DNA from: an uncultured Methanosarcinales archaeon | GTDB lineage: Archaea; Nanobdellota; Nanobdellia; Woesearchaeales; JACPBV01 | Length of the DNA: 64,000 nt | Direction of reading: 5' to 3' | Assembly (NCBI GenBank): GCA_964618315.1 | Contig: CAZTWQ010000003.1 | Span: 17,215 to 81,214, forward strand | In this document: piece after piece, positions 1 to 64,000 of the stretch | Layout: each line of letters starts with the position of its first letter | How positions within the stretch are numbered: the first letter of the stretch is position 1 | The notes under the pieces: generated by a model | Database searches by the model: none | What the model saw: only the letters and a program-made list of their open reading frames with translations | Told to the model about the DNA's origin: nothing | Position numbers and translations under genes: made by a program

Positions 1-2
1 GT

Positions 3-572
3 GTAAAAGAAAGCACAGGTAGTGCAACATATAAATCCCTAATAATTGTAAATAAAGATAGTGGCATAGAGAAATTAGAAGATTTAAAAGGAAAAACATT
101 TGCATTTGTAGATCCTGCTTCAACTTCAGGCAACTTAATACCTAGAAAAATGTTAATAGAGAATGGAATAAACCCTGACGTAGATTTTAGCACAACATTT
201 TATGCAGGAACACATAACGCAGTTCAATACGCAATAGCAAATGGCAAAGTAGATGCTGGTGCAAGTGGCGATAATGTTTATCAAAGAATGGTTGAATCAG
301 GAGAGATTAATTCTGAAGTAAACATCATAATCCATGAATCAGAACCAATCCCTGGATCACCAATAGTAGTTAGAGGGAATTTACCAACAGAGATCAAACA
401 AAAAATACAGAATGTACTTATAAACATGGACCAGCAAACAATACATAAAGTAGATGGCTGGGGTGGAATATCAAGTTACCAAAAAGTAAGTGATAGTGAT
501 TACAATGTAATTAGAGAAACCGCAAAACTTTTAGGGATGGACGTTTCAAATGCAGAAGCTGCAAATAAATAG
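3..572 (+). CDS. phnD: Phosphonate ABC transporter substrate-binding protein, C-terminal part (5' end outside window)
   Basis: Frame 3 is open from the window edge (VKESTGSATYKSLIIV...FAFVDPASTSGNLIPR...GSPIVVRGNLP), so the listed ORF 150..572 is only the Met-initiated tail. PhnD-type motifs. Lies directly upstream of phnC/phnE. Confidence 0.8.
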   Translation, partial: VKESTGSATYKSLIIVNKDSGIEKLEDLKGKTFAFVDPASTSGNLIPRKMLIENGINPDVDFSTTFYAGTHNAVQYAIANGKVDAGASGDNVYQRMVESGEINSEVNIIIHESEPIPGSPIVVRGNLPTEIKQKIQNVLINMDQQTIHKVDGWGGISSYQKVSDSDYNVIRETAKLLGMDVSNAEAANK

Positions 573-629
573 TTTTTTTATTTTTGATTGTCTAATTGAT
601 ATTAAAAATATTATCTTAGTTGGAGAAAA

Positions 630-1403
630 ATGATAAAAATAGAAAACTTAAATCACAAATACAAAAACAGGAATGAAGAGGCTGTAAAAAACATAGACCT
701 ACATATCAAAAAAGGAGAAAGTGTAGTTATAATTGGTTCAAGTGGTTCTGGAAAATCAACATTACTTAAATGTATCAATAGATTACTAGAACCTAATTCT
801 GGAAAAATCCATATAGATGGAAATGATATCCTAAACTGTAAAATAAAAAAAGCAGAAAAAATAAGGGGTAATATTGGAATGATTTTCCAGAACTTTAACC
901 TTACTGAAAGAGAAACAGTCCTAAAAAACACATTAAATGGACGATTAAGTCACATCAGCACATTTAATACTATATTAGGAAGATTTTCTAAAGAAGATTA
1001 TGAATTAGCAAGAAATAACCTTAAGAGGGTAGGATTAGGGGAATATGAAAAGGAAAGAATAAATAATCTAAGTGGGGGTCAAAAACAACGTGTAGCAATA
1101 GCAAGAACATTATCACAAAAGCCAGAGATTATCTTAGCAGACGAACCAGTATCTAACCTAGATCCTAAACTGATGAAAGAAATCATGGATTTGTTAAAAG
1201 ATATATGCGTTGAAAAAGGTATAACATTAGTTACTAGTCTGCATTTCTTAGAGTTTGCCAAAAGATACGGCTCTAGGATTATCGGGATGAAACAAGGTCA
1301 AATAGTTTTTGACGGTAAACCAGAAGACCTTACAGAAAAAGACATTGTAGATATATATGGTAAAACAAAAGATTGGTATCTATATGGCAAAACAGGATTT
1401 TAA
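630..1403 (+). CDS. phnC: Phosphonate ABC transporter ATP-binding protein
   Basis: Walker A GSSGSGKST, ABC signature LSGGQKQRVAIAR, Walker B IILADEP. GGAG lies 7 nt upstream of the ATG. Sits between phnD and phnE. Confidence 0.9.
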   Translation: MIKIENLNHKYKNRNEEAVKNIDLHIKKGESVVIIGSSGSGKSTLLKCINRLLEPNSGKIHIDGNDILNCKIKKAEKIRGNIGMIFQNFNLTERETVLKNTLNGRLSHISTFNTILGRFSKEDYELARNNLKRVGLGEYEKERINNLSGGQKQRVAIARTLSQKPEIILADEPVSNLDPKLMKEIMDLLKDICVEKGITLVTSLHFLEFAKRYGSRIIGMKQGQIVFDGKPEDLTEKDIVDIYGKTKDWYLYGKTGF

Positions 1404-1405
1404 AA

Positions 1406-2209
1406 ATGGAATTAAAAATATTAAAAAAACACCGTAAAAGCAAATACAAAGTATTCCTAATAAGCATATTTTTAATCATAATTTATTATTGGGCTATCAA
1501 AGGCACCAATACAAGCCTAACTAATCTTGTAAAAGGCACCCCCCATATGGTTGACTTCATCAGAAGAATGTTTCCCCCAGACATCAGCAACTTAGGGAGA
1601 TTTCTCTTAAAAGCTATTGAAACATTACAGATGGCAATCATTGGTTCAACATTAGGAGCATTAATAGCATTACCACTATCTTTCTTAGCTGCCAGAAATA
1701 TAATGTCTAATAAGATAATATACCACAGTATTAGGACAATATTTGATGCATTAAGGGGCATAAATGAAATTATATGGGGGCTCATCTTTGTCTCAATGGT
1801 GGGATTGGGTCCATTTCCAGGTGTTTTAGCACTAACTGCCCATGTAACTGGAGCTTTAGGGAGATATTTCTCAGAATCAATAGAAACAGTAGACCCTGAA
1901 GTAATAAAAGCAATAATCTCAACAGGAGCAAACAAGATTCAGGTTATTGCAAGAGGGATTTTCCCTCAAGTAAAACCCCTATTCATAAATTATAGCTTGT
2001 ATTACTTAGAAAACAATTTTAGAGCAGCAACTGTTCTAGGCTTAGTAGGGGCAGGAGGAATTGGCATGGAACTGATAACAAGCATGCGACTTTTCAAAAA
2101 TCAAGAAGTATTAACTATTTTAATTATAATGGTGGTTATGGTAACAGTAATAGACCGTTTCAGTGCATATATAAGAAAAAAAGTAGTTGGAGTTGAATCA
2201 ATAGAATAA
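1406..2209 (+). CDS. phnE: Phosphonate ABC transporter permease
   Basis: Polytopic permease with a PhnE-like region (ETLQMAIIGSTLGALIALPLSFLAARN). The ATG at 1406 is 2 nt after the phnC stop. The ORF-track start 1373 lies inside phnC. Confidence 0.85.
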   Translation: MELKILKKHRKSKYKVFLISIFLIIIYYWAIKGTNTSLTNLVKGTPHMVDFIRRMFPPDISNLGRFLLKAIETLQMAIIGSTLGALIALPLSFLAARNIMSNKIIYHSIRTIFDALRGINEIIWGLIFVSMVGLGPFPGVLALTAHVTGALGRYFSESIETVDPEVIKAIISTGANKIQVIARGIFPQVKPLFINYSLYYLENNFRAATVLGLVGAGGIGMELITSMRLFKNQEVLTILIIMVVMVTVIDRFSAYIRKKVVGVESIE

Positions 2210-2248
2210 AGGGAGATTTAATAAATAATAAAGCAACAATAACACAAA

Positions 2249-2938
2249 ATGAAAGCAATTATCTTAGCAGCAGGAAAAGCAACAAGATTGCTCCCTTTAA
2301 CTAAAGATACCCCTCAATGTCTACTAAAGATAAACAACAAAACAATTCTAGAAAAACAAATTGAATACCTAAACCACGCAGGAATCAACGATATAACAAT
2401 AATAACAGGTTATCTATCAGAACAAGTAGAGGCATTCTGTAAAAAACTGGGCATAAATACATTTTTTAACCCATTTTATGATGTTTCCGGTATGGCCCTC
2501 ACACTATGGGTTGCTAAAAAAGAATTGACAGATGACTTCATACTAACTTATTCAGATGTTTTGTTTGATCCTATATTAATAAAAGACCTATCAAAAAATG
2601 ATGGAGAAATCTGCTTAGCCATAAAAAAAGACAACCTAAGAGAAGAAGCAGAAAAAGTTATAGAAGAATCAAACATAATAAAAAATGTAAGTAAAGTTAA
2701 AATCCCTGGAGAAAATGGTGAATTTATAGGCATATCAAAATTCTCAAAACAAGGTTCTAATAAATTGATTAAAGAGTTAAACAAAGTATCAAAAAACAAC
2801 ATAAATTCTTCATTCATAGATGTTATTGACAATATTATAAAAGAAGGGGGTATAATTAAAGCTCATGATATAGGTAATTCTTCATTTCTAGATATTGATT
2901 TCCCAGAAGATCTAGAAAAAGCAAAAAAAATATTCTAA
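2249..2938 (+). CDS. Alcohol/sugar-phosphate nucleotidyl(cytidylyl)transferase, LicC/PntC-like
   Basis: N-terminus MKAIILAAGKATRLLPLTKDTPQCLL is the GxGTRL loop of the NTP_transferase fold. Single domain of about 230 aa, as in LicC/PntC-type enzymes. Substrate not determinable from sequence alone. Confidence 0.75.
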   Translation: MKAIILAAGKATRLLPLTKDTPQCLLKINNKTILEKQIEYLNHAGINDITIITGYLSEQVEAFCKKLGINTFFNPFYDVSGMALTLWVAKKELTDDFILTYSDVLFDPILIKDLSKNDGEICLAIKKDNLREEAEKVIEESNIIKNVSKVKIPGENGEFIGISKFSKQGSNKLIKELNKVSKNNINSSFIDVIDNIIKEGGIIKAHDIGNSSFLDIDFPEDLEKAKKIF

Positions 2939-2943
2939 TTAAT

Positions 2944-3618
2944 TCACACTTCAATATCTCTATCCTTCAAATAATCTCCAAATTCTTTATAATAATAAGC
3001 AAACCAACTAGCTTGTTTAACCAAAAACAAAAGAATTGTCAATATCAAAACAGGCAATAATGTAATCTCCTTTACCTGGATAAAATAAGGCAATAATGGA
3101 ACTAAAACAAAAGATATAGTTCTGCTATCCTCAAAATTCAAAAATTGCTGATATTTTCTTGCTCTTTCTTTCCTTAAAAAAAGCATTACTACACTAGTCT
3201 GTAAGGGATGAATAATAGACATAATAATCAACAAAGGTATCAAAAAAAGAATTATAGTCTTATCCATAGGATAAATCAAAGCAATCGGTATAATTGCCGT
3301 ACCGATGTAACCAGTAACATTATCTAAATACATACCCAATTTTGAAGATTTATTCTTCAATCTAGCCACTTTACCATCAATATAATCCAAAATATACCTC
3401 ATAAGGTAACATAAACTACCAAATAAGAATAATCCCTTAAAGAAAAAAACAGCACTACCAATTAAAAATACAAAAGACAAGATAGTCACAAAATTAGGAC
3501 TAAAATTAGTAAAATTAATAATCAACCAAGCGAGTCTGTTTATTAAAGGATTTAAAATAATATTAAAATAGGGGGGAGATTTGTGTCCAGCCTTATCAAT
3601 ATCATCTAAAGTAAACAT
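2944..3618 (-). CDS. CDP-alcohol phosphotransferase family membrane protein
   Basis: Multi-TM protein with DYIDGKVARLKNKSSKLGMYLDNVTG (DxxDGxxARx8GxxxD; the last canonical Asp is replaced by Gly). Strong SD GGAGGTGA upstream of the ATG. Confidence 0.8.
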   Translation of the reverse strand: MFTLDDIDKAGHKSPPYFNIILNPLINRLAWLIINFTNFSPNFVTILSFVFLIGSAVFFFKGLFLFGSLCYLMRYILDYIDGKVARLKNKSSKLGMYLDNVTGYIGTAIIPIALIYPMDKTIILFLIPLLIIMSIIHPLQTSVVMLFLRKERARKYQQFLNFEDSRTISFVLVPLLPYFIQVKEITLLPVLILTILLFLVKQASWFAYYYKEFGDYLKDRDIEV

Positions 3619-3819
3619 TATTTCACCTCCTTAATCAACTTAAAGAGCTTAAGAAATAAAAAAAAGGAAATAACAAAAAGCCATAAACATACAAAAGAGC
3701 CTACCATAAATATATTAACAATGTTCATCAAATCAATCATTCTAAATTTTAAGTTAAATAACTAATATATAAACATAATGTTTTTAAACATGGCTAGATT
3801 CTATAAGAAAGTGGTTTCA

Positions 3820-5130
3820 ATGAACATTAGTATATTTGGTATGGGTTATGTAGGATGTATATTAGCAGCAGGCCATTCTTCTCAAGGTCATAAAATAATG
3901 GGCGTAGATATTGACCAAAAAAAATTAGACATACTTAACCAAGGAAAAAGCCCAGTAATAGAAAAAGATATTGAAAATTACATAAAAGACTCTGTTCTAA
4001 AAGAATTACTAAAGACAACAACAAACGTAAAAGAAGCAATAAACAATACAGAAATATCCTTAATCAGTGTAGGAACCCCCTGTAGAGAAAATGGAGAAAT
4101 CAACCTCAACTTCACAATCAAAGTCTGTGAAGAAATAGCAAAATCACTAAAAGATAAGAATACATACCATTTAATCGTATTCAAAAGTACATTATTCCCA
4201 GGAACAGTTGAAAGCAAGCTAATTCCAATAATAGAAGAAATATCAAAAAAGAAAGCAGGGATTGATTTTGGAGTATGTCACAACCCAGAATTCTTAAGGG
4301 AGGGCTCAGGTATGGAAGACTTCTTCAATCCACCTATAACAGTTATAGGTCAGTTAGACAAAAAATCAGGAGATGCATTAGAACAGATTTATCAAGATAT
4401 AAATGGAGAAATAATAAAAACAACAATAAAAATAGGTGAAATGATAAAATATGTTAACAATACATTCCATGGCTTAAAAGTAACATTCGCAAATGAAATA
4501 GGAAAAATAGCAAAACAACTAAACATAGACAGTCACGAATTGATGAAGATATTCTGTATGGATAAACAATTAAACTTATCCCCTTACTATCTAAGACCTG
4601 GTGTTCCTTACGGGGGCTCCTGCCTTACCAAAGACCTTGAAGCTCTAAAATTTGAAGCTAAAAAAAGAAACCTAACTACACCTATTCTAGATTCAATCAA
4701 AAAAAGCAACGACTCACATATAGACTATTGCATAAACCTAATAGAAAAGACAGATAAGAAAAACATTGGAATATTAGGACTAAGTTTCAAAGAAAACACA
4801 GACGATTTAAGGTCAAGCGCCATAATACTAATAATCAACAAACTAATAAAAAAAGGATTTAACATAAAAGTATATGACAAAGCTGTAAAAAATGCAGAGA
4901 AATTCGGGATAAACAAAGAAATATTTGAAACACAATTCCCGTTCCTAAAAGACATATTAGTAAATACAATAGAAGAAGCAATTGGTCAGGAAGTAATTAT
5001 AGTAAAAAACAAAAATGAAGAATATAAAAAAATAGCTAATATTTTAAAAGAAGAACAGATTCTGATAGATATGGTAAGATTATTCGAAGAAAAAGATGTA
5101 AAATCAAAATATGTGGGGTTGTGCTGGTAA
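3820..5130 (+). CDS. Nucleotide-sugar 6-dehydrogenase (UDP-glucose/GDP-mannose dehydrogenase family, AlgD-like N-terminus)
   Basis: MNISIFGMGYVGC Rossmann start, LNQGKSPV, catalytic GGSCLTKD. ATG 3820 preferred over the upstream track start 3778. Confidence 0.85.
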   Translation: MNISIFGMGYVGCILAAGHSSQGHKIMGVDIDQKKLDILNQGKSPVIEKDIENYIKDSVLKELLKTTTNVKEAINNTEISLISVGTPCRENGEINLNFTIKVCEEIAKSLKDKNTYHLIVFKSTLFPGTVESKLIPIIEEISKKKAGIDFGVCHNPEFLREGSGMEDFFNPPITVIGQLDKKSGDALEQIYQDINGEIIKTTIKIGEMIKYVNNTFHGLKVTFANEIGKIAKQLNIDSHELMKIFCMDKQLNLSPYYLRPGVPYGGSCLTKDLEALKFEAKKRNLTTPILDSIKKSNDSHIDYCINLIEKTDKKNIGILGLSFKENTDDLRSSAIILIINKLIKKGFNIKVYDKAVKNAEKFGINKEIFETQFPFLKDILVNTIEEAIGQEVIIVKNKNEEYKKIANILKEEQILIDMVRLFEEKDVKSKYVGLCW

Positions 5131-5131
5131 A

Positions 5132-6046
5132 ATGAATGAAATATCAATTATAATACCTACATATAATGAAAAGAAAAATCTTAGTAATCTTATCCCACAC
5201 ATAGAAGAAATCATTAAAAAGAACAATATCATTGCGGAAATAATAATAATTGATGACAACAGTCCAGACGGAACAGGACAATTAGCAGAAGAATTAAATA
5301 AAAAATACCAAAATATAAAAATAATCCATAGAAAAAAGAAAGAAGGTGTTGGTTCTGCAAGAAGATTAGGCTTTTCAAAAGCATCTAAAGATATAATATT
5401 AAGTATGGAAGGTGACAACACCCATAATCCTGATTATATACCCCAATTTATAGAAGAAATAGAAAATGGTGCCGACTTAGTTATTGGAAGCAGGTATCTA
5501 AAAGAATCAAAAATAATAAATTGGCCATTAAAAAGAAAAATTGTAAGTAAAACAGCCAACCTCATAGCACGATTCTTTGCAGGAGTAAACCTTACCGATG
5601 TAACTAATGGTTATAGAGCATTTACAAAGAATCTTTTCAACAAACTAACAATAGAATCTTCTGGATTTCCATTTAATATGGAATTTGCATGTGAAACTGT
5701 ATCAAGAAGATTCAAAGTTAAAGAAATACCAATAATATTCACTGATAGGAAAGAAGGTTCTTCAAAGATGAATGTTGGAAAAGAATTTATTGCATTTACT
5801 AGTACTGCATTTAGATTTGCATATACTTATAGGCCTGTTAGAGTATTTGGTGGTATTGGCTTGACTATGTTCACAATAGGCCTAATTCTAGGTATCCAGG
5901 TAGTCTACCTTAAACTAACTGGAAACATTACAAATAGAATCACATTAATATTTCTATCAGTTCTTCTTATATTATCTGGATTTCAGATGATGTCTCTTGG
6001 TTTAATTGCAGGAATTTTAACCAAATTAAGAAAGGAAGTTTTATAA
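5132..6046 (+). CDS. Polyprenyl-phosphate glycosyltransferase, GT2 (DPM1/GtrB/CsbB-like) with C-terminal TM helices
   Basis: ISIIIPTYNEKKNL, IIIDDNSPDGT, MEGDNTH (DxD-like). Two C-terminal hydrophobic helices. ATG 5132 is 2 nt after the upstream stop. Confidence 0.85.
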   Translation: MNEISIIIPTYNEKKNLSNLIPHIEEIIKKNNIIAEIIIIDDNSPDGTGQLAEELNKKYQNIKIIHRKKKEGVGSARRLGFSKASKDIILSMEGDNTHNPDYIPQFIEEIENGADLVIGSRYLKESKIINWPLKRKIVSKTANLIARFFAGVNLTDVTNGYRAFTKNLFNKLTIESSGFPFNMEFACETVSRRFKVKEIPIIFTDRKEGSSKMNVGKEFIAFTSTAFRFAYTYRPVRVFGGIGLTMFTIGLILGIQVVYLKLTGNITNRITLIFLSVLLILSGFQMMSLGLIAGILTKLRKEVL

Positions 6047-6072
6047 GTATAAATTAAATCCATATCCTTAAA

Positions 6073-7515
6073 ATGAAAGTCTTATTTGTAATGCGAGATA
6101 TCAAGATGTGCGAGCATTTAGGTATTATGTATATTTCTAGTATATTAAAGAAAAACGGTCACGAAACAGACCTTGTACAAACAGACCTAGAAGATTATGA
6201 AAAGAAAATAAAAGATTTTTCTCCAGATATTTTGGCATATACTACAACAACTGGTGAACATAAGCCCCTTATTGATATAAACAAGAAAATCAAAAAAACA
6301 TTCCCCCACTTGATTTCATTATTTGGAGGACCCCACCCAACATTCTTCCCTGAGATGATAGAAAGTGAAGGCGTCGATATAATCTGCCGAGGTGAAGGCG
6401 AATTTATAATTCTTGATCTTGTAAATGCACTAAAAGAAAAAAAATCTATAGATAACATCCAAGGTATATGGGTAAAAAAAGATAATAAAATATTCAAAAA
6501 CCCTATGCAACCTTTAACAAAAGACCTCGACCTAATCCCATTTCCTGATCGTGAAATAATCTACAACCATGATAAAAATCTAAAAGAATTCGGAGAAAAA
6601 AGAATTCTAATTGGAAGGGGGTGTCCATTTAGATGTACTTATTGTTTCAACAACCGCCTCTCTAATCTATATGGGGCAGAATGGGATAGAGTAAGAAAAA
6701 GGAGTGTATCTAATGTAATAAAAGAAGTAAAAGAGATAATAGAAAAATACCCTGTTGAATTTATAAGAATAGTAGACGACACATTTATAATGTGTGATAA
6801 GAAATGGCTTGAAGAATTTGCAGAAATGTTCAAAAAAGAGATAAACATCCCTTTTTTCTGTAATGTAAGGGCAAACCTAGTAACAGAAGATGTAGTTAGA
6901 TTATTAAAAAAAGCAGGCTGTTTCTCAATCTTCATGGCTATAGAAACAGGAGATGAAAAAGTAAGGAACACCCTCCTTAAAAGAAACATGAGTGACGAAG
7001 ATCTATTCAAAGCATGTAAACTATTAAGAAATGCAGACATAAAATACGGCTTCTATAACATGTTTGGGCTGCCCGTGGAAAACGCATTAGAAGTTGATTT
7101 TAAGACATTAGACCTTAACATAAAACTAAAACCAACTATGGCGTGGTCATCAATATTCACCCCATTTCCAAAAACAGAACTAGGGGAATATTGTATAAAA
7201 CATGGCTATTTCGACGGAGATTTTGATAAAATCGAAGCAAACCCAAAAATTGGTTCTGTACTAAAATTCAAGAACAAAAAAGAAAAAAGACAGATAGAAA
7301 ATCTCCATAAACTATTTGGAATTACAGTAGAATTCCCATTTCTACGCCCACTCACAAAACAACTTATCAAACTACCCCCTAATAAATTATTCAACATAAT
7401 CAATATGGGATGGTATGGCTGGGTGCTTAAAGTCAGGATGAGCACAATCAAAATAACTATTCCAAAACTTTTTAAATGGGCTAAAGTTGTAATGAAACAT
7501 ACAAAAAGTGAATAA
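6073..7515 (+). CDS. Radical SAM protein with N-terminal B12-binding-type domain (class B-like)
   Basis: CxxxCxxC in GRGCPFRCTYC. N-terminal Rossmann-like region with LFGGPHPTF. AIETGDEKV (GxExG-type SAM motif). Confidence 0.9.
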   Translation: MKVLFVMRDIKMCEHLGIMYISSILKKNGHETDLVQTDLEDYEKKIKDFSPDILAYTTTTGEHKPLIDINKKIKKTFPHLISLFGGPHPTFFPEMIESEGVDIICRGEGEFIILDLVNALKEKKSIDNIQGIWVKKDNKIFKNPMQPLTKDLDLIPFPDREIIYNHDKNLKEFGEKRILIGRGCPFRCTYCFNNRLSNLYGAEWDRVRKRSVSNVIKEVKEIIEKYPVEFIRIVDDTFIMCDKKWLEEFAEMFKKEINIPFFCNVRANLVTEDVVRLLKKAGCFSIFMAIETGDEKVRNTLLKRNMSDEDLFKACKLLRNADIKYGFYNMFGLPVENALEVDFKTLDLNIKLKPTMAWSSIFTPFPKTELGEYCIKHGYFDGDFDKIEANPKIGSVLKFKNKKEKRQIENLHKLFGITVEFPFLRPLTKQLIKLPPNKLFNIINMGWYGWVLKVRMSTIKITIPKLFKWAKVVMKHTKSE

Positions 7516-7516
7516 T

Positions 7517-9862
7517 ATGAAATCATTCCTAAAAAAAAACAAATATCATATAATATACATATCCTTGATGATAGTTATTACTCTTGTCTTTCTCAGCAAA
7601 TATATTAATCCAAATACAATTTATGCTTGTGATTTAAATGCAAGAGCAGCAAGAGGCAGTGTTCTTAAAGAATCCGTATTAAAATACCATGATTTTTATC
7701 CATTATACAATCCTTATTGGATGGCTGGGGATGCATTCTGGAACAGACCAAATTCAGCTGATTTCAACAATCCAATGTGGTTCCTGATGTTTATCATCCC
7801 AACGATAGGTGCATTGAAATATATACTAATCCTGGGTATTATCGGAGCAGGAATCTCCATGTATGCACTCATGGTATACTTAATCAAAAAACCACAATTT
7901 GCATTTGTTTCTGGATTAGCGTTTATGTTTAACGGATGGATAATAGAACATGTAAGGGACTGCCATATATCTAGTGTCAATGCTCCAATGTTTATACCAC
8001 TCATCATATTATTCACAGTAAAAGCAATAAGAAAGAAAAAATGGATAAATAATGCGATTATTGCTGGAATATTGTTCTCTTTGCAAATATTCTTTGCACC
8101 TGATTTCAAGGTTGCAATGTTTACTGCACTAGTATTTGGATTGCTACTCTTAATATTTATCCCTGGGAAACATATCCAGAAAAGAATAACAAAAATAATC
8201 CTAATTGGTGCAATAATATCTTTAGTTGTCTTTGGTTTAACTGCTCAAAAAGTATTACCGACAAAAGAGCTCATCAGCCAAACAAGTAGAGGCCAAACAA
8301 CATGGGAAATGGCATCTGGTAGACAAATACAATTAAGAAATATGTTCACAAAAATGATAGAACCAATATATGAAGGCATGCCTAAGGTGCAAAGATTCGG
8401 AAAAACACAAAACATAGGCATAATTGCTTTTCTTCTTGCCATATTCGCAATATACAAAAAGCCAAAAAACAGAATCGTTCTCTTTGCATCAGCAGTCATT
8501 ATATTATCTATATCAATAGTCACCGCCTCACCAGTATTCTATTTCCTATGGAAATACATACCCCCATTTAACAGCTTTAGGTACCTTACAAGGTCTGTAG
8601 TAATATTTGTATTTGCATCATCAGTTCTTGCAGGATATGGATCTTTTGCATTAATAGATTCAATTAAGAAAAAAGGGATAAAAGAAAAAGGAACAAAATC
8701 AGCATACATCATAATTGTCCTATTGCTCATACTAAACTTAAATGTTTTTGGATATTCCCCTTATAGAGACTATTATGAAAATCCATTTATAGACCTAAAT
8801 GAAGCAATTGAAAACAATCATATAATGCAGGCCATAAGTAAAGAACCAGGAATATTCAGAACTCATGTTTATGAAACCAAGGGTATTGACTGGCCAGTTG
8901 AGTATTATACTGCGCCTATTGGTGTAGAACTTATCTATGGCCACGAATCTGCATGGGATGTAAGATACCTAAATGAATATTTGAGTATAGCAAACAACCA
9001 ACCTGCAAAATTATGGGGAATACTCAATACAAAATACATAACATCAAAAACTGAACTAAATATCTCAGGATTTAAATTCATAAAAAAATATGAAAACTGC
9101 ACAAAATGTTTCCAAATAGAACAAACAAAAAAAGCATATGGCCCTTACCTATATAAGAACGAACTGTTCCTTCCTAGAGCATACATAGTAAACAATAGCA
9201 TATTGATTGTAGGAGAAAACGACCCAGTCACACAAACATTATATGGATTGATGCTAAATCAAAATTTTAAGCCACAAAATACAGTAATAATAAAAGGCAA
9301 AAAAAGCATCAATGATTACCCTCAAGAAGACCTAAAAAAATACTCTGCAATATTTCTTACCTCTGGCTCAATAGACCAAAACTCAATTCTAACATTACAA
9401 AACTATGTAAACTCGGGAGGCATATTATTGCCAGACATAACAAAAAACAAAAACTTAATTAGTGAAGATGAAATCAATACAATGCTAAATTCATTTAAAG
9501 GAAATCTAAACATAATAGACGAAAAAAACATAATAACACATAATTTTGACAAGAGGGAAATAATAACAAACAAACAAAGCGGATTCTTGGTCTTAAGTGA
9601 ACGCTTCTCAATGTTCCCAGGATGGACTGCAGAATCAAAACAAGGAAAAACTACTGAAATACTGATGGCTGATGGAGTAATAACAAGCACATATCTAGAT
9701 AGTGAAGAGAGTATAGTTTTTGAATACAAACCAAAACCATTTATTATAGGTACATGGATTACAATAACAACATTGATTATTCTCCTAAGTTATCTTATCA
9801 TTAATTTGAAAAATAAAAGACTTAATAGAAAAAATGAGAAACTGGATAAAAAAGAAGAGTAA
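7517..9862 (+). CDS. YfhO-like GT-C polytopic membrane glycosyltransferase
   Basis: About 780 aa with many N-terminal TM helices, a large C-terminal soluble domain and a final TM helix. Paralogous to 53816..56155 (shared GPYLY...PRAY.VNN and N.GGIL.P blocks). ATG 7517 is 1 nt after the rSAM stop. Confidence 0.7.
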   Translation: MKSFLKKNKYHIIYISLMIVITLVFLSKYINPNTIYACDLNARAARGSVLKESVLKYHDFYPLYNPYWMAGDAFWNRPNSADFNNPMWFLMFIIPTIGALKYILILGIIGAGISMYALMVYLIKKPQFAFVSGLAFMFNGWIIEHVRDCHISSVNAPMFIPLIILFTVKAIRKKKWINNAIIAGILFSLQIFFAPDFKVAMFTALVFGLLLLIFIPGKHIQKRITKIILIGAIISLVVFGLTAQKVLPTKELISQTSRGQTTWEMASGRQIQLRNMFTKMIEPIYEGMPKVQRFGKTQNIGIIAFLLAIFAIYKKPKNRIVLFASAVIILSISIVTASPVFYFLWKYIPPFNSFRYLTRSVVIFVFASSVLAGYGSFALIDSIKKKGIKEKGTKSAYIIIVLLLILNLNVFGYSPYRDYYENPFIDLNEAIENNHIMQAISKEPGIFRTHVYETKGIDWPVEYYTAPIGVELIYGHESAWDVRYLNEYLSIANNQPAKLWGILNTKYITSKTELNISGFKFIKKYENCTKCFQIEQTKKAYGPYLYKNELFLPRAYIVNNSILIVGENDPVTQTLYGLMLNQNFKPQNTVIIKGKKSINDYPQEDLKKYSAIFLTSGSIDQNSILTLQNYVNSGGILLPDITKNKNLISEDEINTMLNSFKGNLNIIDEKNIITHNFDKREIITNKQSGFLVLSERFSMFPGWTAESKQGKTTEILMADGVITSTYLDSEESIVFEYKPKPFIIGTWITITTLIILLSYLIINLKNKRLNRKNEKLDKKEE

Positions 9863-10763
9863 AAATATTTTAAAATTATTAATAGGATTATTCCTCATAG
9901 TTTTTTTTATGAAATGGATTAATCTGGCAGATGCATTCGATTTGATGAAAGATATAAGATTAAGTATATTCTTCTTCACAATTTTCTTGTTATTCCTGGT
10001 TCATTTAACAAAGGCCTTGAGAACTTACTTATTTATGAAGTCATTAAATTTCAAACTTAACTTTCATAAAAACTTCATAGTACATATGATTGTACCGATA
10101 ATAGGCAGATTTACACCTGGACAGATAGGAGAAGGTGCTAAGATATTCTTCCTTGGAAAAAATAAAGAGATCACATTTACATTCATACTTGAAAAAGTGA
10201 TAGATATAATAATCTTGATGGTAATTTCATTATTTGCCATTATAAATTTCAAATTTTTTGTGAAATCCTACTTAATATTTATTTTATTAGCGATAATTGG
10301 GGTAATAGCCCTGCTAAATATTGAAAAGATACTAAACCTTATATTAAGAAGAAAAGTATTTGAGAAAAAATGGTTTAAGATATATCTTAGAAAATCATCA
10401 CCTAAAAACTTAGCATTATTTTTATTCTTTTCATTGATAGTAAGACTGCTGCTGTTGATATTCCCCTATTTTATTGCCCTATCTATGAATATAAAGATTA
10501 GTTTGTTAATGATAATCCAGGCGTATTCACTCGCAATGCTTGTAGGTATAGTCTCAGGATTACCAGGGGGCCTTGGCTCAAAAGAATTCACATTGACCTT
10601 TTTACTTATTAACTTTGCATACTTAAACAAAGATATAGCAGGTATATACACATTATTCATAACATTTAGTTTGATATTGGGAGAATCTTTATTCGCATCG
10701 ATTTCGTATCTAATCTACAAATTAAATCTTTTCACAGATAAAGATTCTCCTCAAACCGATTAG
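9834..10763 (+). CDS. UPF0104 / LPG-synthase-TM-like 'flippase-like' membrane protein
   Basis: About 310 aa, about 8 TM helices, lysine-rich N-terminus, PGQIGEGAKIFFL motif. Paralog at 59567..60511. Confidence 0.65.
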   Translation: MRNWIKKKSKNILKLLIGLFLIVFFMKWINLADAFDLMKDIRLSIFFFTIFLLFLVHLTKALRTYLFMKSLNFKLNFHKNFIVHMIVPIIGRFTPGQIGEGAKIFFLGKNKEITFTFILEKVIDIIILMVISLFAIINFKFFVKSYLIFILLAIIGVIALLNIEKILNLILRRKVFEKKWFKIYLRKSSPKNLALFLFFSLIVRLLLLIFPYFIALSMNIKISLLMIIQAYSLAMLVGIVSGLPGGLGSKEFTLTFLLINFAYLNKDIAGIYTLFITFSLILGESLFASISYLIYKLNLFTDKDSPQTD

Positions 10764-11501
10764 CTGCATTAGATTATTTTTAAATAATTTTTCTAGGAAT
10801 TCTCCAATTTTTGTAATGAATCTAGGTCCCTGAGCTATAAGGACTGTTGTTTGTTCTTTTTTTATCTTTAAACCTGCATCATGTATGTATTTTATCAATT
10901 TTTTTCTCCTTAAGAACCTATGGGGCCCTTCACTGTGGTGTATATTTAAAACTGCCACAACCCAATGTATTGGTTCCCATAATATATTAGGTGTAGTTAT
11001 TATTATCTGCCCGCTTCTTTTACAAACTCTTGCGATTTCTTTTATGAATTTCCCAGGATTAGAAAAGTGCTCTACAGTCTCAAAACACAACACACTATCA
11101 AAAGTATTATCTTTTAAGGGAAGTGGCAAATCTGTAAATTTCAATAATTTATAATTGTCTATCTTATTATTTTCAAGTTTATTCCCACATATATTCAAAA
11201 ATTCTTGTGAAACATCAGCACAAATTACATTAGATATCTTCCCTTTCTTATGAAAAAAAACAGTCCCATTGCCTGGTCTGCAGCATATATCTAACACATA
11301 ACCCTGATCCTTCAAATTACTTAATTCAAAACTATCCTCAAATCTCCTTGGATAAGCATAAGTTTTATCATCTATCTGTTCATAATCATAAACCGAATCC
11401 CAGAATTCTCCAACTTCCCTGTAGCCCCATTTTCTCTTCTTAATATAACTGACTTCTTTTCTAAACCGCTTAAATAAACCTTTTAACTGCATCATTATCA
11501 C
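10722..11501 (-). CDS. Class I SAM-dependent methyltransferase
   Basis: Motif I VLDICCRPGNG; post-motif VLCFETVEHFSNP. The start overlaps the upstream stop (ATGA). Confidence 0.8.
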   Translation of the reverse strand: MIMMQLKGLFKRFRKEVSYIKKRKWGYREVGEFWDSVYDYEQIDDKTYAYPRRFEDSFELSNLKDQGYVLDICCRPGNGTVFFHKKGKISNVICADVSQEFLNICGNKLENNKIDNYKLLKFTDLPLPLKDNTFDSVLCFETVEHFSNPGKFIKEIARVCKRSGQIIITTPNILWEPIHWVVAVLNIHHSEGPHRFLRRKKLIKYIHDAGLKIKKEQTTVLIAQGPRFITKIGEFLEKLFKNNLMQLIGLRRIFICEKI

Positions 11502-12142
11502 TCAAATTTTTTAACATATTTCTTTTCAATCTTGGATCTTATTGCTTTTTTTATAAACAAAGGCAGTTTAAAATAGAATCTCCTAAAAATTCTCCTTGCA
11601 TTTATTTTAAGAAAACCTTTTTCCCCCACCTTAAAATTATAATTATTATATGAAACTAATTGCTCAACATCATCATTCCTTTTATGGGGCTTAGGTTCAT
11701 CAGAAGGGTAACCTAAAGCAATATAAGCAATGGGATCGTAATGATGGGGGATATGTAGTAATCCCCTAAGATCATTCTTATTAGGTAACTGACATATCCA
11801 ACAACTACCCAATCCTAATGAATGTGATTTAAGGAGCATATTTTGTATGCACGCAGAAGCACTTTGGATATGGTCATTGTACTCAAGATTATCTGTTTGA
11901 TTCTTATAAAGAACCAATATCCCGATGGGGGCTGCACTTATGACAACAGACCCGCCCAAATCAATGATTCTATTCATCAACTTTTTGTTATCAATTATAA
12001 TAAATTTCCATTCTTGATGATTACAAGCACTTGGCGCCCAAATACCTGATTCCAGAATTGCATTTATTATTTTTTCATCTACTTTATCATCAGAAAACTT
12101 ACGTATGCTTCTCCTATTCCGAATAGCCTGTTCTAGTTTCAT
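11498..12142 (-). CDS. Nitroreductase-family flavoprotein
   Basis: RRSIRKFSDDKV...APSACNHQEWKFIII, the typical nitroreductase N-terminal signature. Confidence 0.85.
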   Translation of the reverse strand: MKLEQAIRNRRSIRKFSDDKVDEKIINAILESGIWAPSACNHQEWKFIIIDNKKLMNRIIDLGGSVVISAAPIGILVLYKNQTDNLEYNDHIQSASACIQNMLLKSHSLGLGSCWICQLPNKNDLRGLLHIPHHYDPIAYIALGYPSDEPKPHKRNDDVEQLVSYNNYNFKVGEKGFLKINARRIFRRFYFKLPLFIKKAIRSKIEKKYVKKFE

Positions 12143-12148
12143 AAAAAA

Positions 12149-13015
12149 TTATTTAGTGCTCTTATTTAAAAGGTCTGCTATTCCACCAAGAAAGCAAATC
12201 TGTAATCCCCCAAGTATCAAAAGAATAGGTAATTGACCCACACCCAAAGAATCTGTTAAAACCTGATACGCCCCATGAATTATTCCCGCTATTATAATCA
12301 AAATACCAGGTATTAAGAAAAATTTCAAAGGATTAAAATACATCACAATCTTAAATATCAAAGATATAAAACCAACAAAATCCTTTAAAGGAGAAATAGT
12401 AGATTTCCCAACCCGTTTATGATAATCTATAGGGACATATTTTATAGAATAAGAATTATTGAATGCGACTAAAGTTATAGTAGTAGTAAATGAAAAACCA
12501 TTTGGAAACAACCTAATAAAATTAACGGCAATTTCTTTCTTAAATATCCTGAATCCGGAATTAACATCATCTATTTTTCCATCACACATAAAGTTTACTA
12601 ATAAAGATATAAACCATTTAGCAGGTCGCCTTAAGAAAGGGATATTTACATTTTTACCTTTTCTTGAACCTACAACCATATCATAATCATCAGCAAATTT
12701 TATTAGTTTAGGTATATCACCTATAGGGTATGTTCCATCTGCATCAACTATTAAAACCCAAGGATATTTTGCATTCTTTATCCCTTTTTTCAAAGACGCC
12801 CCATAACCCAAGTTATATGGATTATTAATCAATGTTATTCCAGTTTCCCTATCCAATACATCTTTTGTTGAGTCTGTACTCCCATCATTAACAACAATTA
12901 TCTCATACTCTAATTTAGTAGAAGACATAACTTCCATTATTTGATTGATAGTAGAATGAACAGATTTTTCCTCATTATATGCTGGCAAAAGTACTGTAAT
13001 TTTTTTATCTTTCAT
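12149..13015 (-). CDS. Polyprenyl-phosphate glycosyltransferase, GT2 with C-terminal TM helices
   Basis: ITVLLPAYNEEKSV, IVVNDGSTDST, VDADGT. C-terminal hydrophobic helices. Internal ATG 13015 (MKDKKITV) preferred over 13033. Confidence 0.85.
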   Translation of the reverse strand: MKDKKITVLLPAYNEEKSVHSTINQIMEVMSSTKLEYEIIVVNDGSTDSTKDVLDRETGITLINNPYNLGYGASLKKGIKNAKYPWVLIVDADGTYPIGDIPKLIKFADDYDMVVGSRKGKNVNIPFLRRPAKWFISLLVNFMCDGKIDDVNSGFRIFKKEIAVNFIRLFPNGFSFTTTITLVAFNNSYSIKYVPIDYHKRVGKSTISPLKDFVGFISLIFKIVMYFNPLKFFLIPGILIIIAGIIHGAYQVLTDSLGVGQLPILLILGGLQICFLGGIADLLNKSTK

Positions 13016-13955
13016 TTTTATACCACTCCACAAAAAGCCTAATTCCTTCTTCTATTTTAATCTTTGGGTCATAACCAAATAATCTCTTAGCTTTCGAAAT
13101 ATCTGCATATGTAAGTGGAACATCGCCTTCCTGCATAAGTAATTGGTTTATCTTTACTTTATTACCTATTGCACCCTCAATGACTGATATAAATTTCCTT
13201 AATTCAACTGTATTTGAATTTCCTAGGTTGATTATCTCAAACCCTAAATTTTTATCTAAAGATAGCAAAATCCCATCCACTATATCCTTGACATAAGTAT
13301 AATCTCTTTTTGATGTTCCATCACCATACATATCTATTGGTCCACCTCCAAGAATAAGCTCTGTAAACTTATAAGGTGCCATGTCAGGTCTCCCCCTCGG
13401 ACCATAAACAGTAAAAAATCTTAAGCAAGTCACATTCAAGTCAAAATTATCATGAAACTCATTGCATAGTTCCTCTGCCTTTTTCTTAGTATTTGCATAA
13501 GGGCTTATTATATTTTCAATATGATCATCTTCGGAGAAAGGTATCTTTTTATTTGTCCCATAAACAGATGAACTAGAACCAAAAATAAAATTCTTTATTT
13601 TAAATTCTGTTGCAAACTCCAACATATTCCTAGTTCCATCAACATTAACTCCCCAATATAACCCGGGATTCTCAAAAGAAGCCCTAACTCCTGCTCTCGC
13701 TGCTAAATGCACTATCTTATCAACATTATTCAATTTAAAGACTTCCTTTAACCCTTCATAGTCTGTTATATCCTGCCTATAAAGTATAAAATTAGGATTA
13801 TCTTTAAATCCAGAAATATTCTTTTCTTTAGTCTTCGGATCATAATAATCATTGAAGTTATCCACGCAGATTACTTTATTTTCCTTAGACAAAAGAGTTT
13901 CACAAACATGACTACCTATAAATCCTGCTCCACCTGTAACTAGTACTGTTTCCAT
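13005..13955 (-). CDS. NAD-dependent nucleotide-sugar epimerase (UDP-glucuronate 4-epimerase-like SDR)
   Basis: METVLVTGGAGFIGSH, YANTKKKAE (YxxxK), RFFTVYGPRGRPDMAPYKF. ATG 13955 preferred; the track ORF extends to 14096. Confidence 0.85.
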   Translation of the reverse strand: METVLVTGGAGFIGSHVCETLLSKENKVICVDNFNDYYDPKTKEKNISGFKDNPNFILYRQDITDYEGLKEVFKLNNVDKIVHLAARAGVRASFENPGLYWGVNVDGTRNMLEFATEFKIKNFIFGSSSSVYGTNKKIPFSEDDHIENIISPYANTKKKAEELCNEFHDNFDLNVTCLRFFTVYGPRGRPDMAPYKFTELILGGGPIDMYGDGTSKRDYTYVKDIVDGILLSLDKNLGFEIINLGNSNTVELRKFISVIEGAIGNKVKINQLLMQEGDVPLTYADISKAKRLFGYDPKIKIEEGIRLFVEWYKNER

Positions 13956-14115
13956 ACCCCAAGGGATTAATTTTTCGTTTATAAATGTGTCGGAAAAAGC
14001 TACGCTTTTTATTGTCCTATGCCAAATATTATTTTCTGACATGTCGAAAACTAAATGATTCCAGTATGTTATCTTTAACGAAAATATTAAATACAATCAA
14101 AAATCCCTTGACTGA

Positions 14116-15813
14116 ATGGGGGATAGAATAAAATTTAACCTGGAATACACCACTATAATAATATTCATGGGAGTATTCCTATACCTAGGAGTTGCAAATC
14201 CATGGGATAATACCTTAGCACATGACTTCCCTTATTCTTATCTTGCTTCAGATGCATTCTTTCATCAATCAGTTGCCCAACATACAAAAGATGTAGGCAG
14301 ATATTGGTTTACTCCTTCTTATGAAGTGGGTGGTCATAAAGGGGTCTTTGAACAGCACCCCCCAGTATTATTTGAAGTTACAGCAGCATTTTCGCATTTA
14401 TCAGGTATTGAAGTTTATGACAGCATATTCTTCATCGCAGTCCTATCATGTTTATTATTTGCACTCATTTTCTATATTATAGCTAGACAAGTAAATAAAT
14501 ATATTGCGATACTATCATTGCCAATTATGACTTTAATTTTCAAAGGACCATTCAATGTTTGGATGTTCTGGGGTTATTGGATGTTTGTCATTGGTGTCCT
14601 ATTTATGGTTGCTTCAATTTGGTCAGCTACAAAAATAGGCCTAAAACATTCCTATATCCTAATAGGCATTTTCTTAGCAGGGGCTATGCTATCACATCAA
14701 CCAGAACTAGTATTTGCTGTAGGCTATTTGACATTATTCCTAGTAATAGATATAATAAAGAACAAAAAAATAAATATTGATTATATTAAAAAAGTGATAT
14801 TTGCCGGACTCATAAGCATCCCATTATCATTATTTAATATGATTATATTCAGTAAAACATTCCTAAAATCTGAAGGTTATAGGAATGTATGGGATATAAA
14901 AAACGTAGCAGCACTGAGTGGACTTCCTGAAATGCCCTGGGCATCCTTAGGTATTGCAGGGGTCATAACAGTCATAGGTCTCGTCCTGTTCTTTATATCC
15001 AATAAAAAGAAAACCACAATTCCAGCGTCTATATCATTATTTTCTTTTCTTCTTGGATACCTAATCATTATTGGAATGGGAAAAAGATCATACACCCACA
15101 GGTTCTTCTGGTTTATATATGCATCATTCTTTTTTGGATTTGCCCTGTACTATATCTTAAAGAAAATAAAAGCCTCCAGATTAATTTACGTATCTGCGAT
15201 AACAATTATACTAATATTTATTATTTCACAACCAATCTTCAGTCAAACGAATAGAGGTGCAGGTATTATGGATCCTTTTAACTGGGGTGGTTTAGAATGG
15301 ATCAGTAAAAACACACCAGAAGATTCACATATCTATTACTTCTTTTCCAATGCACTTGCCCACAATGCCCCATTATATTCATCTAAACGAGTTTCATTCA
15401 ATATAAACACAAATAAATTCATAGAAGATCTTCAATCGGGACAGATAAAAAGAGTATATCAATTTGGTCTCGCAGACTCATACTCCACCTATATATGCAA
15501 AAAAAGCAGATTTTCATTTGGCTATTTCAGAAACCATCTTAAACCAAAAAACGACAGTAATTATAAATGTGAAACAAACCGTAAAAAACTGGAATATGCC
15601 CCTATAGAAACAACTACCAAGGATATATGTAACATAGAATATTATTATTTCAATAAAGCTTCTGACCCGCCAGCCCTAGCACAGTATAATCTTGCAATAA
15701 GAAATATATTGATTCAAAACAACTGGATTACAGAAGTTTATAATAACCAATTAGTATCTATATTAAAAAATAATCAAATCGGAGCGGATTGTATTGAAAA
15801 CAACACTCAATAA
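14116..15813 (+). CDS. Polytopic membrane protein, GT-C-like (putative glycan transferase/polymerase)
   Basis: More than 10 predicted TM helices. First-loop acidic motif ASDAFFH, similar to the loops of 16500..18056 and 56172..58040. C-terminal soluble domain. Confidence 0.65.
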   Translation: MGDRIKFNLEYTTIIIFMGVFLYLGVANPWDNTLAHDFPYSYLASDAFFHQSVAQHTKDVGRYWFTPSYEVGGHKGVFEQHPPVLFEVTAAFSHLSGIEVYDSIFFIAVLSCLLFALIFYIIARQVNKYIAILSLPIMTLIFKGPFNVWMFWGYWMFVIGVLFMVASIWSATKIGLKHSYILIGIFLAGAMLSHQPELVFAVGYLTLFLVIDIIKNKKINIDYIKKVIFAGLISIPLSLFNMIIFSKTFLKSEGYRNVWDIKNVAALSGLPEMPWASLGIAGVITVIGLVLFFISNKKKTTIPASISLFSFLLGYLIIIGMGKRSYTHRFFWFIYASFFFGFALYYILKKIKASRLIYVSAITIILIFIISQPIFSQTNRGAGIMDPFNWGGLEWISKNTPEDSHIYYFFSNALAHNAPLYSSKRVSFNINTNKFIEDLQSGQIKRVYQFGLADSYSTYICKKSRFSFGYFRNHLKPKNDSNYKCETNRKKLEYAPIETTTKDICNIEYYYFNKASDPPALAQYNLAIRNILIQNNWITEVYNNQLVSILKNNQIGADCIENNTQ

Positions 15814-16174
15814 ATTAAAACAAGAACTGATTTACCTAACAATATTATTAGTTATACTAATAGTATTATTCAAGATACTATTTCACAAAGAAACATTTAC
15901 AATTATATTGAGAACAATCCTGACCATTTTCTGGTTATTCCTCCTACCGGGCTATTCGATAATGTTTTACTGGAACAATAAATTAAACTTCTTAGAAAGA
16001 CTAATCATAGGTACTGTTCTAGGAATAGCAATAATTGGAGTAATAGGATATAATCTGGGTTTGATTGGAATAACTATAATATACCATACAATTTTTCTTC
16101 CAATAATAACGATAGCCATTGCATCATTTATTACATGGAAAAAGATTAAAAAAGAGAATCAAACAGATCAATAA
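15794..16174 (+). CDS. Small 4-TM membrane protein homologous to the N-terminal module of the 56172..58040 GT-C protein
   Basis: TTG start preceded by GGAG. LPGYSIMFYWNNKLNFLERLIIGTVLG aligns with GLGYSISFFLKSSNNLFERNLMRIGFGLG of the 640-aa protein, with identical spacing between GYSI and ER. Confidence 0.55.
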   Translation: MKTTLNKLKQELIYLTILLVILIVLFKILFHKETFTIILRTILTIFWLFLLPGYSIMFYWNNKLNFLERLIIGTVLGIAIIGVIGYNLGLIGITIIYHTIFLPIITIAIASFITWKKIKKENQTDQ

Positions 16175-16186
16175 CAAAAACAATAA

Positions 16187-16516
16187 TCAATGTTTTTTCT
16201 TCTTTAACAAAAATCCAACTAAAATCAATAAAATAAAGCTTATAACAATTGCTAGCCTAAAAGATATCAAAACCCCCAACCAATAAACCAGCAAAGGTAA
16301 AAACCCTACTCCAATAAACAAAGAAAAAATAACTTTCTCACCCCGTGAAATATCAAACTTATCAAAAATCAAATAAAACGGCAGGAAGAAAACAAGCAAC
16401 ATACCAAATATTACCTTAAAGCCAATAAAACCTAGAAAACTAAATGAAAATAATCCTATTAAAACTAAAATTATTCCTGCAGTGGTCTTATCATCAAGCT
16501 TAATTCTCAAATTCAT
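16187..16516 (-). CDS. Small membrane protein, same TM module family
   Basis: FIGVGFLPLLVYWLGVL matches FGLGVIPLLGVILNLL of the 640-aa protein. Overlaps the stop of the upstream GT-C-like gene by 17 nt. Confidence 0.55.
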   Translation of the reverse strand: MNLRIKLDDKTTAGIILVLIGLFSFSFLGFIGFKVIFGMLLVFFLPFYLIFDKFDISRGEKVIFSLFIGVGFLPLLVYWLGVLISFRLAIVISFILLILVGFLLKKKKH

Positions 16517-18056
16517 ACACCTTTATTAATTCTTTATCATATAACTTAGTATTGTTAATCAGGTTTTGCTCCCAACTTTGAACCAAATTTAACCCATCCT
16601 GATGTCCAACAGCTGCAAAATCCGAATAATCAATGATGATATAACTTATGTTATAATCATCAAGACTATGATCTGGGTAATTACCAACAAATCTTTGGCT
16701 TACCATCCACATCCACCTACTCTTTGCCAAGGATATAGACCCCACATGATACATCTCAGCATCTTCAGGTATATTTTCCATCGCCCATCTAGTAAATTCA
16801 TATTGATGTGGGTTTAATCTCGATATGCCTGTATATGCCCCTTTCAGAGAAGTGTTTGCTGCTATTCCTATTGAAATAAAAATAAAAACTATGAAAGAAG
16901 TGATCAAACCATATTTGATAATATTCTTATATCCATTTATCTTAGGTATTAGAGAAATCAGATACAACAAACCCAAAACAATCAACGGATAGAATATATG
17001 TGTTGTCCCACTTAATGATCTATGAACCCTCCCCTTACCTATAACATCAAGATGTATCATAATATACAAACTAACTAACCACCCAAGCATAACTAAGTCT
17101 TTTTTATTTCTTCTTAATAAAAGGAACAATATCCCCAACAATAACAAAGGTATTGTCCAGTAAGGCCCAATCATAGGTTTATAGAAAAAATAAGACTGAG
17201 GAACCCCTGGATTATCTAGTTGAGGCTTAAACCAATAAACTAATCTGCTTAAATCTCCAACAGCCGCACTATCACCCTTATCTGTCCTTAATCTCACAAT
17301 TACATTCATAGATTGTAAAGGAAACATGCTAACAATCAATAAAAATAATACAATAGCAATAAACACGTGCTTAATGTTAAAAAATATCTTTCTTTCTTTA
17401 ATTAAAAAGAACAAACCAATTATAATTAAAGCGGCAATTGAATGAAAAAAATCCATAGGATGTATAAATAAGTTAATAACCAAAAATAAAGACATGAGAT
17501 ATAGATATATTGGTTTGTTTTCCCCCTTCAGATAAGTAGTACAATATTTATAAAAACAATAAAGTATCAAAGGTAAATATGCAAAACCCATCCTTTCAGG
17601 CCATTGCCCCCAAAGATAAATCATGATATCCCTCATTGAAAATATAAGCATAATTCCAGATATCAAAGCAGCCTCAAACCCAAAAAACCGCCTCATGATA
17701 AAATAAACAGCTAAAACAATCAAAGAACATAAGATTGCATTTGCCAGAAATATTGGAACATCACTCTCACCACCAAATACAGCAGCAATAGCTAAAGAAG
17801 TATGAAAAGATGGAGGATACCAAAGAACATGCTCCCTAAATTTATTAGCCTTACCATATCTCATATCAATATAATAAGGCAATGTTGTAATAGACCTATC
17901 TGATTCATATGTATAATCTGCAATAGAATAATGCGATGCTGCATCAACTTCCCCATAAGGAATTGGATTATTTTGGATAGGCAAAGTCCAGAAATATAAA
18001 CAAGTAAGATAAAGCAAGGTTACAATTATTGCTTCAACATTTCTATTGATCTTCAT
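16500..18056 (-). CDS. Polytopic membrane protein, GT-C-like
   Basis: More than 10 TM helices. First-loop motif YGEVDAASHYSIADY. C-terminal soluble domain. Confidence 0.65.
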   Translation of the reverse strand: MKINRNVEAIIVTLLYLTCLYFWTLPIQNNPIPYGEVDAASHYSIADYTYESDRSITTLPYYIDMRYGKANKFREHVLWYPPSFHTSLAIAAVFGGESDVPIFLANAILCSLIVLAVYFIMRRFFGFEAALISGIMLIFSMRDIMIYLWGQWPERMGFAYLPLILYCFYKYCTTYLKGENKPIYLYLMSLFLVINLFIHPMDFFHSIAALIIIGLFFLIKERKIFFNIKHVFIAIVLFLLIVSMFPLQSMNVIVRLRTDKGDSAAVGDLSRLVYWFKPQLDNPGVPQSYFFYKPMIGPYWTIPLLLLGILFLLLRRNKKDLVMLGWLVSLYIMIHLDVIGKGRVHRSLSGTTHIFYPLIVLGLLYLISLIPKINGYKNIIKYGLITSFIVFIFISIGIAANTSLKGAYTGISRLNPHQYEFTRWAMENIPEDAEMYHVGSISLAKSRWMWMVSQRFVGNYPDHSLDDYNISYIIIDYSDFAAVGHQDGLNLVQSWEQNLINNTKLYDKELIKVYEFEN

Positions 18057-18757
18057 TTTCTTGCAGCAATAACAATCTGCTCACCTAAGTTTTTAGTCAA
18101 ATCAGAAAAATGAATCATACTATCTTTGATAAAATTAGGGATTAATTTGCTCTTGACAGGAAAAAGTATATTAGGTGAAGTTAATTTTACAACCTTAAAC
18201 TTATTCTTATTCAATTGCTTTCTTAAAATTAAAGGTGTATATGCCCTTATATGCCCATTAGTACACTCATTTATGCAATACTCTAACCCATTTGGATAGC
18301 CCCCAAAAATAAGCTTGATCCTGCTTGTAAACGAAGCAACATTTGGTGTAGTGATAAACAAAAAACCCCCGTTTTTAAGCACCCTATGAATTTCCTGCAA
18401 CAAAAAATCAGTATCAAAAATATGTTCAATAACTTCACACATGATTATAACATCAAAAGTATTGTTTTTGTAAGGGAACCTCTTAGCCAAATCAGCTACC
18501 TGAGCTTTTATCCCATTAAGTTTAGCTCTATCTATTGCCCTTTTAGCTATATCAACACCATAAACATCAAAATGAAACCGTTTCTTCAAGATTGCCGCAA
18601 AAGACCCATCTGAACAACCAATATCCAGAAGACTCTTACCCTTCTTTTCTGGAACATACCTGCTTATCAAAGCATGCACTTTCTTAAGGTTAAATTTATC
18701 ATCTCGATATTCCTTAATATCTGCAAACCTTTTTTCGCTGAATTTTTGAGTATTCAT
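18053..18757 (-). CDS. Class I SAM-dependent methyltransferase (type 11)
   Basis: LLDIGCSDGSF motif I; DVIIMCEVIEHIFD. ATG 18757, or alternatively GTG 18775 overlapping the upstream stop. Confidence 0.8.
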   Translation of the reverse strand: MNTQKFSEKRFADIKEYRDDKFNLKKVHALISRYVPEKKGKSLLDIGCSDGSFAAILKKRFHFDVYGVDIAKRAIDRAKLNGIKAQVADLAKRFPYKNNTFDVIIMCEVIEHIFDTDFLLQEIHRVLKNGGFLFITTPNVASFTSRIKLIFGGYPNGLEYCINECTNGHIRAYTPLILRKQLNKNKFKVVKLTSPNILFPVKSKLIPNFIKDSMIHFSDLTKNLGEQIVIAARK

Positions 18758-18771
18758 TTTAAATATAAAAT

Positions 18772-19986
18772 TCACAACTCCCCCTTAACAACCTTCAATA
18801 CATCATCAACCTTAACAGCCTCTAAACATCTACTTCTGCTGCAAGGCGTCTTCCTATGATTAAATGCAGAAACACATGGACTGCAGGCAAAATTAGAATA
18901 AACACAAGTACAATTATCTCCCAAAGGCGAATATATCTTCGGAGTTTCAGGACCAAACAAAACAACAATCTTGATATCAGTAAGTGAAGCAAAATGTGCT
19001 GGACCACTATCATTAGTAACAATTACATTAGACACATTATACAGGTCAATTAATTCCTTAAAACTGGTGTTCCCTGCAAAATTTATACATCTATCATTCT
19101 TAACAAAATCACAAATAACCCTTGCATCCTCACCCTCAGATTCAGTTCCAGTTATCACAAGGAATAGATCTTTAACACCCAACAAATCTCTAGCTAGCCT
19201 CATAAAATTCTGCAAAGGCCATTTCCTTATAGGCAGTAATTGACTAGCATTAGGATTTAACAAAACAATTTTACTTTTTTCATTAATAGAAGGATTAATC
19301 TTTTTTAATTTACTAATAATAACCTTTTTTGCAGACTGTGTTGAAGCCACTTTAGCTTTAGCTATTTGTGACATAGGAATCGCTTTCTTAAGCAAAGGCA
19401 ATTCATCAGTACTTGCATTCAAAGCATAGACCAAAGACATAAAACTCTGACTAATATGTTGATGTGGATTATATTCAACCTTATGAGTTTGGAAATTCCC
19501 CCTATAAAGACCCTCCATATGATATCTATAGAATCCAACAATTGCTTTTGCCCCGCTAAAAAAACTTAGTATACTAGTAAACCTGGAAAACAACTCCAAA
19601 TCAATTACAACATCTATACCCCTCATCCTCATCTTAAATATTGCTGTAATAGTATCAATAATCAGTAAAAACAAAGATTTACTCCGAATAGTTATGATAT
19701 TCTTCTCAGGAACAGCATCCAAAAGTTTGATACTAGCCTCATTCTCCTTAAAAATCATAAAATAGATTTGAGCATTGAATAATTCTTTAGCTTTCTTCAT
19801 AGCACTATACGCAAGAACTGTACTCCCCATCTCAGAAAGCTCTAAAAACAATACCTTCTTTGGCTTGAACCCTTTCTTAATCTTCCTCAATCCAAAAAGA
19901 CGTTCTATAGATACAACTAAAGATAATAAGAAGCAAATAGGAACCCCAATATAATAGTCCACCCAACGCATAAAATCTACTTTCAT
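18772..19986 (-). CDS. Glycosyltransferase family 9 (heptosyltransferase-like)
   Basis: LNPNASQLLPIRKWPLQNF and NDSGPAHFAS, the characteristic GT9 blocks. Confidence 0.8.
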   Translation of the reverse strand: MKVDFMRWVDYYIGVPICFLLSLVVSIERLFGLRKIKKGFKPKKVLFLELSEMGSTVLAYSAMKKAKELFNAQIYFMIFKENEASIKLLDAVPEKNIITIRSKSLFLLIIDTITAIFKMRMRGIDVVIDLELFSRFTSILSFFSGAKAIVGFYRYHMEGLYRGNFQTHKVEYNPHQHISQSFMSLVYALNASTDELPLLKKAIPMSQIAKAKVASTQSAKKVIISKLKKINPSINEKSKIVLLNPNASQLLPIRKWPLQNFMRLARDLLGVKDLFLVITGTESEGEDARVICDFVKNDRCINFAGNTSFKELIDLYNVSNVIVTNDSGPAHFASLTDIKIVVLFGPETPKIYSPLGDNCTCVYSNFACSPCVSAFNHRKTPCSRSRCLEAVKVDDVLKVVKGEL

Positions 19987-20177
19987 TTAAAGTATGATAA
20001 ATTAAATTCCTTATTAAATCTTGTGTTTTAAGGTACATAAATAAAGTATAATAAACCCCATAGAATCCACAACCCTAACAAACTCATCAGAAACATAATA
20101 AACAGCTTACGAAAAAACCCATCACCTATTACCAAATTACCATTCTTATCGTAGGTTACTTGCCCTACAAAACCAAA

Positions 20178-20189
20178 AGATTTATATAG
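20178..20189 (+). promoter_or_regulatory. BRE/TATA-like promoter element AGATTTATATAG
   Basis: TATA-like box 37 nt upstream of the MNT ATG. The identical 12-mer recurs at 30710..30721 upstream of rmlA. Confidence 0.35.
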
Positions 20190-20198
20190 TAACTATGA

Positions 20199-20214
20199 GT
20201 TTCTATATAGAAAC
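20199..20214. promoter_or_regulatory. Perfect 16-bp palindrome GTTTCTATATAGAAAC, candidate operator of the MNT-HEPN operon
   Basis: Lies between the TATA-like box and the SD (GAGGT) of a gene whose product carries an N-terminal wHTH. Confidence 0.45.
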
Positions 20215-20225
20215 TAGAGGTTACC

Positions 20226-20816
20226 ATGGTAAATTTAACAGAAAAAGAAAAAGAAGCCTTACTAATCTTATTTAAAGATTTTAGTAGTTATTACAACGCC
20301 AATTCTCTTAGTAAAAAAATAAGCATTAGCCATGTTGGTGCTCAGAAGTTGCTTAAAAGATTTAAAGAAGCAGGTTTAACAGTTACTAAAAAGATTGGAA
20401 AGTCAATAATACATAAACTAAATATAAATGATGATTATAAGCAAAAGCTCGTTTCATTTTTATTAGCTGACGAAGCTAATAATTTCAAGAGATGGAAGGA
20501 TGAATTTAAGGACCTATTTAAGAGAGATAGAATAGTTTTGATATATGGTTCTGCAATTAAAAACTACAAAACAGCTAGCGATATCGATATAATGCTGGTT
20601 ATAAAAAAGAATGAAATAGACGAAGTAAGTAAAATAATTAATATGATAGGCAAAATACTTCCTAAAAAAATTCACTCTATCAATCTTACAGAAAAAGACC
20701 TCCTAGAGAACATTAAGGAAAAAAATGAAGTTATTATAGATATTATTAAGGATGCAGTCATCTTGTATGGTTATGATAAATATGTAGAGGTAATCAAAAA
20801 TGTCACAGGCTTCTAA
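20226..20816 (+). CDS. wHTH + minimal nucleotidyltransferase (MNT) antitoxin-type protein
   Basis: C-terminal IVLIYGSAIKNYKTASDIDIMLVI (GSx(n)DxD Pol-beta NTase motif). N-terminal HTH-like region LSKKISISHVGAQKLLKRFKEAGL. Confidence 0.8.
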   Translation: MVNLTEKEKEALLILFKDFSSYYNANSLSKKISISHVGAQKLLKRFKEAGLTVTKKIGKSIIHKLNINDDYKQKLVSFLLADEANNFKRWKDEFKDLFKRDRIVLIYGSAIKNYKTASDIDIMLVIKKNEIDEVSKIINMIGKILPKKIHSINLTEKDLLENIKEKNEVIIDIIKDAVILYGYDKYVEVIKNVTGF

Positions 20817-21330
20817 TCATGTAAAATGGTGCTTGAACAAAGCTAAGAAAGAGATCGAGGAATGTGAAAAACAAGGGAAAAGAAAAAAACATAGGGGGTT
20901 ATTAGAGGCAGAGCAGGATATTGAAATAGCTAAAAAGCATATAGAGAAAGCAACGCACAATCTTAGCTTGATTGATATATTAGAAGATCAGGGTTTTTCT
21001 GACTGGTCTGTTAACGCAGCATTTTACGCAATCTACCATTGCTTTCTGGCAATTGCCTCAAAGTTTGGCTATGAAAGCAGAAATCAAACGTGCACAATTT
21101 CATTAATTGAATACCTAAAAGAAAAAGGAAAGATAGATATTGATAAGAAATATATTGATATGTTAAAATATGCAAAAGTTGAAGAAGAAAAAGGAAATAG
21201 TATTATTGAAATGAGAGAAGAGCTAACTTATGGGATAAAAGTTTCCCCTAAGGATAAGAGGAAAATAAAAGAATTAGTTGAAGAGTGCAAGAATCTTATC
21301 GATATTACTAAAGAGATCGTTTATGGTTAA
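20800..21330 (+). CDS. HEPN-like protein (cognate partner of the MNT)
   Basis: Overlaps the MNT gene by 17 nt. All-helical, about 175 aa. Has an RN...-type motif (ESRNQTCT) but I cannot find the His of a canonical Rx4-6H. Call rests on architecture. Confidence 0.5.
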   Translation: MSQASNHVKWCLNKAKKEIEECEKQGKRKKHRGLLEAEQDIEIAKKHIEKATHNLSLIDILEDQGFSDWSVNAAFYAIYHCFLAIASKFGYESRNQTCTISLIEYLKEKGKIDIDKKYIDMLKYAKVEEEKGNSIIEMREELTYGIKVSPKDKRKIKELVEECKNLIDITKEIVYG

Positions 21331-21334
21331 TATA

Positions 21335-22104
21335 TTATTTGAACTTATTATTTCTTGCATAAACGCCATAGTATCTTATCATCTTAAATTGTTTCTGAGG
21401 AATATGTTGGACTAAGGAAGTGATAAAGTTAGTTATCTTTTTAGTCACAAAGATTTTATCACCATTATAGTCTTTATAATAAAAAGTGATCCGATTTTTA
21501 CCATAGTCAACTATTCTTCCATTTGCAATAGCTGGATGTCTTACATACCTTGCTGCATATTTAGCAACCTTTTTCGGATTCAGATTTCCCTTTTCAGACC
21601 ACACATAATACCCATAGGAATATCTGTTTGACAAAACCCTTAGATTATTCAGAACAATTCTCCTCCAAAACTTATTGAACTTACTGTTAAAATTTATATT
21701 GGAATTTGTTAAAATGTGAAGGTGGGGATGAAATTTAATATCTTTTCCAAAAGTATGGAGAACAGTGATTAATCCCAAGGGCTTAGAGCCAGAAACCCCC
21801 ATAAAAAATCCCTAGAAGAATCCATAAGAATCTTCAAATTATACCAGTTCCTTAAAATTGACCTCAGAAAAGATGGGGCAGTAAGTACAATATGCTTATG
21901 ATTGGTTTTAGGTAAGAACTCTTTTAAACCATTAGACCAATCGTCAGCATATCTTTTTCCGCATGATGAGCAGATTCTTGAATTACAACTGTTCTTTGAG
22001 CAATTAATCATCTTTTCGACTTCTTTGATCTGATAGTCTTTTACTTGATGTGCCTTTTTATAATCGTTCCAATTATCCTTAAGTATTTGCCTTATTGTAT
22101 ACAT
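21335..22104 (-). mobile_element. IS91-family (HUH/Y2) transposase gene, frameshifted and C-terminally truncated (pseudogene-like)
   Basis: N-terminal Zn-binding part (CSKNSCNSRICSSCGKRY). VLHTFG...HPHLHIL HUH block, RYVRHPAIANGRIV, IRYYGVYARN. Split into two frames at 21769..21802 next to T6/G5 homopolymer runs. Ends right after the Tyr motif, 4 nt from the convergent HEPN stop. Confidence 0.7.
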
Positions 22105-22294
22105 AAAATCACCTCAAAAAGCTTTGAAATTTCAAATCAAGATATAAAGTTATTGACTAGAAGTAGGAAAAAGAAGAAGTTATACTTTACGTACCAAGAT
22201 TTATTTATGATATTAACCCCCTAAGAAAAAGAGAATCTAATATTATATATAAATTATTTGTCAAAATTAAGATAATCCAGTAACTAAAACACAA

Positions 22295-23200
22295 TTATTT
22301 AACCAACGCATTTCTCCAATAATCCAACAAATCCTTAAGTGTCTGTTCAATAGAAATCTCAGGTTTCCAACCAGTAACTTTAACAAACTTAGAATTATCC
22401 CCCTCCAGGTTAATTATATCTGCCTTCCTTAACTTTTTATTATCCACAACAACCTCAACATTAGTATCAGTAAAACTAAGCAAAATATCCAGGATCTGCT
22501 TAATCGAATAATTTTTCCCACTACAAATATTATATACTTCATTAAAATCACATTTCCCTAAAACAATCAAATAAGCCTTAACAATATCCCTAACATCAGT
22601 AAAATCTCGCCTAACATCAATATTGCCTACACTGATAACATTTTCTTTCCCACCCTCTATCTCAGCTATCTGTTTTGCAAAATCAGAACATACAAAAATA
22701 GGTGTCTGTCCAGGCCCAGTATGCGTAAAACTTCTTGAGATAACAAGATTTAATCCATAGCTCAAGGCTAATTTCTCCTGCTCAACTCTAGACTTGCCAT
22801 AAGGACTAACTGGATTTAAATTAGAACTCTCAATCAATGGATTCTCTCCTGGAACACCATACACATCAGCAGAACCCACAATAAGAATCTTTGAATCAGG
22901 TGCATGTTCCTTAATCGAATCAAGCAGATTCTTAGTTCCATTAACATTAACTTCCATTGTTAAATCAGGCTTTTCAAAACTCAACTTAACAGATGATTGT
23001 GCCGCCAAATGAAAAACAAAATCAGGATTTGTTTTTACAATTAAATTATTCACACTATCAAAATCACATAGATTAACAACAAAATCAACATCTTCACCAT
23101 CAGAAATATCCATACCCACTACTTCAATATTATTTCTTAATAAGTGTTCTTTTAGATAAGGTCCAACAAAACCATTAATCCCTGTAATTAAGGCCTTCAT
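22295..23200 (-). CDS. rmd: GDP-4-keto-6-deoxy-D-mannose reductase-like SDR (Rmd-like; GDP-D-rhamnose branch)
   Basis: [27 protein letters not shown] (YxxxK), [17 protein letters not shown] typical of Rmd rather than Fcl. 4-nt overlap with gmd. Confidence 0.7.
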
Positions 23201-24162
23201 TCTATTGATTTTTTATGTTTTTCTAAATCAGAATCAACCATCATCTCTATTAACTCCTTGAATTTAATCTTAGGTTCCCACTTCAGAAGTTTTCTCGCCT
23301 TAGAAGCATCCCCTATTAAAATATCAACTTCAGCAGGCCTATAAAATTTAGGGTCTTTCTTTACATAATCCTTATAATCCAGACCAACACGAGAAAATGC
23401 AACTTCACAAAGTTCCCTGATAGAATGGCTTTCTCCAGTTGCTATTACAAAATCCTCTGGCTCTTTATACTGCATCATAAGCCACATTACTTCAACATAA
23501 TCTCCTGCAAATCCCCAATCTCGTTTTGACTCAAGATTTCCCAACGCAAGCTCTTTCTGCAAACCAAGCTTTATCTTAGCTACAGAATCTGTAACCTTCC
23601 TAGTTACAAACTGTTTACCTCGCTTAGGAGATTCATGATTAAATAAGATTCCATTACAACAAAACATACCATAACTTTCCCTATAGTTTTTAGTGATCCA
23701 ATAAGCATATACTTTTGCAACACCATATGGACTTCTAGGATAAAAAGGTGTTTTTTCAGTCTGAGGAGATTCTTGAACTTTTCCAAACATCTCACTAGAT
23801 GAAGCTTGATAAAACTTAATTTTCGGATTAATATGCCTTATTGCTTCTAATATGCGTAAAGCACCTAAACCAGTTACATCTCCAGTTAGAATAGGTTGAG
23901 TCCAAGACTCAGGAACAAAACTCTGAGCAGCTAAATTATAAACCTCATCAGGCTTTATATCCCTCATAAGATTATTAATTGAACTCTGATCAGTTATATC
24001 CCCACACACTAACTTAATCTTATCTTTAATATGAGTTAATCTCTGAAAAGATTCAGTACTCGCCCGCCTATACAATCCAAATACTTCATAACCTTTGTTC
24101 AATAAAAATTCTGCTAAATAAGAACCATCTTGACCAGTTATGCCAGTTATGAGTGCTTTCAT
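23197..24162 (-). CDS. gmd: GDP-mannose 4,6-dehydratase
   Basis: [50 protein letters not shown]; canonical Gmd blocks. Confidence 0.92.
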
Positions 24163-24201
24163 CTAGGTTCAAGAAAACAAAGTACGTTTTTAAATCTTGT
24201 G

Positions 24202-24216
24202 GATTTATAATCAAGT
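24202..24216 (+). promoter_or_regulatory. Copy 1 of exact 15-nt direct repeat GATTTATAATCAAGT (TATA-like)
   Basis: Identical copy at 24497..24511. Shares the core GATTTATA with the promoter-like boxes at 20178 and 30710. Confidence 0.35.
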
Positions 24217-24222
24217 TCTATT

Positions 24223-24251
24223 ATCACGAAACTGCCTCGCATCACGAAACT
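24223..24251 (+). repeat. Two copies of ATCACGAAACT spaced 18 bp
   Basis: Copies at 24223..24233 and 24241..24251, directly downstream of repeat copy 1. Confidence 0.4.
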
Positions 24252-24270
24252 AATTCGCTTTCACTTAAAA

Positions 24271-24447
24271 GCAAAAAATAACATGGATGAAAATATGAGT
24301 GCAGAGGGGAAAACCATACAAACTTCAAAAAGCGTAGCTTTTTGACGGTTTAGAAATCTTTGATTTCTAAAAGTGTGGTTTTTTCCTTTACGAATAGGAC
24401 TTTACAAAGTAAAGTTCGTGTTTGAATCCCATGTTGTTATTTTTTGC
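24271..24447 (+). ncRNA. Candidate structured RNA (nested multi-hairpin element), family unknown
   Basis: Outer stem 24271..24288 / 24426..24447 (13 perfect bp plus extension). Inner stem about 24308..24318 / 24374..24386. Hairpins 24325..24345 (9 bp), 24349..24371 (10 bp) and 24390..24419 (4+7 bp). T6 run at the 3' end and a TATA-like box about 55 nt upstream. Confidence 0.3.
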
Positions 24448-24496
24448 ATATGCTCCATAATATATAATGTATGCGAACTAAAAACATGATAGCACA

Positions 24497-24511
24497 GATT
24501 TATAATCAAGT
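24497..24511 (+). promoter_or_regulatory. Copy 2 of GATTTATAATCAAGT, likely promoter region of the GT4 gene
   Basis: Exact repeat, 66 nt upstream of ATG 24577. Confidence 0.35.
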
Positions 24512-24576
24512 AAATATGAATATAAAAATGATAGTTCCATAAATTATTTAAACAAAAAAATAATTCCTAAGAGTAT

Positions 24577-25599
24577 ATGAATATAGCAATATTAACACCC
24601 ACTTACTCTCATTTTTCAGGTATAGACCGCCTAGTTGAAATAGAATCAAAAAAATATATGAAAAAAGGTCATAAAGTAGACATATTCACCTTAAAAGCAG
24701 CAATAAAAACCAAAAAAGTAAGGGTTTTCACCTTAGGCATGCCAAAGAACCCATTCTTTGAAAGACTATACAGATTATTTATGTTTCTTGATATCAAAAA
24801 AATAAATAAATATTCTAAAATTCTAAAAGATTATGATATAGTAATATCCCACTTGTATCCTATGAACATACTAGCATATAAAGCAAAAAAGCAGAATAAA
24901 AAACTAAAATATATTTATCATAATGCAGGGGTAGGCATAGTTGACACCTATTCTTTCTTTGAAAAGACTTATCTCAAAATATTCAATTATCTTACAAACA
25001 AAACAATAAAAAATACAGATGAAATAACTTCTATAAGCAACTTTCTAAGAAAAGAACTAAAAAAAGAAACAGGACTTGATAGCAAAGTAGGATATATCCC
25101 AATTGATAAACATAGATTTCATAAAAACATAAGCAGCAATAAAATAAGGCATAAATACAAAATAAAAAATGAACCAATTCTGCTATATGTTGGAAGGATA
25201 AGCCCCCACAAGGGAATTCATTTACTGATTAAAGCATTCAAAATAGTTCAAAAACAACACCCAAAAGCAAAACTAATAATTGCAGGAAAACATACATTTC
25301 CGGGATATACAAAAAAACTAAAGAAACTAGCAAACAAAAATGTCATATTCACAGGATTTATAGAAGACAAAGAACTTCCACTCTACTACGCAGCATGCAG
25401 CATCTACACTACAGCCTCATTATGGGAAGGATTTGACATGCCAATAGTAGAAGCATACAATGTAGGAAAACCCTCAGTTGCATTTGATATCGGTTCACAT
25501 CAGGAAGTCCTAAAAAAAGGCAGTTTAATACAGCCAAAAAATATCAATAAATTTGCAGAAGCAATAAATAACATATTAAGCAAAAGTTTAAAACAATAA
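24577..25599 (+). CDS. Glycosyltransferase family 4
   Basis: GRISPHKGIHLLIKAF and SLWEGFDMPIVEAYNVGKPSVAF (EX7E region). Confidence 0.85.
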   Translation: MNIAILTPTYSHFSGIDRLVEIESKKYMKKGHKVDIFTLKAAIKTKKVRVFTLGMPKNPFFERLYRLFMFLDIKKINKYSKILKDYDIVISHLYPMNILAYKAKKQNKKLKYIYHNAGVGIVDTYSFFEKTYLKIFNYLTNKTIKNTDEITSISNFLRKELKKETGLDSKVGYIPIDKHRFHKNISSNKIRHKYKIKNEPILLYVGRISPHKGIHLLIKAFKIVQKQHPKAKLIIAGKHTFPGYTKKLKKLANKNVIFTGFIEDKELPLYYAACSIYTTASLWEGFDMPIVEAYNVGKPSVAFDIGSHQEVLKKGSLIQPKNINKFAEAINNILSKSLKQ

Positions 25600-25619
25600 T
25601 AGCATTATTCAACAACAAA

Positions 25620-26339
25620 ATGGATAAAAAACCAAGCATATCAGTATTTTTTCCTGCATATAATGATGAAGGTACCATAGCAAGCATGGTAATTAAAACA
25701 ATCGCAGTACTCAAAGAACTCACAGATGATTATGAAATTATGGTAATTGACGATTGTTCCCCTGATAATTCAGGAAAAATAGCAGATGAACTAGCAAGAA
25801 AATATAAAGAAGTAAAAGTCATACACCACAATCAAAATAAAGGATATGGAGGGGCCCTAAAATCTGGATTTAATGCAGCAACAAAAGAACTTGTTTTCTA
25901 CACAGATGGAGATGCACAATATGATGTTTTGGAAATCAAAAAATTGCTTCCTTTGATGACAAAAGATGTTGATTTAGTCAACGGATACAAACTAAATAGG
26001 GCAGATTTGTTAAGGAGAATAGTATTAGGAAGGATGTATCATTACGGAACCAAAATTCTATTCAATCTAAAAGTCAAAGATGTTGACTGTGATTTTAGAT
26101 TAATAAGAAAAAAAGTATTTGATAAAGTAAAATTAAAGTCCAACAGTGGATTGATATGTGTTGAAATGATAAGAAAAATACAGGACGCTAATTTTAAGAT
26201 AAAACAAATAGGGGTGCATCATTATTGGAGGGCACATGGGAAATCCCAGTTCTTTAATGTCAAAAGAATCAGGAGAACATTACTCAATATGTTAAAACTA
26301 TGGTGGACATTAGTAGTATTAAAAAATAAGGATGCATAA
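25620..26339 (+). CDS. Glycosyltransferase family 2
   Basis: ISVFFPAYNDEGTI, VIDDCSPDNS, YTDGDAQ. Confidence 0.85.
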   Translation: MDKKPSISVFFPAYNDEGTIASMVIKTIAVLKELTDDYEIMVIDDCSPDNSGKIADELARKYKEVKVIHHNQNKGYGGALKSGFNAATKELVFYTDGDAQYDVLEIKKLLPLMTKDVDLVNGYKLNRADLLRRIVLGRMYHYGTKILFNLKVKDVDCDFRLIRKKVFDKVKLKSNSGLICVEMIRKIQDANFKIKQIGVHHYWRAHGKSQFFNVKRIRRTLLNMLKLWWTLVVLKNKDA

Positions 26340-26340
26340 A

Positions 26341-26730
26341 ATGTTAAAATATAAGATAATAAACATTGAAAGTAAATCAGACGAAAGAGGAGAATTATCA
26401 TTTGTTCAGAATTCAAACCTCCCTTTTGAGACAAAAAGATTTTTCTGGATAAAGCCAAAAAAAGAGAAAGAAAGAGGCAATCACGCAAACCACAAATGCA
26501 AACAATGTATTATATGTATAAGTGGCAAATATAATATGTCTCTGGATGATGGAAAAGACAAAGAAGAGGTAATACTAAGTAAAAACAAAGGATTGATACT
26601 AGAACCAAATATATGGCGCACTATGTCTGATTTCTCTGATGACTGCATATTATTAATCTTAGCTTCAGAAGAATATGATGAAAAAGATTATATCAGAGAT
26701 TATAGAAAATTTAAAAATCTCCATACTTGA
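26341..26730 (+). CDS. WxcM/FdtA-like cupin (NDP-4-keto-6-deoxyhexose 3,4-ketoisomerase-like)
   Basis: SDERGELSFVQ...LPFETKRFFWI and size of about 130 aa. ATG 26341 follows the GT2 stop; alternative start 26332. Confidence 0.7.
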   Translation: MLKYKIINIESKSDERGELSFVQNSNLPFETKRFFWIKPKKEKERGNHANHKCKQCIICISGKYNMSLDDGKDKEEVILSKNKGLILEPNIWRTMSDFSDDCILLILASEEYDEKDYIRDYRKFKNLHT

Positions 26731-26833
26731 CTTTTGTAGATTTTAGGAAAGAATTGGCTCCAATAAAAAATATAACCTACTATTTTTAAAACGAAAGTTT
26801 TATAATTAACTCTACAGTTACAGAACACTAAAA

Positions 26834-28243
26834 ATGAATGTATTACTCATAAAACCGCAAAGTAAACATATGTTATATTGCGACTTGCCAGAAGAAGTGG
26901 ATTCAGAAAGAGGACTCTACCCACCCCTTGGATTGATGTATGTTGCTTCTCACCTAAGGGAAAATTCTGATGTAAATGTAAAGATGCTAGATATGGTAGC
27001 AGACAACGTAACAATAAATGATTTACATCAATATATAACAAAAATTAAACCAGATATTGTAGCGATACAATCGATTACATATACAATAATTGATACCATA
27101 GAAACAGCAAACAAAATAAAAGAGATTGACAATAGTATCAAGATCGTTATTGGGGGAATTCACGCCACAATATACCCTGAAGAAACAGCAAACATACCAA
27201 GCGTCGATTATGTAATAAATGGGGAGGGCGAAAGAGTATTTACAGAACTTGTAAAAAATATTGACAATCCTGAAAAATTAAAAGAAATAAAAGGTCTTGC
27301 TTTCAAAGAAGGGGATAAAATAATAAATAACGGCAGAAGCGATATTATACAGAATATTGATGAGTTGCCTTTCCCTGCAAGAGACCTATTACCTTACAAA
27401 AAATATTATTCTGTTCTTGCAAAAAGATCCCCATTAACAACAATGATAACCAGCAAAGGTTGCCCTAACCAATGTGTTTTTTGTGATAGGCCAATACTAG
27501 AGAACAAATTCAGACCAAGATCACCAAAAAATGTTGTTGATGAGATGGAAGCATGCACAAACCTGGGCATCCATGAATTCTCCCTTTATGATGATACATT
27601 TACAATTAATAAAAAACGAGCCATGGATATATGTGATGAAATTATAAAGAGGAAATTAGACATAGGTTGGGATGCAAGAGCAAGAGTAAACACAGTAGAT
27701 AAAGAAATCCTAACAAAAATGAAAAAAGCAGGCTGTGATCGGGTCTATTATGGTGTTGAATCAGGAGATGCAAATATTTTAAAAGTAATAAAAAAGAATA
27801 TAACCCTCCAACAAGTAGAAACTGCATTTAAAATAACTAAAAAAATAGGAATTCAAAGACTTGCCTACTTTATGATAGGTCTACCAACAGAGAAAAAAGA
27901 AAATATATTAAGAACTATAAAATTTGCAAAGAAAATTGCCCCAGATTATGCTGTATTCTCACTATTCACACCTTTACCTGAAACAGAAGCCTATAATATA
28001 TACCTAGAAAAAGGTTTGTTCAAAGACTACTGGAGAGAATTTGCAAAAAACCCTACATCAGATTTCAAGCCAAAAGTTTTAGAAGACACTATGACAAAAA
28101 AAGAGTTAATGGAATTATTAAAATATGCCTATAAATATTATTACCTTAACCCAAAATACATCTTAAAGAGAATATTATCAATAAAAAGCTTTGATCAACT
28201 AAAAACACAAGCCAAAGCAGGGCTAAACTTATTAAAACTTTAA
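26834..28243 (+). CDS. Radical SAM protein with B12-binding-type N-domain
   Basis: SKGCPNQCVFC (CxxxCxxC), VIGGIHATIYPE, GVESGDANIL, IGLPTEKKE. Confidence 0.9.
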   Translation: MNVLLIKPQSKHMLYCDLPEEVDSERGLYPPLGLMYVASHLRENSDVNVKMLDMVADNVTINDLHQYITKIKPDIVAIQSITYTIIDTIETANKIKEIDNSIKIVIGGIHATIYPEETANIPSVDYVINGEGERVFTELVKNIDNPEKLKEIKGLAFKEGDKIINNGRSDIIQNIDELPFPARDLLPYKKYYSVLAKRSPLTTMITSKGCPNQCVFCDRPILENKFRPRSPKNVVDEMEACTNLGIHEFSLYDDTFTINKKRAMDICDEIIKRKLDIGWDARARVNTVDKEILTKMKKAGCDRVYYGVESGDANILKVIKKNITLQQVETAFKITKKIGIQRLAYFMIGLPTEKKENILRTIKFAKKIAPDYAVFSLFTPLPETEAYNIYLEKGLFKDYWREFAKNPTSDFKPKVLEDTMTKKELMELLKYAYKYYYLNPKYILKRILSIKSFDQLKTQAKAGLNLLKL

Positions 28244-28244
28244 A

Positions 28245-29330
28245 ATGATACCATTTGTTGATTTTAAAGAGGAATATTCTGATATTAAAAATGATATAGA
28301 TAAAGCAATAAATACCACACTAGAAAGCGGACGATTCATTCTTGGAAAACAAGTCAAGTCATTCGAAAAGGAATTTGCAGCATACAATAACTCAAAATAT
28401 TGTATAGGCACAGGAAATGGGATGGAAGCCCTGCAACTTGCTTTAATGGCATTGGATATTAAAAAAGGAGATGAAGTCATAACTGTAGCCAATACAGCTG
28501 CTGCAACAGTATTAGCAATTATATTCGCAGGAGCAACCCCTGTATTTGTAGACATTAAAAAAGATTCTTATAATATAGACCCAAAAGAAATAGAAAAAGC
28601 AATAACTGATAAAACAAAAGCAATAATCCCAGTACATCTGTTTGGTCAAACTGCAGATATGAATCCAATAATAGAGATAGCAAAAAAACATGATCTAAGA
28701 GTTATTGAAGATGCCTGTCAAGCCCATGGAGCAGAATACAAAGGTAAAAAAACAGGTTCTATGGGGGATATTGGCTGTTTCTCTTTCTACCCAACAAAAA
28801 ACCTAGGTGCATATGGGGATGGGGGGGCAATTATAACAAACAACAAAGAAACAGATGAAAAACTAAGGATGTTAAGAAACTATGGCCAAGAAACAAGATA
28901 CACCCATCTGCTAAAAGGACTTAACAGTAGATTAGATGAAATACAAGCAGCAATTCTCAAAGTAAAACTCAAGCATCTTGATGAATATATAATAAAAAGA
29001 AGAAGAAAAGCTAAACTATATGGAGAACTAATCAAGAATCAAGAAATAATAACTCCAATTGAAAAAGAAGATGCAAAACACACATACCACATTTATGTCA
29101 TAAGAACAAACCAAAGAGATAAACTTAAATTAAATCTTAAAAACAAAGAAATTCAAACATTAATACATTACCCGATTCCATTGCATATGCAACATGCATT
29201 TAAAGAACTAAAACACTATAATCTCCCAATAACAGAAGACCATTCAAAAAAAATTCTTTCACTACCAATTTACCCAGGATTAGAAGACGAAAAAGTAGAA
29301 GAAATAGCAAAGGAAATAAATTCATTTTAA
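28245..29330 (+). CDS. DegT/DnrJ/EryC1/StrS-family PLP-dependent NDP-sugar aminotransferase
   Basis: FEKEFAAYNNSKYCIGTGNGMEALQLAL, DACQAHGA, SFYPTKNLGAYGDGGAI (PLP Lys region). Confidence 0.9.
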   Translation: MIPFVDFKEEYSDIKNDIDKAINTTLESGRFILGKQVKSFEKEFAAYNNSKYCIGTGNGMEALQLALMALDIKKGDEVITVANTAAATVLAIIFAGATPVFVDIKKDSYNIDPKEIEKAITDKTKAIIPVHLFGQTADMNPIIEIAKKHDLRVIEDACQAHGAEYKGKKTGSMGDIGCFSFYPTKNLGAYGDGGAIITNNKETDEKLRMLRNYGQETRYTHLLKGLNSRLDEIQAAILKVKLKHLDEYIIKRRRKAKLYGELIKNQEIITPIEKEDAKHTYHIYVIRTNQRDKLKLNLKNKEIQTLIHYPIPLHMQHAFKELKHYNLPITEDHSKKILSLPIYPGLEDEKVEEIAKEINSF

Positions 29331-29334
29331 TAAA

Positions 29335-30681
29335 ATGATTGAAAAAAATATATTATTAATATCAGAATGCCCAAAAATTAAAAGTAACTATGTAAATAGC
29401 TTGCCCCCTATAGGAATTTTAACCCTGGCTTCTTTTTTAGAATCTAAAGGTGCAAAAGTAGATGTCATAGATTACAATGTTGAAAAAAGAAAACCAGTAA
29501 ACTACAAAAAATATGACTTAATAGGTTTTAGTGCTTATTGCAGCAATATAGAAAATACTTTAAAACAAGCAAAATGGATAAAGGAAACAACCAATGCCGC
29601 AATAATAGTGGGTGGCCCTCACTGTATGGCTAATCCTCTATTATATATTAAAAAACCATTTATAGATGCAGCCATAATCGGAGAAGCAGAATACACATTA
29701 TATGAATACTTAACAAAAAAAGACAAATCAGAAATTAAGGGGCTATATATAAGAAAAGATAATAAACCATTTTTTACTGGAAACAGAGAATATATCAAAG
29801 ATCTGGATCAACTCCCATTTCCAGCCCTTGAAAAAGTAGATATAAAACATTATAATGTTCCGTTAAAAAAAGCAAAACCAATCTCAAATATAATGACTTC
29901 CAGGGGGTGTCCATTCCAATGCATTTTCTGTTTTCATTCTCTCGGAACTCAATTTAGGGCAAGATCTCCAAAAAATGTGGTTGATGAAATAGAATGGCAA
30001 ATCAACAAATTTGGAGTAAAAGAAATCTGCATTTTTGATGATAATTTTGCATTAGACGCAAAAAGGGCAGAAAAAATAGCAGATCTCATAATTGAAAGGG
30101 GCCTAAAAATAAAGTTACAATTTACTAATGGAATAAGAGTAGATAATATAACAAAAGAGTTATTATTCAAACTAAAAAAAGCAGGGATTTGGCTAGTTGG
30201 TGTTGCACCAGAAAGTGGAAACCAAGATTCATTAATTAAAATGAAAAAAGGCGTTAGTTTAGACAAAATCAAACAGGTAGTTAAATGGTGTAAAGAATTA
30301 GGTATAATAACCCACTCTTATTTTATGATGGGATTTCCATGGGAAACAAAACAGCATTTGATAAACACAATAAATTTCGCTGAAAAATTAGATACAGATA
30401 TAACACAATTTACAAGGGTCATGCCTTTTCCAGGAACAGAACTCTATAAAATGATGGAACTGAAATTAGATACAGAATCTAAAAATGATCAGGGATTATT
30501 TTATGGGAGCATACAACACAAAGTTGCTAATTTAACAGAAAAAGAAGTGCACAAGTATATTAAAATTGGATACAGGAAAACATTTATAAAACCAAAAAAA
30601 ATTTTTAAATTATTAATAACTCTAAATCTAGTAGATTTCTTTAAACTTTGCTTATATGCAATAACTTCAGAAAGTGTCTAA
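29335..30681 (+). CDS. Radical SAM protein with B12-binding-type N-domain
   Basis: SRGCPFQCIFC, IVGGPHCMANP, VAPESGNQDSL, MGFPWETKQ. Confidence 0.9.
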   Translation: MIEKNILLISECPKIKSNYVNSLPPIGILTLASFLESKGAKVDVIDYNVEKRKPVNYKKYDLIGFSAYCSNIENTLKQAKWIKETTNAAIIVGGPHCMANPLLYIKKPFIDAAIIGEAEYTLYEYLTKKDKSEIKGLYIRKDNKPFFTGNREYIKDLDQLPFPALEKVDIKHYNVPLKKAKPISNIMTSRGCPFQCIFCFHSLGTQFRARSPKNVVDEIEWQINKFGVKEICIFDDNFALDAKRAEKIADLIIERGLKIKLQFTNGIRVDNITKELLFKLKKAGIWLVGVAPESGNQDSLIKMKKGVSLDKIKQVVKWCKELGIITHSYFMMGFPWETKQHLINTINFAEKLDTDITQFTRVMPFPGTELYKMMELKLDTESKNDQGLFYGSIQHKVANLTEKEVHKYIKIGYRKTFIKPKKIFKLLITLNLVDFFKLCLYAITSESV

Positions 30682-30709
30682 ATAAACATCACTCTACAAC
30701 TCATCCATA

Positions 30710-30721
30710 AGATTTATATAG
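30710..30721 (+). promoter_or_regulatory. BRE/TATA-like element AGATTTATATAG upstream of rmlA
   Basis: Identical to 20178..20189. 29 nt before ATG 30750. Confidence 0.3.
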
Positions 30722-30749
30722 GTCAATAAATCCCCCCTATGGGGTTTAA

Positions 30750-31826
30750 ATGAAAGGAATCATACTTGCTGGGGGTCTAGGAACAAGACTAAGACCTATA
30801 AGCCACACTGGCCCAAAACAATTAGTTCCAATAGCCAACAAACCAGTATTACATTATATAATCGAAGACATAAAAAATGCAGGAATAACTGAAATAGGGA
30901 TAATAGTAGGTTATACTAAAGATCGCATCCAGAAAATAATTGATTCTTGCGGTGATGGTTCTAAATGGAATGTAAAAATAACATACATTGAACAAGATGC
31001 TCCAAGAGGCTTAGCGCATGCTGTTTCTATTACAAAGGACTTCATAAAAGATGATAATTTTGTTGTTTATCTTGGAGATAATATATTAAAAGAAGGCATA
31101 AATAACTTTGTTGAAAAATTCAAGAAATCAAACGCAGAAGCATCTATCCTACTTTGCAACGTAGATAATCCTCAAAAATATGGAGTTGCTGTTTTAGAAG
31201 GAAATGAAGTAATAAATGTTGAAGAAAAACCAGAAAATCCAAAGAGCAACCTGGCAATTGTAGGGGTCTATCTTTTCAAAAAGAATATATTTGATATCAT
31301 AAAACAAGTAAACCCCGGAAAAGGCGGAGAACTTCAATTAACAGATGCAATTGAGATAATGATAAACTCAAATGATCATAAAGTAGAAGCCCATATAGTG
31401 ACTGGCTGGTGGGATGACACTGGAACAACAGGAGCCGTATTAAGAGCAAATCATTTGGTTCTTGCTGACCTAGAAGAAAAAAGGTATGGCGAAATTGAAG
31501 AGGGTGTTTCAATTACAGGTAAAGTAAGTATAGGCAAAAACAGCATAATAAAAGAAGGATCTGTAATAAAAGGTCCAATAATAATCGGAAATAATTGTAA
31601 AATAGGACCAAACAGCTATGTAGGCCCTTATACATCTATAGGAGATAACACAGAAATAACTAATGGGGAGATAGAATCATCTATCATAGTTGGTGATTGT
31701 AAAATAAACTTTAATCAAAAAATAGTAAACAGCCTTATTGGAAGGCACTCAAAACTTATATATGAAAACAAGCTGCCAAAAGGTCATAAACTAGTCCTGG
31801 GAGAAAATTCAGAGGTAATATTATGA
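30750..31826 (+). CDS. rmlA: Glucose-1-phosphate thymidylyltransferase, long form with C-terminal left-handed beta-helix domain
   Basis: MKGIILAGGLGTRLRPISHTGPKQLVPIANKP. C-terminal hexapeptide repeats (GKNSIIKEGSVIKGPIIIGNNCKIGPNSYVGPYTSIGDN). Confidence 0.85.
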   Translation: MKGIILAGGLGTRLRPISHTGPKQLVPIANKPVLHYIIEDIKNAGITEIGIIVGYTKDRIQKIIDSCGDGSKWNVKITYIEQDAPRGLAHAVSITKDFIKDDNFVVYLGDNILKEGINNFVEKFKKSNAEASILLCNVDNPQKYGVAVLEGNEVINVEEKPENPKSNLAIVGVYLFKKNIFDIIKQVNPGKGGELQLTDAIEIMINSNDHKVEAHIVTGWWDDTGTTGAVLRANHLVLADLEEKRYGEIEEGVSITGKVSIGKNSIIKEGSVIKGPIIIGNNCKIGPNSYVGPYTSIGDNTEITNGEIESSIIVGDCKINFNQKIVNSLIGRHSKLIYENKLPKGHKLVLGENSEVIL

Positions 31827-32785
31827 AAATATTAGTTACAGGTGGAGCAGGATTTATTGGTTCTAATTTTATAAGAAATATATTAAGCAAATATTCAGAC
31901 ATAGAATTAATCAATCTGGATAAATTAACATATGCTGGAAATCTGGAGAATTTAAAAGACATAGAAAATAACAAAAACTACAAATTCATAAAAGGGGATA
32001 TTTGTGACGCTGAACTTGTAAACAGCCTGACAAAAGATATAGACATAATCTTCAACTTTGCCGCAGAATCCCATGTAGATAGATCAATAAACGACCCATT
32101 TGTATTCACAAAATCAAATACCTTAGGAACACACACTTTATTAGAAGCAGCACGAAAAAATAACATAAAGAAATTCATCCAAATAAGCACTGATGAGGTA
32201 TATGGCAGCACAAAAGAAGACTCATTCAAAGAAACTGATAACCTAAAACCAAGTTCACCTTACTCTGTTTCAAAAGCAGCTGCTGATTTAATGTGCCTCT
32301 CTTACCATACTACATTCGATATGCCTGTGATAATAACAAGGACCACTAATAATTTCGGACCCCACCAATATCCTGAAAAAGTAATTCCTTTATTCATCAC
32401 AAACCTGATGGAAGGCAAAAAAGTTCCACTTTACGGGACTGGAAAAAATATAAGAGACTGGATTTACGTTGTTGATAATTGCGAAGCAATATGGTTTGCA
32501 GCTGAAAAAGGAAAAATAGGGGACGTATACAACATTGGCGGGGGGAATGAAAAAGAAAATATAGAGATAACAAATTCCATACTAAAAGAAATGGACAAAG
32601 ATAAATCTGATATAGAATATGTCAAAGATAGACTAGGCCATGACTGGAGATATTCTCTGGATTGCACAAAAATACATAAATTAGGGTGGAAGCCAAAGCA
32701 TAATTTTGAAGATGCATTAAAAGACACAATATATTGGTACAAAAAAAACATAAATTGGTGGGAAAAACTAAAGACAATCAAATAA
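31823..32785 (+). CDS. rmlB: dTDP-glucose 4,6-dehydratase
   Basis: MKILVTGGAGFIGSNF, ISTDEVYG, SPYSVSKAAADLM, RDWIYVVDNC. 4-nt overlap with rmlA. Confidence 0.92.
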   Translation: MKILVTGGAGFIGSNFIRNILSKYSDIELINLDKLTYAGNLENLKDIENNKNYKFIKGDICDAELVNSLTKDIDIIFNFAAESHVDRSINDPFVFTKSNTLGTHTLLEAARKNNIKKFIQISTDEVYGSTKEDSFKETDNLKPSSPYSVSKAAADLMCLSYHTTFDMPVIITRTTNNFGPHQYPEKVIPLFITNLMEGKKVPLYGTGKNIRDWIYVVDNCEAIWFAAEKGKIGDVYNIGGGNEKENIEITNSILKEMDKDKSDIEYVKDRLGHDWRYSLDCTKIHKLGWKPKHNFEDALKDTIYWYKKNINWWEKLKTIK

Positions 32786-32786
32786 A

Positions 32787-33392
32787 ATGAAATTCTTAAA
32801 AAAGATAATAGATAAGCTTTTTAGCAATCCGATTTTACTTAATTTTGTAAGGGCTATCTTTGAAGGCAATTATACTGTTTCAAGGAAGATAATATCCAAT
32901 GAACTTGACAAAAACAAAAAAACATTAGACATAGGCTGTGGTACGGGAGAACATTCAATACTTTTTGACTCAAAACAATACAATGGAATTGATATATCTA
33001 AAAAGTATGTATATAATGCAAAGAAACGACATAAAAGCAATTTTTTTGTAATGGATGCTCAAAATATCAGATTTCCAGATAACTCATTTGACAATATACT
33101 GATTTTGGGCATACTCCATCATGTTAATGATGAAATCGCTGACAATATACTAAAAGAAGCAAAAAGATTATCAAAAAGCAATACCAAAATACTCATCATG
33201 GAGGATATACCTGTTACCTCAAAAATTAATATAATCGGCAAATTAATGCACTACCTAGATACAGGAAGATATATAAGAAAAATAGGTGCTTATGAAAAAA
33301 TCATTTCAAAGCAGTTTAATATAAAGAAACAATTCAAGATCATCAATGGTATCTCTGACTATTGCGTCTTTGTATGCCGAAACAAGAAGTGA
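32787..33392 (+). CDS. Class I SAM-dependent methyltransferase
   Basis: LDIGCGTGEHS; ILILGILHHV. Confidence 0.8.
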   Translation: MKFLKKIIDKLFSNPILLNFVRAIFEGNYTVSRKIISNELDKNKKTLDIGCGTGEHSILFDSKQYNGIDISKKYVYNAKKRHKSNFFVMDAQNIRFPDNSFDNILILGILHHVNDEIADNILKEAKRLSKSNTKILIMEDIPVTSKINIIGKLMHYLDTGRYIRKIGAYEKIISKQFNIKKQFKIINGISDYCVFVCRNKK

Positions 33393-33397
33393 ATAAC

Positions 33398-35404
33398 ATG
33401 AGAAAAACGCCATACTTAACAAGCAGTGTGATACTGAGTATAATAGGCATCATAGTTGCTTTTTTCTTGTATGATATTATGCCCAGTGGATTTAAAATTG
33501 GTTTGAATAATGCCAAGATTATAACCCACCTCATTATTGTTTTAATCGTCTCGCTCCACATGCTCTGGCTAGCTTATAGCAAAATTGTTTCGTCGATTCA
33601 AAAAAAAGATTTTAGCAAGATCCTAAGAAAAGATGCACTAACCTATATCCCATTCATTGTTCTTTGTTTTTTTCCGTTAAGGTATCTAGTAAGTAATTTA
33701 GATTCACGGTTTGTTCAGTTTATACATATTCCATCTACCGTAATATTTATCTTTGCATTTGGGTCGTTTATATTTCTCAAAGCACTATTTCTAGAAATAT
33801 CACCAAAAAAAGAAAAATCATTAAGAAATATCGCAATAATCTGCACACTAATTTTCTTCATAACTTTCTCAACATTAAGCATATTAAAACACGAATCATT
33901 TTTCTCTACAGGTTATGATCTTGGAGCTTATGACCAAACAATGTATGGCTACGAAAATGGAAAAATGCTTGACTCATTAATAGGATTTCATCTATTAGGG
34001 GACCACATAGAATGGATTTTATTCATCATCTTACCGATATATGCCTTATTCAAAACACCAATAATCTTAATTATAATTCAGGCTATTTTTATCAGTACAG
34101 GTGCTTTTATTATTTATATTCTAGCAAAAAAGATTTTAAAAAATGAGATTGCAGCTCTCATTCTATGTTTAACATATCTTGCCCACCCAGCAATACAATA
34201 TGCACTACTCTTTGATTTCCATACAACAGTTCTGCCCCTCCCATTTATTATTCTTGCAGTTTATGCCCTAACCCAAAGAAAATACAAATTATTAGTTATA
34301 TCATTAGTTTTCACAGCAATATGCAAAGAATATTTTGCCCTTATTATGATACCATTTGGTATTTTTATATTCTTTATAGACATGAAAGGAAGTAAAAGAT
34401 TCACTAGATTCAAAAAAATATCAATCCAAAAATTATTTTCAAAACAAAGAATAATTGGAATTAGTATTTTATTATTAGGGATTACATGGTTCTTAGTTAA
34501 TATTAATATCTTAGTGCCATTATTCCACGGTGATTCATATGTTTATATTCAAGGTGGAAACTCTTACTTCGGAGAAAGTATCACAGAGACAATAAAAATC
34601 ATCCTACTAAATCCAGTATATTCTGCCAAATATTTATTTACTCTAAATAAATTCGCTTTCTTGATTTTATTCTCTGCCTCAGTCTTTTTTGGTTTGTTTG
34701 CTTTATTTGCCCCAGAATATCTTTTCCTAGGAATAACTGAATTAGCTATAATTCTCCTATACACTAAAAACTCCCTTTCAGAAATTGTATACCACCACCA
34801 AATACCTTTAGTTGGATTTGTTTTAGCAGCCACTGTAATTGGAATAAGCAGAATACCCAAATTAATCAAGTCCAAAAAAGATAGTAAGGGCATCATAATA
34901 GCATGTTCCATCGGCGTACTATCCACCACAATACTTGCCAATATATTTTTTGGACCATTTGCAATACTCTATGATGTAAATAATTTTAATATCAACACAC
35001 CTTATGTAAAAGCAGGTAATGAAATTTTAAGTATGATACCGGAAGATGCCTCTGTGGCAGCTCCAAATTGGGCAATACCCCACCTAAGCAGAAGGAATGA
35101 AATATATCAGCTGAGACATTTTATAGAAGGATTAACCCCCAACACAGATTATTTAGTTATGGACCTCAGTAAGGCATTGACTGATCCAAAAAGGAGTTCC
35201 ATCCCATTTAGTTCTGAAGAATTAAGAATATTATTTAACAAAAAAGAATATGGAATTATTGCTGTAAAAGATTCTTGGCTACTATTTAAAAAAGGCGTAA
35301 GTTATGAAGCAAATATCTGTAAGACAAAACCATTTTTGAATAAAAGCAAATATCCATATATAGATATAATAATAGAAGAAAAAGGTTTAATTGCAAAATG
35401 TTGA
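33398..35404 (+). CDS. DUF2079-like polytopic membrane protein (GT-C-like)
   Basis: About 14 TM helices. STGYDLGAYDQTMYG motif (DLGxxDQ) as I recall for DUF2079. C-terminal soluble domain. ATG 33398 is preferred to the track start 33362. Confidence 0.65.
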   Translation: MRKTPYLTSSVILSIIGIIVAFFLYDIMPSGFKIGLNNAKIITHLIIVLIVSLHMLWLAYSKIVSSIQKKDFSKILRKDALTYIPFIVLCFFPLRYLVSNLDSRFVQFIHIPSTVIFIFAFGSFIFLKALFLEISPKKEKSLRNIAIICTLIFFITFSTLSILKHESFFSTGYDLGAYDQTMYGYENGKMLDSLIGFHLLGDHIEWILFIILPIYALFKTPIILIIIQAIFISTGAFIIYILAKKILKNEIAALILCLTYLAHPAIQYALLFDFHTTVLPLPFIILAVYALTQRKYKLLVISLVFTAICKEYFALIMIPFGIFIFFIDMKGSKRFTRFKKISIQKLFSKQRIIGISILLLGITWFLVNINILVPLFHGDSYVYIQGGNSYFGESITETIKIILLNPVYSAKYLFTLNKFAFLILFSASVFFGLFALFAPEYLFLGITELAIILLYTKNSLSEIVYHHQIPLVGFVLAATVIGISRIPKLIKSKKDSKGIIIACSIGVLSTTILANIFFGPFAILYDVNNFNINTPYVKAGNEILSMIPEDASVAAPNWAIPHLSRRNEIYQLRHFIEGLTPNTDYLVMDLSKALTDPKRSSIPFSSEELRILFNKKEYGIIAVKDSWLLFKKGVSYEANICKTKPFLNKSKYPYIDIIIEEKGLIAKC

Positions 35405-36435
35405 AGATAGGTTTAGTAAGTCCATTTCTACCTGAAAAAGATGGTATAGCAATATACTCAGATAACCTCTTAAAAGGGATGGAAAAAAACAAAAAGCACA
35501 TAATAACCATAGGAAGAAAAGGAAGCAAATCAGACTATATAACCGATTTCAAATCATTTTCCCTAAAAAAAGATTTAAAAAAAATAATCAAAAAAGAAAA
35601 ACTAAGCTTAATCCACATACAATACGTTCCCACATTATTTGGAAAATATAACTTAAACTATAATTTAATAAAATCATTAGATCTTCCAATACCCATAATC
35701 GTAACACTTCACGAAGTCCATTACTCAAACAAAGGTCTAAGAAACAAAACCCTTACAGCTATTGAAAAACAGATTATAAAAAGAGCCAATAAAATTATTG
35801 TCCATAGCCCCCAACAAAAAGAATTTCTAAGAAGGAAATACAAAACAAACAAGATAACTGTAATTTATCATGGATTAAGATTAAATAAAATACCAAAAAG
35901 AATAAATAAAAAAAACATCCTTTGTTTTGGTATGATTTCACAAGGCAAAGGCGTCCCTTATCTAATAAAGGCAATGAAATATCTCCCAGATTATAATTTA
36001 ACTATAGCAGGAAATTTTATTAACAAAGAAACAAGAAAAAGTGTATTGTCTGCAATAAATAATTCAAAATCAAATATAAAAACAGACTTTAAATGGATTG
36101 ACGAAGAAGATAAAGAAAAATACTACAAAAAAGCTGATTGTGCAGTATTGCCCCACACATGGGCCCCATACCAATCAGGAATACTCCATAATTCAGTTGC
36201 ATGGAACCTCCCAGTTATTGTAACTAAAATTGGAGCACTGTATGAAATGGTTGAATTATTTAAATTTGGAGAAATAATCAAACCAAAAAACCCAAAAGCA
36301 CTTGCAGAAGGCATTAAAACAGTATTCAAAAATTATAGTAGCTATAAAAAAGGAATTGACAGATACAAAAAAGCTGCAAACTGGAAAAACATAGCTAAAC
36401 AACACTTTAAACTATACTCGGAATATGATATTTAA
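35398..36435 (+). CDS. Glycosyltransferase (GT4-like, GT-B fold)
   Basis: FGMISQGKGVPYLIKAM; PYQSGILHNSVAWNLPVIVTKIGAL. Confidence 0.75.
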   Translation: MLKIGLVSPFLPEKDGIAIYSDNLLKGMEKNKKHIITIGRKGSKSDYITDFKSFSLKKDLKKIIKKEKLSLIHIQYVPTLFGKYNLNYNLIKSLDLPIPIIVTLHEVHYSNKGLRNKTLTAIEKQIIKRANKIIVHSPQQKEFLRRKYKTNKITVIYHGLRLNKIPKRINKKNILCFGMISQGKGVPYLIKAMKYLPDYNLTIAGNFINKETRKSVLSAINNSKSNIKTDFKWIDEEDKEKYYKKADCAVLPHTWAPYQSGILHNSVAWNLPVIVTKIGALYEMVELFKFGEIIKPKNPKALAEGIKTVFKNYSSYKKGIDRYKKAANWKNIAKQHFKLYSEYDI

Positions 36436-36451
36436 AGAAATAATCAACTCA

Positions 36452-37168
36452 CTATTTCTTAACTGAATCTGTAGATAAAAAAGTTGATCTAACATTAAAT
36501 ATTATCCTAACTAACTCAACAAAAATATTAAGAAAATAAAAAATTAAGATAATCTTCAAATTAAATAACACAATAAAAGGAAAAATATAATAATTAAAAT
36601 TGATAAGTGCAACAATAATTTTAGATAAAAGAGAATATTTTGACTTTAAACCTTGTTTTGAAGATTGATATGTATCAGAAGAACATACGGCTTCGCAATA
36701 ATAATAATTCTTACCCCTATCCCCTGGATGAATAATTAAAGTGATGTAATCCCTTATGACCATCAAGGTAACCAAAGAGAAAGCCACTATAAGTATATTT
36801 AATTCCCCATAATAAAAAAATAAGCCCAAGGGCAATATAAAATGAAACAGCTTAATAGTAAAGATATCTGTAATCAAATCTAATTTTGCACCAACCTTTG
36901 AAGTTTGCCCTGTAACTCTAGCAACAGGACCATCGCACCAATCTAATATAAAACCCAGGAAATATAATATAACTGCTGGAATCTTTAAGAATATGAAATA
37001 GAAATACAACCCAACAAAAGAGATAAAAGTGCCAAGAAAAGTTATTGTATTTGGCTTCACCTTTAATTTCAAAAAAACCCAGATAAAAGGAAGAGTTAGA
37101 AATCTATTTATCCTCCTATGAAGGAATTTATAATCTGCAGGTTTTGCATATTCTTTAAAAAGTCCCAT
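36452..37168 (-). CDS. CDP-alcohol phosphotransferase family membrane protein (canonical motif)
   Basis: DWCDGPVARVTGQTSKVGAKLDLITD, the complete DxxDGxxARx8GxxxDxxxD motif. Confidence 0.8.
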   Translation of the reverse strand: MGLFKEYAKPADYKFLHRRINRFLTLPFIWVFLKLKVKPNTITFLGTFISFVGLYFYFIFLKIPAVILYFLGFILDWCDGPVARVTGQTSKVGAKLDLITDIFTIKLFHFILPLGLFFYYGELNILIVAFSLVTLMVIRDYITLIIHPGDRGKNYYYCEAVCSSDTYQSSKQGLKSKYSLLSKIIVALINFNYYIFPFIVLFNLKIILIFYFLNIFVELVRIIFNVRSTFLSTDSVKK

Positions 37169-37304
37169 TTTAAATTATTATTCAAACTAATTATCTAAAA
37201 TATAAAGTCACGTCTCAATACTACTTAGGACTTATTCTGGGTTTTTAAACTTTATTAAACAAGAATCGATAAGTTTTTAAAAATACACTTGATAACTCAA
37301 TAAG

Positions 37305-38012
37305 ATGATAATTGCAATAGATGGAAAATATGGTGTTGGAAAAACAACAACCGCAAAATGCTTAGCAAGAAGATTAGGATACAATTACCTCAGTACTGGA
37401 GCTATATTTAGGGCAATTGCACTTAAAGTTATAGAAGTAAAAATAGAAAAAGAAGACAAAGAAGCAATAATAAAAATTGCAAAAGAGATAAATATTGAAG
37501 TAAAACAGATCGACAAAGAAACAAAAATCTTTATCGATGGAAAAGATTTAACAGAAAAAGCATATACCCATAATGAAAAAATTGACTCAGTAACATCCTA
37601 CCTTGGAAGAAACATACCTGAAGTTACTGAAATAATAACAAAACTGCAGAGGGAGATTGCCAAGAGCGGAAACTTTATTTTCGAAGGAAGAGACATGACA
37701 TCAAGAGTTTTCCCAAACGCAGACTGGAAATTCTACATACAAGCAGAGATGATGAAAAGAGCTGAAAGGATGTATAAAATTCTCCCCGATGAAGAAAAAG
37801 AAACCTATCCCACCATAGAAGATTACTCTAAACTAGATCATTTTCATAAAGAATACCCTGGAGCAGAAGACGCTATTGTCTATGACAACACATATAGCCC
37901 AACACCTGAACAAGATGCGATTGTCCTTGAATATTATATAACTCATCCTAAAGAAATATTAGGGAATATCGGTAAAATAAAAGATAAAAAAGAACCAATA
38001 AAAAATAACTAA
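37305..38012 (+). CDS. cmk: Cytidylate kinase (type 1-like) with C-terminal extension
   Basis: MIIAIDGKYGVGKTT P-loop; YLSTGAIFRAIA (compare YLDTGAMYRA). Confidence 0.75.
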   Translation: MIIAIDGKYGVGKTTTAKCLARRLGYNYLSTGAIFRAIALKVIEVKIEKEDKEAIIKIAKEINIEVKQIDKETKIFIDGKDLTEKAYTHNEKIDSVTSYLGRNIPEVTEIITKLQREIAKSGNFIFEGRDMTSRVFPNADWKFYIQAEMMKRAERMYKILPDEEKETYPTIEDYSKLDHFHKEYPGAEDAIVYDNTYSPTPEQDAIVLEYYITHPKEILGNIGKIKDKKEPIKNN

Positions 38013-38917
38013 TATTTTATCTTTAAATCTTTTATCACATCATTCTCAGGATTCAGATAATCCTGGATAAATACTCTTTGTAATCCTTCTTTCTTCCCAT
38101 AACCAACTGAGACTAAGAGAACTCCATTATATTTATATGGTTTCAACAATTTATGGCAATGTCCAAAAATATGTAAAATCTTAGAATTTGGACTGACTTT
38201 TTTTGCATAATTGAATATAGGAATATACCAACAATTCCTTTTCTCCAATCTCAACTTAGGATCAGAATTTGAATGACTTCTAAAAACAATTTGAGTTACT
38301 CCCCCGCCGCACTTATCTAAAATAGATTTAATTTCTAAAGTATATGCCCTTAATTCGTTATCAGTTCTCTCCTCTATGTAAGGGATATTAATCTCAAGAG
38401 TTTTGCCTATAACTTTAAACTCTATATTGATTAATTTGCGAAACGCATGTGAATTATCCAAAATATCAAACAATGTTTCCCCTTTGGATTTTTTAGGGGG
38501 TAATAACTCATACGCTTTTCTTATCCTTTTTTCTTTATCCCAATCATTCCCCCCAAGATCTAAAATCTGTGGAATTTTCCCACTATTTACATATCCCTCA
38601 ATTAATTTATGCATTCTTCGTGTTGGCTCTAAAACTCCCAACCACTGTTTGATTAATACCTGTTTGTATTTACCCCTCCACTCAATATTTTCAGCTTCCA
38701 CATAATTCTTACCTTGTTCTTTAGCCATTAATTTAGATTTTCTAAGTAGATTTTCACCATTAGTTTCAGAAAAATTTGGATCAACGCTTCTATCTCCAAC
38801 TAACACAAATTCATCAATATGAGGAAAATTCTCAGATATAAACTCCAATACAACATTTGCAGAATTTTCTAAGTGAAAATCACTAGTGTTACATACAAGA
38901 TAACTTTTTTTCATCAT
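38009..38917 (-). CDS. Calcineurin-like metallophosphoesterase
   Basis: Ordered motifs SDFH (DxH), LVGDRS (GD), LGGNDWD (GNxD), RSHS, IFGHCH (GHxH). Confidence 0.7.
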   Translation of the reverse strand: MMKKSYLVCNTSDFHLENSANVVLEFISENFPHIDEFVLVGDRSVDPNFSETNGENLLRKSKLMAKEQGKNYVEAENIEWRGKYKQVLIKQWLGVLEPTRRMHKLIEGYVNSGKIPQILDLGGNDWDKEKRIRKAYELLPPKKSKGETLFDILDNSHAFRKLINIEFKVIGKTLEINIPYIEERTDNELRAYTLEIKSILDKCGGGVTQIVFRSHSNSDPKLRLEKRNCWYIPIFNYAKKVSPNSKILHIFGHCHKLLKPYKYNGVLLVSVGYGKKEGLQRVFIQDYLNPENDVIKDLKIKY

Positions 38918-38942
38918 AACTTTATCAAAATCTATTACACAC

Positions 38943-40352
38943 TTATTTAATTATCCCTTTCCCCTCTAACTTATCAACTAATTTCTGAACAGACTCTTCA
39001 ACAGAATATTTATCAGTATCTAATACTATATCTGGAGATTTAGGCTCTTCATATTTTGAAGAAACACTAATAAAATTCTCAAAACCTTTATGATTATCTC
39101 TTGCTTTCTTATAATGCCCTTTGACATCCCTATTCTCACACACATCCAAAGAACATTTGACATAGACTAAAAAGAACTTTTCCAATATCTTCCGTGCATA
39201 TTCCCTAGATTGATATGTAGGTGAAGCAACAGATGCTATAACCAATTTTCCCCCATTAGAACTTGATTTACACAACTCAGCAACCCTCTTCATATGCTCG
39301 TTCCTTTCACCTAATGTATAGCCTAAATCAGAAGATAGATTCTTTCTTAACTCATCTCCATCCAAAAGAACAAAAGATACATCCCTATCTTTCAATATTT
39401 TACTCAATCTTTCAGAAATCGTAGATTTTCCAGATCCATGTAAACCAGTAAACCACAAAGTCCACCCAGGTCCAACATCAGAAGAGCCCCCGTTGGCCTT
39501 ATTACGTATTTTCTCCAAAATCCCGTCACTTATCTCAATCTCACCTAATGTAGACCTCTCATTATCATGATAATCATTACCCCCACTTTCTAAGATGTTT
39601 TTAGACTTTACAATTCCCCTATAAAACTCTATAAGTTTCGTATTTCCTTCTTTATCCAAATTTAGTTTAGGGCTTATGATATGATAAGGATAATATGTCT
39701 CTATGCCTTGTCCACCATTTTCAATAAAATAATCAATAATCTTAATTGAATTTTCTTTTGGGTATATCCCTGGATGCGCCAATATAGAAATACCGCCCGC
39801 CCCTTTAATAATATCTATAACATCTTTAATTGATACCCTATGATTAGTCTCTAAAAAAGCTTCTTTCCCCCTACCTATTAATTTATCAAAAACCTCCCCG
39901 ACAGATTTAAACTTTTCAGGATATTTTTTTATCAAATATCTTGCAATATGCGGCCTCCCAAATGTTCCTTTGACTGTCTTTTTAACATCTGAATATTCTA
40001 TATCATAACCTAAGCTCTTTAATTTAGAGATTATCCTTTTCTTATTCCCTTCCCTTTTGACATTTATGTGCCTTATTAATTCAACCAATCTATTATTATT
40101 AGAATCGACAAATAATCCTATAACATCTATCTTATCATAATTGAATAAAGGATCGTCACAGCTTAGCTCTACACCAGATATTATCTCTATATTTTTACCC
40201 TTAGAATAATCAATTGCCTTCTTTATTGAACCCAAAGAATCGTGGTCTGTTATAGCAATAGCACTTAGCTTTTTTTCAATAGCAAAATCAACAAGTTCTT
40301 CAGGAGTTAATTCTCCATCTGATGATATAGTGTGATTATGTAAGTCTATCAT
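38943..40352 (-). CDS. cysC: Fusion protein: N-terminal PHP-domain phosphoesterase + C-terminal adenylylsulfate (APS) kinase
   Basis: N-terminus MIDLHNHTISSDGELTPEELVDFA...AITDHDS...GGNDYHD (PHP, COG0613-like). C-terminus GWTLWFTGLHGSGKSTISERL, LLDGDELRKNLSSDLGYTLGERNEHMKRV (CysC blocks). Confidence 0.85.
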   Translation of the reverse strand: MIDLHNHTISSDGELTPEELVDFAIEKKLSAIAITDHDSLGSIKKAIDYSKGKNIEIISGVELSCDDPLFNYDKIDVIGLFVDSNNNRLVELIRHINVKREGNKKRIISKLKSLGYDIEYSDVKKTVKGTFGRPHIARYLIKKYPEKFKSVGEVFDKLIGRGKEAFLETNHRVSIKDVIDIIKGAGGISILAHPGIYPKENSIKIIDYFIENGGQGIETYYPYHIISPKLNLDKEGNTKLIEFYRGIVKSKNILESGGNDYHDNERSTLGEIEISDGILEKIRNKANGGSSDVGPGWTLWFTGLHGSGKSTISERLSKILKDRDVSFVLLDGDELRKNLSSDLGYTLGERNEHMKRVAELCKSSSNGGKLVIASVASPTYQSREYARKILEKFFLVYVKCSLDVCENRDVKGHYKKARDNHKGFENFISVSSKYEEPKSPDIVLDTDKYSVEESVQKLVDKLEGKGIIK

Positions 40353-40370
40353 TTAAATTCCCATCATTTC

Positions 40371-40994
40371 CTAATCATTCAATATGTCTATAAGCAGCAG
40401 CACAAGCTTATCAAATCTTTCTTTCCCTATTTTTACTTTTTGAACTGGAGTCATCTTCACAAACTCCCCCCCAGTAGAATCCTTAATCACTTCTTTTCTT
40501 CCAAAAGAACTATCAACAGTACTTGGCTGCCCAATATTTCCCCTAAAAGGATATATTTTGATATGTAAATGCTCTTTTTTTTCTTTCCATGTCGTGCATT
40601 TTCCATATGTGCCTATAGAAATCGCCATCCCCCTATCTTCAGATATAGCCTTTAATTCTTGGTCCTGTATCATCACTACAGTCATTGCCCTACATATATT
40701 AGAAAATATTACACCATAATTTTCAGCTAATTTAGGATAAAAACTTATTTGAGAAAAATGAGTAAGGTGAGAAAAAGGCATCAACTGTATTGTAAAATCT
40801 AACTTGAGGTCTCCCCCAGTTTTTGGAGATAAAGTAGCAAACCACCCATCTTTTAAATTTCCTACCTTGCATATCACTGCACCATATCCAGTCTTTTCAC
40901 CAATACTGTATTTGACTTCTTTACACAGATTACATCCATCAACAAGAGTAACATCTTCATTAAATAATTTATCAGCTTCTTCAGATTTATACAT
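40371..40994 (-). CDS. HIT-superfamily-like protein with variant HxHxK motif
   Basis: CNLCKEV near the N-terminus, LSPKTGG...IQLMPFSHL, and EHLHIKIYPF in the position of the histidine triad. ATG 40994 is preceded by GGGGAT. Confidence 0.5.
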   Translation of the reverse strand: MYKSEEADKLFNEDVTLVDGCNLCKEVKYSIGEKTGYGAVICKVGNLKDGWFATLSPKTGGDLKLDFTIQLMPFSHLTHFSQISFYPKLAENYGVIFSNICRAMTVVMIQDQELKAISEDRGMAISIGTYGKCTTWKEKKEHLHIKIYPFRGNIGQPSTVDSSFGRKEVIKDSTGGEFVKMTPVQKVKIGKERFDKLVLLLIDILND

Positions 40995-40995
40995 T

Positions 40996-42084
40996 TTAAT
41001 CCCCAATTACCCTGATATACTCATCATTCTTCCTCTCACTCAGGTAAGCATCAAAATATCCTACAACCACCCTATAATATTTCCCCCCTTTAATAGGGGT
41101 CACTTCTTCAACCACCCCACTTACCTCAACTGTCTCCCCTTCATAAGCAAGCATACAATAATCCCTAGAATAAAAAGCAATTTTATCTATAAGCAAATCT
41201 TTGCAGGAATCATCTCCAGAAATGAATTTTGAGTTAGAAATTGTATAACAACCAGGCCTCACAACCGAACTTTTATTATCTTTAACCAGCCCTTCAAATT
41301 TAGCTATCCCTAATTTCCTATACTTCTCTTCACCCCACTTAAACCAAGTTTCATCTTCATTCTCAACAGCAAATATTACAAACAAAGTTCCTTTAAAGAA
41401 ACCTTCAGATTTTTTCCTATACATATTCTCAATATATATCTCTTTCTTATGTATAACATGTCTATTTCTTTTCTTATAGAAAGCTTCCCATTCTTCATAA
41501 GTCTTCCATCTTAAATCTGGATGATCATTCTTTTTTAAAAACTCCATCAATTCCCAGAAGTTTTCCTTACCATATACAACTATATTTACATCAGATATAT
41601 TAGGAGAGTAATGCCCCATAAGGGTAGAATAGGTAATACCAAAATCCTTTAATTCTAGGCCGCTCTTAAGAATAAATGAAACAAACTGGGCAACTGTCTT
41701 AAGATGCTCATCCAAATCTCTCTCAGGCATACTCATAAGGTCAGCAAGTCCTTCTTTAGGAGAATAAATCCTTTCTATATTATTCTTTGAAACAATAAAG
41801 AACAATGGACTTTCTTCATGTATTGGGCTCTTGAATATATATTCAGAATAAGCTCCAGTAAATGTTTGAATATATTGTTTAAGCTCATCTTTATCTATCC
41901 AAAGATTAAGTCTGTTCATCTTCTTTCCAGAAATAAACCTGTAGGGTAAAAAATCACATGAAATCTTATCAGTAGGTATATACTTAGGCTTGACTAAAAT
42001 CCCTTCTTCAGGATGTTCATTCCCATATACTTGGCAATGAATTCCGTCAACGGTTGTTATTATTGTAGATTCGTAGAAATGCAT
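40996..42084 (-). CDS. Pol-beta-superfamily nucleotidyltransferase, COG1665-like, paralog B (degenerate DxN)
   Basis: FGITYSTLMGHYSPNISDVNIVVYG (second Asp replaced by Asn). N-terminus HFYESTIITTVDGIHCQVYGNEHP...KPKYIP and C-terminus YYRVVVGYFDAYLS are shared with paralog A. Confidence 0.6.
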   Translation of the reverse strand: MHFYESTIITTVDGIHCQVYGNEHPEEGILVKPKYIPTDKISCDFLPYRFISGKKMNRLNLWIDKDELKQYIQTFTGAYSEYIFKSPIHEESPLFFIVSKNNIERIYSPKEGLADLMSMPERDLDEHLKTVAQFVSFILKSGLELKDFGITYSTLMGHYSPNISDVNIVVYGKENFWELMEFLKKNDHPDLRWKTYEEWEAFYKKRNRHVIHKKEIYIENMYRKKSEGFFKGTLFVIFAVENEDETWFKWGEEKYRKLGIAKFEGLVKDNKSSVVRPGCYTISNSKFISGDDSCKDLLIDKIAFYSRDYCMLAYEGETVEVSGVVEEVTPIKGGKYYRVVVGYFDAYLSERKNDEYIRVIGD

Positions 42085-42086
42085 TT

Positions 42087-43187
42087 TTACAATCCAGATT
42101 TAATAAACTCAGCCTCCCTCCTATCACTAACATAAGCATCGAAATAACCGATTACAACCCTATAATATCTATCACCAATTGTGGGAGTCACCAATTCAAG
42201 CAACCCGCATGCAGTTATCTCTTCCCCGGTCAAAGCTTGCTGCACAAATGGGATTGAATATGTAACTACCCTCTTAATCCCTAAAGAACCATCAACATCC
42301 ATATCTTTTCCATGATTATCTGTTATTTTACCATCTATAATCTCATAATATCCTGGCCTTACATGACTATTATAATGATCTATAACTTTCCCTTTCACTG
42401 TAACAAGTCCCATAGGCTCATACTTCTCTTCTCCCCACTTAAACCAAGTCTCTTCTGGTTCTTCAACAGTAAACAATGTAAAAACTGTATCCCCAAACAT
42501 GCCCTCATACTTCTTTCTTTTCATATGCTTAACATATTCTTCCTCAGTAAAATGAGATGATTCTGAAGTCTTATGCTCTTTATAATATTCTGCCCATTCT
42601 TCATCAGTTTTCCATTTTAACAAAGAATGCTTTGCATCCTTCAAATAATCAAGTACTCTCCACCCATTATCTTTGCCATATACTATTAAATCTATATCAG
42701 ATCTACCTGGAGTATAATTTCCAAGTAGAGTAGAATGAGTTATCCCTAAATCAGTAGACTTAACTCCACTATTTGTCAATAATTCAACCAATTCAACAAC
42801 AAGAGTAAGATACTTATCTAGGTCATTTTTAGGCACTTTCAAAAGCTCTTGAAGCCCTTTTCTACTATCATGTACTTTTTTTATCTTGCTTTTAGGAACA
42901 ACAAAGAACCAGTTATCATGAAATTTAGAATCATGTATATAATCAGGAAATTTTTGTCTAAACTGCTTTAGATATTCATTAACATTATCCTTTTTTGCAA
43001 AAAGATTGAATCTTACAAAACATTTTTCAAAAAGAAACCGATACTTCAGACCTTCTCCTTTTATCGCATCCTGAGGAATATACTTAGGTTTTACTATCAC
43101 ATATCCTTCAGGATGTTCATTTGCATAAGATTTACACTGAAATCCATCTACAGTATCTATCAATATCGATTCATAAAAATGCGCCAA
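42087..43187 (-). CDS. Pol-beta-superfamily nucleotidyltransferase, COG1665-like, paralog A (canonical DxD)
   Basis: LGITHSTLLGNYTPGRSDIDLIVYG. TTG 43187 with AGGTGAT SD 5 nt upstream gives an N-terminus (M)AHFYES parallel to paralog B. The track start is GTG 43196. Confidence 0.6.
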   Translation of the reverse strand: MAHFYESILIDTVDGFQCKSYANEHPEGYVIVKPKYIPQDAIKGEGLKYRFLFEKCFVRFNLFAKKDNVNEYLKQFRQKFPDYIHDSKFHDNWFFVVPKSKIKKVHDSRKGLQELLKVPKNDLDKYLTLVVELVELLTNSGVKSTDLGITHSTLLGNYTPGRSDIDLIVYGKDNGWRVLDYLKDAKHSLLKWKTDEEWAEYYKEHKTSESSHFTEEEYVKHMKRKKYEGMFGDTVFTLFTVEEPEETWFKWGEEKYEPMGLVTVKGKVIDHYNSHVRPGYYEIIDGKITDNHGKDMDVDGSLGIKRVVTYSIPFVQQALTGEEITACGLLELVTPTIGDRYYRVVIGYFDAYVSDRREAEFIKSGL

Positions 43188-43378
43188 ATATATCACCTAA
43201 TGCCCTTACAATCAATATTTTGGAGTAATTGTCGATATATAAATGTTATTAATTCATAATACATAATAGTTAATTTAAAGCATAAATTACAGTTTACTAT
43301 AAGGTTATTACTTAAAGTAACTAAAAAATAAGTAAAAAACAAATCATTTATAAATATAATTTACTTTTTTAATATTAA

Positions 43379-44809
43379 ATGTCATCAGCAAAAAAGATTG
43401 CAAAAAACACGGGTTTTTTGTTTTCAAAGGATATAATCGACAAAGTAATGTCATTTATCCTAGTTATAATAATAACAAGGTACTTAGGTAGTGCTGGGTT
43501 TGGAAAATATTCTTTTGCTTTTGCCTTTATCGGTCTGTTTATCATGTTCTCGCATTTTGGACTTACTACATATATGTTTAGAGAGATTGCAAAAGACAAA
43601 ACCCGAGCCAAAAAACTTGCAGACAATATTTTTACGCTAAAACTTTTCCTTCTGATTAGTGTTTATATTATCCTAGCGATAATCGCATGGAACTTTCCAA
43701 AAACCAAAGAAATCATGCTATTAATATTCCTTGTAATGGTACATGAATTCTTTGCAGTACTCAATACATTGATGGGCACAATATTCAAAGCGTATGAAAG
43801 AAATGAATTTGGCATATATTCTACAATCATTGATAAAAGCCTAGCATTACTTCTGGGGTCATATGCCCTCATAAGTGGTTATGGCATACATACACTAGTC
43901 ATAGCATTAATATTAGCAAAATTGAGTTCATTTGTATTCCGTTTCTGGATTATTTACAAAAAATTCATTAAAATCTCCATTGAAATTGATGTAAAATTCT
44001 GGAAAATCCTGATTAAAAACTCCATCCCATTCTGGCTAACAATGGTATTCCAAAGAATATATTACCGCATTGACACAGTAATGCTTACAAGTATGAAGGG
44101 TTATGTAGTAACCGGCTGGTATAATGCAGCCTCCACACTGATTGGAGCCCTCACATTTATCCCCACTGTAATCATGAGCGCAAGCTTCCCTGCATTATCC
44201 AGATTCTATCACATAAACGCAAAAGACCTATCCAAATTATTATACAAAAAAACGTTCTATTATCTTCTTTCAATTGGAATACCGATAAGTATTGGAATAA
44301 GCCTGTTATCACAACGCATAATCCTATTAATCTACAAAGAGAACTTTATTGGGTCCAGCATAGCACTCCAAATTTTATCATGGTCACTATTCCTTGTTTT
44401 TATAAACCAAGTAATGGGCTTCTTCCTAAACTCCATAAACAAACAGCATTTATTTACTTTATCTGCAGGTATCTGTGCATTATCAAATATAATCCTAAAC
44501 TTTATTCTAATCCCCAAATTAAGTTATATAGGTGCAGCAACAGCAACAGTAATAACTCAGTTTATTAACTTCTGCCTATTGTATTATTTCACAAGAAAAC
44601 ATGGATATCCATTAAATTTGATAAAAATAAGTTACAAACCAATAATTGCAGGTATACTCATGGGTGTTTTGATACCATATATCAAATTCTTACATGCAAT
44701 ATACATAATACCTATTGCTGCTGTTGCTTATTTTATCGCACTAATCTCAATAGGGGGCATAGGAAAAGAAGAGATTAAATTGATAAAATCATTCTTACCC
44801 AAATCTTAA
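43379..44809 (+). CDS. MOP-superfamily polysaccharide flippase (Wzx-like)
   Basis: 476 aa, 12-14 TM helices. N-terminus IAKNTGFLFSKDIIDKVMSFILVIIITRYLGSAGFGKYSFAF is typical of polysaccharide biosynthesis (Wzx) proteins. Confidence 0.8.
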   Translation: MSSAKKIAKNTGFLFSKDIIDKVMSFILVIIITRYLGSAGFGKYSFAFAFIGLFIMFSHFGLTTYMFREIAKDKTRAKKLADNIFTLKLFLLISVYIILAIIAWNFPKTKEIMLLIFLVMVHEFFAVLNTLMGTIFKAYERNEFGIYSTIIDKSLALLLGSYALISGYGIHTLVIALILAKLSSFVFRFWIIYKKFIKISIEIDVKFWKILIKNSIPFWLTMVFQRIYYRIDTVMLTSMKGYVVTGWYNAASTLIGALTFIPTVIMSASFPALSRFYHINAKDLSKLLYKKTFYYLLSIGIPISIGISLLSQRIILLIYKENFIGSSIALQILSWSLFLVFINQVMGFFLNSINKQHLFTLSAGICALSNIILNFILIPKLSYIGAATATVITQFINFCLLYYFTRKHGYPLNLIKISYKPIIAGILMGVLIPYIKFLHAIYIIPIAAVAYFIALISIGGIGKEEIKLIKSFLPKS

Positions 44810-44872
44810 ATATCTACATCAGAAAACTTAACCACAACCTTAATATATTCTCCTTTTTTACTATTAATTGAG

Positions 44873-46372
44873 ATGAGAGTATGTTTAATTAATCCTGGAA
44901 GAACCTATTATGAAAAATCTTCTTCTGTATCTAATGTGGATATAGGCTTGCCTTTAGGGATAATGTATCTTGCCTCATTTCTAGAAAAAAAAAACCACGA
45001 TGTCAAGATAATAGACTCATTAGTAATGGATGAAGCTGTTCTAGAAACAATAGACAACTCTAGAAGAAGATACGGCGCTCCATTAAAAATTATTAAATCA
45101 GAAGTTGAGAAATTCAAGCCAAATATTATAGGTGTTTCGAATCTTTTTAGTTCCCAGATAATTGATGCTGTAGAAACCACCAAAGCTATGAGGGAAATAT
45201 ATCCTACTATCCCACTTGTGATTGGGGGACCCCACGTAACTGTAAAAGGAAAAGAGTTTATGAAAAAAAATAAGCATATTGATTTTGCCCTACTAGGTGA
45301 AGCAGAAAACTCTTTTTCAGATTTATTATATCATATAGATGGCAAAAAGAATATAACAGATATTGATGGAATCATCTATAGAAAAAATGATAATATAATT
45401 GAAAACAAAAAATTAAGATTTATAAAAAATCTAGATGACTTGCCATTTCCAGCCTACCATTTAGTAGATATGGAAAAATATTTATCTTTATCTGAAAAAG
45501 GAATATACTCTAGGTCTATAGATGAAGAAAGAAGCATTTCAATAATTACCAGCAGGGGTTGCCCTTATAACTGTATATTTTGTTCTATCCACTGCCATAT
45601 GGGCAAGGAATGGAGACCCCACTCTGCACAATATGTTATAGACCACATAAAACATGTAGTTAACAAATACAAAATTAAACATATCCATTTTGAGGACGAC
45701 AATCTTACTTTAGACCTAAAAAGGTGCGGAAAAATTTTGGACGGCATTATTGAAAATAACCTTAATATCAAGTGGGATACCCCTAATGGCGTTAGAGCAG
45801 ATCGATTTAATGAAGAAATCGCTTTGAAGATGAAAAAATCAGGATGCACCAAACTTACAATGGGTGTAGAATCAGGAGATCAGTCAGTACTGGACAATAT
45901 AATTCAAAAAAATCTTAAACTAGAAAACGCCATTAAGATGGCAAGGATATGTAAGAAATTTAATATACCATTAAGTGCATTTTATGTTATTGGATTTCCT
46001 GGAGAGAGAAAAGAGAATATAGAAAAAACAATTAAATTTGCCCTAATGCTCCAAAGAAAATATAATGTGATGCAAGGTGGAGCTTTCTACGCAACCCCAC
46101 TTTATGGTACAAGACTTTACAATATATGCAAAGAAAACTCATATCTTACTAAAGAGATAACCCCCCAAGCATTATCCGAAGCTACTGCAGCATATGGTAC
46201 AAGTTTAATAAAAACAGAAGACTTCTCCCCTGAATATCTAAAAAAAGCAAATCAAAGATTGATAAGAGCTAATTACCTCAACTACTTATATCACCCTACA
46301 AAAGCAATAAAGTTTCTGTTCAAAAACCCTAAAATTATATTCAGTGTATTAAACAGGTTTTTAGGAAGATGA
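44873..46372 (+). CDS. Radical SAM protein with B12-binding-type N-domain
   Basis: SRGCPYNCIFC, VIGGPHVTVKG, GVESGDQSVL, IGFPGERKE. Confidence 0.9.
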   Translation: MRVCLINPGRTYYEKSSSVSNVDIGLPLGIMYLASFLEKKNHDVKIIDSLVMDEAVLETIDNSRRRYGAPLKIIKSEVEKFKPNIIGVSNLFSSQIIDAVETTKAMREIYPTIPLVIGGPHVTVKGKEFMKKNKHIDFALLGEAENSFSDLLYHIDGKKNITDIDGIIYRKNDNIIENKKLRFIKNLDDLPFPAYHLVDMEKYLSLSEKGIYSRSIDEERSISIITSRGCPYNCIFCSIHCHMGKEWRPHSAQYVIDHIKHVVNKYKIKHIHFEDDNLTLDLKRCGKILDGIIENNLNIKWDTPNGVRADRFNEEIALKMKKSGCTKLTMGVESGDQSVLDNIIQKNLKLENAIKMARICKKFNIPLSAFYVIGFPGERKENIEKTIKFALMLQRKYNVMQGGAFYATPLYGTRLYNICKENSYLTKEITPQALSEATAAYGTSLIKTEDFSPEYLKKANQRLIRANYLNYLYHPTKAIKFLFKNPKIIFSVLNRFLGR

Positions 46373-46440
46373 CTTCAGATACATAAATTATTTAAATGGT
46401 CCAAAAAACTCATTTAATCACATAAAATCAGAAAAATAAA

Positions 46441-47172
46441 ATGGTATCATCAATAAAACAACTCAATAAACTTCTTGCTGAAAAGAACAAACCAATATTA
46501 TCCAGAACATTCAGATATCTCTCAATATTTTTAGCCAAACCCCTACTTTATACACCAATTACAGCAAACCAAGTTAGTTTTGTAAATCTTTTCCTACCAC
46601 TTATATCTGCTTTTTTATTTACATTTAACAATTATACATATTCAGTAATAGCAAGTCTAATCTTATTCTTTTCAGTAATTCTCGACTTTGTTGATGGTGA
46701 TATTGCAAAATACAAAAAACAAAAGTCATTATATGGTGTATACCTCGAATGCCTATACCATGAAATAGCTATGCCCTTTGTTTTTTTAGGGCTAGGTATT
46801 AACGCATACAATCACTATAACAACAACCTGTTTATTTATTTGGGTGTTTTTGTTATCTTAATGGTCTTCATAATGAATATAGTAAGACTAAATAAATACA
46901 AGATTATCCTACAATCAAAGAAAGGATTAGATAAAGAATTCTCCCCTGCATTAGCAATGAAAAAGAACAAAACACATTTACAAAAAATAGTATTCTTCAT
47001 CATAGGCATATTCACCAAAATCACTATGTTTTGGCTTGTGATGCTCTTATTTTCCGTATTTAACTTACTGCATTATGCAATAAGCCTTTACGCTATTTTT
47101 TACCTGATTATTGGTACTTCTAAAATATTTATTGAACTAAGAACAGGTTTTAAGGAATTTGAGAATGGCTAA
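46441..47172 (+). CDS. CDP-alcohol-phosphotransferase-like membrane protein, divergent motif
   Basis: DFVDGDIAKYKKQKSLYGVYLECLYH: DxxDGxxA retained, but R is replaced by K and the last two Asp by E and H. 6-7 TM helices. Confidence 0.6.
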   Translation: MVSSIKQLNKLLAEKNKPILSRTFRYLSIFLAKPLLYTPITANQVSFVNLFLPLISAFLFTFNNYTYSVIASLILFFSVILDFVDGDIAKYKKQKSLYGVYLECLYHEIAMPFVFLGLGINAYNHYNNNLFIYLGVFVILMVFIMNIVRLNKYKIILQSKKGLDKEFSPALAMKKNKTHLQKIVFFIIGIFTKITMFWLVMLLFSVFNLLHYAISLYAIFYLIIGTSKIFIELRTGFKEFENG

Positions 47173-48634
47173 AGTTCTATTGATTAATCCCCAGGCAGAA
47201 ATTGGGAAGAAAGTTAAAGGGGGTATTGCTGCTCCGCTTGGTTTGTTATCTATAGGTTCTTATGTAATCAAAAGGGGATATTCTGTTAAGATAATTAATA
47301 CAATACTTGAAAATGATCCTATGAGAAATGTATTAGATGAAACCAAAGAAGCAAAATACATTGGACTAAGTGTGATGACTGCCCAGATTACACATGCTTT
47401 AATCATGAGCGAGAAACTAAAATCTCTAGGAAAAATAATAATTTGGGGTGGAATCCATGGTGAACTATTCCCTAAACAAACATGTGAAGATTCAGCTATT
47501 GATTATGTCATTTGTGGGGAAGGAGAAGCAACTTTCTTTGAATTGATAGATTCTTTAGAAAAAGGAAAAAGTGTAGAAAATATCCCTGGATTAGTACATA
47601 AAAAAGAAAATAAAGTCATAGTTAATCCACCAAGAAAACCATTGCCAGTCGAAGCTTTCTCTGATATAGATTATGGGCTTCTTGATCTAGAAAGGAAATT
47701 CAAGAAAAAAAGGATGCTTGAATTTGAGACTTCAAGGGGTTGCCCTTACCGTTGTGGATTTTGTATAGATACAATAGGTTGGAGGCACAATTGGAGATCC
47801 TTACCTGCTGAAACTGTTTTAAATGATCTGGAAAAAATGAAAGATAAATACAAAATTGAAGAAATTATATTCAGAGAAGAAAATTTCTTTGTAAATCAAA
47901 AAAGAGCAGAAAAAATAATTGAAGGTATGATCAAAAAAGGATTAAATATAAAATGGTCAACAAATATTAGAGCAGAGTATTTTAAAGATGATTATGTAAA
48001 TGATGAATTTATGACAAAACTAAAAAAATCTGGTTTAACATCCCTTACATTCGGAGTTGAATCTGGATCTGAACGAGTCAGAGGATATATGAAAAAAGGT
48101 ATTACAAGTGAACAAGTATTTAGGGCTGTAAGTTATTGTAAAAAACATGATATCCATTGTAATATTACTTTTATGGTGGGTTATCCTACTGAAACAAAAA
48201 AAGAGATATTTGAAACAATAAATATGATCAATAAGATAATTAAAATACATCCAGACGTAACAATCCGTGGGCCAGTGCCTTTTATGCCCCTCCCTGGTGC
48301 TTCTATTTATCAATATTGTCTTGATTGCGGTTTTAAAGAACCTAAAACCTTAAGAGAATGGTCCAAACGTGAATTTGATTTGCTGTCATATTTTAAAGAA
48401 TATTGCGCTGATAGTAATTTTTTAGGTGTTGATAAAAAAGACCGTTATCTTATAGAAAATATTGGCAAATACTCCACCCTAGCTACCAGTTCATGGGGTA
48501 GAATTATGAGCTTCTCACCATTATTAATATTACCTACACTATTATGTAAAATCAGATGGAAGTTAAAATTCTTTAGATTCCCTATTGATTATAAGTTGTA
48601 TAAATGGGTGACTAAAAAACTCCCAGTATATTAA
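47165..48634 (+). CDS. Radical SAM protein with B12-binding-type N-domain
   Basis: SRGCPYRCGFC, IWGGIHGELFP, GVESGSERV, VGYPTETKKE. ATG 47165 (track TTG 47159) overlaps the upstream gene end. Confidence 0.9.
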   Translation: MAKVLLINPQAEIGKKVKGGIAAPLGLLSIGSYVIKRGYSVKIINTILENDPMRNVLDETKEAKYIGLSVMTAQITHALIMSEKLKSLGKIIIWGGIHGELFPKQTCEDSAIDYVICGEGEATFFELIDSLEKGKSVENIPGLVHKKENKVIVNPPRKPLPVEAFSDIDYGLLDLERKFKKKRMLEFETSRGCPYRCGFCIDTIGWRHNWRSLPAETVLNDLEKMKDKYKIEEIIFREENFFVNQKRAEKIIEGMIKKGLNIKWSTNIRAEYFKDDYVNDEFMTKLKKSGLTSLTFGVESGSERVRGYMKKGITSEQVFRAVSYCKKHDIHCNITFMVGYPTETKKEIFETINMINKIIKIHPDVTIRGPVPFMPLPGASIYQYCLDCGFKEPKTLREWSKREFDLLSYFKEYCADSNFLGVDKKDRYLIENIGKYSTLATSSWGRIMSFSPLLILPTLLCKIRWKLKFFRFPIDYKLYKWVTKKLPVY

Positions 48635-48674
48635 AAATGAAAAGTATATAAAGTAATTCAAATATAATTAAAAA

Positions 48675-49340
48675 ATGAAGAAAAAAATACCTAATAAAAT
48701 TGACAGGGACCTCGTATTTAGATATTTCTCCAGACCCATTGGAAGATTACTTATCAAACCAGCCTATTATTTAGGTATAACCAGCATCCAATTAAGTTTA
48801 TTCATGATGTTTCTCACTTTATTTAGTTTTGGGCTTATAGCATATGGGAAGATAATATTAGCCACAATTTTACTCCAATTCTGCATAATTCTCGATATGA
48901 TGGACGGAACAATGGCAAAATTAAGAAACCAACAATCTGTATATGGCAGATTCTTATCAGCTATATGGCACAACAACATAATGCCATTATTCTTTCTGGC
49001 TGTAGGATTCCATTCATACAAATTAAACAACAATATAATATTTTTAATCATAGGTATACTTACAAGTCTTTTCATAATATCAATAAACTTAACAGAATAT
49101 CTTAAAAGAACACTTATGTACAAATTTAGTTTGTTAAAACCATCTGGAAAATCAAAAAAATATCCTAAACTTAGATTAGATGAATGGATTATAATGCTTA
49201 TTGCAGGCACAGGCTATATATTTACCTATGCATTGATACTTTCATTCTTTGGCTGGCTCCACTATATGACAATACCTTACTTCATATTCTACACTACATT
49301 ATTCACTGCAAAATCCATTATCTTTCTAAAGAAGTTTTAG
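48675..49340 (+). CDS. CDP-alcohol-phosphotransferase-like membrane protein, divergent motif (paralog of 46441..47172)
   Basis: DMMDGTMAKLRNQQSVYGRFLSAIWH: the same AK / ...H variant as the paralog. Confidence 0.6.
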   Translation: MKKKIPNKIDRDLVFRYFSRPIGRLLIKPAYYLGITSIQLSLFMMFLTLFSFGLIAYGKIILATILLQFCIILDMMDGTMAKLRNQQSVYGRFLSAIWHNNIMPLFFLAVGFHSYKLNNNIIFLIIGILTSLFIISINLTEYLKRTLMYKFSLLKPSGKSKKYPKLRLDEWIIMLIAGTGYIFTYALILSFFGWLHYMTIPYFIFYTTLFTAKSIIFLKKF

Positions 49341-49369
49341 TACAATATAAACTCCAAAAAACAACATAA

Positions 49370-50515
49370 TCAATCTAATATCTCATCAAATATATTATTA
49401 AATTTCTTTATAGCAATAGGATAATCCCATTCCACCATATACTGCCTTAATTTCTTTCCACTATTATTCCTTAAAATACTGTTATTATAATAATGAAAAT
49501 AATTCTCTGCTAGTTTTTCCTTGTCCCTCGGCCTAGAATAAAGCACCATATCCTTAAAAACAGATGTAAATGACCCTATACTAGATAAACATAAAGAAAC
49601 ACCTGCAGAAGCAGCCTCATAAACAGCCATCCCCATCCCCTCTGGATCTGAAACATTAACAAAAACATCTGAAACGTACAAAGCTTCCCTTACTTTTTTA
49701 TAATCAACACCACCTGTAAAGATAACACTATCAGATATGCCCCATTTTTTTATAACTTCTTGAACATCCCCTACTTCCTTATATCTCTCACTCCCTTGTT
49801 CCTTATAATGAGGGTTCCTTGTTTGATCCTTACCCACTACCAACATTTTTGAATTTTTTACCTTTTTATTGAACAATGCAAAAGCTTCTACCATAACATC
49901 AAGATTCTTAAACTTCCTAAAATTAGCAACAGTAGTAATCACAAAATCCCCATTATCTATGCCATACCCCTTACGTATCTTATCTAAACTTCTTTTAGGC
50001 TTCTTTGAAAAAAAAGAATAATCTATAGCATGTGGGGAAAAAACAACCCTATCACTTCTCAAACCATTTTTTATATATTCTTCCCTCTCATAAGGTGTTA
50101 AAGCAAATATCCTAGTAAACATATTCATAAAAAATAAAGAAATCCGCTTAAACAGCCAATTAGAACCAAGCTCATAAGTCTGAGTAACCAACACACTTTT
50201 CTTAAAAGACAAGGGTGATAATAATGAAGGGGGATAAGGTCTCCCCTGAGCATATACTAATTTTATATCCCTATCAAAAAACAAATGCAACAACAAAGAG
50301 AATGTATTAGGAAATTTCCTTACTTTAATACCTTCATAAGAATCTCTATCTTTATTCTTCCCTTTACTCAAAGTCCACAGTTCTGGCAAAAAACCCCTTT
50401 TCTCCAATACCCTCAAAGGATTGAGCATATAACTCTGTTTCTTGGATATCTGATCACCACAACCAGTAGCAATACCCATCACAATTTCAACAACTTTTGG
50501 TTTTTTTGAATTCAT
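49370..50515 (-). CDS. Glycosyltransferase family 4
   Basis: VSDPEGMGMAVYEAASAGVSLCLSSIGSF (EX7E region). Confidence 0.8.
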   Translation of the reverse strand: MNSKKPKVVEIVMGIATGCGDQISKKQSYMLNPLRVLEKRGFLPELWTLSKGKNKDRDSYEGIKVRKFPNTFSLLLHLFFDRDIKLVYAQGRPYPPSLLSPLSFKKSVLVTQTYELGSNWLFKRISLFFMNMFTRIFALTPYEREEYIKNGLRSDRVVFSPHAIDYSFFSKKPKRSLDKIRKGYGIDNGDFVITTVANFRKFKNLDVMVEAFALFNKKVKNSKMLVVGKDQTRNPHYKEQGSERYKEVGDVQEVIKKWGISDSVIFTGGVDYKKVREALYVSDVFVNVSDPEGMGMAVYEAASAGVSLCLSSIGSFTSVFKDMVLYSRPRDKEKLAENYFHYYNNSILRNNSGKKLRQYMVEWDYPIAIKKFNNIFDEILD

Positions 50516-50573
50516 ATTTTACCAGACAAAAATAGGCTATATTAATCTTATGAATTTAAAGTTAGTATCCCCA

Positions 50574-51989
50574 TTAATTATCTTTACTAAATTTAAAAAT
50601 GCCTTTAAGTAGCGGCAAAGCGGTCCGTATAGTCCATTTTAGTTCCCTCATTGACTTAATCAAAAACAAAAACTCAAAAATCTTTGAAGGTCTGAAATAA
50701 AAGCTTGTATACGCTTTTCTTTGATACTTCAATACTTCTTTACTCTTTAAATCACCTAATTCATAATGCCCTTCATTAATAGTATAATACCCCTTATCAA
50801 CACTAGAAGCATCCCTAACAAATTTCCCTTGTTTTTTTATCATCTCAAAAAGCTCTGTATCCGGCATAGGAATAGTGATTGCAAAATTTGCTATATGTGG
50901 ATTTGCTTTCTTTGCAAAATCTATTGTTCTCTGCATAGTCTCAGAATTATCTCCAGGTAAACCCAACATAAAGAACCCAAAAACAGTAATCTTCTCTTCC
51001 CTAAACCACATTATTGCCTGAACAACCTTATCAAGATCCAAATTTTTCTTTATATTTTTCATAATTCCTGGATCTCCAGTTTCTATACCTACCCCTACTT
51101 TATACACCCCAACTTTTTTCATCTTACATACAATCCCCTTAGTTAACCTATCTGCTCTAAGCCCATTAGGAAATGTTATATGCACTTTTATCTTTCTTTC
51201 AATAAGCATATCTAATATTCTTTCTGCCCTTTCAAGATCTAAGGTAAAATTATCATCTAAAATATCTATTTGTTTAACATTATATTTATTAACCAAAAGT
51301 TCTATTTCATCAATAATATTTTCTGGTGAACGTTTCCTAAACTTGCTTCCAAAAATATTCTTATTACAATATACACATTGATATGGACAACCCCTGCTTG
51401 TTAATACAGGAGCAACAGGACTTTCCCTGGACCTGCTTTCATAAAGTTTCAAATCTGGAAGAAGATGATAAGCTGGAAAAGGAATCATATCCAGATCCTC
51501 AATAAGGCTTTCTCTTGGATTATTCACTATTTCTCCCTTTCGAATATAGCTAACCCCCCTCATACCATCTAAATTTCCTTCATTCTTAACAATATTCCAA
51601 AACACCAATTCCCCTTCCCCCATTACAACACAATCTGCTTCTGATTCATCCAAGGTCTCCTTTACCATTGAAGTTGCAAAAGGCCCCCCAATCACAACAA
51701 ATTTTCCAATACTTTTCTTAAGAAATTTAGAAATCTGATTTGCATCTTTAGCATAAGCTATATTAGATGATATACCTATAAAATCTGGATCAAAATCCTC
51801 AATTAATTTTAGAATCTCATTATCTTCTAATCTAAGAAGATTTGCATCAATTATCTTACAATTTACCCCTTTTGATTCAAGAAATGACGCTATATAAGCT
51901 AATCCCAAAGGGGGGTAATTTGTTGCCTCATTTATCTCCCTTGCAAAGAAAGGAAATGGCCTGATAAGCACTACTCTTTTAAAAGTCAT
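50574..51989 (-). CDS. Radical SAM protein with B12-binding-type N-domain
   Basis: SRGCPYQCVYC, VIGGPFATSMV, GIETGDPGIM, LGLPGDNSE. Confidence 0.9.
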   Translation of the reverse strand: MTFKRVVLIRPFPFFAREINEATNYPPLGLAYIASFLESKGVNCKIIDANLLRLEDNEILKLIEDFDPDFIGISSNIAYAKDANQISKFLKKSIGKFVVIGGPFATSMVKETLDESEADCVVMGEGELVFWNIVKNEGNLDGMRGVSYIRKGEIVNNPRESLIEDLDMIPFPAYHLLPDLKLYESRSRESPVAPVLTSRGCPYQCVYCNKNIFGSKFRKRSPENIIDEIELLVNKYNVKQIDILDDNFTLDLERAERILDMLIERKIKVHITFPNGLRADRLTKGIVCKMKKVGVYKVGVGIETGDPGIMKNIKKNLDLDKVVQAIMWFREEKITVFGFFMLGLPGDNSETMQRTIDFAKKANPHIANFAITIPMPDTELFEMIKKQGKFVRDASSVDKGYYTINEGHYELGDLKSKEVLKYQRKAYTSFYFRPSKIFEFLFLIKSMRELKWTIRTALPLLKGIFKFSKDN

Positions 51990-52677
51990 TTTTTCTTAAA
52001 GCTTTTAGAAGCATCATGAACATATTATAAGCATGGCTGAATGTTTTCATTTTAGAGTTGCCTGCTTTTCTCGCCTTATAATGTATTGGAACCTCAATTA
52101 TCTTCAAGTTATTTCTTTTGGCTTTTATCAAAAGCTCAAAATCCATCCAGCTGTCTTCTTTTAATTTATCCACTGTAAGCATATCTGTCCTGAATGCCTT
52201 AAAACCGCATAATGTATCTGTAAGGTGTTTCCCAATTATTAATGAAACAAGCAACGCAAAAACCCTATTACCTGGTATATGTATCCATTTCATTGCCCCC
52301 TTTTCCATAGGATATATTAATCTTGAACCATTAACAAACTCTGCTTTTCCTTCAAATATGGGATTCACTATCTTAGGAATTTCTTCAGGGGGAGAAGTCA
52401 TATCAGCATCAAGGATTATAGCAACCTTACCTTCTGCTCTTTCTAATCCTTTTCTAAACGCATATCCTTTTCCCTTATTAGTCCTGTAACTAACTACCCT
52501 TATTTGTTTAAGATGTTTACTTTTTATCTTTCTTGCAATCTCTGCTGTCCTATCTTTACCCCCATCATCAACCACAATAGCCTCTGTTTCATAAGGCATC
52601 TGCGGAATTCTCTTCAGGCACTCCCCAATATTGCCTTCTTCATTAAGACAAGGAATAATAATACTTAAGTCCATCAC
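51979..52677 (-). CDS. Glycosyltransferase family 2 (polyprenyl-phosphate sugar synthase-like, soluble form)
   Basis: LSIIIPCLNEEGNI, VVDDGGKDRT, LDADMT. Confidence 0.85.
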   Translation of the reverse strand: MMDLSIIIPCLNEEGNIGECLKRIPQMPYETEAIVVDDGGKDRTAEIARKIKSKHLKQIRVVSYRTNKGKGYAFRKGLERAEGKVAIILDADMTSPPEEIPKIVNPIFEGKAEFVNGSRLIYPMEKGAMKWIHIPGNRVFALLVSLIIGKHLTDTLCGFKAFRTDMLTVDKLKEDSWMDFELLIKAKRNNLKIIEVPIHYKARKAGNSKMKTFSHAYNMFMMLLKALRKNDF

Positions 52678-53786
52678 TGATCCCCCTCACATTCTTTCCC
52701 AATTTTACTCTTAAAATAACTTTGGTCCTTTAAATCAATTCCTAGTTTAAGCTTATTGACATAATATTCAATAATTTCATTAAAAATAAAATCAAGATCC
52801 TTGCTCATCTTCCATCCAGGATAATCTGCCTTAAACTTGGCCATATTTGAAATCCACCATATATGGTCAGATTCCCTTTCAGGACCTTCCTCAAAATCAA
52901 GCTCTACTCCAGTCTTTATTTTTATTGCATCAATTGTTTCAAAAATAGAGACAGAATTTTGTCTCTGCCCACCCAAATTATAAGGCTGCCCATATAATCC
53001 AACTGAACTAGGTTTAGGTTTCTTAATAAATTCATAGATGGCAGATGCAACATCAGAACTATGTATCTGGTCCCTCACCCTATAGCCTCCACCAAAGATA
53101 TTATATTTTTTCTTTGACAAAGCACATTTCACAATATAAGGTAAATAACCATGCATCTCAACAGCCCTTGAATTTTTCCCAGTTAAACAACCACCCCTGA
53201 ATGTGGCTGTCTTCATCCCATAATTAACACCATACTCCTGCGTATAAAGATCGGCAGCAGTCTTTGAGACCCCAAAAGGAGTATGTCCGCATCTATCTAT
53301 AGGTAAAGTTTCATCAAAACTATCAAATGCCTCATTTTCGTATCTTTTTCCAACAACCTTATACTTAAAATAATTAGGATAATCCCCATAGACTTTATTA
53401 GTTGACATAAAAGCAAAAGGAATTCCAGGATTAATATTTCTTGTAAGCTCAAGGAGCTGCAATGTTCCAAAAGCATTTATCTGAAAATCCTCCATAGGTA
53501 TCTCTAAGCTCCTAGGATGTGATGGCTGTGCAGCAAGATGAACTATAGAATCAACCTTCTTAATTATTTCGCCCAAGATATCTTTATCCCTTATATCTGC
53601 TTTTACAAACTCCACCTTTTCGTTAAGTTTTTCTTCTTCAATATTGATTAGGTTATCGGCATCATCACCAAAAATACTTTTCCGCATATTATTATCTACA
53701 CTGATTACTTCATGCCCTTTTTCAGTAAAAAGCCTACAACATGCTGATCCTATAAGGCCAGCCCCACCTGTAACTAATATTTTCAT
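52674..53786 (-). CDS. NAD-dependent epimerase/dehydratase, CDP-paratose 2-epimerase-like
   Basis: MKILVTGGAGLIGS, MSTNKVYGD, TPFGVSKTAADLY, RVRDQIHSSDVA. ATG 53786 is preceded by GGGGGT; the track start is TTG 53819. Confidence 0.8.
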   Translation of the reverse strand: MKILVTGGAGLIGSACCRLFTEKGHEVISVDNNMRKSIFGDDADNLINIEEEKLNEKVEFVKADIRDKDILGEIIKKVDSIVHLAAQPSHPRSLEIPMEDFQINAFGTLQLLELTRNINPGIPFAFMSTNKVYGDYPNYFKYKVVGKRYENEAFDSFDETLPIDRCGHTPFGVSKTAADLYTQEYGVNYGMKTATFRGGCLTGKNSRAVEMHGYLPYIVKCALSKKKYNIFGGGYRVRDQIHSSDVASAIYEFIKKPKPSSVGLYGQPYNLGGQRQNSVSIFETIDAIKIKTGVELDFEEGPERESDHIWWISNMAKFKADYPGWKMSKDLDFIFNEIIEYYVNKLKLGIDLKDQSYFKSKIGKECEGDQ

Positions 53787-53815
53787 TTTACCCCCTAAAT
53801 ATTCTTCAATAAATA

Positions 53816-56155
53816 TCAATCTGTTTTTATATCTTTTGGTAGCTTGTTTTTAAAAGATAAAAAAATAAAGTAAAACAATATACAGAACAAAGTTAACAAA
53901 GTTATTATCATACCTATCTTAAATGACCTTGGAAAATAGCTAAATTCAATCTCATAATCATCACTATCCACAAAAACACCACTTGAAAAACCATTTGTCC
54001 TTAATATCACCCTATTATCATCAGCACCCCACCCATCATACAAAAAGTATTTCTCAGCTACCACAACAAAACCAGAACTGCCATCTAAATCGATTCTTAT
54101 ACTATTTGGCTTATATTCAGATACACTAATCATTTCAATTGACCCATAATCAGAGGCATACATATTTAGTAGATCATCAATCTGTCCTTTTTTTAATGAT
54201 GTTTCACCATTAAATATATTGGGCATCAATATACCGCCATTATTCGAGTATTGCTTGAGTTGAGCCACATCTTTTGGTTGATCAAGGAGTATAACCGCAT
54301 CAAATTTCAATAAAAACCATTCATCCTGTTCATATAACTCATTAATATCCAGGGGGATTATAGCAAGATTAGCAGGACTAAATCCATTACCCAATATGAT
54401 TGAATACATAGCATCTACTGTCTCTTTTTCACCACCAAGAACAAGAATAGTATTGTTAACCCTATAAGCCCTAGGCACGTATCTTTTATTCAAATAAAGA
54501 TATGGACCAAAATTCCCATCACAAGCATCTGGCTTAAAAGACACAGAAGGGTCGCAAGACTCAAATTCTTTCGTTAAGACCAAATCCGAATTATTTAGGG
54601 TAGTATCTGAATAAAAATATTTAGTATTATACATCCCCAATATCTTTGATGGATTTGAAAACGCAATAGGATTTATGAACTGCAATAAATACTCTGATTC
54701 AAAAGTATTCAATTGACCATGTATAGTTGAGATTCCCATAGGTACCCATCTTGATTGGCCCCCACCACCTATATGATTAAACATGTCCCATTGATGAACC
54801 CTAAACAAATTCCCCACTTCAAATTCATTGAGATAAACCATAAGCTCATTTCTATTCATCTCTTCTTCCATATTAATTCGCCTATAATTCTCATTTGGAG
54901 GCTCATAAGGCAATCCAATCAATAACAATATAAACAAAACAAGGAATATCATAATAATAAATTGTTTCTTTTTTACCCTACTAGCAATATTCTTAAATAA
55001 AAAACTAAAGCCAAATGCACTTAACACACTAAAACAAAAAGGAACAAGATGAATTACTCTGATTATATGGTGCTGCTTATTAAAACCTGGGAAAAACTTC
55101 CATAAAAAATAAAAAAGATGTGAACCAATAGCTACGTTAGATAATAAAACTATTGAAATGACAAAAAACAAGACATATTTATTCTTGATTAAAGGTAAAG
55201 CGAGTAAAGCAAGAATAAATGTAAAAATGCCGATCATAATCTCATTAGACCACTCAAGCCCATTTTCAGTAGTCAACCCAACTACAATCTTAACAAGAGG
55301 ATCAAACAAGCTATTTGACTGTATATGATACCCCTTAGCAGACTCAAAAGACCTTACACCACTTAAATCAGAAACCTTGCCAAAATCCGTTAAAGGAAAA
55401 AGCCTTATTGCAGATAAACCAAACAAAACTATTGAAAATACGATAAAGATCGATATCATTTTTTTATATTTTTTCAATGAAATTAATGTGAAAAAGATAA
55501 AAAATAAAGAAATAAAGAATAACATATAAGTAAAGGTAGAAACATCTCCTGCATGGAATGCTAATACAGAAAATATTCCAGCAAAAATAGAATTTTTAAT
55601 CCATTCTTGATTCTTATACGCCCTAAAAAGAAAAAAGAAGATTGCAGGAAGCCAAACTATTGAATCAAAATGTAATTCTCCCCCTGATGTTAATGCACTC
55701 AGATTATACCTATTGAACATAAATGTAAAAGCCCCAATAATGGAGTATTTATAGTCTAATTTCAACTCCCAAATTAGAAAATACATTGTAATACCTATAA
55801 TAAAAAGTTGAAGCATCCCAAGTAGATTAAAAGCAACATTAAATGAAGGAAGCAAAACAATAAGTATATTTGCTATATTAAAAACAGGTGCCTGAGGGTA
55901 TTGAAAATATGGTGTACCACCATAAATATAAGGAACCCACAAAGGAAACTGATGATTATCAACAATTGATTCCTTTACCAAGATACTATTAATATCATAC
56001 TGCCCCCTCATATCCCAAGTTGGATCATATTTATCAAAACTAAATTTAGAATTCAACAAGCCCCAAATTATAACAGCCAATAATATTATAATTATGCCTA
56101 GTATTCTTTTATTTTCAAATAGTTTCTTAAATTTAAACTGCGTATTTAAAATCAT
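53816..56155 (-). CDS. YfhO-like GT-C polytopic membrane glycosyltransferase (paralog of 7517..9862)
   Basis: Same architecture and shared blocks (GPYLYLNKRYVPRAYRVNN; NNGGILMPNI). Internal ATG (M13 of track ORF 53816..56191) preferred. Confidence 0.7.
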   Translation of the reverse strand: MILNTQFKFKKLFENKRILGIIIILLAVIIWGLLNSKFSFDKYDPTWDMRGQYDINSILVKESIVDNHQFPLWVPYIYGGTPYFQYPQAPVFNIANILIVLLPSFNVAFNLLGMLQLFIIGITMYFLIWELKLDYKYSIIGAFTFMFNRYNLSALTSGGELHFDSIVWLPAIFFFLFRAYKNQEWIKNSIFAGIFSVLAFHAGDVSTFTYMLFFISLFFIFFTLISLKKYKKMISIFIVFSIVLFGLSAIRLFPLTDFGKVSDLSGVRSFESAKGYHIQSNSLFDPLVKIVVGLTTENGLEWSNEIMIGIFTFILALLALPLIKNKYVLFFVISIVLLSNVAIGSHLFYFLWKFFPGFNKQHHIIRVIHLVPFCFSVLSAFGFSFLFKNIASRVKKKQFIIMIFLVLFILLLIGLPYEPPNENYRRINMEEEMNRNELMVYLNEFEVGNLFRVHQWDMFNHIGGGGQSRWVPMGISTIHGQLNTFESEYLLQFINPIAFSNPSKILGMYNTKYFYSDTTLNNSDLVLTKEFESCDPSVSFKPDACDGNFGPYLYLNKRYVPRAYRVNNTILVLGGEKETVDAMYSIILGNGFSPANLAIIPLDINELYEQDEWFLLKFDAVILLDQPKDVAQLKQYSNNGGILMPNIFNGETSLKKGQIDDLLNMYASDYGSIEMISVSEYKPNSIRIDLDGSSGFVVVAEKYFLYDGWGADDNRVILRTNGFSSGVFVDSDDYEIEFSYFPRSFKIGMIITLLTLFCILFYFIFLSFKNKLPKDIKTD

Positions 56156-56171
56156 ATTCAACCACAACAAC

Positions 56172-58040
56172 CTATAACAACTTAAAAACAACCATGCTCT
56201 TTGTTTGATGAACTACCTGGAATTTTTCAGAACTGATTATTTCCTGCAATCTTTTCGGAAGAAGCTCATTTGTTTCATTTTCACCAAATGGTCTAACAAG
56301 ATCCCTATAAGACATGCTATCCATGACTAAATACTGGTATTTTTCTTTTTTCAGCCAGTTATAAAGCTCAGAAACATTTTGATATAATAAATCTTTCCTG
56401 AATTCTATCAGATTATCACACCACATACAGCTAAATTTATCTAGGCCAATAACTATTTCATCGCCAGAATATGAAAAAACCTTTGTATTAACTGGCAGGG
56501 TTTTTAACCACATATACCCGCTAACCTCATCATTAGAAGTCCACACACCCCCTGGCAGCCACATAGCAGTATTCAATGTATATTTTTGTTGACCAGAAGT
56601 TAGGAATATCAAAATAATAATTAAAGAAATAGTAGCTATCTTTGGCACCTTCATCTGTTTGAGAAGTTCAACTATAAAAACGAATCCATGCGCTGCAATT
56701 AAAGACAAAGGAATAGCAAACAACATCCAAAACCTAAATGCAAACAAACCAACAGGAAGATTAAAAGTCACACTATTTATACCAATAAATGTAAATAACA
56801 ACCACAACAATGCTACACTAATCCAATGATTTTTTTCATCAGCTAATGATTTATACCGCCTTAAAATAATAATTAAACTTAAAAAAAGCAAAATTGACAA
56901 AACAATACCTACCCCAATAGGATTATTAATCAAATTTTGTGATTTTGCAACAAAAAAATCATTAAATGTGTATGCTCTAGTAGCCGTACCCGAATTACTA
57001 GGGAATGCCCTAGCAAGCTTACCTATCAATTGCGTTATAAAATTTGTTTCCTGAGTACTAAAAATTATTGCCTTTTTCCCTTGCTTCCCAAACATTGCCC
57101 CAATCTTATTATACCACCATAATAAAGACAACAAAAAACCACCAATCATTGCAAATAATACATTCCATTGAACTTTCTTCTTTAAAATAGAAAAGACAAC
57201 TAAATATATACCAACCAATATTGAGATTTTTATTGCCTGTGTAGGTTGTATTAGAAAAATTCCTGAATATACCAACATAAAAGCATATTTCCACCGACTA
57301 TCTTCCCTTATCCTGCCTATTGAATACATCAATGGGAAAAAACAAGTAACAACTAAAGAATGTGACCATATAAAATGACTCAAATAACAAGGCACCATAA
57401 CAAATATAGATGTCGAAAGTAATGCCTTATTCCTATTTCCAACAAATTGTTTAGCAAAGAAATAAAAAAAGAGCACACCTAAGGAAATGATCAATGCATT
57501 GAAAAACTTCATGGTCCACATAAGAGATGATGATGTTTGATGCAATACTCCAAAAAGAACAGCAAAACCAGGGGGATATGGGTCTATATATTTAAAGACA
57601 TTATTAGTATCCCTCACATTTTTCTCCATTGTCACATATTTAATGCCTTTAGCATGAGTCCAAGGGTCATCATCCTCAAGATAAGGATAAACAAATGACC
57701 CCTTTACATACATAAATAGAGTAAGAAAGAACATCACTAAAACTAAGATAACAGCAATATTTGATTTTGTTAATTTAATAGATGGAATTTTAATGCTATT
57801 CCTAAATCTAAACATATTATATACAGGAATTATAATGCTAAGCACTAAAAAGATCTTCCAATCTATAGGTATATGCAAAAGATTTAATATTACCCCTAAA
57901 AGGGGGATTACACCTAAACCAAAACCAATCCTCATTAAATTCCTTTCAAAAAGATTATTTGAACTTTTTAGAAAAAAAGAGATACTATAACCTAAGCCAT
58001 AGGTATAAATAAAAAACAATATTATTGTTATTATGCTCAT
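56172..58040 (-). CDS. GT-C-like polytopic membrane glycosyltransferase with extra N-terminal TM module
   Basis: More than 12 TM helices. First-loop motif YPYLEDDDPWTHAKG. No WWDYG motif. ATG 58040 is preceded by GGGGGT; the track start is TTG 58094. Confidence 0.65.
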   Translation of the reverse strand: MSIITIILFFIYTYGLGYSISFFLKSSNNLFERNLMRIGFGLGVIPLLGVILNLLHIPIDWKIFLVLSIIIPVYNMFRFRNSIKIPSIKLTKSNIAVILVLVMFFLTLFMYVKGSFVYPYLEDDDPWTHAKGIKYVTMEKNVRDTNNVFKYIDPYPPGFAVLFGVLHQTSSSLMWTMKFFNALIISLGVLFFYFFAKQFVGNRNKALLSTSIFVMVPCYLSHFIWSHSLVVTCFFPLMYSIGRIREDSRWKYAFMLVYSGIFLIQPTQAIKISILVGIYLVVFSILKKKVQWNVLFAMIGGFLLSLLWWYNKIGAMFGKQGKKAIIFSTQETNFITQLIGKLARAFPSNSGTATRAYTFNDFFVAKSQNLINNPIGVGIVLSILLFLSLIIILRRYKSLADEKNHWISVALLWLLFTFIGINSVTFNLPVGLFAFRFWMLFAIPLSLIAAHGFVFIVELLKQMKVPKIATISLIIILIFLTSGQQKYTLNTAMWLPGGVWTSNDEVSGYMWLKTLPVNTKVFSYSGDEIVIGLDKFSCMWCDNLIEFRKDLLYQNVSELYNWLKKEKYQYLVMDSMSYRDLVRPFGENETNELLPKRLQEIISSEKFQVVHQTKSMVVFKLL

Positions 58041-58101
58041 TGTACCCCCTATCAAAAACAATCGAAACCTATATAAATAGTTTACTATAATCAAATATCT
58101 A

Positions 58102-58632
58102 ATGAATATTAAACCATTAATGAGAAGGACTGTATTTCATATAATCAGAACACGACAATTTAATGATAAATGTATAAAACAGTTTGCAAAAACAATACAC
58201 AATAAGAAAATTCTGGAATTAGGTTCTGGAAAAAGAATACGCGGGAAATGTAAGTATTCCAGCAAAAAGTTCTTTGACAAATCAAATAAATTTATCTGTT
58301 CAGATATTAACAAGAAGTTTGGTCATAATGTAATAGATGCCACAAAGATGAAGCTTAACAAAGAGTTTGATGTGGTATTATGCCTAAGTGTTTTAGAGCA
58401 CATATTTGATTTTGAAAAAGCAGTCAAAAATATCTACAACGCCTTAAAAACAAGTGGTATGGCCGTGATATTTGTACCTGGTTTTTATCCATTGCATGAA
58501 GAGCCCAATGATTACTGGAGATTTACAGAACATTCTTTAAAGAAAATATTAAAAGATTTTAAAAAAGTCAATATCAGAACATTTGGTATAAGACAGTATC
58601 CTTTTGGATATTATATAGAAGCCAGAAGATGA
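58102..58632 (+). CDS. Class I SAM-dependent methyltransferase
   Basis: ILELGSGKR; DVVLCLSVLEHIFD. Confidence 0.75.
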   Translation: MNIKPLMRRTVFHIIRTRQFNDKCIKQFAKTIHNKKILELGSGKRIRGKCKYSSKKFFDKSNKFICSDINKKFGHNVIDATKMKLNKEFDVVLCLSVLEHIFDFEKAVKNIYNALKTSGMAVIFVPGFYPLHEEPNDYWRFTEHSLKKILKDFKKVNIRTFGIRQYPFGYYIEARR

Positions 58633-58691
58633 TATTCTACTCGATACATATATAGAAACATATATAAATAGTTCTTCATTAATCTACAACC

Positions 58692-59570
58692 ATGAAAGTC
58701 ATAGTTACAATTCCAGCCTATAATGAGGAAGGAACAATCGGCAGGGTAATTACAGATATAAAAAAAGTTATGGACAGTAATAAGTATGATTATGATGTTC
58801 TTGTTGTTGATGATAGTTCTAAAGATAAGACAGCAGAGATAGCAAAAAGAGAAGGGGCCATAGTTTACTCTCACCCAAAGAATTATGGTTTAGCAGAAAC
58901 ATTCAAATCAGAAATGAAAAAATGTCTTGAATTAAAAGCAGACATAATTGTACACATAGATGCAGATAGGCAATATCTTGCTGAAGAAATACCTAAACTA
59001 ATAAAAGAAGTAGAGCACGGAAATGACCTTGTCCTAGGATCTAGATTTAAAGGAAAAATAGAACATATGCCTTTTATCAAAAAATTAGGGAATAGGCTCT
59101 TCTCAAGGGTGATTTCAAACATATCGGGTCTCAAAATTAGCGACTCGCAAACTGGATTCAGAGCATTCGATAAAAAAGTAGCTGAAATGAAAATAATCTC
59201 ATCTTACACATATACTCAAGAACAAATAATAATGGCTGTAAAAAACAAGTTCAAAATAAAAGAAATTCCCATTTATTTTGCAAGGCGGAAAGATAAAAGT
59301 AGATTAATGAAAAATCCTTTTGATTTTGCTTTAAAAGCTTGGCTAAATATTCTCAGAGTATATAGAGATTATGAACCTATGAAATTTTTTGGTAGAATAG
59401 GTGGTTTCTTTCTATCAACTGGTTTTTTACTAGGTTTATGGCTCATTTACTTATATCTAACAAACGGCGCTATTGGAAGGATACCCTCACTAATATTGAG
59501 TATGTTATTAATTGTAATGGGGATACAAATAATGCTATTTGGATTTCTAGCTGATATGAATAAAAGATGA
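58692..59570 (+). CDS. Polyprenyl-phosphate glycosyltransferase, GT2 with C-terminal TM helices
   Basis: VIVTIPAYNEEGTI, VVDDSSKDKT, IDADRQ. Two C-terminal TM helices. Confidence 0.85.
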   Translation: MKVIVTIPAYNEEGTIGRVITDIKKVMDSNKYDYDVLVVDDSSKDKTAEIAKREGAIVYSHPKNYGLAETFKSEMKKCLELKADIIVHIDADRQYLAEEIPKLIKEVEHGNDLVLGSRFKGKIEHMPFIKKLGNRLFSRVISNISGLKISDSQTGFRAFDKKVAEMKIISSYTYTQEQIIMAVKNKFKIKEIPIYFARRKDKSRLMKNPFDFALKAWLNILRVYRDYEPMKFFGRIGGFFLSTGFLLGLWLIYLYLTNGAIGRIPSLILSMLLIVMGIQIMLFGFLADMNKR

Positions 59571-60511
59571 AAAAAAAGGCACTTATCTTAAAATTACTAG
59601 TTAGTGTCCTTATTCTGGGAACCCTAATTTATAAAGTTGGAATAAAAAGCATAATAGATACCCTCTTAAAAATAAATATTTTATATTTGCCAATAATTTT
59701 TATTGTAATCATATTAATTAACTTTTTTGGGGCTTGGAAACTAATGCTTTTTTTCAAACCAGTAGGTATCAAAATGCCATTTTGGAAAATTTATCATTAT
59801 TATTTTCTAACATGGTGTCTAAGTTTATTCATACCTGGAAAAATAGGTGAACTTTGGATGGTCTATTTCTTAAAAAAAGAAAAAACAAGCCTAGGTATTG
59901 GAAGTGCAGTTGTGATTATGAATAAATTAATTGGGATAATCGTTGTGTTCTTCTTAGCTATAGGGGGCATGCCTTTATTCTTTGATGCAATCCAATCATT
60001 AAAAATAATTTCAGTATTTTTTATTGGACTCTTACTTTCTATTTACATCCTTTTCTCAAATTTTAGTAGGAAATTCATAAGGAAATTCATATTAAGAAAA
60101 TGGGAATCAAAATTTGAAGGATTCTCAAAAACGTTATTCACCCTGCTAAAAAATCACAAACCAAGTATACTATATAATTCCCTATTAAGTTTAATAAACT
60201 GGATTACCAATGCTTTTGTAATATACTTTTTATTCTTGGCTTTTGGACAACATGTCCCTATTCTCAAGATAATACTCATAAATGCCATACTAACTATAAT
60301 TACAATGATTCCAATAAGCATAAATGGGCTAGGAATCAAAGAATACACTGGAGTATTTCTCTTCAGCCTATTAGGGATATCTACACTGACAACTACTAGC
60401 GTATTCCTAACATATCTAATATCAATATACTTAATTTCTCTAATATATATCATTTTATTCTTCGAAAGAAAAAATAAGTTAAACATAACAAAATCTACTG
60501 CCAAAAATTAA
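59567..60511 (+). CDS. UPF0104 / LPG-synthase-TM-like 'flippase-like' membrane protein
   Basis: PGKIGELWMVYFLKK. About 8 TM helices. ATGA overlap with the upstream GT2. Confidence 0.65.
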   Translation: MKKKALILKLLVSVLILGTLIYKVGIKSIIDTLLKINILYLPIIFIVIILINFFGAWKLMLFFKPVGIKMPFWKIYHYYFLTWCLSLFIPGKIGELWMVYFLKKEKTSLGIGSAVVIMNKLIGIIVVFFLAIGGMPLFFDAIQSLKIISVFFIGLLLSIYILFSNFSRKFIRKFILRKWESKFEGFSKTLFTLLKNHKPSILYNSLLSLINWITNAFVIYFLFLAFGQHVPILKIILINAILTIITMIPISINGLGIKEYTGVFLFSLLGISTLTTTSVFLTYLISIYLISLIYIILFFERKNKLNITKSTAKN

Positions 60512-60519
60512 ACCCTAAA

Positions 60520-61548
60520 TTATAATGCTGTACAATCTCTGCAGACATGATGTAGTTTATTATTACGTAAATTCATTCTAAAAGAACTATACTTACCATT
60601 ATTCCATATTTTACCAAAAGGTGCTTTAAGGATATTACCACACACATAATGTTTACTTGATATATTCCTGCAACAAGGAGTGACGTACCCTTCATAAGTT
60701 ATATAAGTCTGCAACCATGGCGAAACACAATTTTCCCTAGCCGCTCTTTTTTTAACTACTGGAATTATAACTTCAATACCTTTCTTAAATCCCACTTCCC
60801 TCATTTTGTTTAAAAAAGAATTATACTCTAAAGAAAGCGACTCAGATTCAGGTACAGTTTGTCCCTCTTTTCCAACCTGAACTTCTTGAATATTTATTTT
60901 TTTAATCCCTAATTCTTCCATTATATCGAGAATTCCAAACATTTCTCCCTTATTTGTCTGCATAAGGGTTGTATTAAACATGATTTCTGGTTTTGAAACA
61001 TTTAATTTTTTCTTTAATGTCTGAATATACCTCAAATTCTTCATCAAGAGTTCAAAATTGCCCCCCCTCCTAACAACATCATAAGTCTTTTTTGTACTTG
61101 CATCAAATGAAACAAATAAAGTATCTAACTTGACCCCAATAAGTTTATTAGCCATAGTTTCATTTATCAATAAAGCATTTGAATATATCATAACTTGATT
61201 TCCCCTTCTTTTTTCATAATCTACCATTTTTAACAGGCTCTTATTAAGAAATGGCTCCCCTATACCTGATAATTTAACAGTATGATAATAGTTAAAATTC
61301 CTTATTATCTTCTTAAAATTATCAAAAGATAATTCCCCCTTTTGATCTCTTTTAAGATTATTAATATAACACATATAACATCTTAAATTGCACCTATTGG
61401 TAACTTCAATCTGGATATTTCTTGGTTTAGATATAACTTTCTCAGGCAAACGTATGTTCAACAAGTAATCGATTCCATTAAAAAATAATGATTTCATACC
61501 CATCGTCTTCAAATTCAAGATTATTTTTTGGAGTAACATATTAATCAC
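60520..61548 (-). CDS. Radical SAM protein with C-terminal Cys-rich SPASM/twitch-like domain
   Basis: TNRCNLRCYMC (CxxxCxxC). C-terminal Cys cluster: ENCVSPW...TPCCRN...VCGN...VCRDC. Confidence 0.85.
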   Translation of the reverse strand: MINMLLQKIILNLKTMGMKSLFFNGIDYLLNIRLPEKVISKPRNIQIEVTNRCNLRCYMCYINNLKRDQKGELSFDNFKKIIRNFNYYHTVKLSGIGEPFLNKSLLKMVDYEKRRGNQVMIYSNALLINETMANKLIGVKLDTLFVSFDASTKKTYDVVRRGGNFELLMKNLRYIQTLKKKLNVSKPEIMFNTTLMQTNKGEMFGILDIMEELGIKKINIQEVQVGKEGQTVPESESLSLEYNSFLNKMREVGFKKGIEVIIPVVKKRAARENCVSPWLQTYITYEGYVTPCCRNISSKHYVCGNILKAPFGKIWNNGKYSSFRMNLRNNKLHHVCRDCTAL

Positions 61549-61561
61549 TTAATTACACATT

Positions 61562-63448
61562 TTAATTATATATTATATCATCAAAAGCCAAGTGCCTACC
61601 AGTTATATCGTCCCTATCCAAATAAATTCTAGCCCAAACCTCGAAATTAAGTAAGGTCCACAGCTGCCTACTATAATATACCTTAGAATTAGAGTAGTTA
61701 TTAAATAGTTTTTGGATATAGTTATGATTAAAAAAACCCCTTTTCTCCACTGATTTCTTAGACAAAAGCTCTTGGGAAATCCCTTTTAACTCTTTCTCAA
61801 GCCACCTATGCACAGGAACATTAAACCCATGTTTTTTTCTTGTATAGATTTTACGAGGAACTTTCCCTTTCATAGCCCCCCTCAAAACATATTTTTCCTT
61901 ATTGAACCTAAGTTTAAGTTTGTGTGGAATCTTACAGCCTAAATTGACTACATTCGAATCTAAAAATGGAACTCTTGCTTCCAATGAGTGCGCCATAGTT
62001 GTCTTATCAACTTTCATCAATAGATCCTCTGGCAACCAAGTCTTAAAATCAAGAGCCATCATAGAATCCATTATTTTTCTTTTGTCAAAGAATGGATTTA
62101 CTACATCAACATCAGGCCTTCCTGCTAATGACCCATTGCATAATTCCTTTTTCTCTCTTTCCGAGAAGAAAGATACAAGCTGCAAGTAATAATCTGAAAC
62201 AGATTTTGCAGAATGAAAATCCTGAATCCTCTTAAAGAATAATGACTTATTAAAAATTCCTCCAGCTTCAGAAACAATCCGCCTTATACTTAAAGGCATT
62301 GTTTTATAATAAGGATGAAATGCTTTGAGATATTTGTATTTCCTATAACCCCCAAAAAGTTCATCAGCACCCTCACCTGTAAGAACAACAGACACCTTTT
62401 TCTTTGCAAACTCAGAAAGTATATATGTTGGGATAGAAGCAAAATCAGCTATTGGCTCATCCATATGCCACATTATCTTAGGGAGCAAGTTAAAGGAATT
62501 TTCCTTGATAAAAAATTCATGATGGTCTGTATTATAATATTCTGCAACAAACTTTGAAAATTTTGTTTCGTTATATCCTTCGCCAGAATCAAAACCGATT
62601 GAAAAAGTCTTTACTGCCTCATTGCATTGCTTCTGCATCAAAGCAACAATATAAGTTGAATCTAATCCCCCACTTAAAAAAGCACCCAAAGGCACATCAC
62701 TCATCAGCCGTCTGCCAACTGCCATTTGCATAGCACTATCAATATCTTTTGCATATTTTCTTGCACTACTTTTCTCTGGTCTTAATTGAAAATCCCCATA
62801 TTTCTTTAGTTCACCTTTTTTTGTTTTATCATCATATTTAAGATAATATCCTGGCTCAAGTTTATTTATACCTTCAAATATAGTATTATTTCCAGGAGAA
62901 TATCTAAATGTAAGGAAGTTATAGAGTGCACTTTTATTTATTTCTCTTTTTATTTTCTCATGTAGCAAAATAGCTTTCATCTCAGATGCAAAAATAAGCT
63001 TATCCTCAATTATAGAATAATATAATGGTTTTACCCCTACTTTATCCCTTACAATAAAAAAAACATTCTTTTTTCTATCCCAAATAGCAAAAGCAAACAT
63101 CCCATTGAACAAAGAAACACACTTTTCACCATATTCTTCATATGCATGAACAATAACCTCTGTATCAGTATCTGACTTGAACTTATGCCCTTTTTTCTCA
63201 AGTTCTTTTTTAATACTAATAAAATTATAAATTTCACCATTATATGTAACCCAAACTGAAGAATCCTCATTGCACATTGGCTGCTTCCCTTTAATGCTTA
63301 AATCTATTATGCTAAGCCTTGCATGACCTAATGAAACATTCTTATCACAAAATATTCCCTTTTGATCTGGCCCGCGATGTTGCTGTATAGAAACCATATC
63401 ATTTACCAGTTTCTTATCTTCCCAATTAAAACCACAGATCCCACACAT
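61562..63448 (-). CDS. asnB: Asparagine synthase (glutamine-hydrolysing)-family amidotransferase
   Basis: N-terminal nucleophile MCGICGF, HRGPD, and the PP-loop SGGLDS in the synthetase domain. Confidence 0.9.
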   Translation of the reverse strand: MCGICGFNWEDKKLVNDMVSIQQHRGPDQKGIFCDKNVSLGHARLSIIDLSIKGKQPMCNEDSSVWVTYNGEIYNFISIKKELEKKGHKFKSDTDTEVIVHAYEEYGEKCVSLFNGMFAFAIWDRKKNVFFIVRDKVGVKPLYYSIIEDKLIFASEMKAILLHEKIKREINKSALYNFLTFRYSPGNNTIFEGINKLEPGYYLKYDDKTKKGELKKYGDFQLRPEKSSARKYAKDIDSAMQMAVGRRLMSDVPLGAFLSGGLDSTYIVALMQKQCNEAVKTFSIGFDSGEGYNETKFSKFVAEYYNTDHHEFFIKENSFNLLPKIMWHMDEPIADFASIPTYILSEFAKKKVSVVLTGEGADELFGGYRKYKYLKAFHPYYKTMPLSIRRIVSEAGGIFNKSLFFKRIQDFHSAKSVSDYYLQLVSFFSEREKKELCNGSLAGRPDVDVVNPFFDKRKIMDSMMALDFKTWLPEDLLMKVDKTTMAHSLEARVPFLDSNVVNLGCKIPHKLKLRFNKEKYVLRGAMKGKVPRKIYTRKKHGFNVPVHRWLEKELKGISQELLSKKSVEKRGFFNHNYIQKLFNNYSNSKVYYSRQLWTLLNFEVWARIYLDRDDITGRHLAFDDIIYN

Positions 63449-63449
63449 T

Positions 63450-64000
63450 TTATTCTTTCACCTTTACTTGCTTACCATAATTCATATAAAATCTTAACAT
63501 CCTTACTAACTCTTTCCTATTTTTTAACAAAGATAAAAAATAATTAATAATCTTAATATAAATATGTTTTTTTCTAAACAACATCACAGGATTAAATATG
63601 AAACTTATAAGATTCAATTTATAAGTATTAACAATATCTTTTAATCCTTTTTGGAGATCTTCATTTGAAAGGTCCTTTAACTTAAGATGCCCAAAATCAT
63701 AGCCAGTTATTCCGCCTTTAGTTTCAACAAGCATTCCTTCCTTCTCTGCTAGATTATACAAGTCTGTCCCATAAAGGGGCGTAGTTGCCGCTACAAAAAT
63801 AAAATCTGGTCGAGCCCTTTTTATGAAGTTTACAGTCTCTTGCAGCGTTTCATTAGTTTCACCTGGAGAACCTATCATAATATTTGCCCTCCCACAAATT
63901 CCTGCCTGCTCTGCCCACTTTATTGCTTGCTCTGCCTGCTCAACCTTAGTTCCTTTTCTCAACATATTCATGATCTTCTGTGAACCACTTTCTATACCAT
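63450..64000 (-). CDS. Radical SAM protein, C-terminal part only (5' end beyond the window)
   Basis: The frame stays open to the window edge: GIESGSQKIMNMLRKG...IGSPGETNETL...TPLYGTDLYNL. These are the same C-terminal blocks as the six B12-type rSAM proteins. Confidence 0.8.
   Translation of the reverse strand, partial: GIESGSQKIMNMLRKGTKVEQAEQAIKWAEQAGICGRANIMIGSPGETNETLQETVNFIKRARPDFIFVAATTPLYGTDLYNLAEKEGMLVETKGGITGYDFGHLKLKDLSNEDLQKGLKDIVNTYKLNLISFIFNPVMLFRKKHIYIKIINYFLSLLKNRKELVRMLRFYMNYGKQVKVKE

Follow-up and report, generated by a model that had tools for sequence, protein, structure and literature searches.

The window analysed here, a 64,000-nucleotide stretch of a contig whose source is most likely a tiny, Woesearchaeota-like DPANN archaeon, holds eight radical SAM proteins among about 57 genes, seven class-B-type enzymes and one SPASM protein. 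All copies lie in tight operons with glycan genes, which they overlap or abut on the same strand. Our overall reading, to which we give roughly even chances, is that the class-B-type enzymes tailor sugars in a modular surface-glycan assembly island. The best reading of their chemistry would be C-methylation or rearrangement of a nucleotide- or lipid-linked sugar.

Radical SAM proteins of the window

The radical SAM genes are the following:

6073..7515 (+): rSAM_1, class-B-type, 480 aa; PF02310 58 bits, PF04055 84 bits
26834..28243 (+): rSAM_2, class-B-type, 469 aa (Pfam); very large orthologous family
29335..30681 (+): rSAM_3, class-B-type, 448 aa (Pfam); within the dTDP-sugar operon
44873..46372 (+): rSAM_4, class-B-type, 499 aa (Pfam)
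47159..48634 (+): rSAM_5, class-B-type, 491 aa (Pfam)
50574..51989 (-): rSAM_6, class-B-type, 471 aa (Pfam); 11-nt overlap with GT2_d
60520..61548 (-): radical SAM/SPASM protein, 342 aa; PF04055 63 bits, PF13186 54 bits (E 2e-14)
63450..64000 (-): rSAM_7, C-terminal third of a 487-aa class-B-type protein; the window edge cuts the gene

A motif scan of the window finds exactly seven open reading frames of at least 150 amino acids with CxxxCxxC, which lie where an earlier note on this DNA had placed them. That note assigned B12-binding domains from motifs, and Pfam upholds the assignment in all six full-length proteins: PF02310 is present with E values of 9e-14 to 2e-22 (52-80 bits, against a gathering score of 32 bits), and so is PF04055 (E 2e-18 to 1.5e-26). 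The open reading frame at the window edge, described there as a truncated radical SAM gene, is indeed one; on the longer contig, full-length rSAM_7 has PF02310, PF04055 and the motifs GGSH, GEGE and CPGNCLFC. The SPASM-type call for 60520-61548 was likewise correct. All seven class-B-type proteins have the class-B architecture, in which a cobalamin-type Rossmann domain at the N-terminus precedes the radical SAM TIM barrel.

Some details have to be adjusted. The motifs CPFRCTYC, GGPH and GEGE are found in rSAM_1, but GG(P/I)H, ascribed to all six proteins, is replaced by GGPF in rSAM_6. Position 47165, given as the start of rSAM_5, is the first ATG of a frame that opens at TTG 47159. The description of the copies as one family holds at the superfamily level only: identities among the paralogs are only 24-36%, so that they represent distinct, old subfamilies and not recent duplicates; each subfamily is widespread.

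None of the eight radical SAM proteins, the SPASM protein included, reaches a curated family cutoff in the NCBIfam scan, and none maps to a characterised housekeeping radical SAM family; such a mapping would have counted against the proposal of the earlier note. The highest-scoring profiles across the paralogs are BchE and HpnJ, neither of them a methylase, and class B proteins unrelated to either are often drawn to these models. The top match is BchE for rSAM_1 (140 bits vs cutoff 481), HpnJ for rSAM_3 (197 vs 578) and the Sden_1168 P-methyltransferase family for rSAM_4 (199 vs 575). The JGI labels for these proteins are 'BchE' or 'YgiQ'. For the SPASM protein, whose gene lies downstream of an asparagine-synthase-type amidotransferase, the closest PDB sequences are BtrN, GDGT-MAS, SkfB and BlsE.

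The fold was examined for one class-B-type protein, rSAM_2. Its AF2 model (pLDDT 90.4) has class-B architecture, and Foldseek matches it over its full length to AprD4, TsrM, MgmA/QCMT, OxsB, TokK and CysS with query-normalised TM scores of 0.64-0.75, which bears out the cobalamin-type fold of the N-domain in this protein. The closest structure is AprD4 (6FD2, TM 0.75), also the top PDB sequence match of the rSAM_2 family (E 8.7e-42) over the radical SAM core only, residues 171-397; the N-domains align to the cobalamin domain of OxsB.

It is worth stressing that AprD4, although closest to rSAM_2 by both sequence and structure, is itself a cobalamin-free diol dehydratase that shares the architecture; together with ArsL it belongs to the members of the class-B similarity network that do not bind the cofactor (PMC12931638). 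The DxHxxG motif is absent from the class-B-type paralogs, consistent with the base-off, His-free cobalamin binding of class B structures (PMC12931638). As the earlier note had observed, cobalamin genes are missing nearby: Pfam and NCBIfam scans of the window find no biosynthesis or transport genes, precomputed Pfam lists show none within 10 kb on either side, and a search of the window for a cobalamin riboswitch is negative. DPANN genomes are generally poor in cofactors. Most of the class-B-type copies probably also use cobalamin.

Glycan modules around the radical SAM genes

We now consider the neighbouring genes, of which the most relevant are:

5111..6046 (+): GT2_a, polyprenol-phosphate-hexose-synthase-like GT2 with predicted C-terminal transmembrane helices
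7508..9862 (+): GT-C-fold membrane glycosyltransferase candidate, 784 aa; AF2 pLDDT 84.5; paralog of 53816-56191
9834..10763 (+): flippase-like membrane protein (LPG_synthase_TM), PF03706; TIGR00374 59 bits vs cutoff 43
10722..13033 (-): GT2_b, nitroreductase and class I methyltransferase (Pfam)
25620..26339 (+): GT2_c, short soluble GT2 of ArnC/Dol-P-hexose-transferase type (NCBIfam); 0 transmembrane helices
26332..33392 (+): dTDP-3-amino-3,6-dideoxyhexose-type pathway, interleaved with rSAM_2 and rSAM_3
26332-26730 (+): FdtA-like ketoisomerase, PF05523, E 6.5e-42
28245-29330 (+): DegT aminotransferase, PF01041, E 2e-123
30750-31826 (+): RmlA, 419 bits vs cutoff 320
31823-32785 (+): RmlB, 459 bits vs cutoff 365
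32787-33392 (+): class I methyltransferase, last of the dTDP-sugar pathway set
33362..35404 (+): DUF2079 polytopic membrane protein, 680 aa; PF09852, E 1e-63; about 18 hydrophobic segments
46441-47172 and 48675-49340 (+): two CDP-alcohol phosphotransferases, PF01066, flanking rSAM_5 on both sides
51979..58094 (-): upstream portion of the rSAM_6 operon, encoding a polytopic protein of 640 aa, a GT-C-like protein of 791 aa, an SDR epimerase/dehydratase and GT2_d, a short GT2 (Pfam)
58692..60511 (+): GT2_e (AglJ-like, 159 bits) and a second flippase-like protein (TIGR00374 78 bits vs cutoff 43)

By gene annotation, the earlier note was right for all copies in proposing a glycan setting and not a cofactor or RiPP one. 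Three of them adjoin short GT2s resembling dolichol-P/undecaprenol-P-hexose synthases; rSAM_3, rSAM_4, rSAM_5 and rSAM_7 have no adjoining GT2. The best matches of all five GT2s in the window are Dol-P/Und-P-sugar synthases, below the equivalog cutoffs: AglJ (158 bits), ArnC, PgfS, Dol-P-hexose transferase and PpgS for GT2_a, and AglJ and Dol-P-hexose transferase for GT2_d (NCBIfam).

Two of the three GT2-adjacent modules also have a large membrane protein, one of which models as GT-C. This is the 784-aa protein, which lies on the other side of rSAM_1 from GT2_a. Pfam and PDB sequence searches give no match for it, and GT-C enzymes take all of the first 23 places in its Foldseek ranking, among them AftD, STT3/OST, PglB, ArnT, AglB, AftA, DPY19 and Pmt4; precomputed Pfam labels of its homologs are YfhO in two and PTPS_related in two. 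The 791-aa protein (53816-56191) is 30% identical to it across 748 aa. The operon that holds rSAM_2 and rSAM_3 starts with GT2_c and is closed by the DUF2079 protein, which we take to be a GT-C-like transferase.

The remaining modules differ in composition. The set at 10722..13033 matches a widespread 'GT2-(nitroreductase)-B12 rSAM-MT' cassette minus its radical SAM gene, and its orthologs flank rSAM_2 orthologs in the CPR loci L049, L050, L054, L061 and L064 (41-52% identity). The rSAM_4 gene lies 3' of a Wzx flippase and 5' of a CDP-alcohol phosphotransferase. The window has four of these phosphotransferases, with archaetidylinositol-phosphate synthase as the top match, far below cutoff; for the pair flanking rSAM_5, DIPP synthase is another weak best match. 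Enzymes of nucleotide-sugar metabolism predominate in the island (RmlA/B, FdtA, DegT, GMD, another SDR of the GMD family and a UDP-sugar dehydrogenase), which also encodes GT4 and GT9 transferases; a Laminin_G_3 surface protein of more than 1200 aa adjoins it. An IS91 fragment and a toxin-antitoxin pair in the window indicate that the island is a mosaic.

Conservation and density in other genomes

The coupling to polyprenol-phosphate-sugar-type GT2s, GT-C transferases and flippase-like proteins is tight and conserved, a point additional to the earlier note. Homologs of rSAM_2 number 3614 at E<=1e-20, and its orthologs and relatives occur in at least 588 GTDB species, in phyla that include Chloroflexota, Brocadia, Nitrospirota, Omnitrophota, CPR and DPANN. 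A GT2 lies within 400 bp of the rSAM_2 ortholog in 46 of 81 cases, 42 of them upstream on the same strand, where the two genes mostly overlap by 4 nt or stand 0-16 nt apart; these pairs are usually translationally coupled. Most of the long loci (38 of 45) also contain a large polytopic membrane ORF. Class I SAM methyltransferases are common to many of the cassettes, several of which are accompanied by SDR genes or a nitroreductase.

For rSAM_6, 2984 homologs are found at E<=1e-20, with DPANN as the majority of the organism-named matches. The SDR/GT2_d/rSAM_6 trio is kept in Woesearchaeota GCA_016177615.1 (73/62/54% identity), which carries four radical SAM genes of this kind, three next to short GT2s. 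For rSAM_5, the metagenome scan gives no close orthologs (identity <=38%), and its pairing with a CDP-alcohol transferase is not found among 80 related metagenome loci.

Sampling from the GT-C side gives a GT2 beside the GT-C homolog in 4/4 loci and a radical SAM gene in 2/4. In one locus lacking the latter, a methyltransferase and a polysaccharide-deacetylase-like gene sit between GT2 and GT-C, where ArnD is placed in the Arn pathway. The core in this sampling is GT2 plus GT-C, usually with a flippase-like protein, and the radical SAM gene is an optional tailoring insert.

The density called extreme in the earlier note is real but not unique. Eight radical SAM genes among 57 is far above the genome-wide share of about 1-2% in anaerobes (a general background figure), but the term overstates the case, as clusters of similar density are also seen in DPANN, CPR and further uncultivated lineages: there are four in 14 kb on a Woesearchaeota MAG contig and up to six within 11.6 kb on metagenome contigs, and 19 of 80 genome loci of 21 kb have two or more.

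Proposed role and alternatives

In the proposed mechanism, the island would consist of repeated lipid-linked monosaccharide units, alongside the dTDP-aminosugar operon and a CDP-alcohol module. A short GT2 would put a sugar on polyprenol or dolichol phosphate, a flippase-like protein would carry the lipid-linked sugar across the membrane, and a GT-C enzyme would pass it to an acceptor. On the cytoplasmic side, with the substrate still nucleotide- or lipid-linked, the 5'-deoxyadenosyl radical would modify an unactivated carbon of the module's sugar or CDP-alcohol. C-methylation is the single most likely chemistry, because reviews describe the majority of class B enzymes, whether characterised or annotated, as methylases; GenK, GenD1, Fms7 and MoeK5 are precedents on sugars (PMC12931638, PMC13459092). 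Alternatively, the GT2-coupled copies may catalyse a rearrangement or dehydration of the HpnJ, OxsB or AprD4 type. Contraction of sugar rings has been associated with OxsB and, on genetic grounds, with HpnJ and Cds, for the latter two on a lipid-linked sugar (PMC12931638, PMC13459092). The gene order is compatible with an NDP-sugar, a lipid-linked sugar or a lipid as substrate.

Several other explanations have to be weighed. The enzymes could be cobalamin-independent like AprD4, the N-domain being a remnant, and dehydrate sugar 1,2-diols for subsequent SDR or nitroreductase reduction to deoxy sugars. The position of AprD4 as top PDB match, its sugar substrate paromamine, the cofactor-free members of the network and the reductase genes in several cassettes all argue for this. 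The restriction of the match to the radical SAM core, the PF02310 scores of the N-domains and their alignment with OxsB point the other way; furthermore, the NCBIfam AprD4 model gives 59-132 bits (cutoff 500), below BchE or HpnJ for every paralog, and the top PDB sequence match of rSAM_5 is the true cobalamin-dependent methylase MgmA/QCMT (9CCB, E 3e-18), better than its AprD4 match. We consider this explanation rather unlikely. We give somewhat less credence to a route like that of HpnJ or calditol synthase, in which the GT2 puts a hexose on the lipid and the coupled radical SAM enzyme turns the ring, by contraction or rearrangement, into a carbocyclic, cyclitol-type unit. HpnJ is the first or second NCBIfam match for rSAM_2, 3, 4 and 6 (171-215 bits), the hopanoid pathway couples the glycosyltransferase HpnI with HpnJ (PMC13459092), and the GT2 adjacency fits; however, the scores are far under the cutoff of a model prone to catching unrelated proteins, the window copies have no HpnK-type deacetylase next to them, and the downstream GT-C implies, we infer, that the unit stays a glycosyl donor, as which a carbocycle could not serve.

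Remodelling of lipids, with the radical SAM enzymes methylating or cyclising isoprenoid chains or head groups like GrsA/B, HpnP/R and the GDGT methylases, is improbable. DPANN archaea rely on host lipids, and the CDP-alcohol transferases and GT2s would add the head groups to these. The four phosphotransferases and the two MprF-type flippase-like proteins are in line with this, as are the lipid substrates of many characterised non-antibiotic class B enzymes (PMC13459092), but the predominance of nucleotide-sugar enzymes, the GT4, GT9, Wzx and GT-C proteins, the adjoining surface protein and the sub-cutoff CDP-alcohol matches speak against it. That the genes encode RiPP, cofactor or protein-maturation enzymes merely located in a variable island is hardly credible: low-scoring NCBIfam hits (RiPP C-methyltransferases, ApyD, metalloenzyme maturases) and the mosaic character of the island would fit, but no precursor-peptide, protease/transporter or cofactor genes lie near the radical SAM copies, all of which are embedded among same-strand glycan genes, and the glycan context is kept across phyla.

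Returning to sugar tailoring, the class I methyltransferases in the same cassettes mean that methyl groups on the glycan alone would not implicate the radical SAM enzymes. The results point to a widespread, unstudied route for the chemical tailoring of cell-surface sugars.

Radical SAM enzymes encoded in the window

The window has a GC content of ca 31% and contains 56 open reading frames (ORFs) of at least 150 aa, of which exactly seven carry the CxxxCxxC motif in a motif scan, in agreement with the clusters located in the earlier note. The radical SAM genes are listed below.

Radical SAM genes and their domains
rSAM_1, 6073-7515, plus strand: B12-binding and Radical_SAM domains (Pfam)
rSAM_2, 26834-28243, plus strand: B12-binding and Radical_SAM domains (Pfam)
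rSAM_3, 29335-30681, plus strand: B12-binding and Radical_SAM domains (Pfam)
rSAM_4, 44873-46372, plus strand: B12-binding and Radical_SAM domains (Pfam)
rSAM_5, 47159-48634, plus strand: B12-binding and Radical_SAM domains (Pfam)
rSAM_6, 50574-51989, minus strand: B12-binding and Radical_SAM domains (Pfam)
SPASM enzyme, 60520-61548, minus strand: Radical_SAM and SPASM domains (Pfam)
rSAM_7 (edge-truncated), 63450-64000, minus strand: both domains on a longer contig

The Radical_SAM domain (PF04055) scores 63-94 bits in the seven complete proteins and 68-94 bits in the six B12-type ones, to be compared with a cutoff of 29.5. In all six full-length B12-type proteins it is preceded by a B12-binding domain (PF02310, 52-80 bits, gathering score 32.1), which confirms an assignment previously based on motifs. 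The enzyme suggested to be of the SPASM/twitch type indeed combines Radical_SAM with a C-terminal auxiliary-cluster domain (PF13186, 54 bits, cutoff 21.5). The translation of the edge ORF rSAM_7 corresponds to the GxESG and GxPGE portion of the B12-type architecture, and this fragment by itself reaches 27.6 bits for PF04055 (cutoff 29.5). On a longer public contig the gene is complete, encoding 487 aa with the B12-binding and Radical_SAM domains (precomputed Pfam) and the motifs GGSH, GEGE and CPGNCLFC, and its reading as a truncated radical SAM gene thus holds. In total, seven class-B-type enzymes and one SPASM enzyme are found among ca 57 window genes.

Two points of the earlier description have to be modified. 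The N-terminal GG(P/I)H motif was given for all six proteins, and rSAM_6 has GGPF in its place. The paralogs were also taken to be one family, while the seven share just 24-36% pairwise identity, a divergence that points to old, distinct subfamilies rather than to a recent expansion of one family.

Comparison with curated families places the proteins outside the characterised groups. None of the eight window radical SAM proteins reaches a curated NCBIfam cutoff, the best class B scores being 136-236 bits against cutoffs of 251-775 (BchE, HpnJ, the Sden_1168 and PhpK P-methyltransferases, and MJ_1487/MJ_0865). Membership in the BchE, HpnJ, PhpK, Sden_1168, HpnR, BzaD and QCMT equivalogs can be discarded, all scores being below the whole-protein cutoffs, and so can the AprD4 diol dehydratase family (NF033070, cutoff 500), for which the six full-length proteins score 59-132 bits and the edge fragment 24 bits; rSAM_2 aligns to this profile at residues 175-403 only. 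The best NCBIfam match of the SPASM enzyme is a W-cofactor maturase (156 bits, cutoff 380). Among PDB sequences, rSAM_5 is closest to a true methylase, MgmA/QCMT. The window radical SAM proteins form new subfamilies within a known superfamily, and they occur in a context of which we found no earlier description.

We now turn to the structural matches. A profile of the rSAM_2 family, called the 26834 family here, was compared with PDB sequences and finds AprD4 (6FD2) as the best match, with an E-value of 8.7e-42 over the radical SAM core alone, followed by OxsB (3e-29), in which the N-domain is included, and then by MgmA/QCMT, TokK, TsrM and CysS. The AlphaFold2 model of rSAM_2 (pLDDT 90.4, pTM 0.89) likewise has AprD4 as its first Foldseek match in the PDB (TM 0.75), with TsrM, MgmA, OxsB, TokK and CysS matching across both domains, and its predicted partial TIM-barrel radical SAM core matches many radical SAM structures with a probability of 1.00. 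The earlier note had named N-domains without a cobalamin-binding fold as evidence against its reading; in the model of rSAM_2, the one radical SAM protein modelled, this fold is present.

It is important to point out that AprD4 and ArsL lie within the class B similarity network and have Rossmann-related domains, and that they bind no cobalamin (PMC12931638). The class B fold alone does therefore not prove cobalamin binding. In the reviews we found no sequence signature that tells methylases from non-methylases, or cobalamin binders from AprD4-like non-binders; the cobalamin signature given there consists just of structure-derived residues beneath the corrin ring (PMC12931638, PMC13331322). The DxHxxG motif is absent from the window B12-type proteins in a motif search, which is compatible with the base-off, His-free cobalamin mode seen in all solved class B structures (PMC12931638). 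As stated in the earlier note, the window contains no genes for cobalamin synthesis or transport (Pfam and NCBIfam scans), and such genes are equally absent from the precomputed Pfam lists of its two 10-kb flanks. The window also has no cobalamin riboswitch, and no tRNA or Rfam matches.

Gene modules and a proposed lipid-linked sugar route

The glycan context proposed for these genes is well borne out, as each radical SAM copy belongs to a compact operon of glycan genes that all run on one strand. In the following list, GT2_a, GT2_c and GT2_d are three of the five GT2 glycosyltransferases of the window.

Operons containing radical SAM genes
Module A, plus strand: UDP-sugar dehydrogenase, GT2_a, rSAM_1, 784-aa membrane protein, flippase-like protein
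Module D, plus strand: GT4, GT2_c, FdtA-like ketoisomerase, rSAM_2, DegT aminotransferase, rSAM_3, RmlA, RmlB, methyltransferase, DUF2079 membrane protein, GT4
Module E, plus strand: Wzx, rSAM_4, CDP-alcohol transferase, rSAM_5, CDP-alcohol transferase
Module F, minus strand: 640-aa and 791-aa membrane proteins, SDR, GT2_d, rSAM_6, GT4
Module H, minus strand: (GT4), rSAM_7, asparagine-synthase-type amidotransferase, SPASM enzyme

In module D, RmlA (419 bits, cutoff 320) and RmlB (459 bits, cutoff 365) pass their NCBIfam equivalogs, and the FdtA-like protein (PF05523, E 6.5e-42) and the DegT protein (PF01041, E 2e-123) are clearly assigned. RmlA, RmlB, a 3,4-ketoisomerase and a PLP aminotransferase make up the predicted pathway set for a dTDP-3-amino-3,6-dideoxyhexose. 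No N-acyltransferase was found for this pathway, a class I methyltransferase being present there instead.

All five GT2s have polyprenol-phosphate sugar synthases as their top NCBIfam matches (AglJ, Dol-P-hexose transferase, ArnC, PpgS and PgfS), at scores of 50-159 bits that are in every case below the equivalog cutoffs of 325-529. C-terminal transmembrane helices are predicted for three of them, while the other two are predicted to be short and soluble. Both LPG_synthase_TM proteins exceed the cutoff of the 'flippase-like' family TIGR00374 (59 and 78 bits, cutoff 43.2), and the island thus encodes a predicted flippase component.

The third component is a glycosyltransferase of the GT-C type. 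The 784-aa membrane protein of module A and the 791-aa protein of module F are paralogs (30% identity across 748 aa), and neither of these, nor the 640-aa protein, gives a Pfam or PDB sequence match in direct searches. The model of the 784-aa protein, built from 18 homologs, has a pLDDT of 84.5, and its top 23 Foldseek matches are all GT-C enzymes, including AftD, STT3/OST, PglB, ArnT, AglB, AftA, DPY19 and Pmt4, whose known donors are polyprenol-phosphate-linked. The protein was thus recognised as a candidate GT-C through structure prediction alone. Two further genes are near the PMT_2 gathering score of 26.1, namely 14116-15813 (25.2 bits) and 16500-18056 (31.0 bits), the latter also matching DUF6541. 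A predicted GT-C-fold transferase is accordingly encoded together with the GT2s in the island. From the GT2, flippase-like and GT-C evidence together, we conclude that the island holds several predicted 'GT2, flippase, GT-C' units. In modules A and F, the GT2 and the GT-C are accompanied by a class B radical SAM gene, located between or next to them, and in module F the genes of GT2_d and rSAM_6 overlap by 11 nt.

A number of other features of the island should be mentioned. At 20226-21802 it is broken up by a minimal nucleotidyltransferase/HEPN pair and an IS91-type (Y2_Tnp) transposase fragment, which suggests that it was assembled as a mosaic. A PhnD/PhnC/PhnE-like ABC importer at 630-3618 adjoins a small nucleotidyltransferase and a CDP-alcohol phosphotransferase, with three CTP_transf_like genes just upstream, in the 10 kb flank L087. 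No PEP mutase was seen for this importer module, which together with the upstream flank may add an imported phosphonate or phospho-alcohol to the glycan. At 38009-43196(-), a PHP domain (3',5'-bisphosphate nucleotidase-like, 136 bits) is fused to APS kinase. The next four ORFs match nothing significantly in Pfam or NCBIfam. They include a pair of paralogs of ca 365 aa (43% identical); one of the two, and a 302-aa ORF, have no PDB sequence match. This region could be a PAPS/sulfation module with novel candidate transferases.

A GT9 heptosyltransferase-like gene at 18772-19986(-), together with PfkB kinase, HAD phosphatase and cytidylyltransferase-like genes upstream (L087, 4967-6889), gives an ADP-heptose-like, LPS-type sugar pathway on an apparent DPANN archaeal contig, and such a gene set is also present in a Woesearchaeota locus (L172). 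Finally, ca 6 kb past the window end (flank L085, 1-3056), a surface protein of more than 1213 aa with a Laminin_G_3 domain is a candidate glycan acceptor, as S-layer or adhesin.

Relatives of the cassettes in other genomes

Several window genes have their closest relatives in Woesearchaeota MAGs (UDP-sugar dehydrogenase 80%, SDR 73%, GT2_a 71% and GT2_d 62% identity). Judged from these nearest neighbours, and from the GT-C homologs described below, the window most probably comes from a DPANN archaeon. The 26834 family, on the other hand, is widely distributed. Among the proteins scored, 3614 belong to it at E<=1e-20, with ca 470 aa and 47-55% identity, and a scan in which each GTDB species was represented by a single genome finds relatives in at least 588 species. 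On the bacterial side these belong to Chloroflexota, Planctomycetota (Brocadia among them), Nitrospirota, Omnitrophota and many Patescibacteria, among others, and on the archaeal side to Iainarchaeia, Woesearchaeota, Nanohaloarchaea, Altiarchaeota and Methanosarcinales. The cassette is also present in a complete genome of Ca. Brocadia pituitae.

In the best 80 genome loci, a GT2 gene lies within 400 bp of 46 of the 81 orthologs, and in 42 of these 46 cases it is upstream on the same strand, mostly overlapping the ortholog by 4 nt or separated from it by 0-16 nt. The gene downstream usually codes for a class I methyltransferase, and in CPR loci a nitroreductase gene comes after that of the GT2 and before that of the radical SAM enzyme. 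Among the 45 loci that are 15 kb or longer, 38 contain a large polytopic membrane ORF (>=400 aa, >=8 hydrophobic segments). At 10722-13033(-), the window has orthologs of the CPR cassette GT2 (GT2_b), nitroreductase and methyltransferase together, at 41-52% identity, with the radical SAM gene missing; the orthologous radical SAM gene, rSAM_2, is 14 kb away in the dTDP-sugar operon. The best match of this nitroreductase is BluB (71 bits, cutoff 150), and its recurrence beside a B12-type enzyme might indicate an electron-donor/reductant or cobalamin-processing partner.

The rSAM_6 (50574) family has 2984 proteins at E<=1e-20, and its organism-labelled matches are mostly from DPANN. In Woesearchaeota GCA_016177615.1, the trio of SDR, radical SAM and GT2 is kept at 73, 54 and 62% identity to the window. 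Within 14 kb, the same contig has four radical SAM genes of the B12 type, of which three adjoin short GT2s, and also a PMT_2 GT-C and a methyltransferase. The translationally coupled pairing of two radical SAM subfamilies with polyprenol-P-sugar-type GT2s is thus conserved. For rSAM_5 a different picture was obtained: its pairing with CDP-alcohol transferases is seen in none of 80 related metagenome loci, and these loci contain no close relative of rSAM_5 (identity <=38%).

The family of the 784-aa GT-C has 19 detectable homologs, all organism-labelled ones being from Woese- or Nanoarchaeota. Four loci were picked by these homologs, independently of the radical SAM gene. All four contain a GT2 and two a flippase-like gene, and just two have a radical SAM gene of the B12 type at a distance of up to 7 kb, from which it follows that the core is GT2 plus GT-C, in most cases joined by a flippase, with the radical SAM enzyme as one of several optional tailoring inserts. 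One of the loci without radical SAM (L175) has the order GT2, methyltransferase, polysaccharide-deacetylase-like, GT-C, which mirrors ArnC-ArnD-ArnT. In the Arn pathway, the lipid-linked sugar is modified by ArnD once the GT2 has acted and before the GT-C transfers it. On the basis of the gene order and this ArnD-like slot, we infer that the enzymes of the island would form a lipid-linked sugar intermediate, which the radical SAM enzyme may modify.

Homologs of the SPASM enzyme (23-29% identity) share loci with B12-type enzymes in several relatives (L006, L010, L028, L050, L054, L059, L063, L069, L074, L076, L077 and L079), and because of this recurrence the enzyme may be part of the same glycan-tailoring toolkit.

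With these data, the 'extreme density' of radical SAM genes claimed in the earlier note can be put in perspective. The density is real, with ca one class B gene per 8 kb across 58 kb, but it is not unique. Two or more near-full-length class-B-type genes occur within 21 kb in 19 of 80 genome loci, and two or more class-B-type genes in 35 of 80 metagenome loci, some having 4-6 in 8-13 kb and many being without recognisable glycan genes. Compared with other glycan islands the window is among the denser ones, but among uncultivated anaerobes it does not stand out. Tandem arrays of 4-6 near-full-length B12-type paralogs in 8-13 kb are seen in the metagenome loci L149, L107, L136, L133 and L134, several of them with no recognisable glycan genes around, and these arrays appear to be a separate kind of class B cluster.

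Proposed chemistry and relation to known systems

The proposal that B12-type enzymes install radical modifications on the glycan is supported in part, namely by the domain architecture, the fold and the glycan context. In the mechanism we propose, each enzyme would generate a 5'-deoxyadenosyl radical and modify an unactivated carbon of its module's sugar. This would take place on the cytoplasmic face, with the sugar still nucleotide- or lipid-linked, and the modified sugar would then be flipped and transferred by the GT-C.

Cobalamin-dependent C-methylation would be the single most likely chemistry, since most class B enzymes that have been characterised or annotated are methylases (PMC13459092, PMC12931638). 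Substantial weight must also be given to a non-methylating chemistry of the GT2-coupled copies, whose best profile matches are HpnJ and BchE and whose top structural match is the dehydratase AprD4; HpnJ and Cds are genetically linked to the ring contraction of lipid-bound sugars (PMC13459092). Roles in lipid remodelling, or in RiPP or cofactor biosynthesis, are less likely than tailoring of the glycan, because nucleotide-sugar, glycosyltransferase, Wzx and GT-C genes dominate the island.

The sugar-acting class B enzymes GenK, GenD1, Fms7 and MoeK5 (C-methylation) and OxsB (ring contraction) have the same B12-type Rossmann N-domain and CxxxCxxC barrel as the window enzymes, and the modelled fold of rSAM_2 matches OxsB, TokK, TsrM, MgmA and CysS over the full length. 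A carbohydrate substrate would be a further likeness. These enzymes belong to actinomycete secondary-metabolite pathways, and the sugar-acting members characterised in the reviews are all from antibiotic pathways. The window type, in contrast, belongs to primary surface-glycan islands, which are found in DPANN, CPR and further uncultivated anaerobes, and is coupled there to GT-C and to GT2s of the polyprenol-P-sugar type.

AprD4, the radical SAM 1,2-diol dehydratase of the apramycin pathway (6FD2), also acts on a sugar and has two domains and a similar size. It binds no cobalamin (PMC12931638), however, and its sequence likeness to the 26834 family does not extend beyond the radical SAM core, while the N-domains of the window proteins clearly belong to PF02310.

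A parallel in terms of pathway is given by HpnI-HpnK-HpnJ (hopanoid cyclitol ether) and the calditol synthase Cds, where a glycosyltransferase is paired with a radical SAM enzyme, HpnJ being of class B type, for which a lipid-bound sugar is the proposed substrate (PMC13459092). HpnJ is among the top profile matches of the window enzymes, at scores of ca one third of its cutoff. Unlike that system, the window has no hopanoid genes or deacetylase, and flippase-like and GT-C genes follow, so that the modified sugar would be passed on rather than kept as a lipid head group.

The three roles predicted for the GT2, flippase-like protein and GT-C of the island are the same as in ArnC/ArnD/ArnEF/ArnT, GtrA/B/C, CsbB/GtcA/YfhO and Haloferax AglD/AglR/AglS, the difference being that the flippase-like protein of the island is of the MprF/LPG_synthase_TM type, while GtrA or ArnEF is used in known systems. 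In the literature, we found no radical SAM tailoring enzyme in any described three-component lipid-linked monosaccharide system.

For rSAM_4, phosphonate and phosphinate enzymes such as Fom3 and the Sden_1168 P-methyltransferase also have to be considered. The substrate of Fom3 is CMP-activated. The best NCBIfam match of rSAM_4 is Sden_1168, well under the cutoff (199 bits, cutoff 575), and the genes of rSAM_4 and rSAM_5 alternate with those of CDP-alcohol transferases, with cytidylyltransferases and a CMP kinase nearby. Unlike in phosphonate pathways, genes for phosphonate biosynthesis, PEP mutase included, were not seen.

The literature search gave no prior description of class B radical SAM enzymes with polyprenol-P-sugar systems or in DPANN/CPR glycan clusters, and for Woesearchaeota and radical SAM enzymes, at the level of titles and abstracts, it gave just lipid or unrelated papers. 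The main interest lies in the conserved cassette of GT2, radical SAM and (methyltransferase), and in its tie to GT-C glycosylation. Rather speculatively, and with the balance of probability against it, class B radical SAM enzymes could constitute a widespread tailoring layer of the polyprenol/dolichol-phosphate monosaccharide route, acting between the GT2 and the flippase/GT-C by B12-dependent radical chemistry on the lipid-linked intermediate. The surface glycans of DPANN, CPR, anammox bacteria, Chloroflexota and others would then carry sugars that are C-methylated, branched or rearranged.

Class B radical SAM enzymes are among the largest enzyme groups of unknown function. The present results define a minimal three-gene cassette, in which a GT2 of the polyprenol-P-sugar type is combined with a B12-type radical SAM enzyme and with a methyltransferase. 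It occurs in several hundred bacterial and archaeal species or more, and provides a biochemical entry to new sugar chemistry of cell-surface glycans. If cobalamin is used, genome-reduced symbionts of the DPANN and CPR that have no B12 synthesis would need scavenged B12 to build their surface, and vitamin exchange would be tied to host-symbiont recognition.

Follow-up and report, generated by a model that had tools for sequence, protein, structure and literature searches.

A conserved gene cassette in surface-glycan islands of DPANN archaea that may make and recycle a 3'-phospho-nucleotide-activated donor

INTRODUCTION

The canonical pathway to PAPS (3'-phosphoadenosine 5'-phosphosulfate) comprises an ATP sulfurylase (Sat or CysDN), the APS kinase CysC, and the pAp phosphatase CysQ. 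PHP proteins of the COG0613 type include 3',5'-nucleoside-bisphosphate (pAp) phosphatases and RNase AM, and the GalT/Apa1-2 branch of the HIT enzymes has ADP-sulfurylase activity. The HIT enzymes Fhit, Hint4, and DcpS act on APS; HIT proteins are phosphoramidases, and Fhit converts APS to AMP-NH2 (PMC4613722). In the Campylobacter jejuni O-methyl-phosphoramidate pathway, Cj1415 to Cj1418 make CDP-phosphoramidate 3'-phosphate for capsule decoration (PMC11800397). In this scheme, NDP-X is formed by a nucleotidyltransferase and 3'-phosphorylated by an APS-kinase homologue before a transferase passes X to a capsular or surface glycan.

Here, we describe an operon that lies in a large island for surface-glycan biosynthesis of an uncultured archaeon (DPANN, Woesearchaeota/Nanoarchaeota type). 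The first four genes of the operon represent a cassette conserved in DPANN and made up of two paralogous nucleotidyltransferase-family proteins (NT1 and NT2), a HIT-like protein, one phosphohydrolase, and, in about half of the loci, an APS kinase. The cassette resembles the canonical PAPS pathway in that an APS kinase whose APS contacts are conserved is joined to a domain of the pAp-phosphatase type, a CysQ-family domain is the fusion partner of the kinase in two relatives, and sulfotransferases lie nearby in relatives. However, no Sat or CysDN was found in the contig or in any related locus, its phosphatase is mostly of the PHP (or HD) type rather than CysQ, and the canonical pathway has no counterpart to the conserved NT1, NT2, and HIT-like protein. 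Compared with the C. jejuni pathway, the cassette would share the order of steps and is likewise embedded in a polysaccharide gene cluster, but Cj1416 has another nucleotidyltransferase fold (PF12804) and the cassette is without a glutamine kinase or amidase. It adds a HIT-like protein, a degenerate nucleotidyltransferase paralogue, and a dedicated putative bisphosphate-nucleotide phosphatase.

RESULTS

The window analyzed is a 64-kb stretch of the contig. A first-pass annotation had described five closely packed minus-strand genes in it, and this arrangement held: the ORF listing confirmed five minus-strand ORFs at 38009 to 43196, with gaps of 2, 1, 18, and 25 nt, and the same five genes appear in the public gene calls for the contig (JGI 3300022916 Ga0233431_1000385, 100 kb). 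Such spacing alone is little proof of an operon, because compact genomes commonly have short gaps. The arrangement is nevertheless not due to chance, because the NT1-NT2 adjacency, the HIT-like gene, and the phosphohydrolase recur across related loci. A candidate archaeal TATA box, TTTATATA (43236 to 43243, minus strand), can be read from the sequence about 50 nt upstream of the NT1 start, within a 182-nt divergent intergenic region common to NT1 and a Wzx flippase gene. Elsewhere in the window are a HEPN-MNT pair and IS91-like fragments.

NT1 (42087 to 43196, minus strand) is a Pol-beta-type nucleotidyltransferase of 366 to 369 aa, the longer form starting from a GTG. The true start is probably the TTG at 43187, as first annotated, since the resulting N terminus, MAHFYES, matches that of orthologues; an AGGTGA also lies 6 to 7 nt upstream. 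The protein has an N-terminal beta-rich domain, a nucleotidyltransferase core (GITHS...SDIDL), and a C-terminal OB-like barrel. It matches PF01909 at an E value of 0.0014 (aa 155 to 187), and the match is equally weak in 35 of the 38 family members. Its AlphaFold2 model (pLDDT 93, pTM 0.90) gave only weak PDB matches, to OB folds of the SSB/RPA/LysRS type (E ≥ 0.1, TM < 0.2 on query). The DxD catalytic motif is kept in 66/66 NT1 sequences, and from this motif NT1 is predicted to be the catalytically intact paralogue. NT2 (362 aa; 40996 to 42084, minus strand) is 43% identical to NT1, which bears out the paralogy claimed in the first-pass annotation. In NT2, Asn stands in place of the second catalytic Asp (SDVN), and DxN is found in 64/64 NT2 sequences. 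Therefore, the pair is probably one enzyme and a partner and not two enzymes, with NT2 as a non-catalytic or altered subunit, possibly of an NT1-NT2 heterodimer.

Full-length homologues of NT1 and NT2 (110 to 160 bits) belong to a COG1665-like archaeal family of "predicted nucleotidyltransferases," whose genes occur singly or in tandem in Vulcanisaeta, Korarchaeota, Thermoprotei, and Methanococcus. One adjoins a CitG homologue in a methanofuran/H4MPT cluster, which may be compared with the pairing of CitG and CitX/MdcG, and another, a tandem pair, is flanked by CofC/CofD and CofE in an F420 cluster. Unlike NT1 and NT2, these relatives have DxD in both tandem copies and lack HIT, PHP, and APS-kinase partners. 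None is characterized, and thus they transfer no function to NT1 and NT2.

The HIT-like protein has 207 aa (40371 to 40994, minus strand; ORF 40371 to 41006, with an ATG at 40994). Its 324 homologues, at 58 to 76% identity, are all from DPANN, and alignment with them shows the invariant residues C21-x-x-C24, H76, H79, and H142-L-H144-I-K146. This pattern, CxxC...H...HxHx, is GalT-like, with spacing that resembles the zinc site and nucleophile of the GalT branch; Lys, however, replaces the third His/Gln. Profile and sequence searches gave no Pfam, NCBIfam, or PDB sequence match. The AlphaFold2 model (pLDDT 85.9, pTM 0.82) places the HxHx motif on a beta-strand, and its best Foldseek PDB matches, although weak (E of 0.06 to 0.5, probability ≤ 0.97), are all HIT proteins: Hint, Fhit, DcpS, and NitFhit. 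The HIT-like fold proposed earlier for this HxHxK protein is therefore plausible. The predicted HIT protein differs from Fhit, Hint4, DcpS, and GalT/Apa1-2 in the absence of profile-level homology, in the Lys at position three of the triad, and in being a single 207-aa domain that is often fused to the nucleotidyltransferase paralogue.

The fourth gene (38943 to 40352, minus strand; 469 aa) encodes a PHP::APS-kinase fusion. That the fusion is real, as first annotated, was seen from a PF02811 match, from PF01583 and TIGR00455 scores above cut-off, and from a full-length kinase alignment. We know of no characterized PHP::APS-kinase fusion. The PHP domain (aa 1 to ~285; 39498 to 40352, minus strand) is of the COG0613 type (PF02811, 4e-15). 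Its PDB matches are 7ug9 (5e-25), 9etk, 2yb1 (9e-22), and 3e0f, and its nearest solved relatives are RNase AM, the closest (YciV, 7ug9), and the pAp phosphatase Cv1693 (2yb1). About 220 residues align with these enzymes, and the aligned stretch takes in the HxH metal site at the N terminus and the region of the GRPH motif. In contrast to them, the domain has an APS kinase as its fusion partner and falls far below the NCBIfam equivalog cut-offs, both for RNase RNM (1e-41) and for nucleoside bisphosphate phosphatase (1e-39). Its substrate may be pAp.

The kinase domain (aa ~295 to 469; 38943 to 39470, minus strand) matches PF01583 at 7.6e-45, scores 169.4 bits on TIGR00455 against a cut-off of 138.7, and aligns over its full length with human PAPSS1 and archaeal APS kinases. 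The APS-contacting residues of Mycobacterium tuberculosis CysC have been listed (PMC4373884). At these positions the fusion kinase has D, R, Y, R, K, and F, so that each side chain in contact with APS is either conserved or conservatively substituted; it retains the Asp, the two phosphosulfate-binding Arg residues, the ribose-binding Lys, and the two adenine-stacking aromatics (PMC4373884). By cut-off and by residues, the domain is an APS kinase and not an enzyme of the Clp1/PNK type.

The fifth gene (302 aa; 38009 to 38917, minus strand) encodes a lineage-specific accessory protein. It had been called a metallophosphoesterase, and a motif series of that kind is present (DFH, GD, GND, H, and GHCH). 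Profile and structure searches gave no Pfam, NCBIfam, or PDB support for this, and hhalign against Mre11 was not significant, although GHCH aligned with GHIH. With 16 homologues only, and a presence in 1/34 well-covered loci, we rejected the gene as a member of the conserved unit. Some related loci have a second PHP gene at its position.

We determined synteny in 34 well-covered related DPANN loci. NT1 and NT2 are adjacent in 34/34, the HIT-like gene follows in 32/34, and exactly one nucleotide phosphohydrolase is present in 34/34: PHP in 25, HD in 7, and a CysQ-like domain fused to APS kinase in 2. PHP, HD, and CysQ-like domains thus represent non-orthologous displacement in one slot. The neighborhood is strongly conserved, except for the fifth gene and the kinase. 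Within 10 kb of the cassette, only 16/34 loci encode an APS kinase; in the other 18/34 it is missing from the neighborhood. A PF01663 phosphodiesterase takes its place in about half of the loci, and the two are anti-correlated (Fisher p = 0.0004). Fusions join NT2 to HIT (7 loci), phosphodiesterase to NT1 (7 loci), PHP to APS kinase (the window and L013), and APS kinase to a CysQ-like Inositol_P domain at the PHP slot (L018 and L067). In many loci, the stop and start codons of the HIT gene and the phosphohydrolase gene overlap, which couples their translation. The phosphohydrolase is tied closer to NT1, NT2, and HIT than to the kinase, and its substrate therefore need not be pAp. The cassette is always found in glycan islands, with Wzx, glycosyltransferases, epimerases, and sulfotransferases, and this position is stable across 65 loci.

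Sulfotransferases of four different, unrelated families lie within 10 kb in 9/34 well-covered loci and in 11 loci overall. In three loci (L020, L022, and L057), they are directly beside NT1-NT2-HIT without a local APS kinase or PHP gene. Together with the CysQ-like fusions, these families strengthen the link to sulfation that had been proposed from gene content. The window itself, as first noted, has no Sat/CysDN, PAPS reductase, or sulfotransferase in Pfam lists, a motif scan, or sulfotransferase profiles. Neither ~83 kb of the contig nor 2403 ORFs from 74 loci, covered by Pfam lists and a motif scan, yielded a Sat signature, a PAPS-reductase signature, or a recognizable CysDN.

DISCUSSION

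The cassette is found in dozens of related genomes, in many cases next to sulfotransferase genes, and may therefore supply activated sulfate. We propose that it makes and recycles a 3'-phospho-nucleotide-activated anion donor for surface glycans, the donor being most probably PAPS, a proposal to which we give an even chance. NT1/NT2 and the HIT-like protein would carry out an upstream nucleotidyl transfer to yield a 5'-adenylylated anion, for which APS is the foremost candidate. The APS-kinase domain would then phosphorylate the 3'-OH. A sulfotransferase would use the donor; none was identified in the window, and four families lie beside the cassette in relatives. The PHP domain would convert the pAp by-product to AMP. 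If true, this would be an undescribed route to activated sulfate for cell-surface sugars. Several points count against PAPS. We know of no Pol-beta nucleotidyltransferase that adenylylates sulfate, the distant NT relatives are in cofactor clusters and not in sulfur or glycan contexts, and the anti-correlation of APS kinase, present near only 16/34 cassettes, with the PF01663 phosphodiesterase is left unexplained. The Foldseek matches behind the HIT fold are weak (E ≥ 0.06), with no profile match, and the closer tie of the phosphohydrolase to NT1/NT2/HIT leaves room for a substrate other than pAp. A sulfate transporter was not found in the window, in addition to the missing sulfotransferase and sulfurylase, and sat was annotated in all hydrothermal-vent DPANN MAGs of one study (PMC8091004).

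A PAPS analogue is a tentative alternative, which we think possible but doubtful. NT1/NT2/HIT would activate another anion (phosphoramidate, a phosphonate such as methylphosphonate, or a phospho-ester) as NMP/NDP-X, the APS-kinase homologue would phosphorylate its 3'-OH, a transferase would move X to the glycan, and the phosphohydrolase would recycle the 3',5'-bisphosphate nucleotide; were true APS needed, a canonical sulfurylase encoded elsewhere in the genome would supply it. The model is the C. jejuni pathway, and it counts in favor that Cj1415 is an APS-kinase homologue. The phosphoramidase activity of HIT proteins and the formation of AMP-NH2 from APS by Fhit (PMC4613722) also fit, as do a PhnD/C/E-like phosphonate-type ABC transporter (150 to 2209) and seven B12-radical-SAM genes in the window, which among NCBIfam profiles match a P-methyltransferase family best. 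Alkaline-phosphatase-superfamily genes (PF01663 and PF00884) accompany the cassette in many loci, and the sulfate-binding arginines of APS kinase might also suit a monoanionic phosphoryl analogue. However, the kinase scores above the equivalog cut-off for APS kinase and has both of the adenine-stacking aromatics, the CysQ-like fusions, like the four sulfotransferase families, speak for genuine PAPS chemistry, and the Pfam lists of the loci contain no glutamine kinase, amidase, or PEP mutase. It is also conceivable, though unlikely, that two unrelated units share the operon: PHP::APS kinase, with a canonical sulfurylase elsewhere, would serve sulfation, and NT1/NT2/HIT would make or edit another nucleotide-activated glycan precursor, such as an NDP-sugar or NDP-polyol. 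The 18/34 loci without APS kinase are in line with this, and the island is crowded with activation and transfer enzymes, among them 4 CDP-alcohol phosphotransferases and Cmk. CDP-alcohol transferase genes are near NT1 in 18 loci, and NT relatives adjoin CofC/CofD/CofE and CitG, enzymes with phosphodiester or pyrophosphate chemistry on small molecules. Yet the phosphohydrolase slot is always filled, by a domain fused to the kinase and coupled to the HIT gene, and sulfotransferases stand directly beside NT1-NT2-HIT where APS kinase and PHP are missing. Conventional sugar/alcohol nucleotidyltransferases (PF00483 and PF01467) are already encoded. Three separate PF01467 genes are the cytidylyltransferases needed by the island's CDP-alcohol transferases, so the NT pair is not needed for that supply.

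Readings unrelated to glycans fare worse. In an RNA or nucleotide processing module, NT1/NT2 would bind RNA through their OB-like domains and add nucleotides, the HIT-like protein would remove 5'-adenylates as aprataxin does, PHP would be an RNase AM-type 5'-3' exonuclease, and the kinase and fifth gene would form a polynucleotide kinase/phosphatase as in Pnkp-type repair. The OB folds matched by the NT1 model and the kinship of PHP to RNase AM suggest this, and a kinase, metallophosphoesterase-like motifs, and a nucleotidyltransferase recall bacterial Pnkp. We consider it very unlikely: those OB matches are weak, the kinase is an APS kinase by cut-off and residues, a CysQ-like domain replaces PHP at two loci, the fifth gene is not conserved, the distant NT relatives are in small-molecule cofactor clusters, and the cassette always lies in glycan islands. 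Nucleotide-signal anti-phage defense, by a CD-NTase-like synthase with nucleotide-degrading enzymes, is disfavored and scarcely credible. The combination of a nucleotidyltransferase with HIT, PHP, or HD hydrolases is superficially like signal-synthase/hydrolase sets, and the HEPN-MNT pair and IS91-like fragments would suit such a role. However, none of NT1, NT2, the HIT-like protein, and the fifth protein gave a PADLOC match, effector genes were not seen, and both the assignment of the kinase and the stable glycan-island position of the cassette argue against it.

A paired nucleotidyltransferase cassette is conserved in DPANN glycan islands

The operon comprises five ORFs on the minus strand: NT1 (42087-43196) and NT2 (40996-42084), which encode Pol-beta-type nucleotidyltransferases (NTases); the gene for a 207-aa HIT-like protein (40371-40994); the gene for a fusion of a PHP domain to an APS kinase (PHP::APSK; 38943-40352); and a fifth gene (38009-38917). 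The gaps between them, from NT1 to the fifth gene, are 2, 1, 18, and 25 nt. This agrees with the five co-directional genes recognized in the first-pass annotation. The TTG at 43187 that had been proposed as the NT1 start matches the N termini of orthologues (MAHFYES) and has AGGTGA immediately upstream; a TTTATATA box lies approximately 50 nt upstream of the start. The window sequence is contained, in reverse-complement orientation, in a 100-kb contig from a JGI metagenome (3300022916 Ga0233431_1000385), whose public gene calls are concordant with ours. The GC content is ~31% across the whole window, and an Rfam scan of the window returned zero RNA families. All close homologues are from DPANN archaea, labeled Woesearchaeota, Nanoarchaeota or Nanoarchaeia, Iainarchaeum, and Aenigmatarchaeota.

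The first-pass annotation had proposed a noncanonical sulfate- or nucleotide-activation module and had named conservation of the neighborhood as a check. A pattern scan with one genome per species returned 64 related DPANN loci (designated by L numbers), which we scanned with profiles built from alignments made in the present analysis. Thirty-four nonredundant loci counted as well covered: their sequence extended for 5 kb or more ahead of NT1 and for 6 kb or more beyond it. The order NT1-NT2-HIT-like-phosphohydrolase recurs on homologue-bearing contigs of distant DPANN genomes, always within glycan islands. NT2 is next to NT1 in 34/34 well-covered loci, and the HIT-like gene is present in 32/34. 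The two loci that lack it are L034 and L069; the slot is empty in L069. In L034 (12189-13499) and in the less well covered L039 (6222-7721), a ProRS-like class II synthetase paralogue (tRNA-synt_2b, 1.2e-21, plus ProRS-C_1) lies between NT2 and PHP. Thus, another adenylate-forming enzyme occupies the HIT slot.

The phosphohydrolase varies in type and not in number. PHP is found in 25 of the 34 loci, an HD-domain protein in 7, and a CysQ-like protein (PF00459) fused to APS kinase in 2; each of the 34 loci has exactly one of the three, and PHP and HD occur together in none of the 10 HD loci. APS kinase is present in 16/34 loci and a ~460-aa PF01663 phosphodiesterase in 18/34, with 13 loci containing only the kinase, 15 only the phosphodiesterase, 3 both, and 3 neither. 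The two genes are anticorrelated (Fisher P = 0.0004, 34 loci) and are near-exclusive alternatives beside the NT1-NT2-HIT core. Both variants are found in each NT1 identity band. Cassette members are also fused to each other and to their neighbors: NT2::HIT in seven loci, PHP::APSK in the window and L013, APSK::CysQ-like in L018 and L067, Phosphodiest::NT1 in L047, L050, L051, and L062, and Phosphodiest-HD-NT1 in L049, L059, and L066.

Two further arrangements were observed. In L051 (11061-13499), NT2::HIT-like is extended by a C-terminal ~270 aa with a weak HAD-hydrolase match (E = 0.0018), giving a triple fusion. A gene for a pyruvate-kinase-like protein (PK barrel, 7.5e-31, with PK_C; weak N-terminal MarR-type match below the cutoff, E = 0.007) lies directly upstream of NT1 in four loci that contain the APS kinase: L052 (8608-9999) and, at the equivalent position, L056, L058, and L063.

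The kinase and PHP domains belong to known families

The fusion of PHP to APS kinase, described in the first pass, is real at the level of Pfam: both halves of the 469-aa protein were matched (PF02811 and PF01583). The kinase half matched PF01583 over profile positions 2 to 152 of 152 (E = 7.6e-45; 153 bits against a cutoff of 21.1), passed the curated cutoff of TIGR00455 (169.4 bits against 138.7), and could be aligned end to end with human PAPSS1, Mycobacterium tuberculosis CysC, and archaeal APS kinases. In CysC, APS is contacted by Asp480, Arg483, Phe492, Arg497, Lys562, and Phe576 (PMC4373884). We converted CysC to PAPSS1 numbering by a constant offset of 391, derived from the human equivalences stated in that paper. 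The window kinase has D, R, Y, R, K, and F at the six positions in the PAPSS1 alignment. The P-loop, the Asp of DGD, two phosphosulfate-binding Arg residues, two adenine-stacking aromatics, and the ribose-binding Lys are all present, and nearby only two residues differ: Asn90 and Asn109 (PAPSS1 numbering) are replaced by Glu and His, respectively. By the curated threshold and the contact residues, the protein is a predicted APS kinase.

The PHP half matched PF02811 at 4e-15. Its PDB matches were RNase AM (7ug9, 5e-25) and the pAp phosphatase Cv1693 (2yb1, 9e-22), both over aa 2 to 225, the PHP phosphoesterase 9etk, and 3e0f. The domain is homologous to Cv1693 and YciV and contains an HxH metal site at its N-terminal end; the motifs DLHNHT and GRPH can be read in the sequence. 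Its scores were far under the NCBIfam equivalog cutoffs (NF041577, 136 bits against 400; NF047791, 143 against 375). The kinase and PHP domains are ordinary members of known families.

NT1 is paired with a degenerate paralogue and a HIT-like protein

NT1 and NT2 share 43% identity, bearing out the paralogy that had been suggested for them. NT1 carries GITHS...SDIDL and fits the Pol-beta pattern hG[GS]x9-13Dh[DE]h; its DxD is found in 66/66 NT1 sequences from all fetched loci. The corresponding motif in NT2, GITYS...SDVN, is degenerate, with DxN in 64/64 NT2 sequences from the same loci. Therefore, the metal-binding carboxylate has been lost in NT2 everywhere. PF01909 scored 19.4 bits on NT1, short of its gathering score of 21, in a match that exactly covers GITHS...SDIDL, and the same weak match is common to 35/38 NT family members (best E = 2.8e-4). 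The AF2 model of NT1 was very confident (pLDDT 93, pTM 0.90). Foldseek comparison of the whole model with the PDB gave only weak local OB-fold matches, with no solved NTase and no full-length analogue among them, and so the overall architecture of NT1 is without a solved analogue. Sequence and profile searches of the PDB with NT1 also gave no significant match.

The HIT-like protein has 324 homologues at 58 to 76% identity. Invariant in the family are C21xxC24, H76, H79, and H142-L-H144-I-K146. Compared with the HIT triad H-phi-H-phi-H-phi-phi, the window protein reads H142-L-H144-I-K146-I-Y, with Lys in place of the third His; the Tyr is Phe in most homologues. The GalT branch of the HIT superfamily has Gln at the third triad position. 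A HIT fold, as assigned in the first pass, is plausible. The confident AF2 model (pLDDT 85.9, pTM 0.82) retrieved Hint, Fhit, NitFhit, and DcpS as 9 of its 10 top Foldseek PDB matches, and most of the top 25 were also HIT proteins, but with weak statistics (E = 0.06 to 1, best 0.059; probability at most 0.97; target-normalized TM 0.5 to 0.6). Homology at the profile level was not found: neither the protein nor its 34 aligned homologues matched the HIT, DcpS, or GalT families in Pfam or NCBIfam, PDB searches by sequence and by profile gave no match, and hhalign against HINT1 and FHIT gave nonsignificant E values of 0.1 to 0.2, the HxH motif being the part aligned. The 207-aa protein is probably HIT-like. 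A weak Pfam match to DUF2806 was seen in 13/34 homologues (best E = 4e-5) and not in the window protein.

The 302-aa fifth protein, which has only 16 homologues, had been labeled a metallophosphoesterase. The motif series DFH, GDR, GND, H215, and GHCH, conserved in 15 homologues, follows the metallophosphoesterase series DxH / GD / GNH[DE] / H / GHxH with Asp replacing the His of GNH. That series is the sole support: the protein had no match in Pfam or NCBIfam, the members of its alignment had no Metallophos match in Pfam, the PDB gave no match by sequence or by profile, and the hhalign alignment to Mre11, in which GHxH was aligned, was nonsignificant (E = 0.17). The 3' end of the convergent CMP kinase gene cmk (37305-38012, plus strand) overlaps the fifth gene by 4 nt.

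Sulfotransferase genes recur beside the cassette

Eleven loci have sulfotransferase-family genes, of four unrelated types (PF00685, PF13469, and PF03567 matches), within 10 kb of the cassette: a PF00685 sulfotransferase in L025, L044, L045, and L048; Sulfotransfer_3/1 in L047 and L073; a strong PF00685 match (7.8e-31) in L018; and Sulfotransfer_2 in L020, L022, L057, and L067. Nine of the 34 well-covered loci have such a gene. In some loci without a local kinase or PHP, the sulfotransferase directly adjoins NT1-NT2-HIT-HD. These four independent recruitments directly support a tie between the NT1-NT2-HIT core and sulfation. APS kinase or sulfotransferase is present in 21/34 loci, far above expectation for genes usually found about once in a genome of ~1 Mb.

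The first pass had reported no ATP sulfurylase, PAPS reductase, or sulfotransferase in the 64 kb, and our Pfam lists and motif and profile scans were likewise empty. In the window, no sulfotransferase was found by Pfam lists, four locus-derived profiles, or a motif scan. Approximately 83 kb of the window's contig contained no Sat (PF01747), CysDN, CysH, or Pfam-recognizable sulfotransferase, and the Sat motif (QxRNPxHxxH, GRDHAG) and the PAPS-reductase signature were absent from the 2403 ORFs of 74 loci. The only matches to a CysD-type pattern were 373-aa ORFs with an SxGKDS PP-loop motif in L055 (8982-10103) and L059 (2948-4069), which could be any PP-loop ATPase.

Other genes of the glycan island

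At the edge of the island, the window encodes a PhnD/PhnC/PhnE-like ABC transporter (150-2209, plus strand; Phosphonate-bd PF12974, 2.6e-25, with ABC ATPase and permease), whose substrate-binding gene extends upstream of the window start (8978-9943 of L077, the window's own contig with its flank). It could import phosphonate, phosphite, or phosphate, which bears on phosphonate decoration as a rival to sulfation. There are seven B12-binding radical-SAM genes (6073-7515, 26834-28243, 29335-30681, 44873-46372, 47159-48634, 50574-51989, and 63450-64000). The best NCBIfam match of the one at 44873-46372 is a P-methyltransferase family (1.2e-58, far below the cutoff), and the radical-SAM family is present in 9 related loci.

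Four CDP-alcohol phosphatidyltransferase paralogues are encoded at 2944-3618 and 36452-37168 (minus strand) and at 46441-47172 and 48675-49340 (plus strand), and 18 related loci have CDP-alcohol transferase genes close to NT1. Beyond the window edge (L077 4967-8963) are genes for three PF01467 cytidylyltransferases, a PfkB kinase, and a HAD phosphatase. Together, these genes suggest that a phospho-alcohol (teichoic-acid-like) decoration is made alongside the cassette. Because of the three cytidylyltransferases, we rejected the NT pair as the maker of CDP-alcohol donors for the transferases of the island.

Three large proteins (640 to 791 aa) have no Pfam match (7508-9862, plus strand; 53816-56191 and 56172-58094, minus strand). 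Each is a candidate for the transferase or polymerase that is missing from the island, and members of the 640-aa family are found in 11 related loci. The island is interrupted where a minimal nucleotidyltransferase/HEPN toxin-antitoxin-like pair (20226-21330, plus strand; 21335-22104, minus strand) adjoins IS91-type transposase fragments (Zn_Tnp_IS91, Y2_Tnp).

A candidate pathway for a 3'-phospho-nucleotide-activated donor

The cassette is best read as producing and recycling a 3'-phospho-nucleotide-activated anion donor with which surface glycans are decorated; the most likely donor is 3'-phosphoadenosine 5'-phosphosulfate (PAPS). We class this as an activated-donor pathway of the PAPS type in which the upstream components are new. 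We consider a link to sulfation or PAPS-type chemistry probable. In this pathway, NT1, with NT2 as a putative noncatalytic partner, and the HIT-like protein would carry out nucleotidyl transfer to yield a 5'-adenylylated anion. HIT enzymes can both make and cleave AMP-sulfate and AMP-amide bonds, with His-AMP as the intermediate (PMC4613722). A CysQ-family domain can fill the hydrolase slot as a fusion partner of the APS kinase, which is the strongest indication that pAp, the 3',5'-bisphosphate by-product of PAPS, is the hydrolase substrate. The comparative data predict that NT1 and NT2 form a heterodimer, that H144 is the nucleophile, that the hydrolase acts on pAp, and that APSK and PF01663 are alternative modules.

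Should the anion be sulfate, NT1, NT2, and the HIT-like protein would together constitute a sulfate adenylyltransferase of a new kind. That these three make APS is, in our estimate, rather doubtful. To our knowledge, sulfate activation rests on two enzyme types only, Sat and CysDN. We regard as unlikely the fuller proposal that an NT1-NT2 heterodimer of Pol-beta fold, with one dead subunit, and the HIT-like protein form a third, unrecognized class; if true, it would genuinely extend core sulfur biochemistry. Such an enzyme would use sulfate and ATP (or ADP) to produce APS via an enzyme-AMP intermediate, would replace Sat/CysDN in reduced DPANN genomes and feed PAPS-dependent cell-surface sulfation, and would have its reaction pulled or recycled by the obligatory PHP, HD, or CysQ-like hydrolase.

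Several observations fit PAPS poorly. Only half of the loci have the kinase nearby, the pathway does not account for the PF01663 alternative, and the hydrolase is linked more tightly to NT1/NT2/HIT than to the kinase. No sulfotransferase or sulfate transporter was recognized in the window, which does contain the PhnD/C/E-like transporter and the seven B12-radical-SAM genes. KEGG-style sat calls can be set off by APS-kinase domains. A further poor fit is that sat was annotated in all of the DPANN vent MAGs of one metagenomic study (PMC8091004).

The main rival is a pathway to a PAPS analogue of the type that makes O-methyl-phosphoramidate (MeOPN) in Campylobacter jejuni. It follows the same logic, from NTase to 3'-kinase to transferase, and Cj1415 sets a precedent for an APS-kinase homologue able to take another NDP-X substrate. 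Cj1415 to Cj1418 make CDP-phosphoramidate 3'-phosphate (PMC11800397). The kinase homologue is the only component that the cassette shares with this pathway: the other MeOPN enzymes are absent, with no glutamine kinase, amidase, or PF12804 cytidylyltransferase among the cassette genes or their immediate neighbors by Pfam lists. Roles in RNA repair and in defense are both disfavored by the glycan-island context, the identity of the kinase, and the CysQ substitution, and defense also by a PADLOC scan that gave no defense-system match for the uncharacterized proteins. Even if the activated group is not sulfate, the cassette suggests that DPANN surfaces, the interface where these episymbionts meet their hosts, widely carry an anionic decoration in the form of sulfate or an analogue.

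Our literature searches found no description of the cassette, the fusions, the HIT-like family, or the hydrolase interchange. The PHP::APSK, NT2::HIT, and Phosphodiest::NT1 fusions, the universal pairing of active and degenerate NTases, the HIT-like family, the three-way interchange of PHP, HD, and CysQ-like hydrolases, and the repeated association with sulfotransferases all appear to be undescribed.

The wider NT family occurs in cofactor gene clusters

A HMMER search of 1.84 billion representatives (E ≤ 1e-3) returned 900 NT family clusters, in which the DPANN subfamily scored above 350 bits and was followed by a sharp drop. The broad relatives are full-length archaeal proteins of 340 to 360 aa, scoring 110 to 160 bits, from Vulcanisaeta, Korarchaeota, Thermoprotei, and Methanococcus voltae, among others. 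They are named "predicted nucleotidyltransferase" or "hypothetical protein" and match no Pfam or NCBIfam family, and literature searches on the family (COG1665) found no paper. The first-pass annotation had held that NTases occurring as housekeeping genes independent of the other three would count against the module. This applies to the broad family, which exists without the partner genes in small-molecule cofactor contexts, but not to the DPANN NT1/NT2 subfamily, which never does; the objection therefore holds by half.

The gene context of the M. voltae relative was uninformative. In Vulcanisaeta (L075 6001-8062), the relative is flanked by genes for a RimK-like ligase and for a CitG homologue, in a methanofuran/H4MPT cluster that also contains formylmethanofuran dehydrogenase, Mch, MfnB-like, Fae, and related genes. 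CitG pairs with the NTase-like CitX/MdcG, and by analogy the archaeal NT family may supply a missing step of cofactor biosynthesis. The cassette offers a first functional handle on a wholly uncharacterized archaeal NTase family with relatives in F420 and methanopterin/methanofuran clusters, as it does on the new HIT-like family. In a Thermoprotei MAG (L076 3955-6074), tandem NT relatives lie between CofC/CofD and CofE, and DxD is kept in both.

Follow-up and report, generated by a model that had tools for sequence, protein, structure and literature searches.

How a PHP phosphoesterase came to be joined to an adenosine 5'-phosphosulfate (APS) kinase, and what the two activities would do for each other, is the question raised by one open reading frame in the window, the whole 64,000-nt stretch of archaeal DNA that was analysed (G000:C3; genome of 1.48 Mb, 86.7% complete). 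The reading favoured here, with a probability of about 0.7, is that the protein is a bifunctional APS kinase/pAp 3'-phosphatase in a glycan-sulfation module. The C-terminal domain would phosphorylate the 3'-OH of adenosine 5'-phosphosulfate to yield PAPS, while the N-terminal PHP domain, a predicted trinuclear-metal 3'-phosphatase of the Cv1693/RNase AM type, would convert pAp (3',5'-ADP) to AMP and phosphate, thereby relieving product inhibition and returning the adenylate. APS would probably be supplied by the co-transcribed trio of two nucleotidyltransferases (NTase-A and NTase-B) and a HIT-like protein. What the two domains act on, which acceptor is sulfated and what the trio does are inferences. 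The features of the locus are as follows.

38009..38917 (-): 302-aa ORF directly downstream of the fusion in the same orientation, lineage-specific
38943..40352 (-): PHP::APS-kinase fusion ORF, 469 aa, a single open frame in the ORF list with Pfam, NCBIfam and PDB matches
38943..39464 (-): APS-kinase domain, residues 297-469, from Pfam, NCBIfam and the PAPSS1 alignment
39465..39503 (-): linker NKANGGSSDVGPG, residues 284-296, where unfused relatives have a stop codon, a spacer and a start codon
39504..40352 (-): PHP domain, residues 1-283, of COG0613/Cv1693/RNase AM type, from alignment to 7ug9 and 2yb1
39561..39579 (-): site of a 15-nt indel between TAATGA direct repeats, with DYHDN absent from the L038 allele
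40371..41006 (-): HIT-fold protein, 211 aa, encoded by the operon gene that immediately precedes the fusion
40996..42084 (-): NTase-B, 362 aa, paralogous Pol-beta-like nucleotidyltransferase whose DxN motif is degenerate
42087..43196 (-): NTase-A, 369 aa, with its GRSDIDLIVYG motif intact and an OB-like beta domain at the C-terminus

Domains of the fusion and its operon partners

All motifs quoted for this frame (DLHNHT..SDG, AITDHDS, GGNDYHD, GLHGSGKST and LDGDELRKNL) were located in the 469-aa ORF. Pfam placed a PHP domain at residues 3-148 (4.3e-15, 56.9 bits, cut-off 26.4) and an APS_kinase domain (PF01583) at residues 296-445 (7.6e-45, score 153, cut-off 21). The C-terminal half passed two NCBIfam models, apsK TIGR00455 (169.4 bits, curated cut-off 138.7) and NF003013 (163.9 bits vs. 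a cut-off of 163), and aligned end to end with the APS kinase of human PAPSS1 in a PDB search (4e-35). The sequence-only reading had described one 469-aa ORF with an N-terminal PHP and a complete C-terminal CysC domain. The ORF list, Pfam and NCBIfam agree with that order, and the completeness of the CysC domain is borne out by the curated apsK cut-offs exceeded and the full PAPSS1 alignment. The nearest homologs of the fusion were found in Woesearchaeota/Nanoarchaeota MAGs.

The PHP half was assigned less specifically. Over residues 2-268 (~265 residues) it scored 143 bits against RNase RNM (NF047791, equivalog cut-off 375) and 136 bits against 3',5'-nucleoside bisphosphate phosphatase (NF041577, equivalog cut-off 400), so that neither NCBIfam equivalog cut-off was reached and the general PHP Pfam cut-off alone was passed. 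The best PDB matches were RNase AM (7ug9, 5e-25) and Cv1693 (2yb1, 9e-22). In RNase AM, the metals are held by H13/E72/D255, E72/H83/H198 and D20/H45/H257, the scissile phosphate is contacted by R201, and the 5'-phosphate is bound by R107/R110/R141 next to F161 (PMC9410882). Alignment to 7ug9 and 2yb1 gave H5, H7, D12, H37, E62, D76, H193, D260 and H262 as the metal-ligand positions of the window protein. Eight of these nine trinuclear-centre ligands are identical to those of RNase AM, and D76 stands for a histidine (H83). A PHP half lacking its metal ligands had been named beforehand as a finding that would speak against the fusion hypothesis; by alignment the ligand set is intact, with D76 for His. 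Across 33 homologs, seven of the nine positions were invariant, position 5 being H or Q and position 76 being H, D or E. The 5'-phosphate pocket is represented by R100 and R133, and the stacking residue by F155 (R107, R141 and Phe161 in RNase AM); these three were kept in 31-33 of the 33 homologs. In place of R201 the window protein has Ile196, and every one of the 33 homologs carries a hydrophobic residue there, the fusion from a CysDN operon among them. The missing arginine and the scores far below both equivalog cut-offs count against pAp as the substrate.

Upstream of the fusion, the 211-aa HIT-like protein (AF2 pLDDT 87) gave Hint, Fhit and DcpS as its top Foldseek matches with probabilities of 0.9-0.99, and carries an invariant H146-x-H148-x-K150. 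HIT enzymes act on adenylylsulfate (PMC4613722). For NTase-A (AF2 pLDDT 92), Foldseek returned partial PDB matches only, to OB folds and to the poly(A) polymerase Pla1; because there was no full-length structural match, its fold was assigned from the motif and a weak Pfam match to NTP_transf_2. Sequence searches of the PDB with the HIT-like protein and the NTases returned nothing above noise. The downstream 302-aa ORF matched no family in Pfam or NCBIfam and occurred in the window and L038 only. More widely, the locus lies in a glycan island that encodes a Polysacc_synt flippase, glycosyltransferases, sugar-nucleotide enzymes and CDP-alcohol-transferase-like proteins. Genes of the last type are abundant in the island, which also holds a cytidylate kinase and a phosphonate-binding protein.

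Kinase and phosphatase partners in related loci

Related loci were gathered with the small upstream (HIT-like) ORF as probe, which yielded 27 genome loci and several metagenome loci. NTase-A, NTase-B and the HIT-like ORF of ~200 aa were present in the same order in all fetched loci. The slot following the HIT-like ORF was occupied by PHP in most of them, by an HD_4-like protein in L008, L019, L034 and L035, and by a 430-aa Inositol_P+APS_kinase fusion in L021. Taken over ~30 related DPANN loci, the usual arrangement is two neighbouring genes, one for PHP and one for APS kinase. The kinase directly follows PHP as its own gene in ten loci (L011-L013, L015, L017, L020, L024 and L028-L030), often with a 4-nt overlap, and lies divergently upstream of NTase-A in five; stand-alone PHP proteins of 288-296 aa and stand-alone APS kinases of 176-182 aa were found in more than 10 loci.

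Fusions of the two domains arose in at least six lineages and in two orders. The order PHP-APS kinase is found in the window and in L004/P0003, and the order APS kinase-PHP2 in L007/P0002; an exhaustive representative search added the APS kinase-PHP clusters P0241 and P0243. Bacterial PHP-APS kinase fusions are represented by P0275 and P0395, the latter from Thermoleophilaceae and annotated only as adenylyl-sulfate kinase, and have two sulfatases and an MFS transporter as neighbours. P0382 was rejected as an APS kinase fusion, being PHP joined to shikimate kinase instead, and P0276 was left out of the count for lack of a recognisable P-loop. In a maximum-likelihood tree of PHP domains, that of the window nested among unfused PHP1 genes in a supported clade (95/87), L004/P0003 formed a fused clade of their own (100/99), the L007 domain fell in the PHP2 paralog clade (100/99), and the bacterial fusion domains were remote. 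By its placement in this tree, the window fusion is a young event within an unfused clade.

The kinase is also joined to a phosphatase of unrelated fold. An IMPase/CysQ-like domain is fused to it in L021, L026, L051 and L058, both orders being represented, and the phosphatase half of the APS kinase-Inositol_P protein of L026 is closest to CysQ (TIGR01331, 1.2e-53). Among 20 other loci of the phylum, an IMPase/CysQ-like gene adjoins the APS kinase in 10, with the two fused in L051 and L058. Kinase and phosphatase have thus been coupled repeatedly, with either of two unrelated phosphatase folds, in either order, and whether or not the trio is present. The marks of a Rosetta-stone pair are present: the parts occur separately elsewhere, the fusion is recurrent, and the neighbourhood is conserved where they are unfused. 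Several of the loci also carry sulfotransferases: Sulfotransfer_1 (7.8e-31) is matched by a neighbouring protein in L026, and a Sulfotransfer_2-type protein of L008 (28.4 bits, cut-off 22) has homologs at L021, L034 and L035.

The earlier proposal that one chain couples PAPS formation with pAp removal is supported by this comparison, as far as substrates can be read from it, because the two genes are adjacent and often overlap by 4 nt in most related loci, because the pair was fused independently in both orders, and because an unrelated IMPase-family domain, CysQ-like in L026, takes the phosphatase position and is likewise fused both ways. Further support comes from P0243, an APS kinase-PHP fusion encoded immediately after CysD and CysN(C), from the bona fide sulfotransferases flanking several loci, and from the intact metal ligands and 5'-phosphate pocket of the PHP domain.

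The best-surviving alternative, which we regard as unlikely, is that PHP serves the trio and not the PAPS cycle: it would cleave another 3'-phosphoester of a 5'-phosphorylated nucleotide, for example a 3'-linked intermediate, or edit PAPS to APS, and the fusion would reflect mere operon adjacency. In nearly all loci PHP is the gene directly after the HIT-like one, and six genomes without APS kinase, each at least 95% complete (G030, G048, G175, G229, G233 and G128), keep the order Phosphodiest-NTase-A-NTase-B-HIT-PHP. Because of these six genomes, PHP is tied to the trio no less strongly than to the kinase, and the trio may be the primary partner of PHP, which counts against the PAPS-cycle reading. 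Operon neighbours also fuse readily here, as NTase-B did with the HIT-like protein in L008, L019 and L021, and PHPs of the RNase AM type cleave both 3'-phosphodiesters and monoesters (PMC9410882). The low equivalog scores of the PHP half would fit this alternative too. Against it stands the recurrence of kinase-phosphatase fusions with two unrelated folds and in both orders, some of them in genomes or operons devoid of the trio (L051, L058, L069 and L036). The CysQ-like phosphatase joined to the kinase in L026 points the same way, and in L021 it is an IMPase-type domain, fused to the kinase, that fills the PHP slot after the HIT-like gene. For the favoured kinase/pAp phosphatase, one difficulty is that two domains acting on the same 3' position could drive a futile cycle from PAPS to APS unless the phosphatase discriminates against PAPS.

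Kinase specificity and the source of APS

The kinase domain has its P-loop GLHGSGKST at G303-T311 and LDGD at residues 330-333, with D331 and D333 corresponding to D87 and D89 of PAPSS1; R336, Y345, R350, H353 and the lid RDVKGHYKKAR complete the aligned residues. Within the APS-binding set (R92, F101, R106 and N109 of PAPSS1), both arginines are kept, as R336 and R350, while F101 is replaced by Y345 and N109 by H353. A third substitution, in PAPSS1 numbering, is N90 to E. The same His-variant kinase is encoded directly after a canonical Sat in L054, and another local variant, with R106 changed to I, forms a single protein with Sat in L052, L056 and L057. Because both variants occur beside or fused to canonical Sat, we consider them genuine APS kinases, and the His-variant APS-binding site is probably functional. 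The altered residues were for the same reason rejected as a sign, in the main reading, of a substrate other than APS.

A Campylobacter CysC homolog phosphorylates cytidine diphosphoramidate. By analogy, the kinase of the window could act on a PAPS-like donor carrying another group, with PHP recycling the corresponding 3',5'-bisphosphate. The departures from canonical APS kinases at N109, F101 and N90 would suit such a donor, as would an island with CDP-alcohol-transferase-like genes, a cytidylate kinase and a phosphonate-binding protein, and a genome in which neither ATP sulfurylase nor sulfotransferase was detected. We nevertheless hold a non-APS donor to be improbable, given the position of the His-variant kinase immediately after Sat in L054, a score exceeding the apsK equivalog-domain cut-off, and the classical sulfotransferases with PAPS-binding motifs that flank trio loci.

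The favoured kinase/pAp phosphatase requires both a source of APS and a user of PAPS. In the window genome (86.7% complete), no protein reached the Pfam cut-off of ATP-sulfurylase, of PAPS_reduct (CysD/CysH) or of any of three sulfotransferase families; homologs of ST264 and of the HD proteins were likewise absent from this genome. A separate pooled-alignment Pfam scan of all window ORFs reports multi-member families only, and a single sulfotransferase would escape it. Candidate users of the donor in the window lineage are the membrane proteins of CDP-alcohol-transferase type and the 302-aa ORF downstream of the fusion. The lack of an identified APS source or PAPS user in the window genome counts against the PAPS-cycle reading. 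Sat was found in none of the 28 module genomes (that of the window and 27 others). Among the 27 others, a CysD/CysNC pair was present in G017 only, G019 and G025 had one PAPS_reduct protein each, and a full APS kinase was encoded at the module in ~18.

The phylum was surveyed in an even sample of 251 genomes. APS kinase was detected in 33 of these and the small (HIT-like) ORF in 11 (10 of them strong), with four genomes having both (Fisher p = 0.04). Sat was present in 14 of the 32 other kinase-positive genomes of the sample and in none of the strong-trio genomes; the remaining kinase-positive genomes had CysD and CysN(C), or a CTP_transf_like-APS kinase protein. With only four genomes having both among 33 with the kinase and 11 with the trio, the idea that the kinase has the trio as its obligate partner was rejected.

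As these genomes encode no canonical ATP sulfurylase, APS probably comes from the NTase-A/NTase-B/HIT trio, which is the leading candidate source. A further-reaching version, which we put forward tentatively and hold to be somewhat less probable than its negation, is that the fusion forms the downstream half of a sulfate activation pathway with a new first enzyme: the Pol-beta-fold pair NTase-A/NTase-B, one site intact and the other degenerate, and the HxHxK HIT-fold protein would jointly replace Sat or CysDN in making APS or, directly, a PAPS-like donor, and the PHP step, whether recycling or pulling, would be obligatory. PHP as an obligatory step of a trio pathway would explain why it is kept beside the trio where the kinase is absent.

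The fusion junction and comparison with known enzymes

In unfused relatives, PHP ends with '...LENLKNRIPAS*' and the kinase restarts with 'MAKQGWTLWFTGLHGSGKST'; in the window these are bridged by the linker NKANGGSSDVGPG, a clean in-frame Gly/Ser-rich stretch. The fusion would be of recent origin, formed by loss of the stop codon between two adjacent, translationally coupled genes that probably belonged to a conserved DPANN surface-glycan module. The same uninterrupted frame runs across the junction in L038, an ENA contig from a separate assembly (NODE_1762, coverage 4.8). A second fused lineage (P0003 and P0004), with 49% identity over the full length, was recovered from three assemblies (NCBI and Logan). 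The fusion is real and no artefact, because the independent contig L038 shares the junction and the 49%-identical lineage is also fused. That the frame is an assembly or sequencing artefact, with a lost stop codon or a frameshift joining truly separate genes, would agree with the two genes of most relatives (4-nt overlap or short spacer) but is very improbable in view of the identical junction in L038, the clean in-frame linker and the three assemblies of the second lineage; the frameshift that the sequence-only reading had named as its own counter-case was not seen in the L038 contig.

Between L038 and positions 37230-46352 of the window (9.1 kb) there were zero mismatches, the sole difference being a 15-nt deletion that removes the metal ligands D260 and H262. 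Their counterparts in RNase AM are essential (PMC9410882). The deletion could reflect genuine polymorphism or a mistake in the 4.8x assembly. A near-identical allele without two metal ligands counts against the reading of PHP as a pAp phosphatase.

The kinase half resembles CysC and the APS-kinase domain of PAPS synthases (PF01583, TIGR00455; 2ofx, 1m7g) in its full alignment, P-loop, LDGD, R92/R106 equivalents and lid, and differs from them in the replacement of N109 by H, F101 by Y and N90 by E, and in having a phosphatase as partner in place of ATP sulfurylase or CysN. The PHP half shares its fold with an insertion domain, the trinuclear ligands, the Arg pocket and the stacking Phe with Cv1693 (2yb1) and RNase AM/YciV (7ug9). 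Unlike these, it has Asp for one His ligand and Ile for Arg201, is archaeal and kinase-fused, and scores 136 vs. 400 and 143 vs. 375 against the respective equivalog models. As in Sat-APS kinase proteins (PAPS synthase, Aquifex 2gks) and CysN-CysC, which join consecutive steps from APS to PAPS, the APS kinase is the recurrent partner; in contrast to those, the partner in the window would act after sulfotransfer, on the by-product, and would close the cycle with no channelling of an intermediate. CysQ and the IMPase-family 3'(2'),5'-bisphosphate nucleotidases share with the PHP domain the predicted reaction, the genomic position and the fusion to the kinase (L021, L026, L051 and L058), but the folds are unrelated, so that the two are analogous and not homologous.

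In the literature searched, a PHP and APS kinase fusion was not described, and nothing specific was found on CysQ/APS kinase fusions or on sulfation in DPANN archaea. PHP-APS kinase is an undescribed architecture built from known families, a variant of the known PAPS-pathway fusions. The in vivo role of COG0613 PHP proteins is ambiguous between pAp phosphatase and 5'-3' exoribonuclease. If the favoured reading is true, the locus provides genomic evidence for a COG0613 PHP as the pAp phosphatase of archaeal sulfation pathways, and synthesis of the sulfate donor would be coupled to destruction of its inhibitory by-product, a combination not among the described PAPS-pathway enzymes. The trio would then be anchored to sulfate activation in genomes without any known ATP sulfurylase, which would hint at a third route to APS and at surface glycans that are sulfated in DPANN archaea. 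A kinase/phosphatase this compact could also serve in enzymatic PAPS-regeneration cascades.

Variation in the fused PHP domain

The PHP domain fused to APS kinase in the window has His at the first position of the HxH motif, unlike most stand-alone homologs of the paralogous clades PHP1 and PHP2, in which Gln takes this position (DLQxHT; loci L006, L011–L017, L020, L024, L028, and others). PHP domains of the same type were also found fused to a GT1 glycosyltransferase (P0250, 672 aa) and to a shikimate kinase (P0382, 474 aa).

The separately assembled contig L038 (L038:6001–7395) matches the window over 9.1 kb and differs from it only at window 39561–39579, where an in-frame deletion of 15 nt is flanked by TAATGA direct repeats. 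The L038 allele lacks DYHDN, and with it the PHP metal ligands D260 and H262. The deletion is either a natural variant in the population, in which the phosphatase half would be dead, or an assembly error caused by low coverage.

Architectures of the nucleotidyltransferase module

In several lineages, the nucleotidyltransferase NTase-B and the HIT-like protein of the module formed a single protein of approximately 570 aa, which provides the module with a second internal Rosetta-stone link:

L008:8001–9713, NTase-B/HIT-like fusion
L019:1242–2954, NTase-B/HIT-like fusion
L021:8906–10636, NTase-B/HIT-like fusion
Genomes G030 and G233, NTase-B/HIT-like fusions in open frames of 558 and 581 aa

A second module subtype had the gene order Phosphodiest (PF01663)-NTase-A-NTase-B-HIT-PHP and occurred in genomes without any APS kinase (L059–L060 and L062–L065, from genomes G030, G048, G175, G229, G233, and G128; further loci L016, L018, L022, L031, and L033). 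Across the compared module loci, the CDP-alcohol-transferase-like membrane protein CDPL269 was present in PHP-type loci and the sulfotransferase ST264 in HD/IMPase-type loci. Since the two never shared a locus, the donor may be used by CDPL269 in one locus type and by ST264 in the other.

Sulfate-activation fusions in the phylum

At four loci of same-phylum relatives, a pyruvate-kinase barrel, PUA_2, and ATP sulfurylase were joined in one protein of 754–914 aa, which in three of the four also included APS kinase. This composition suggests a coupling of sulfate activation to ATP regeneration:

L056:5722–8466
L057:8110–10851
L052:6343–8820
L051:3183–5447

Genomes lacking ATP sulfurylase contained APS kinases with an N-terminal cytidylyltransferase-like domain of approximately 125 aa (PF01467), which may constitute a minimal nucleotidyltransferase partner:

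L050:7359–8237
L053:8088–8969

Similar ORFs of approximately 300 aa were present at L043, L046, L047, and L049.

Other genes in the window

38009–38917 (−), 302-aa ORF, 26 nt downstream of the fusion
150–572 (+), phosphonate-binding ABC-transporter protein, C-terminal part (PF12974, 2.6e-25)

The 302-aa ORF had no match in Pfam or NCBIfam and was seen only in the window's own lineage; metallophosphoesterase-like motifs (DFH, GD, GND, GHCH) were read in it by eye. The window opens with the phosphonate-binding protein fragment, which lies where the glycan island borders on other sequence.
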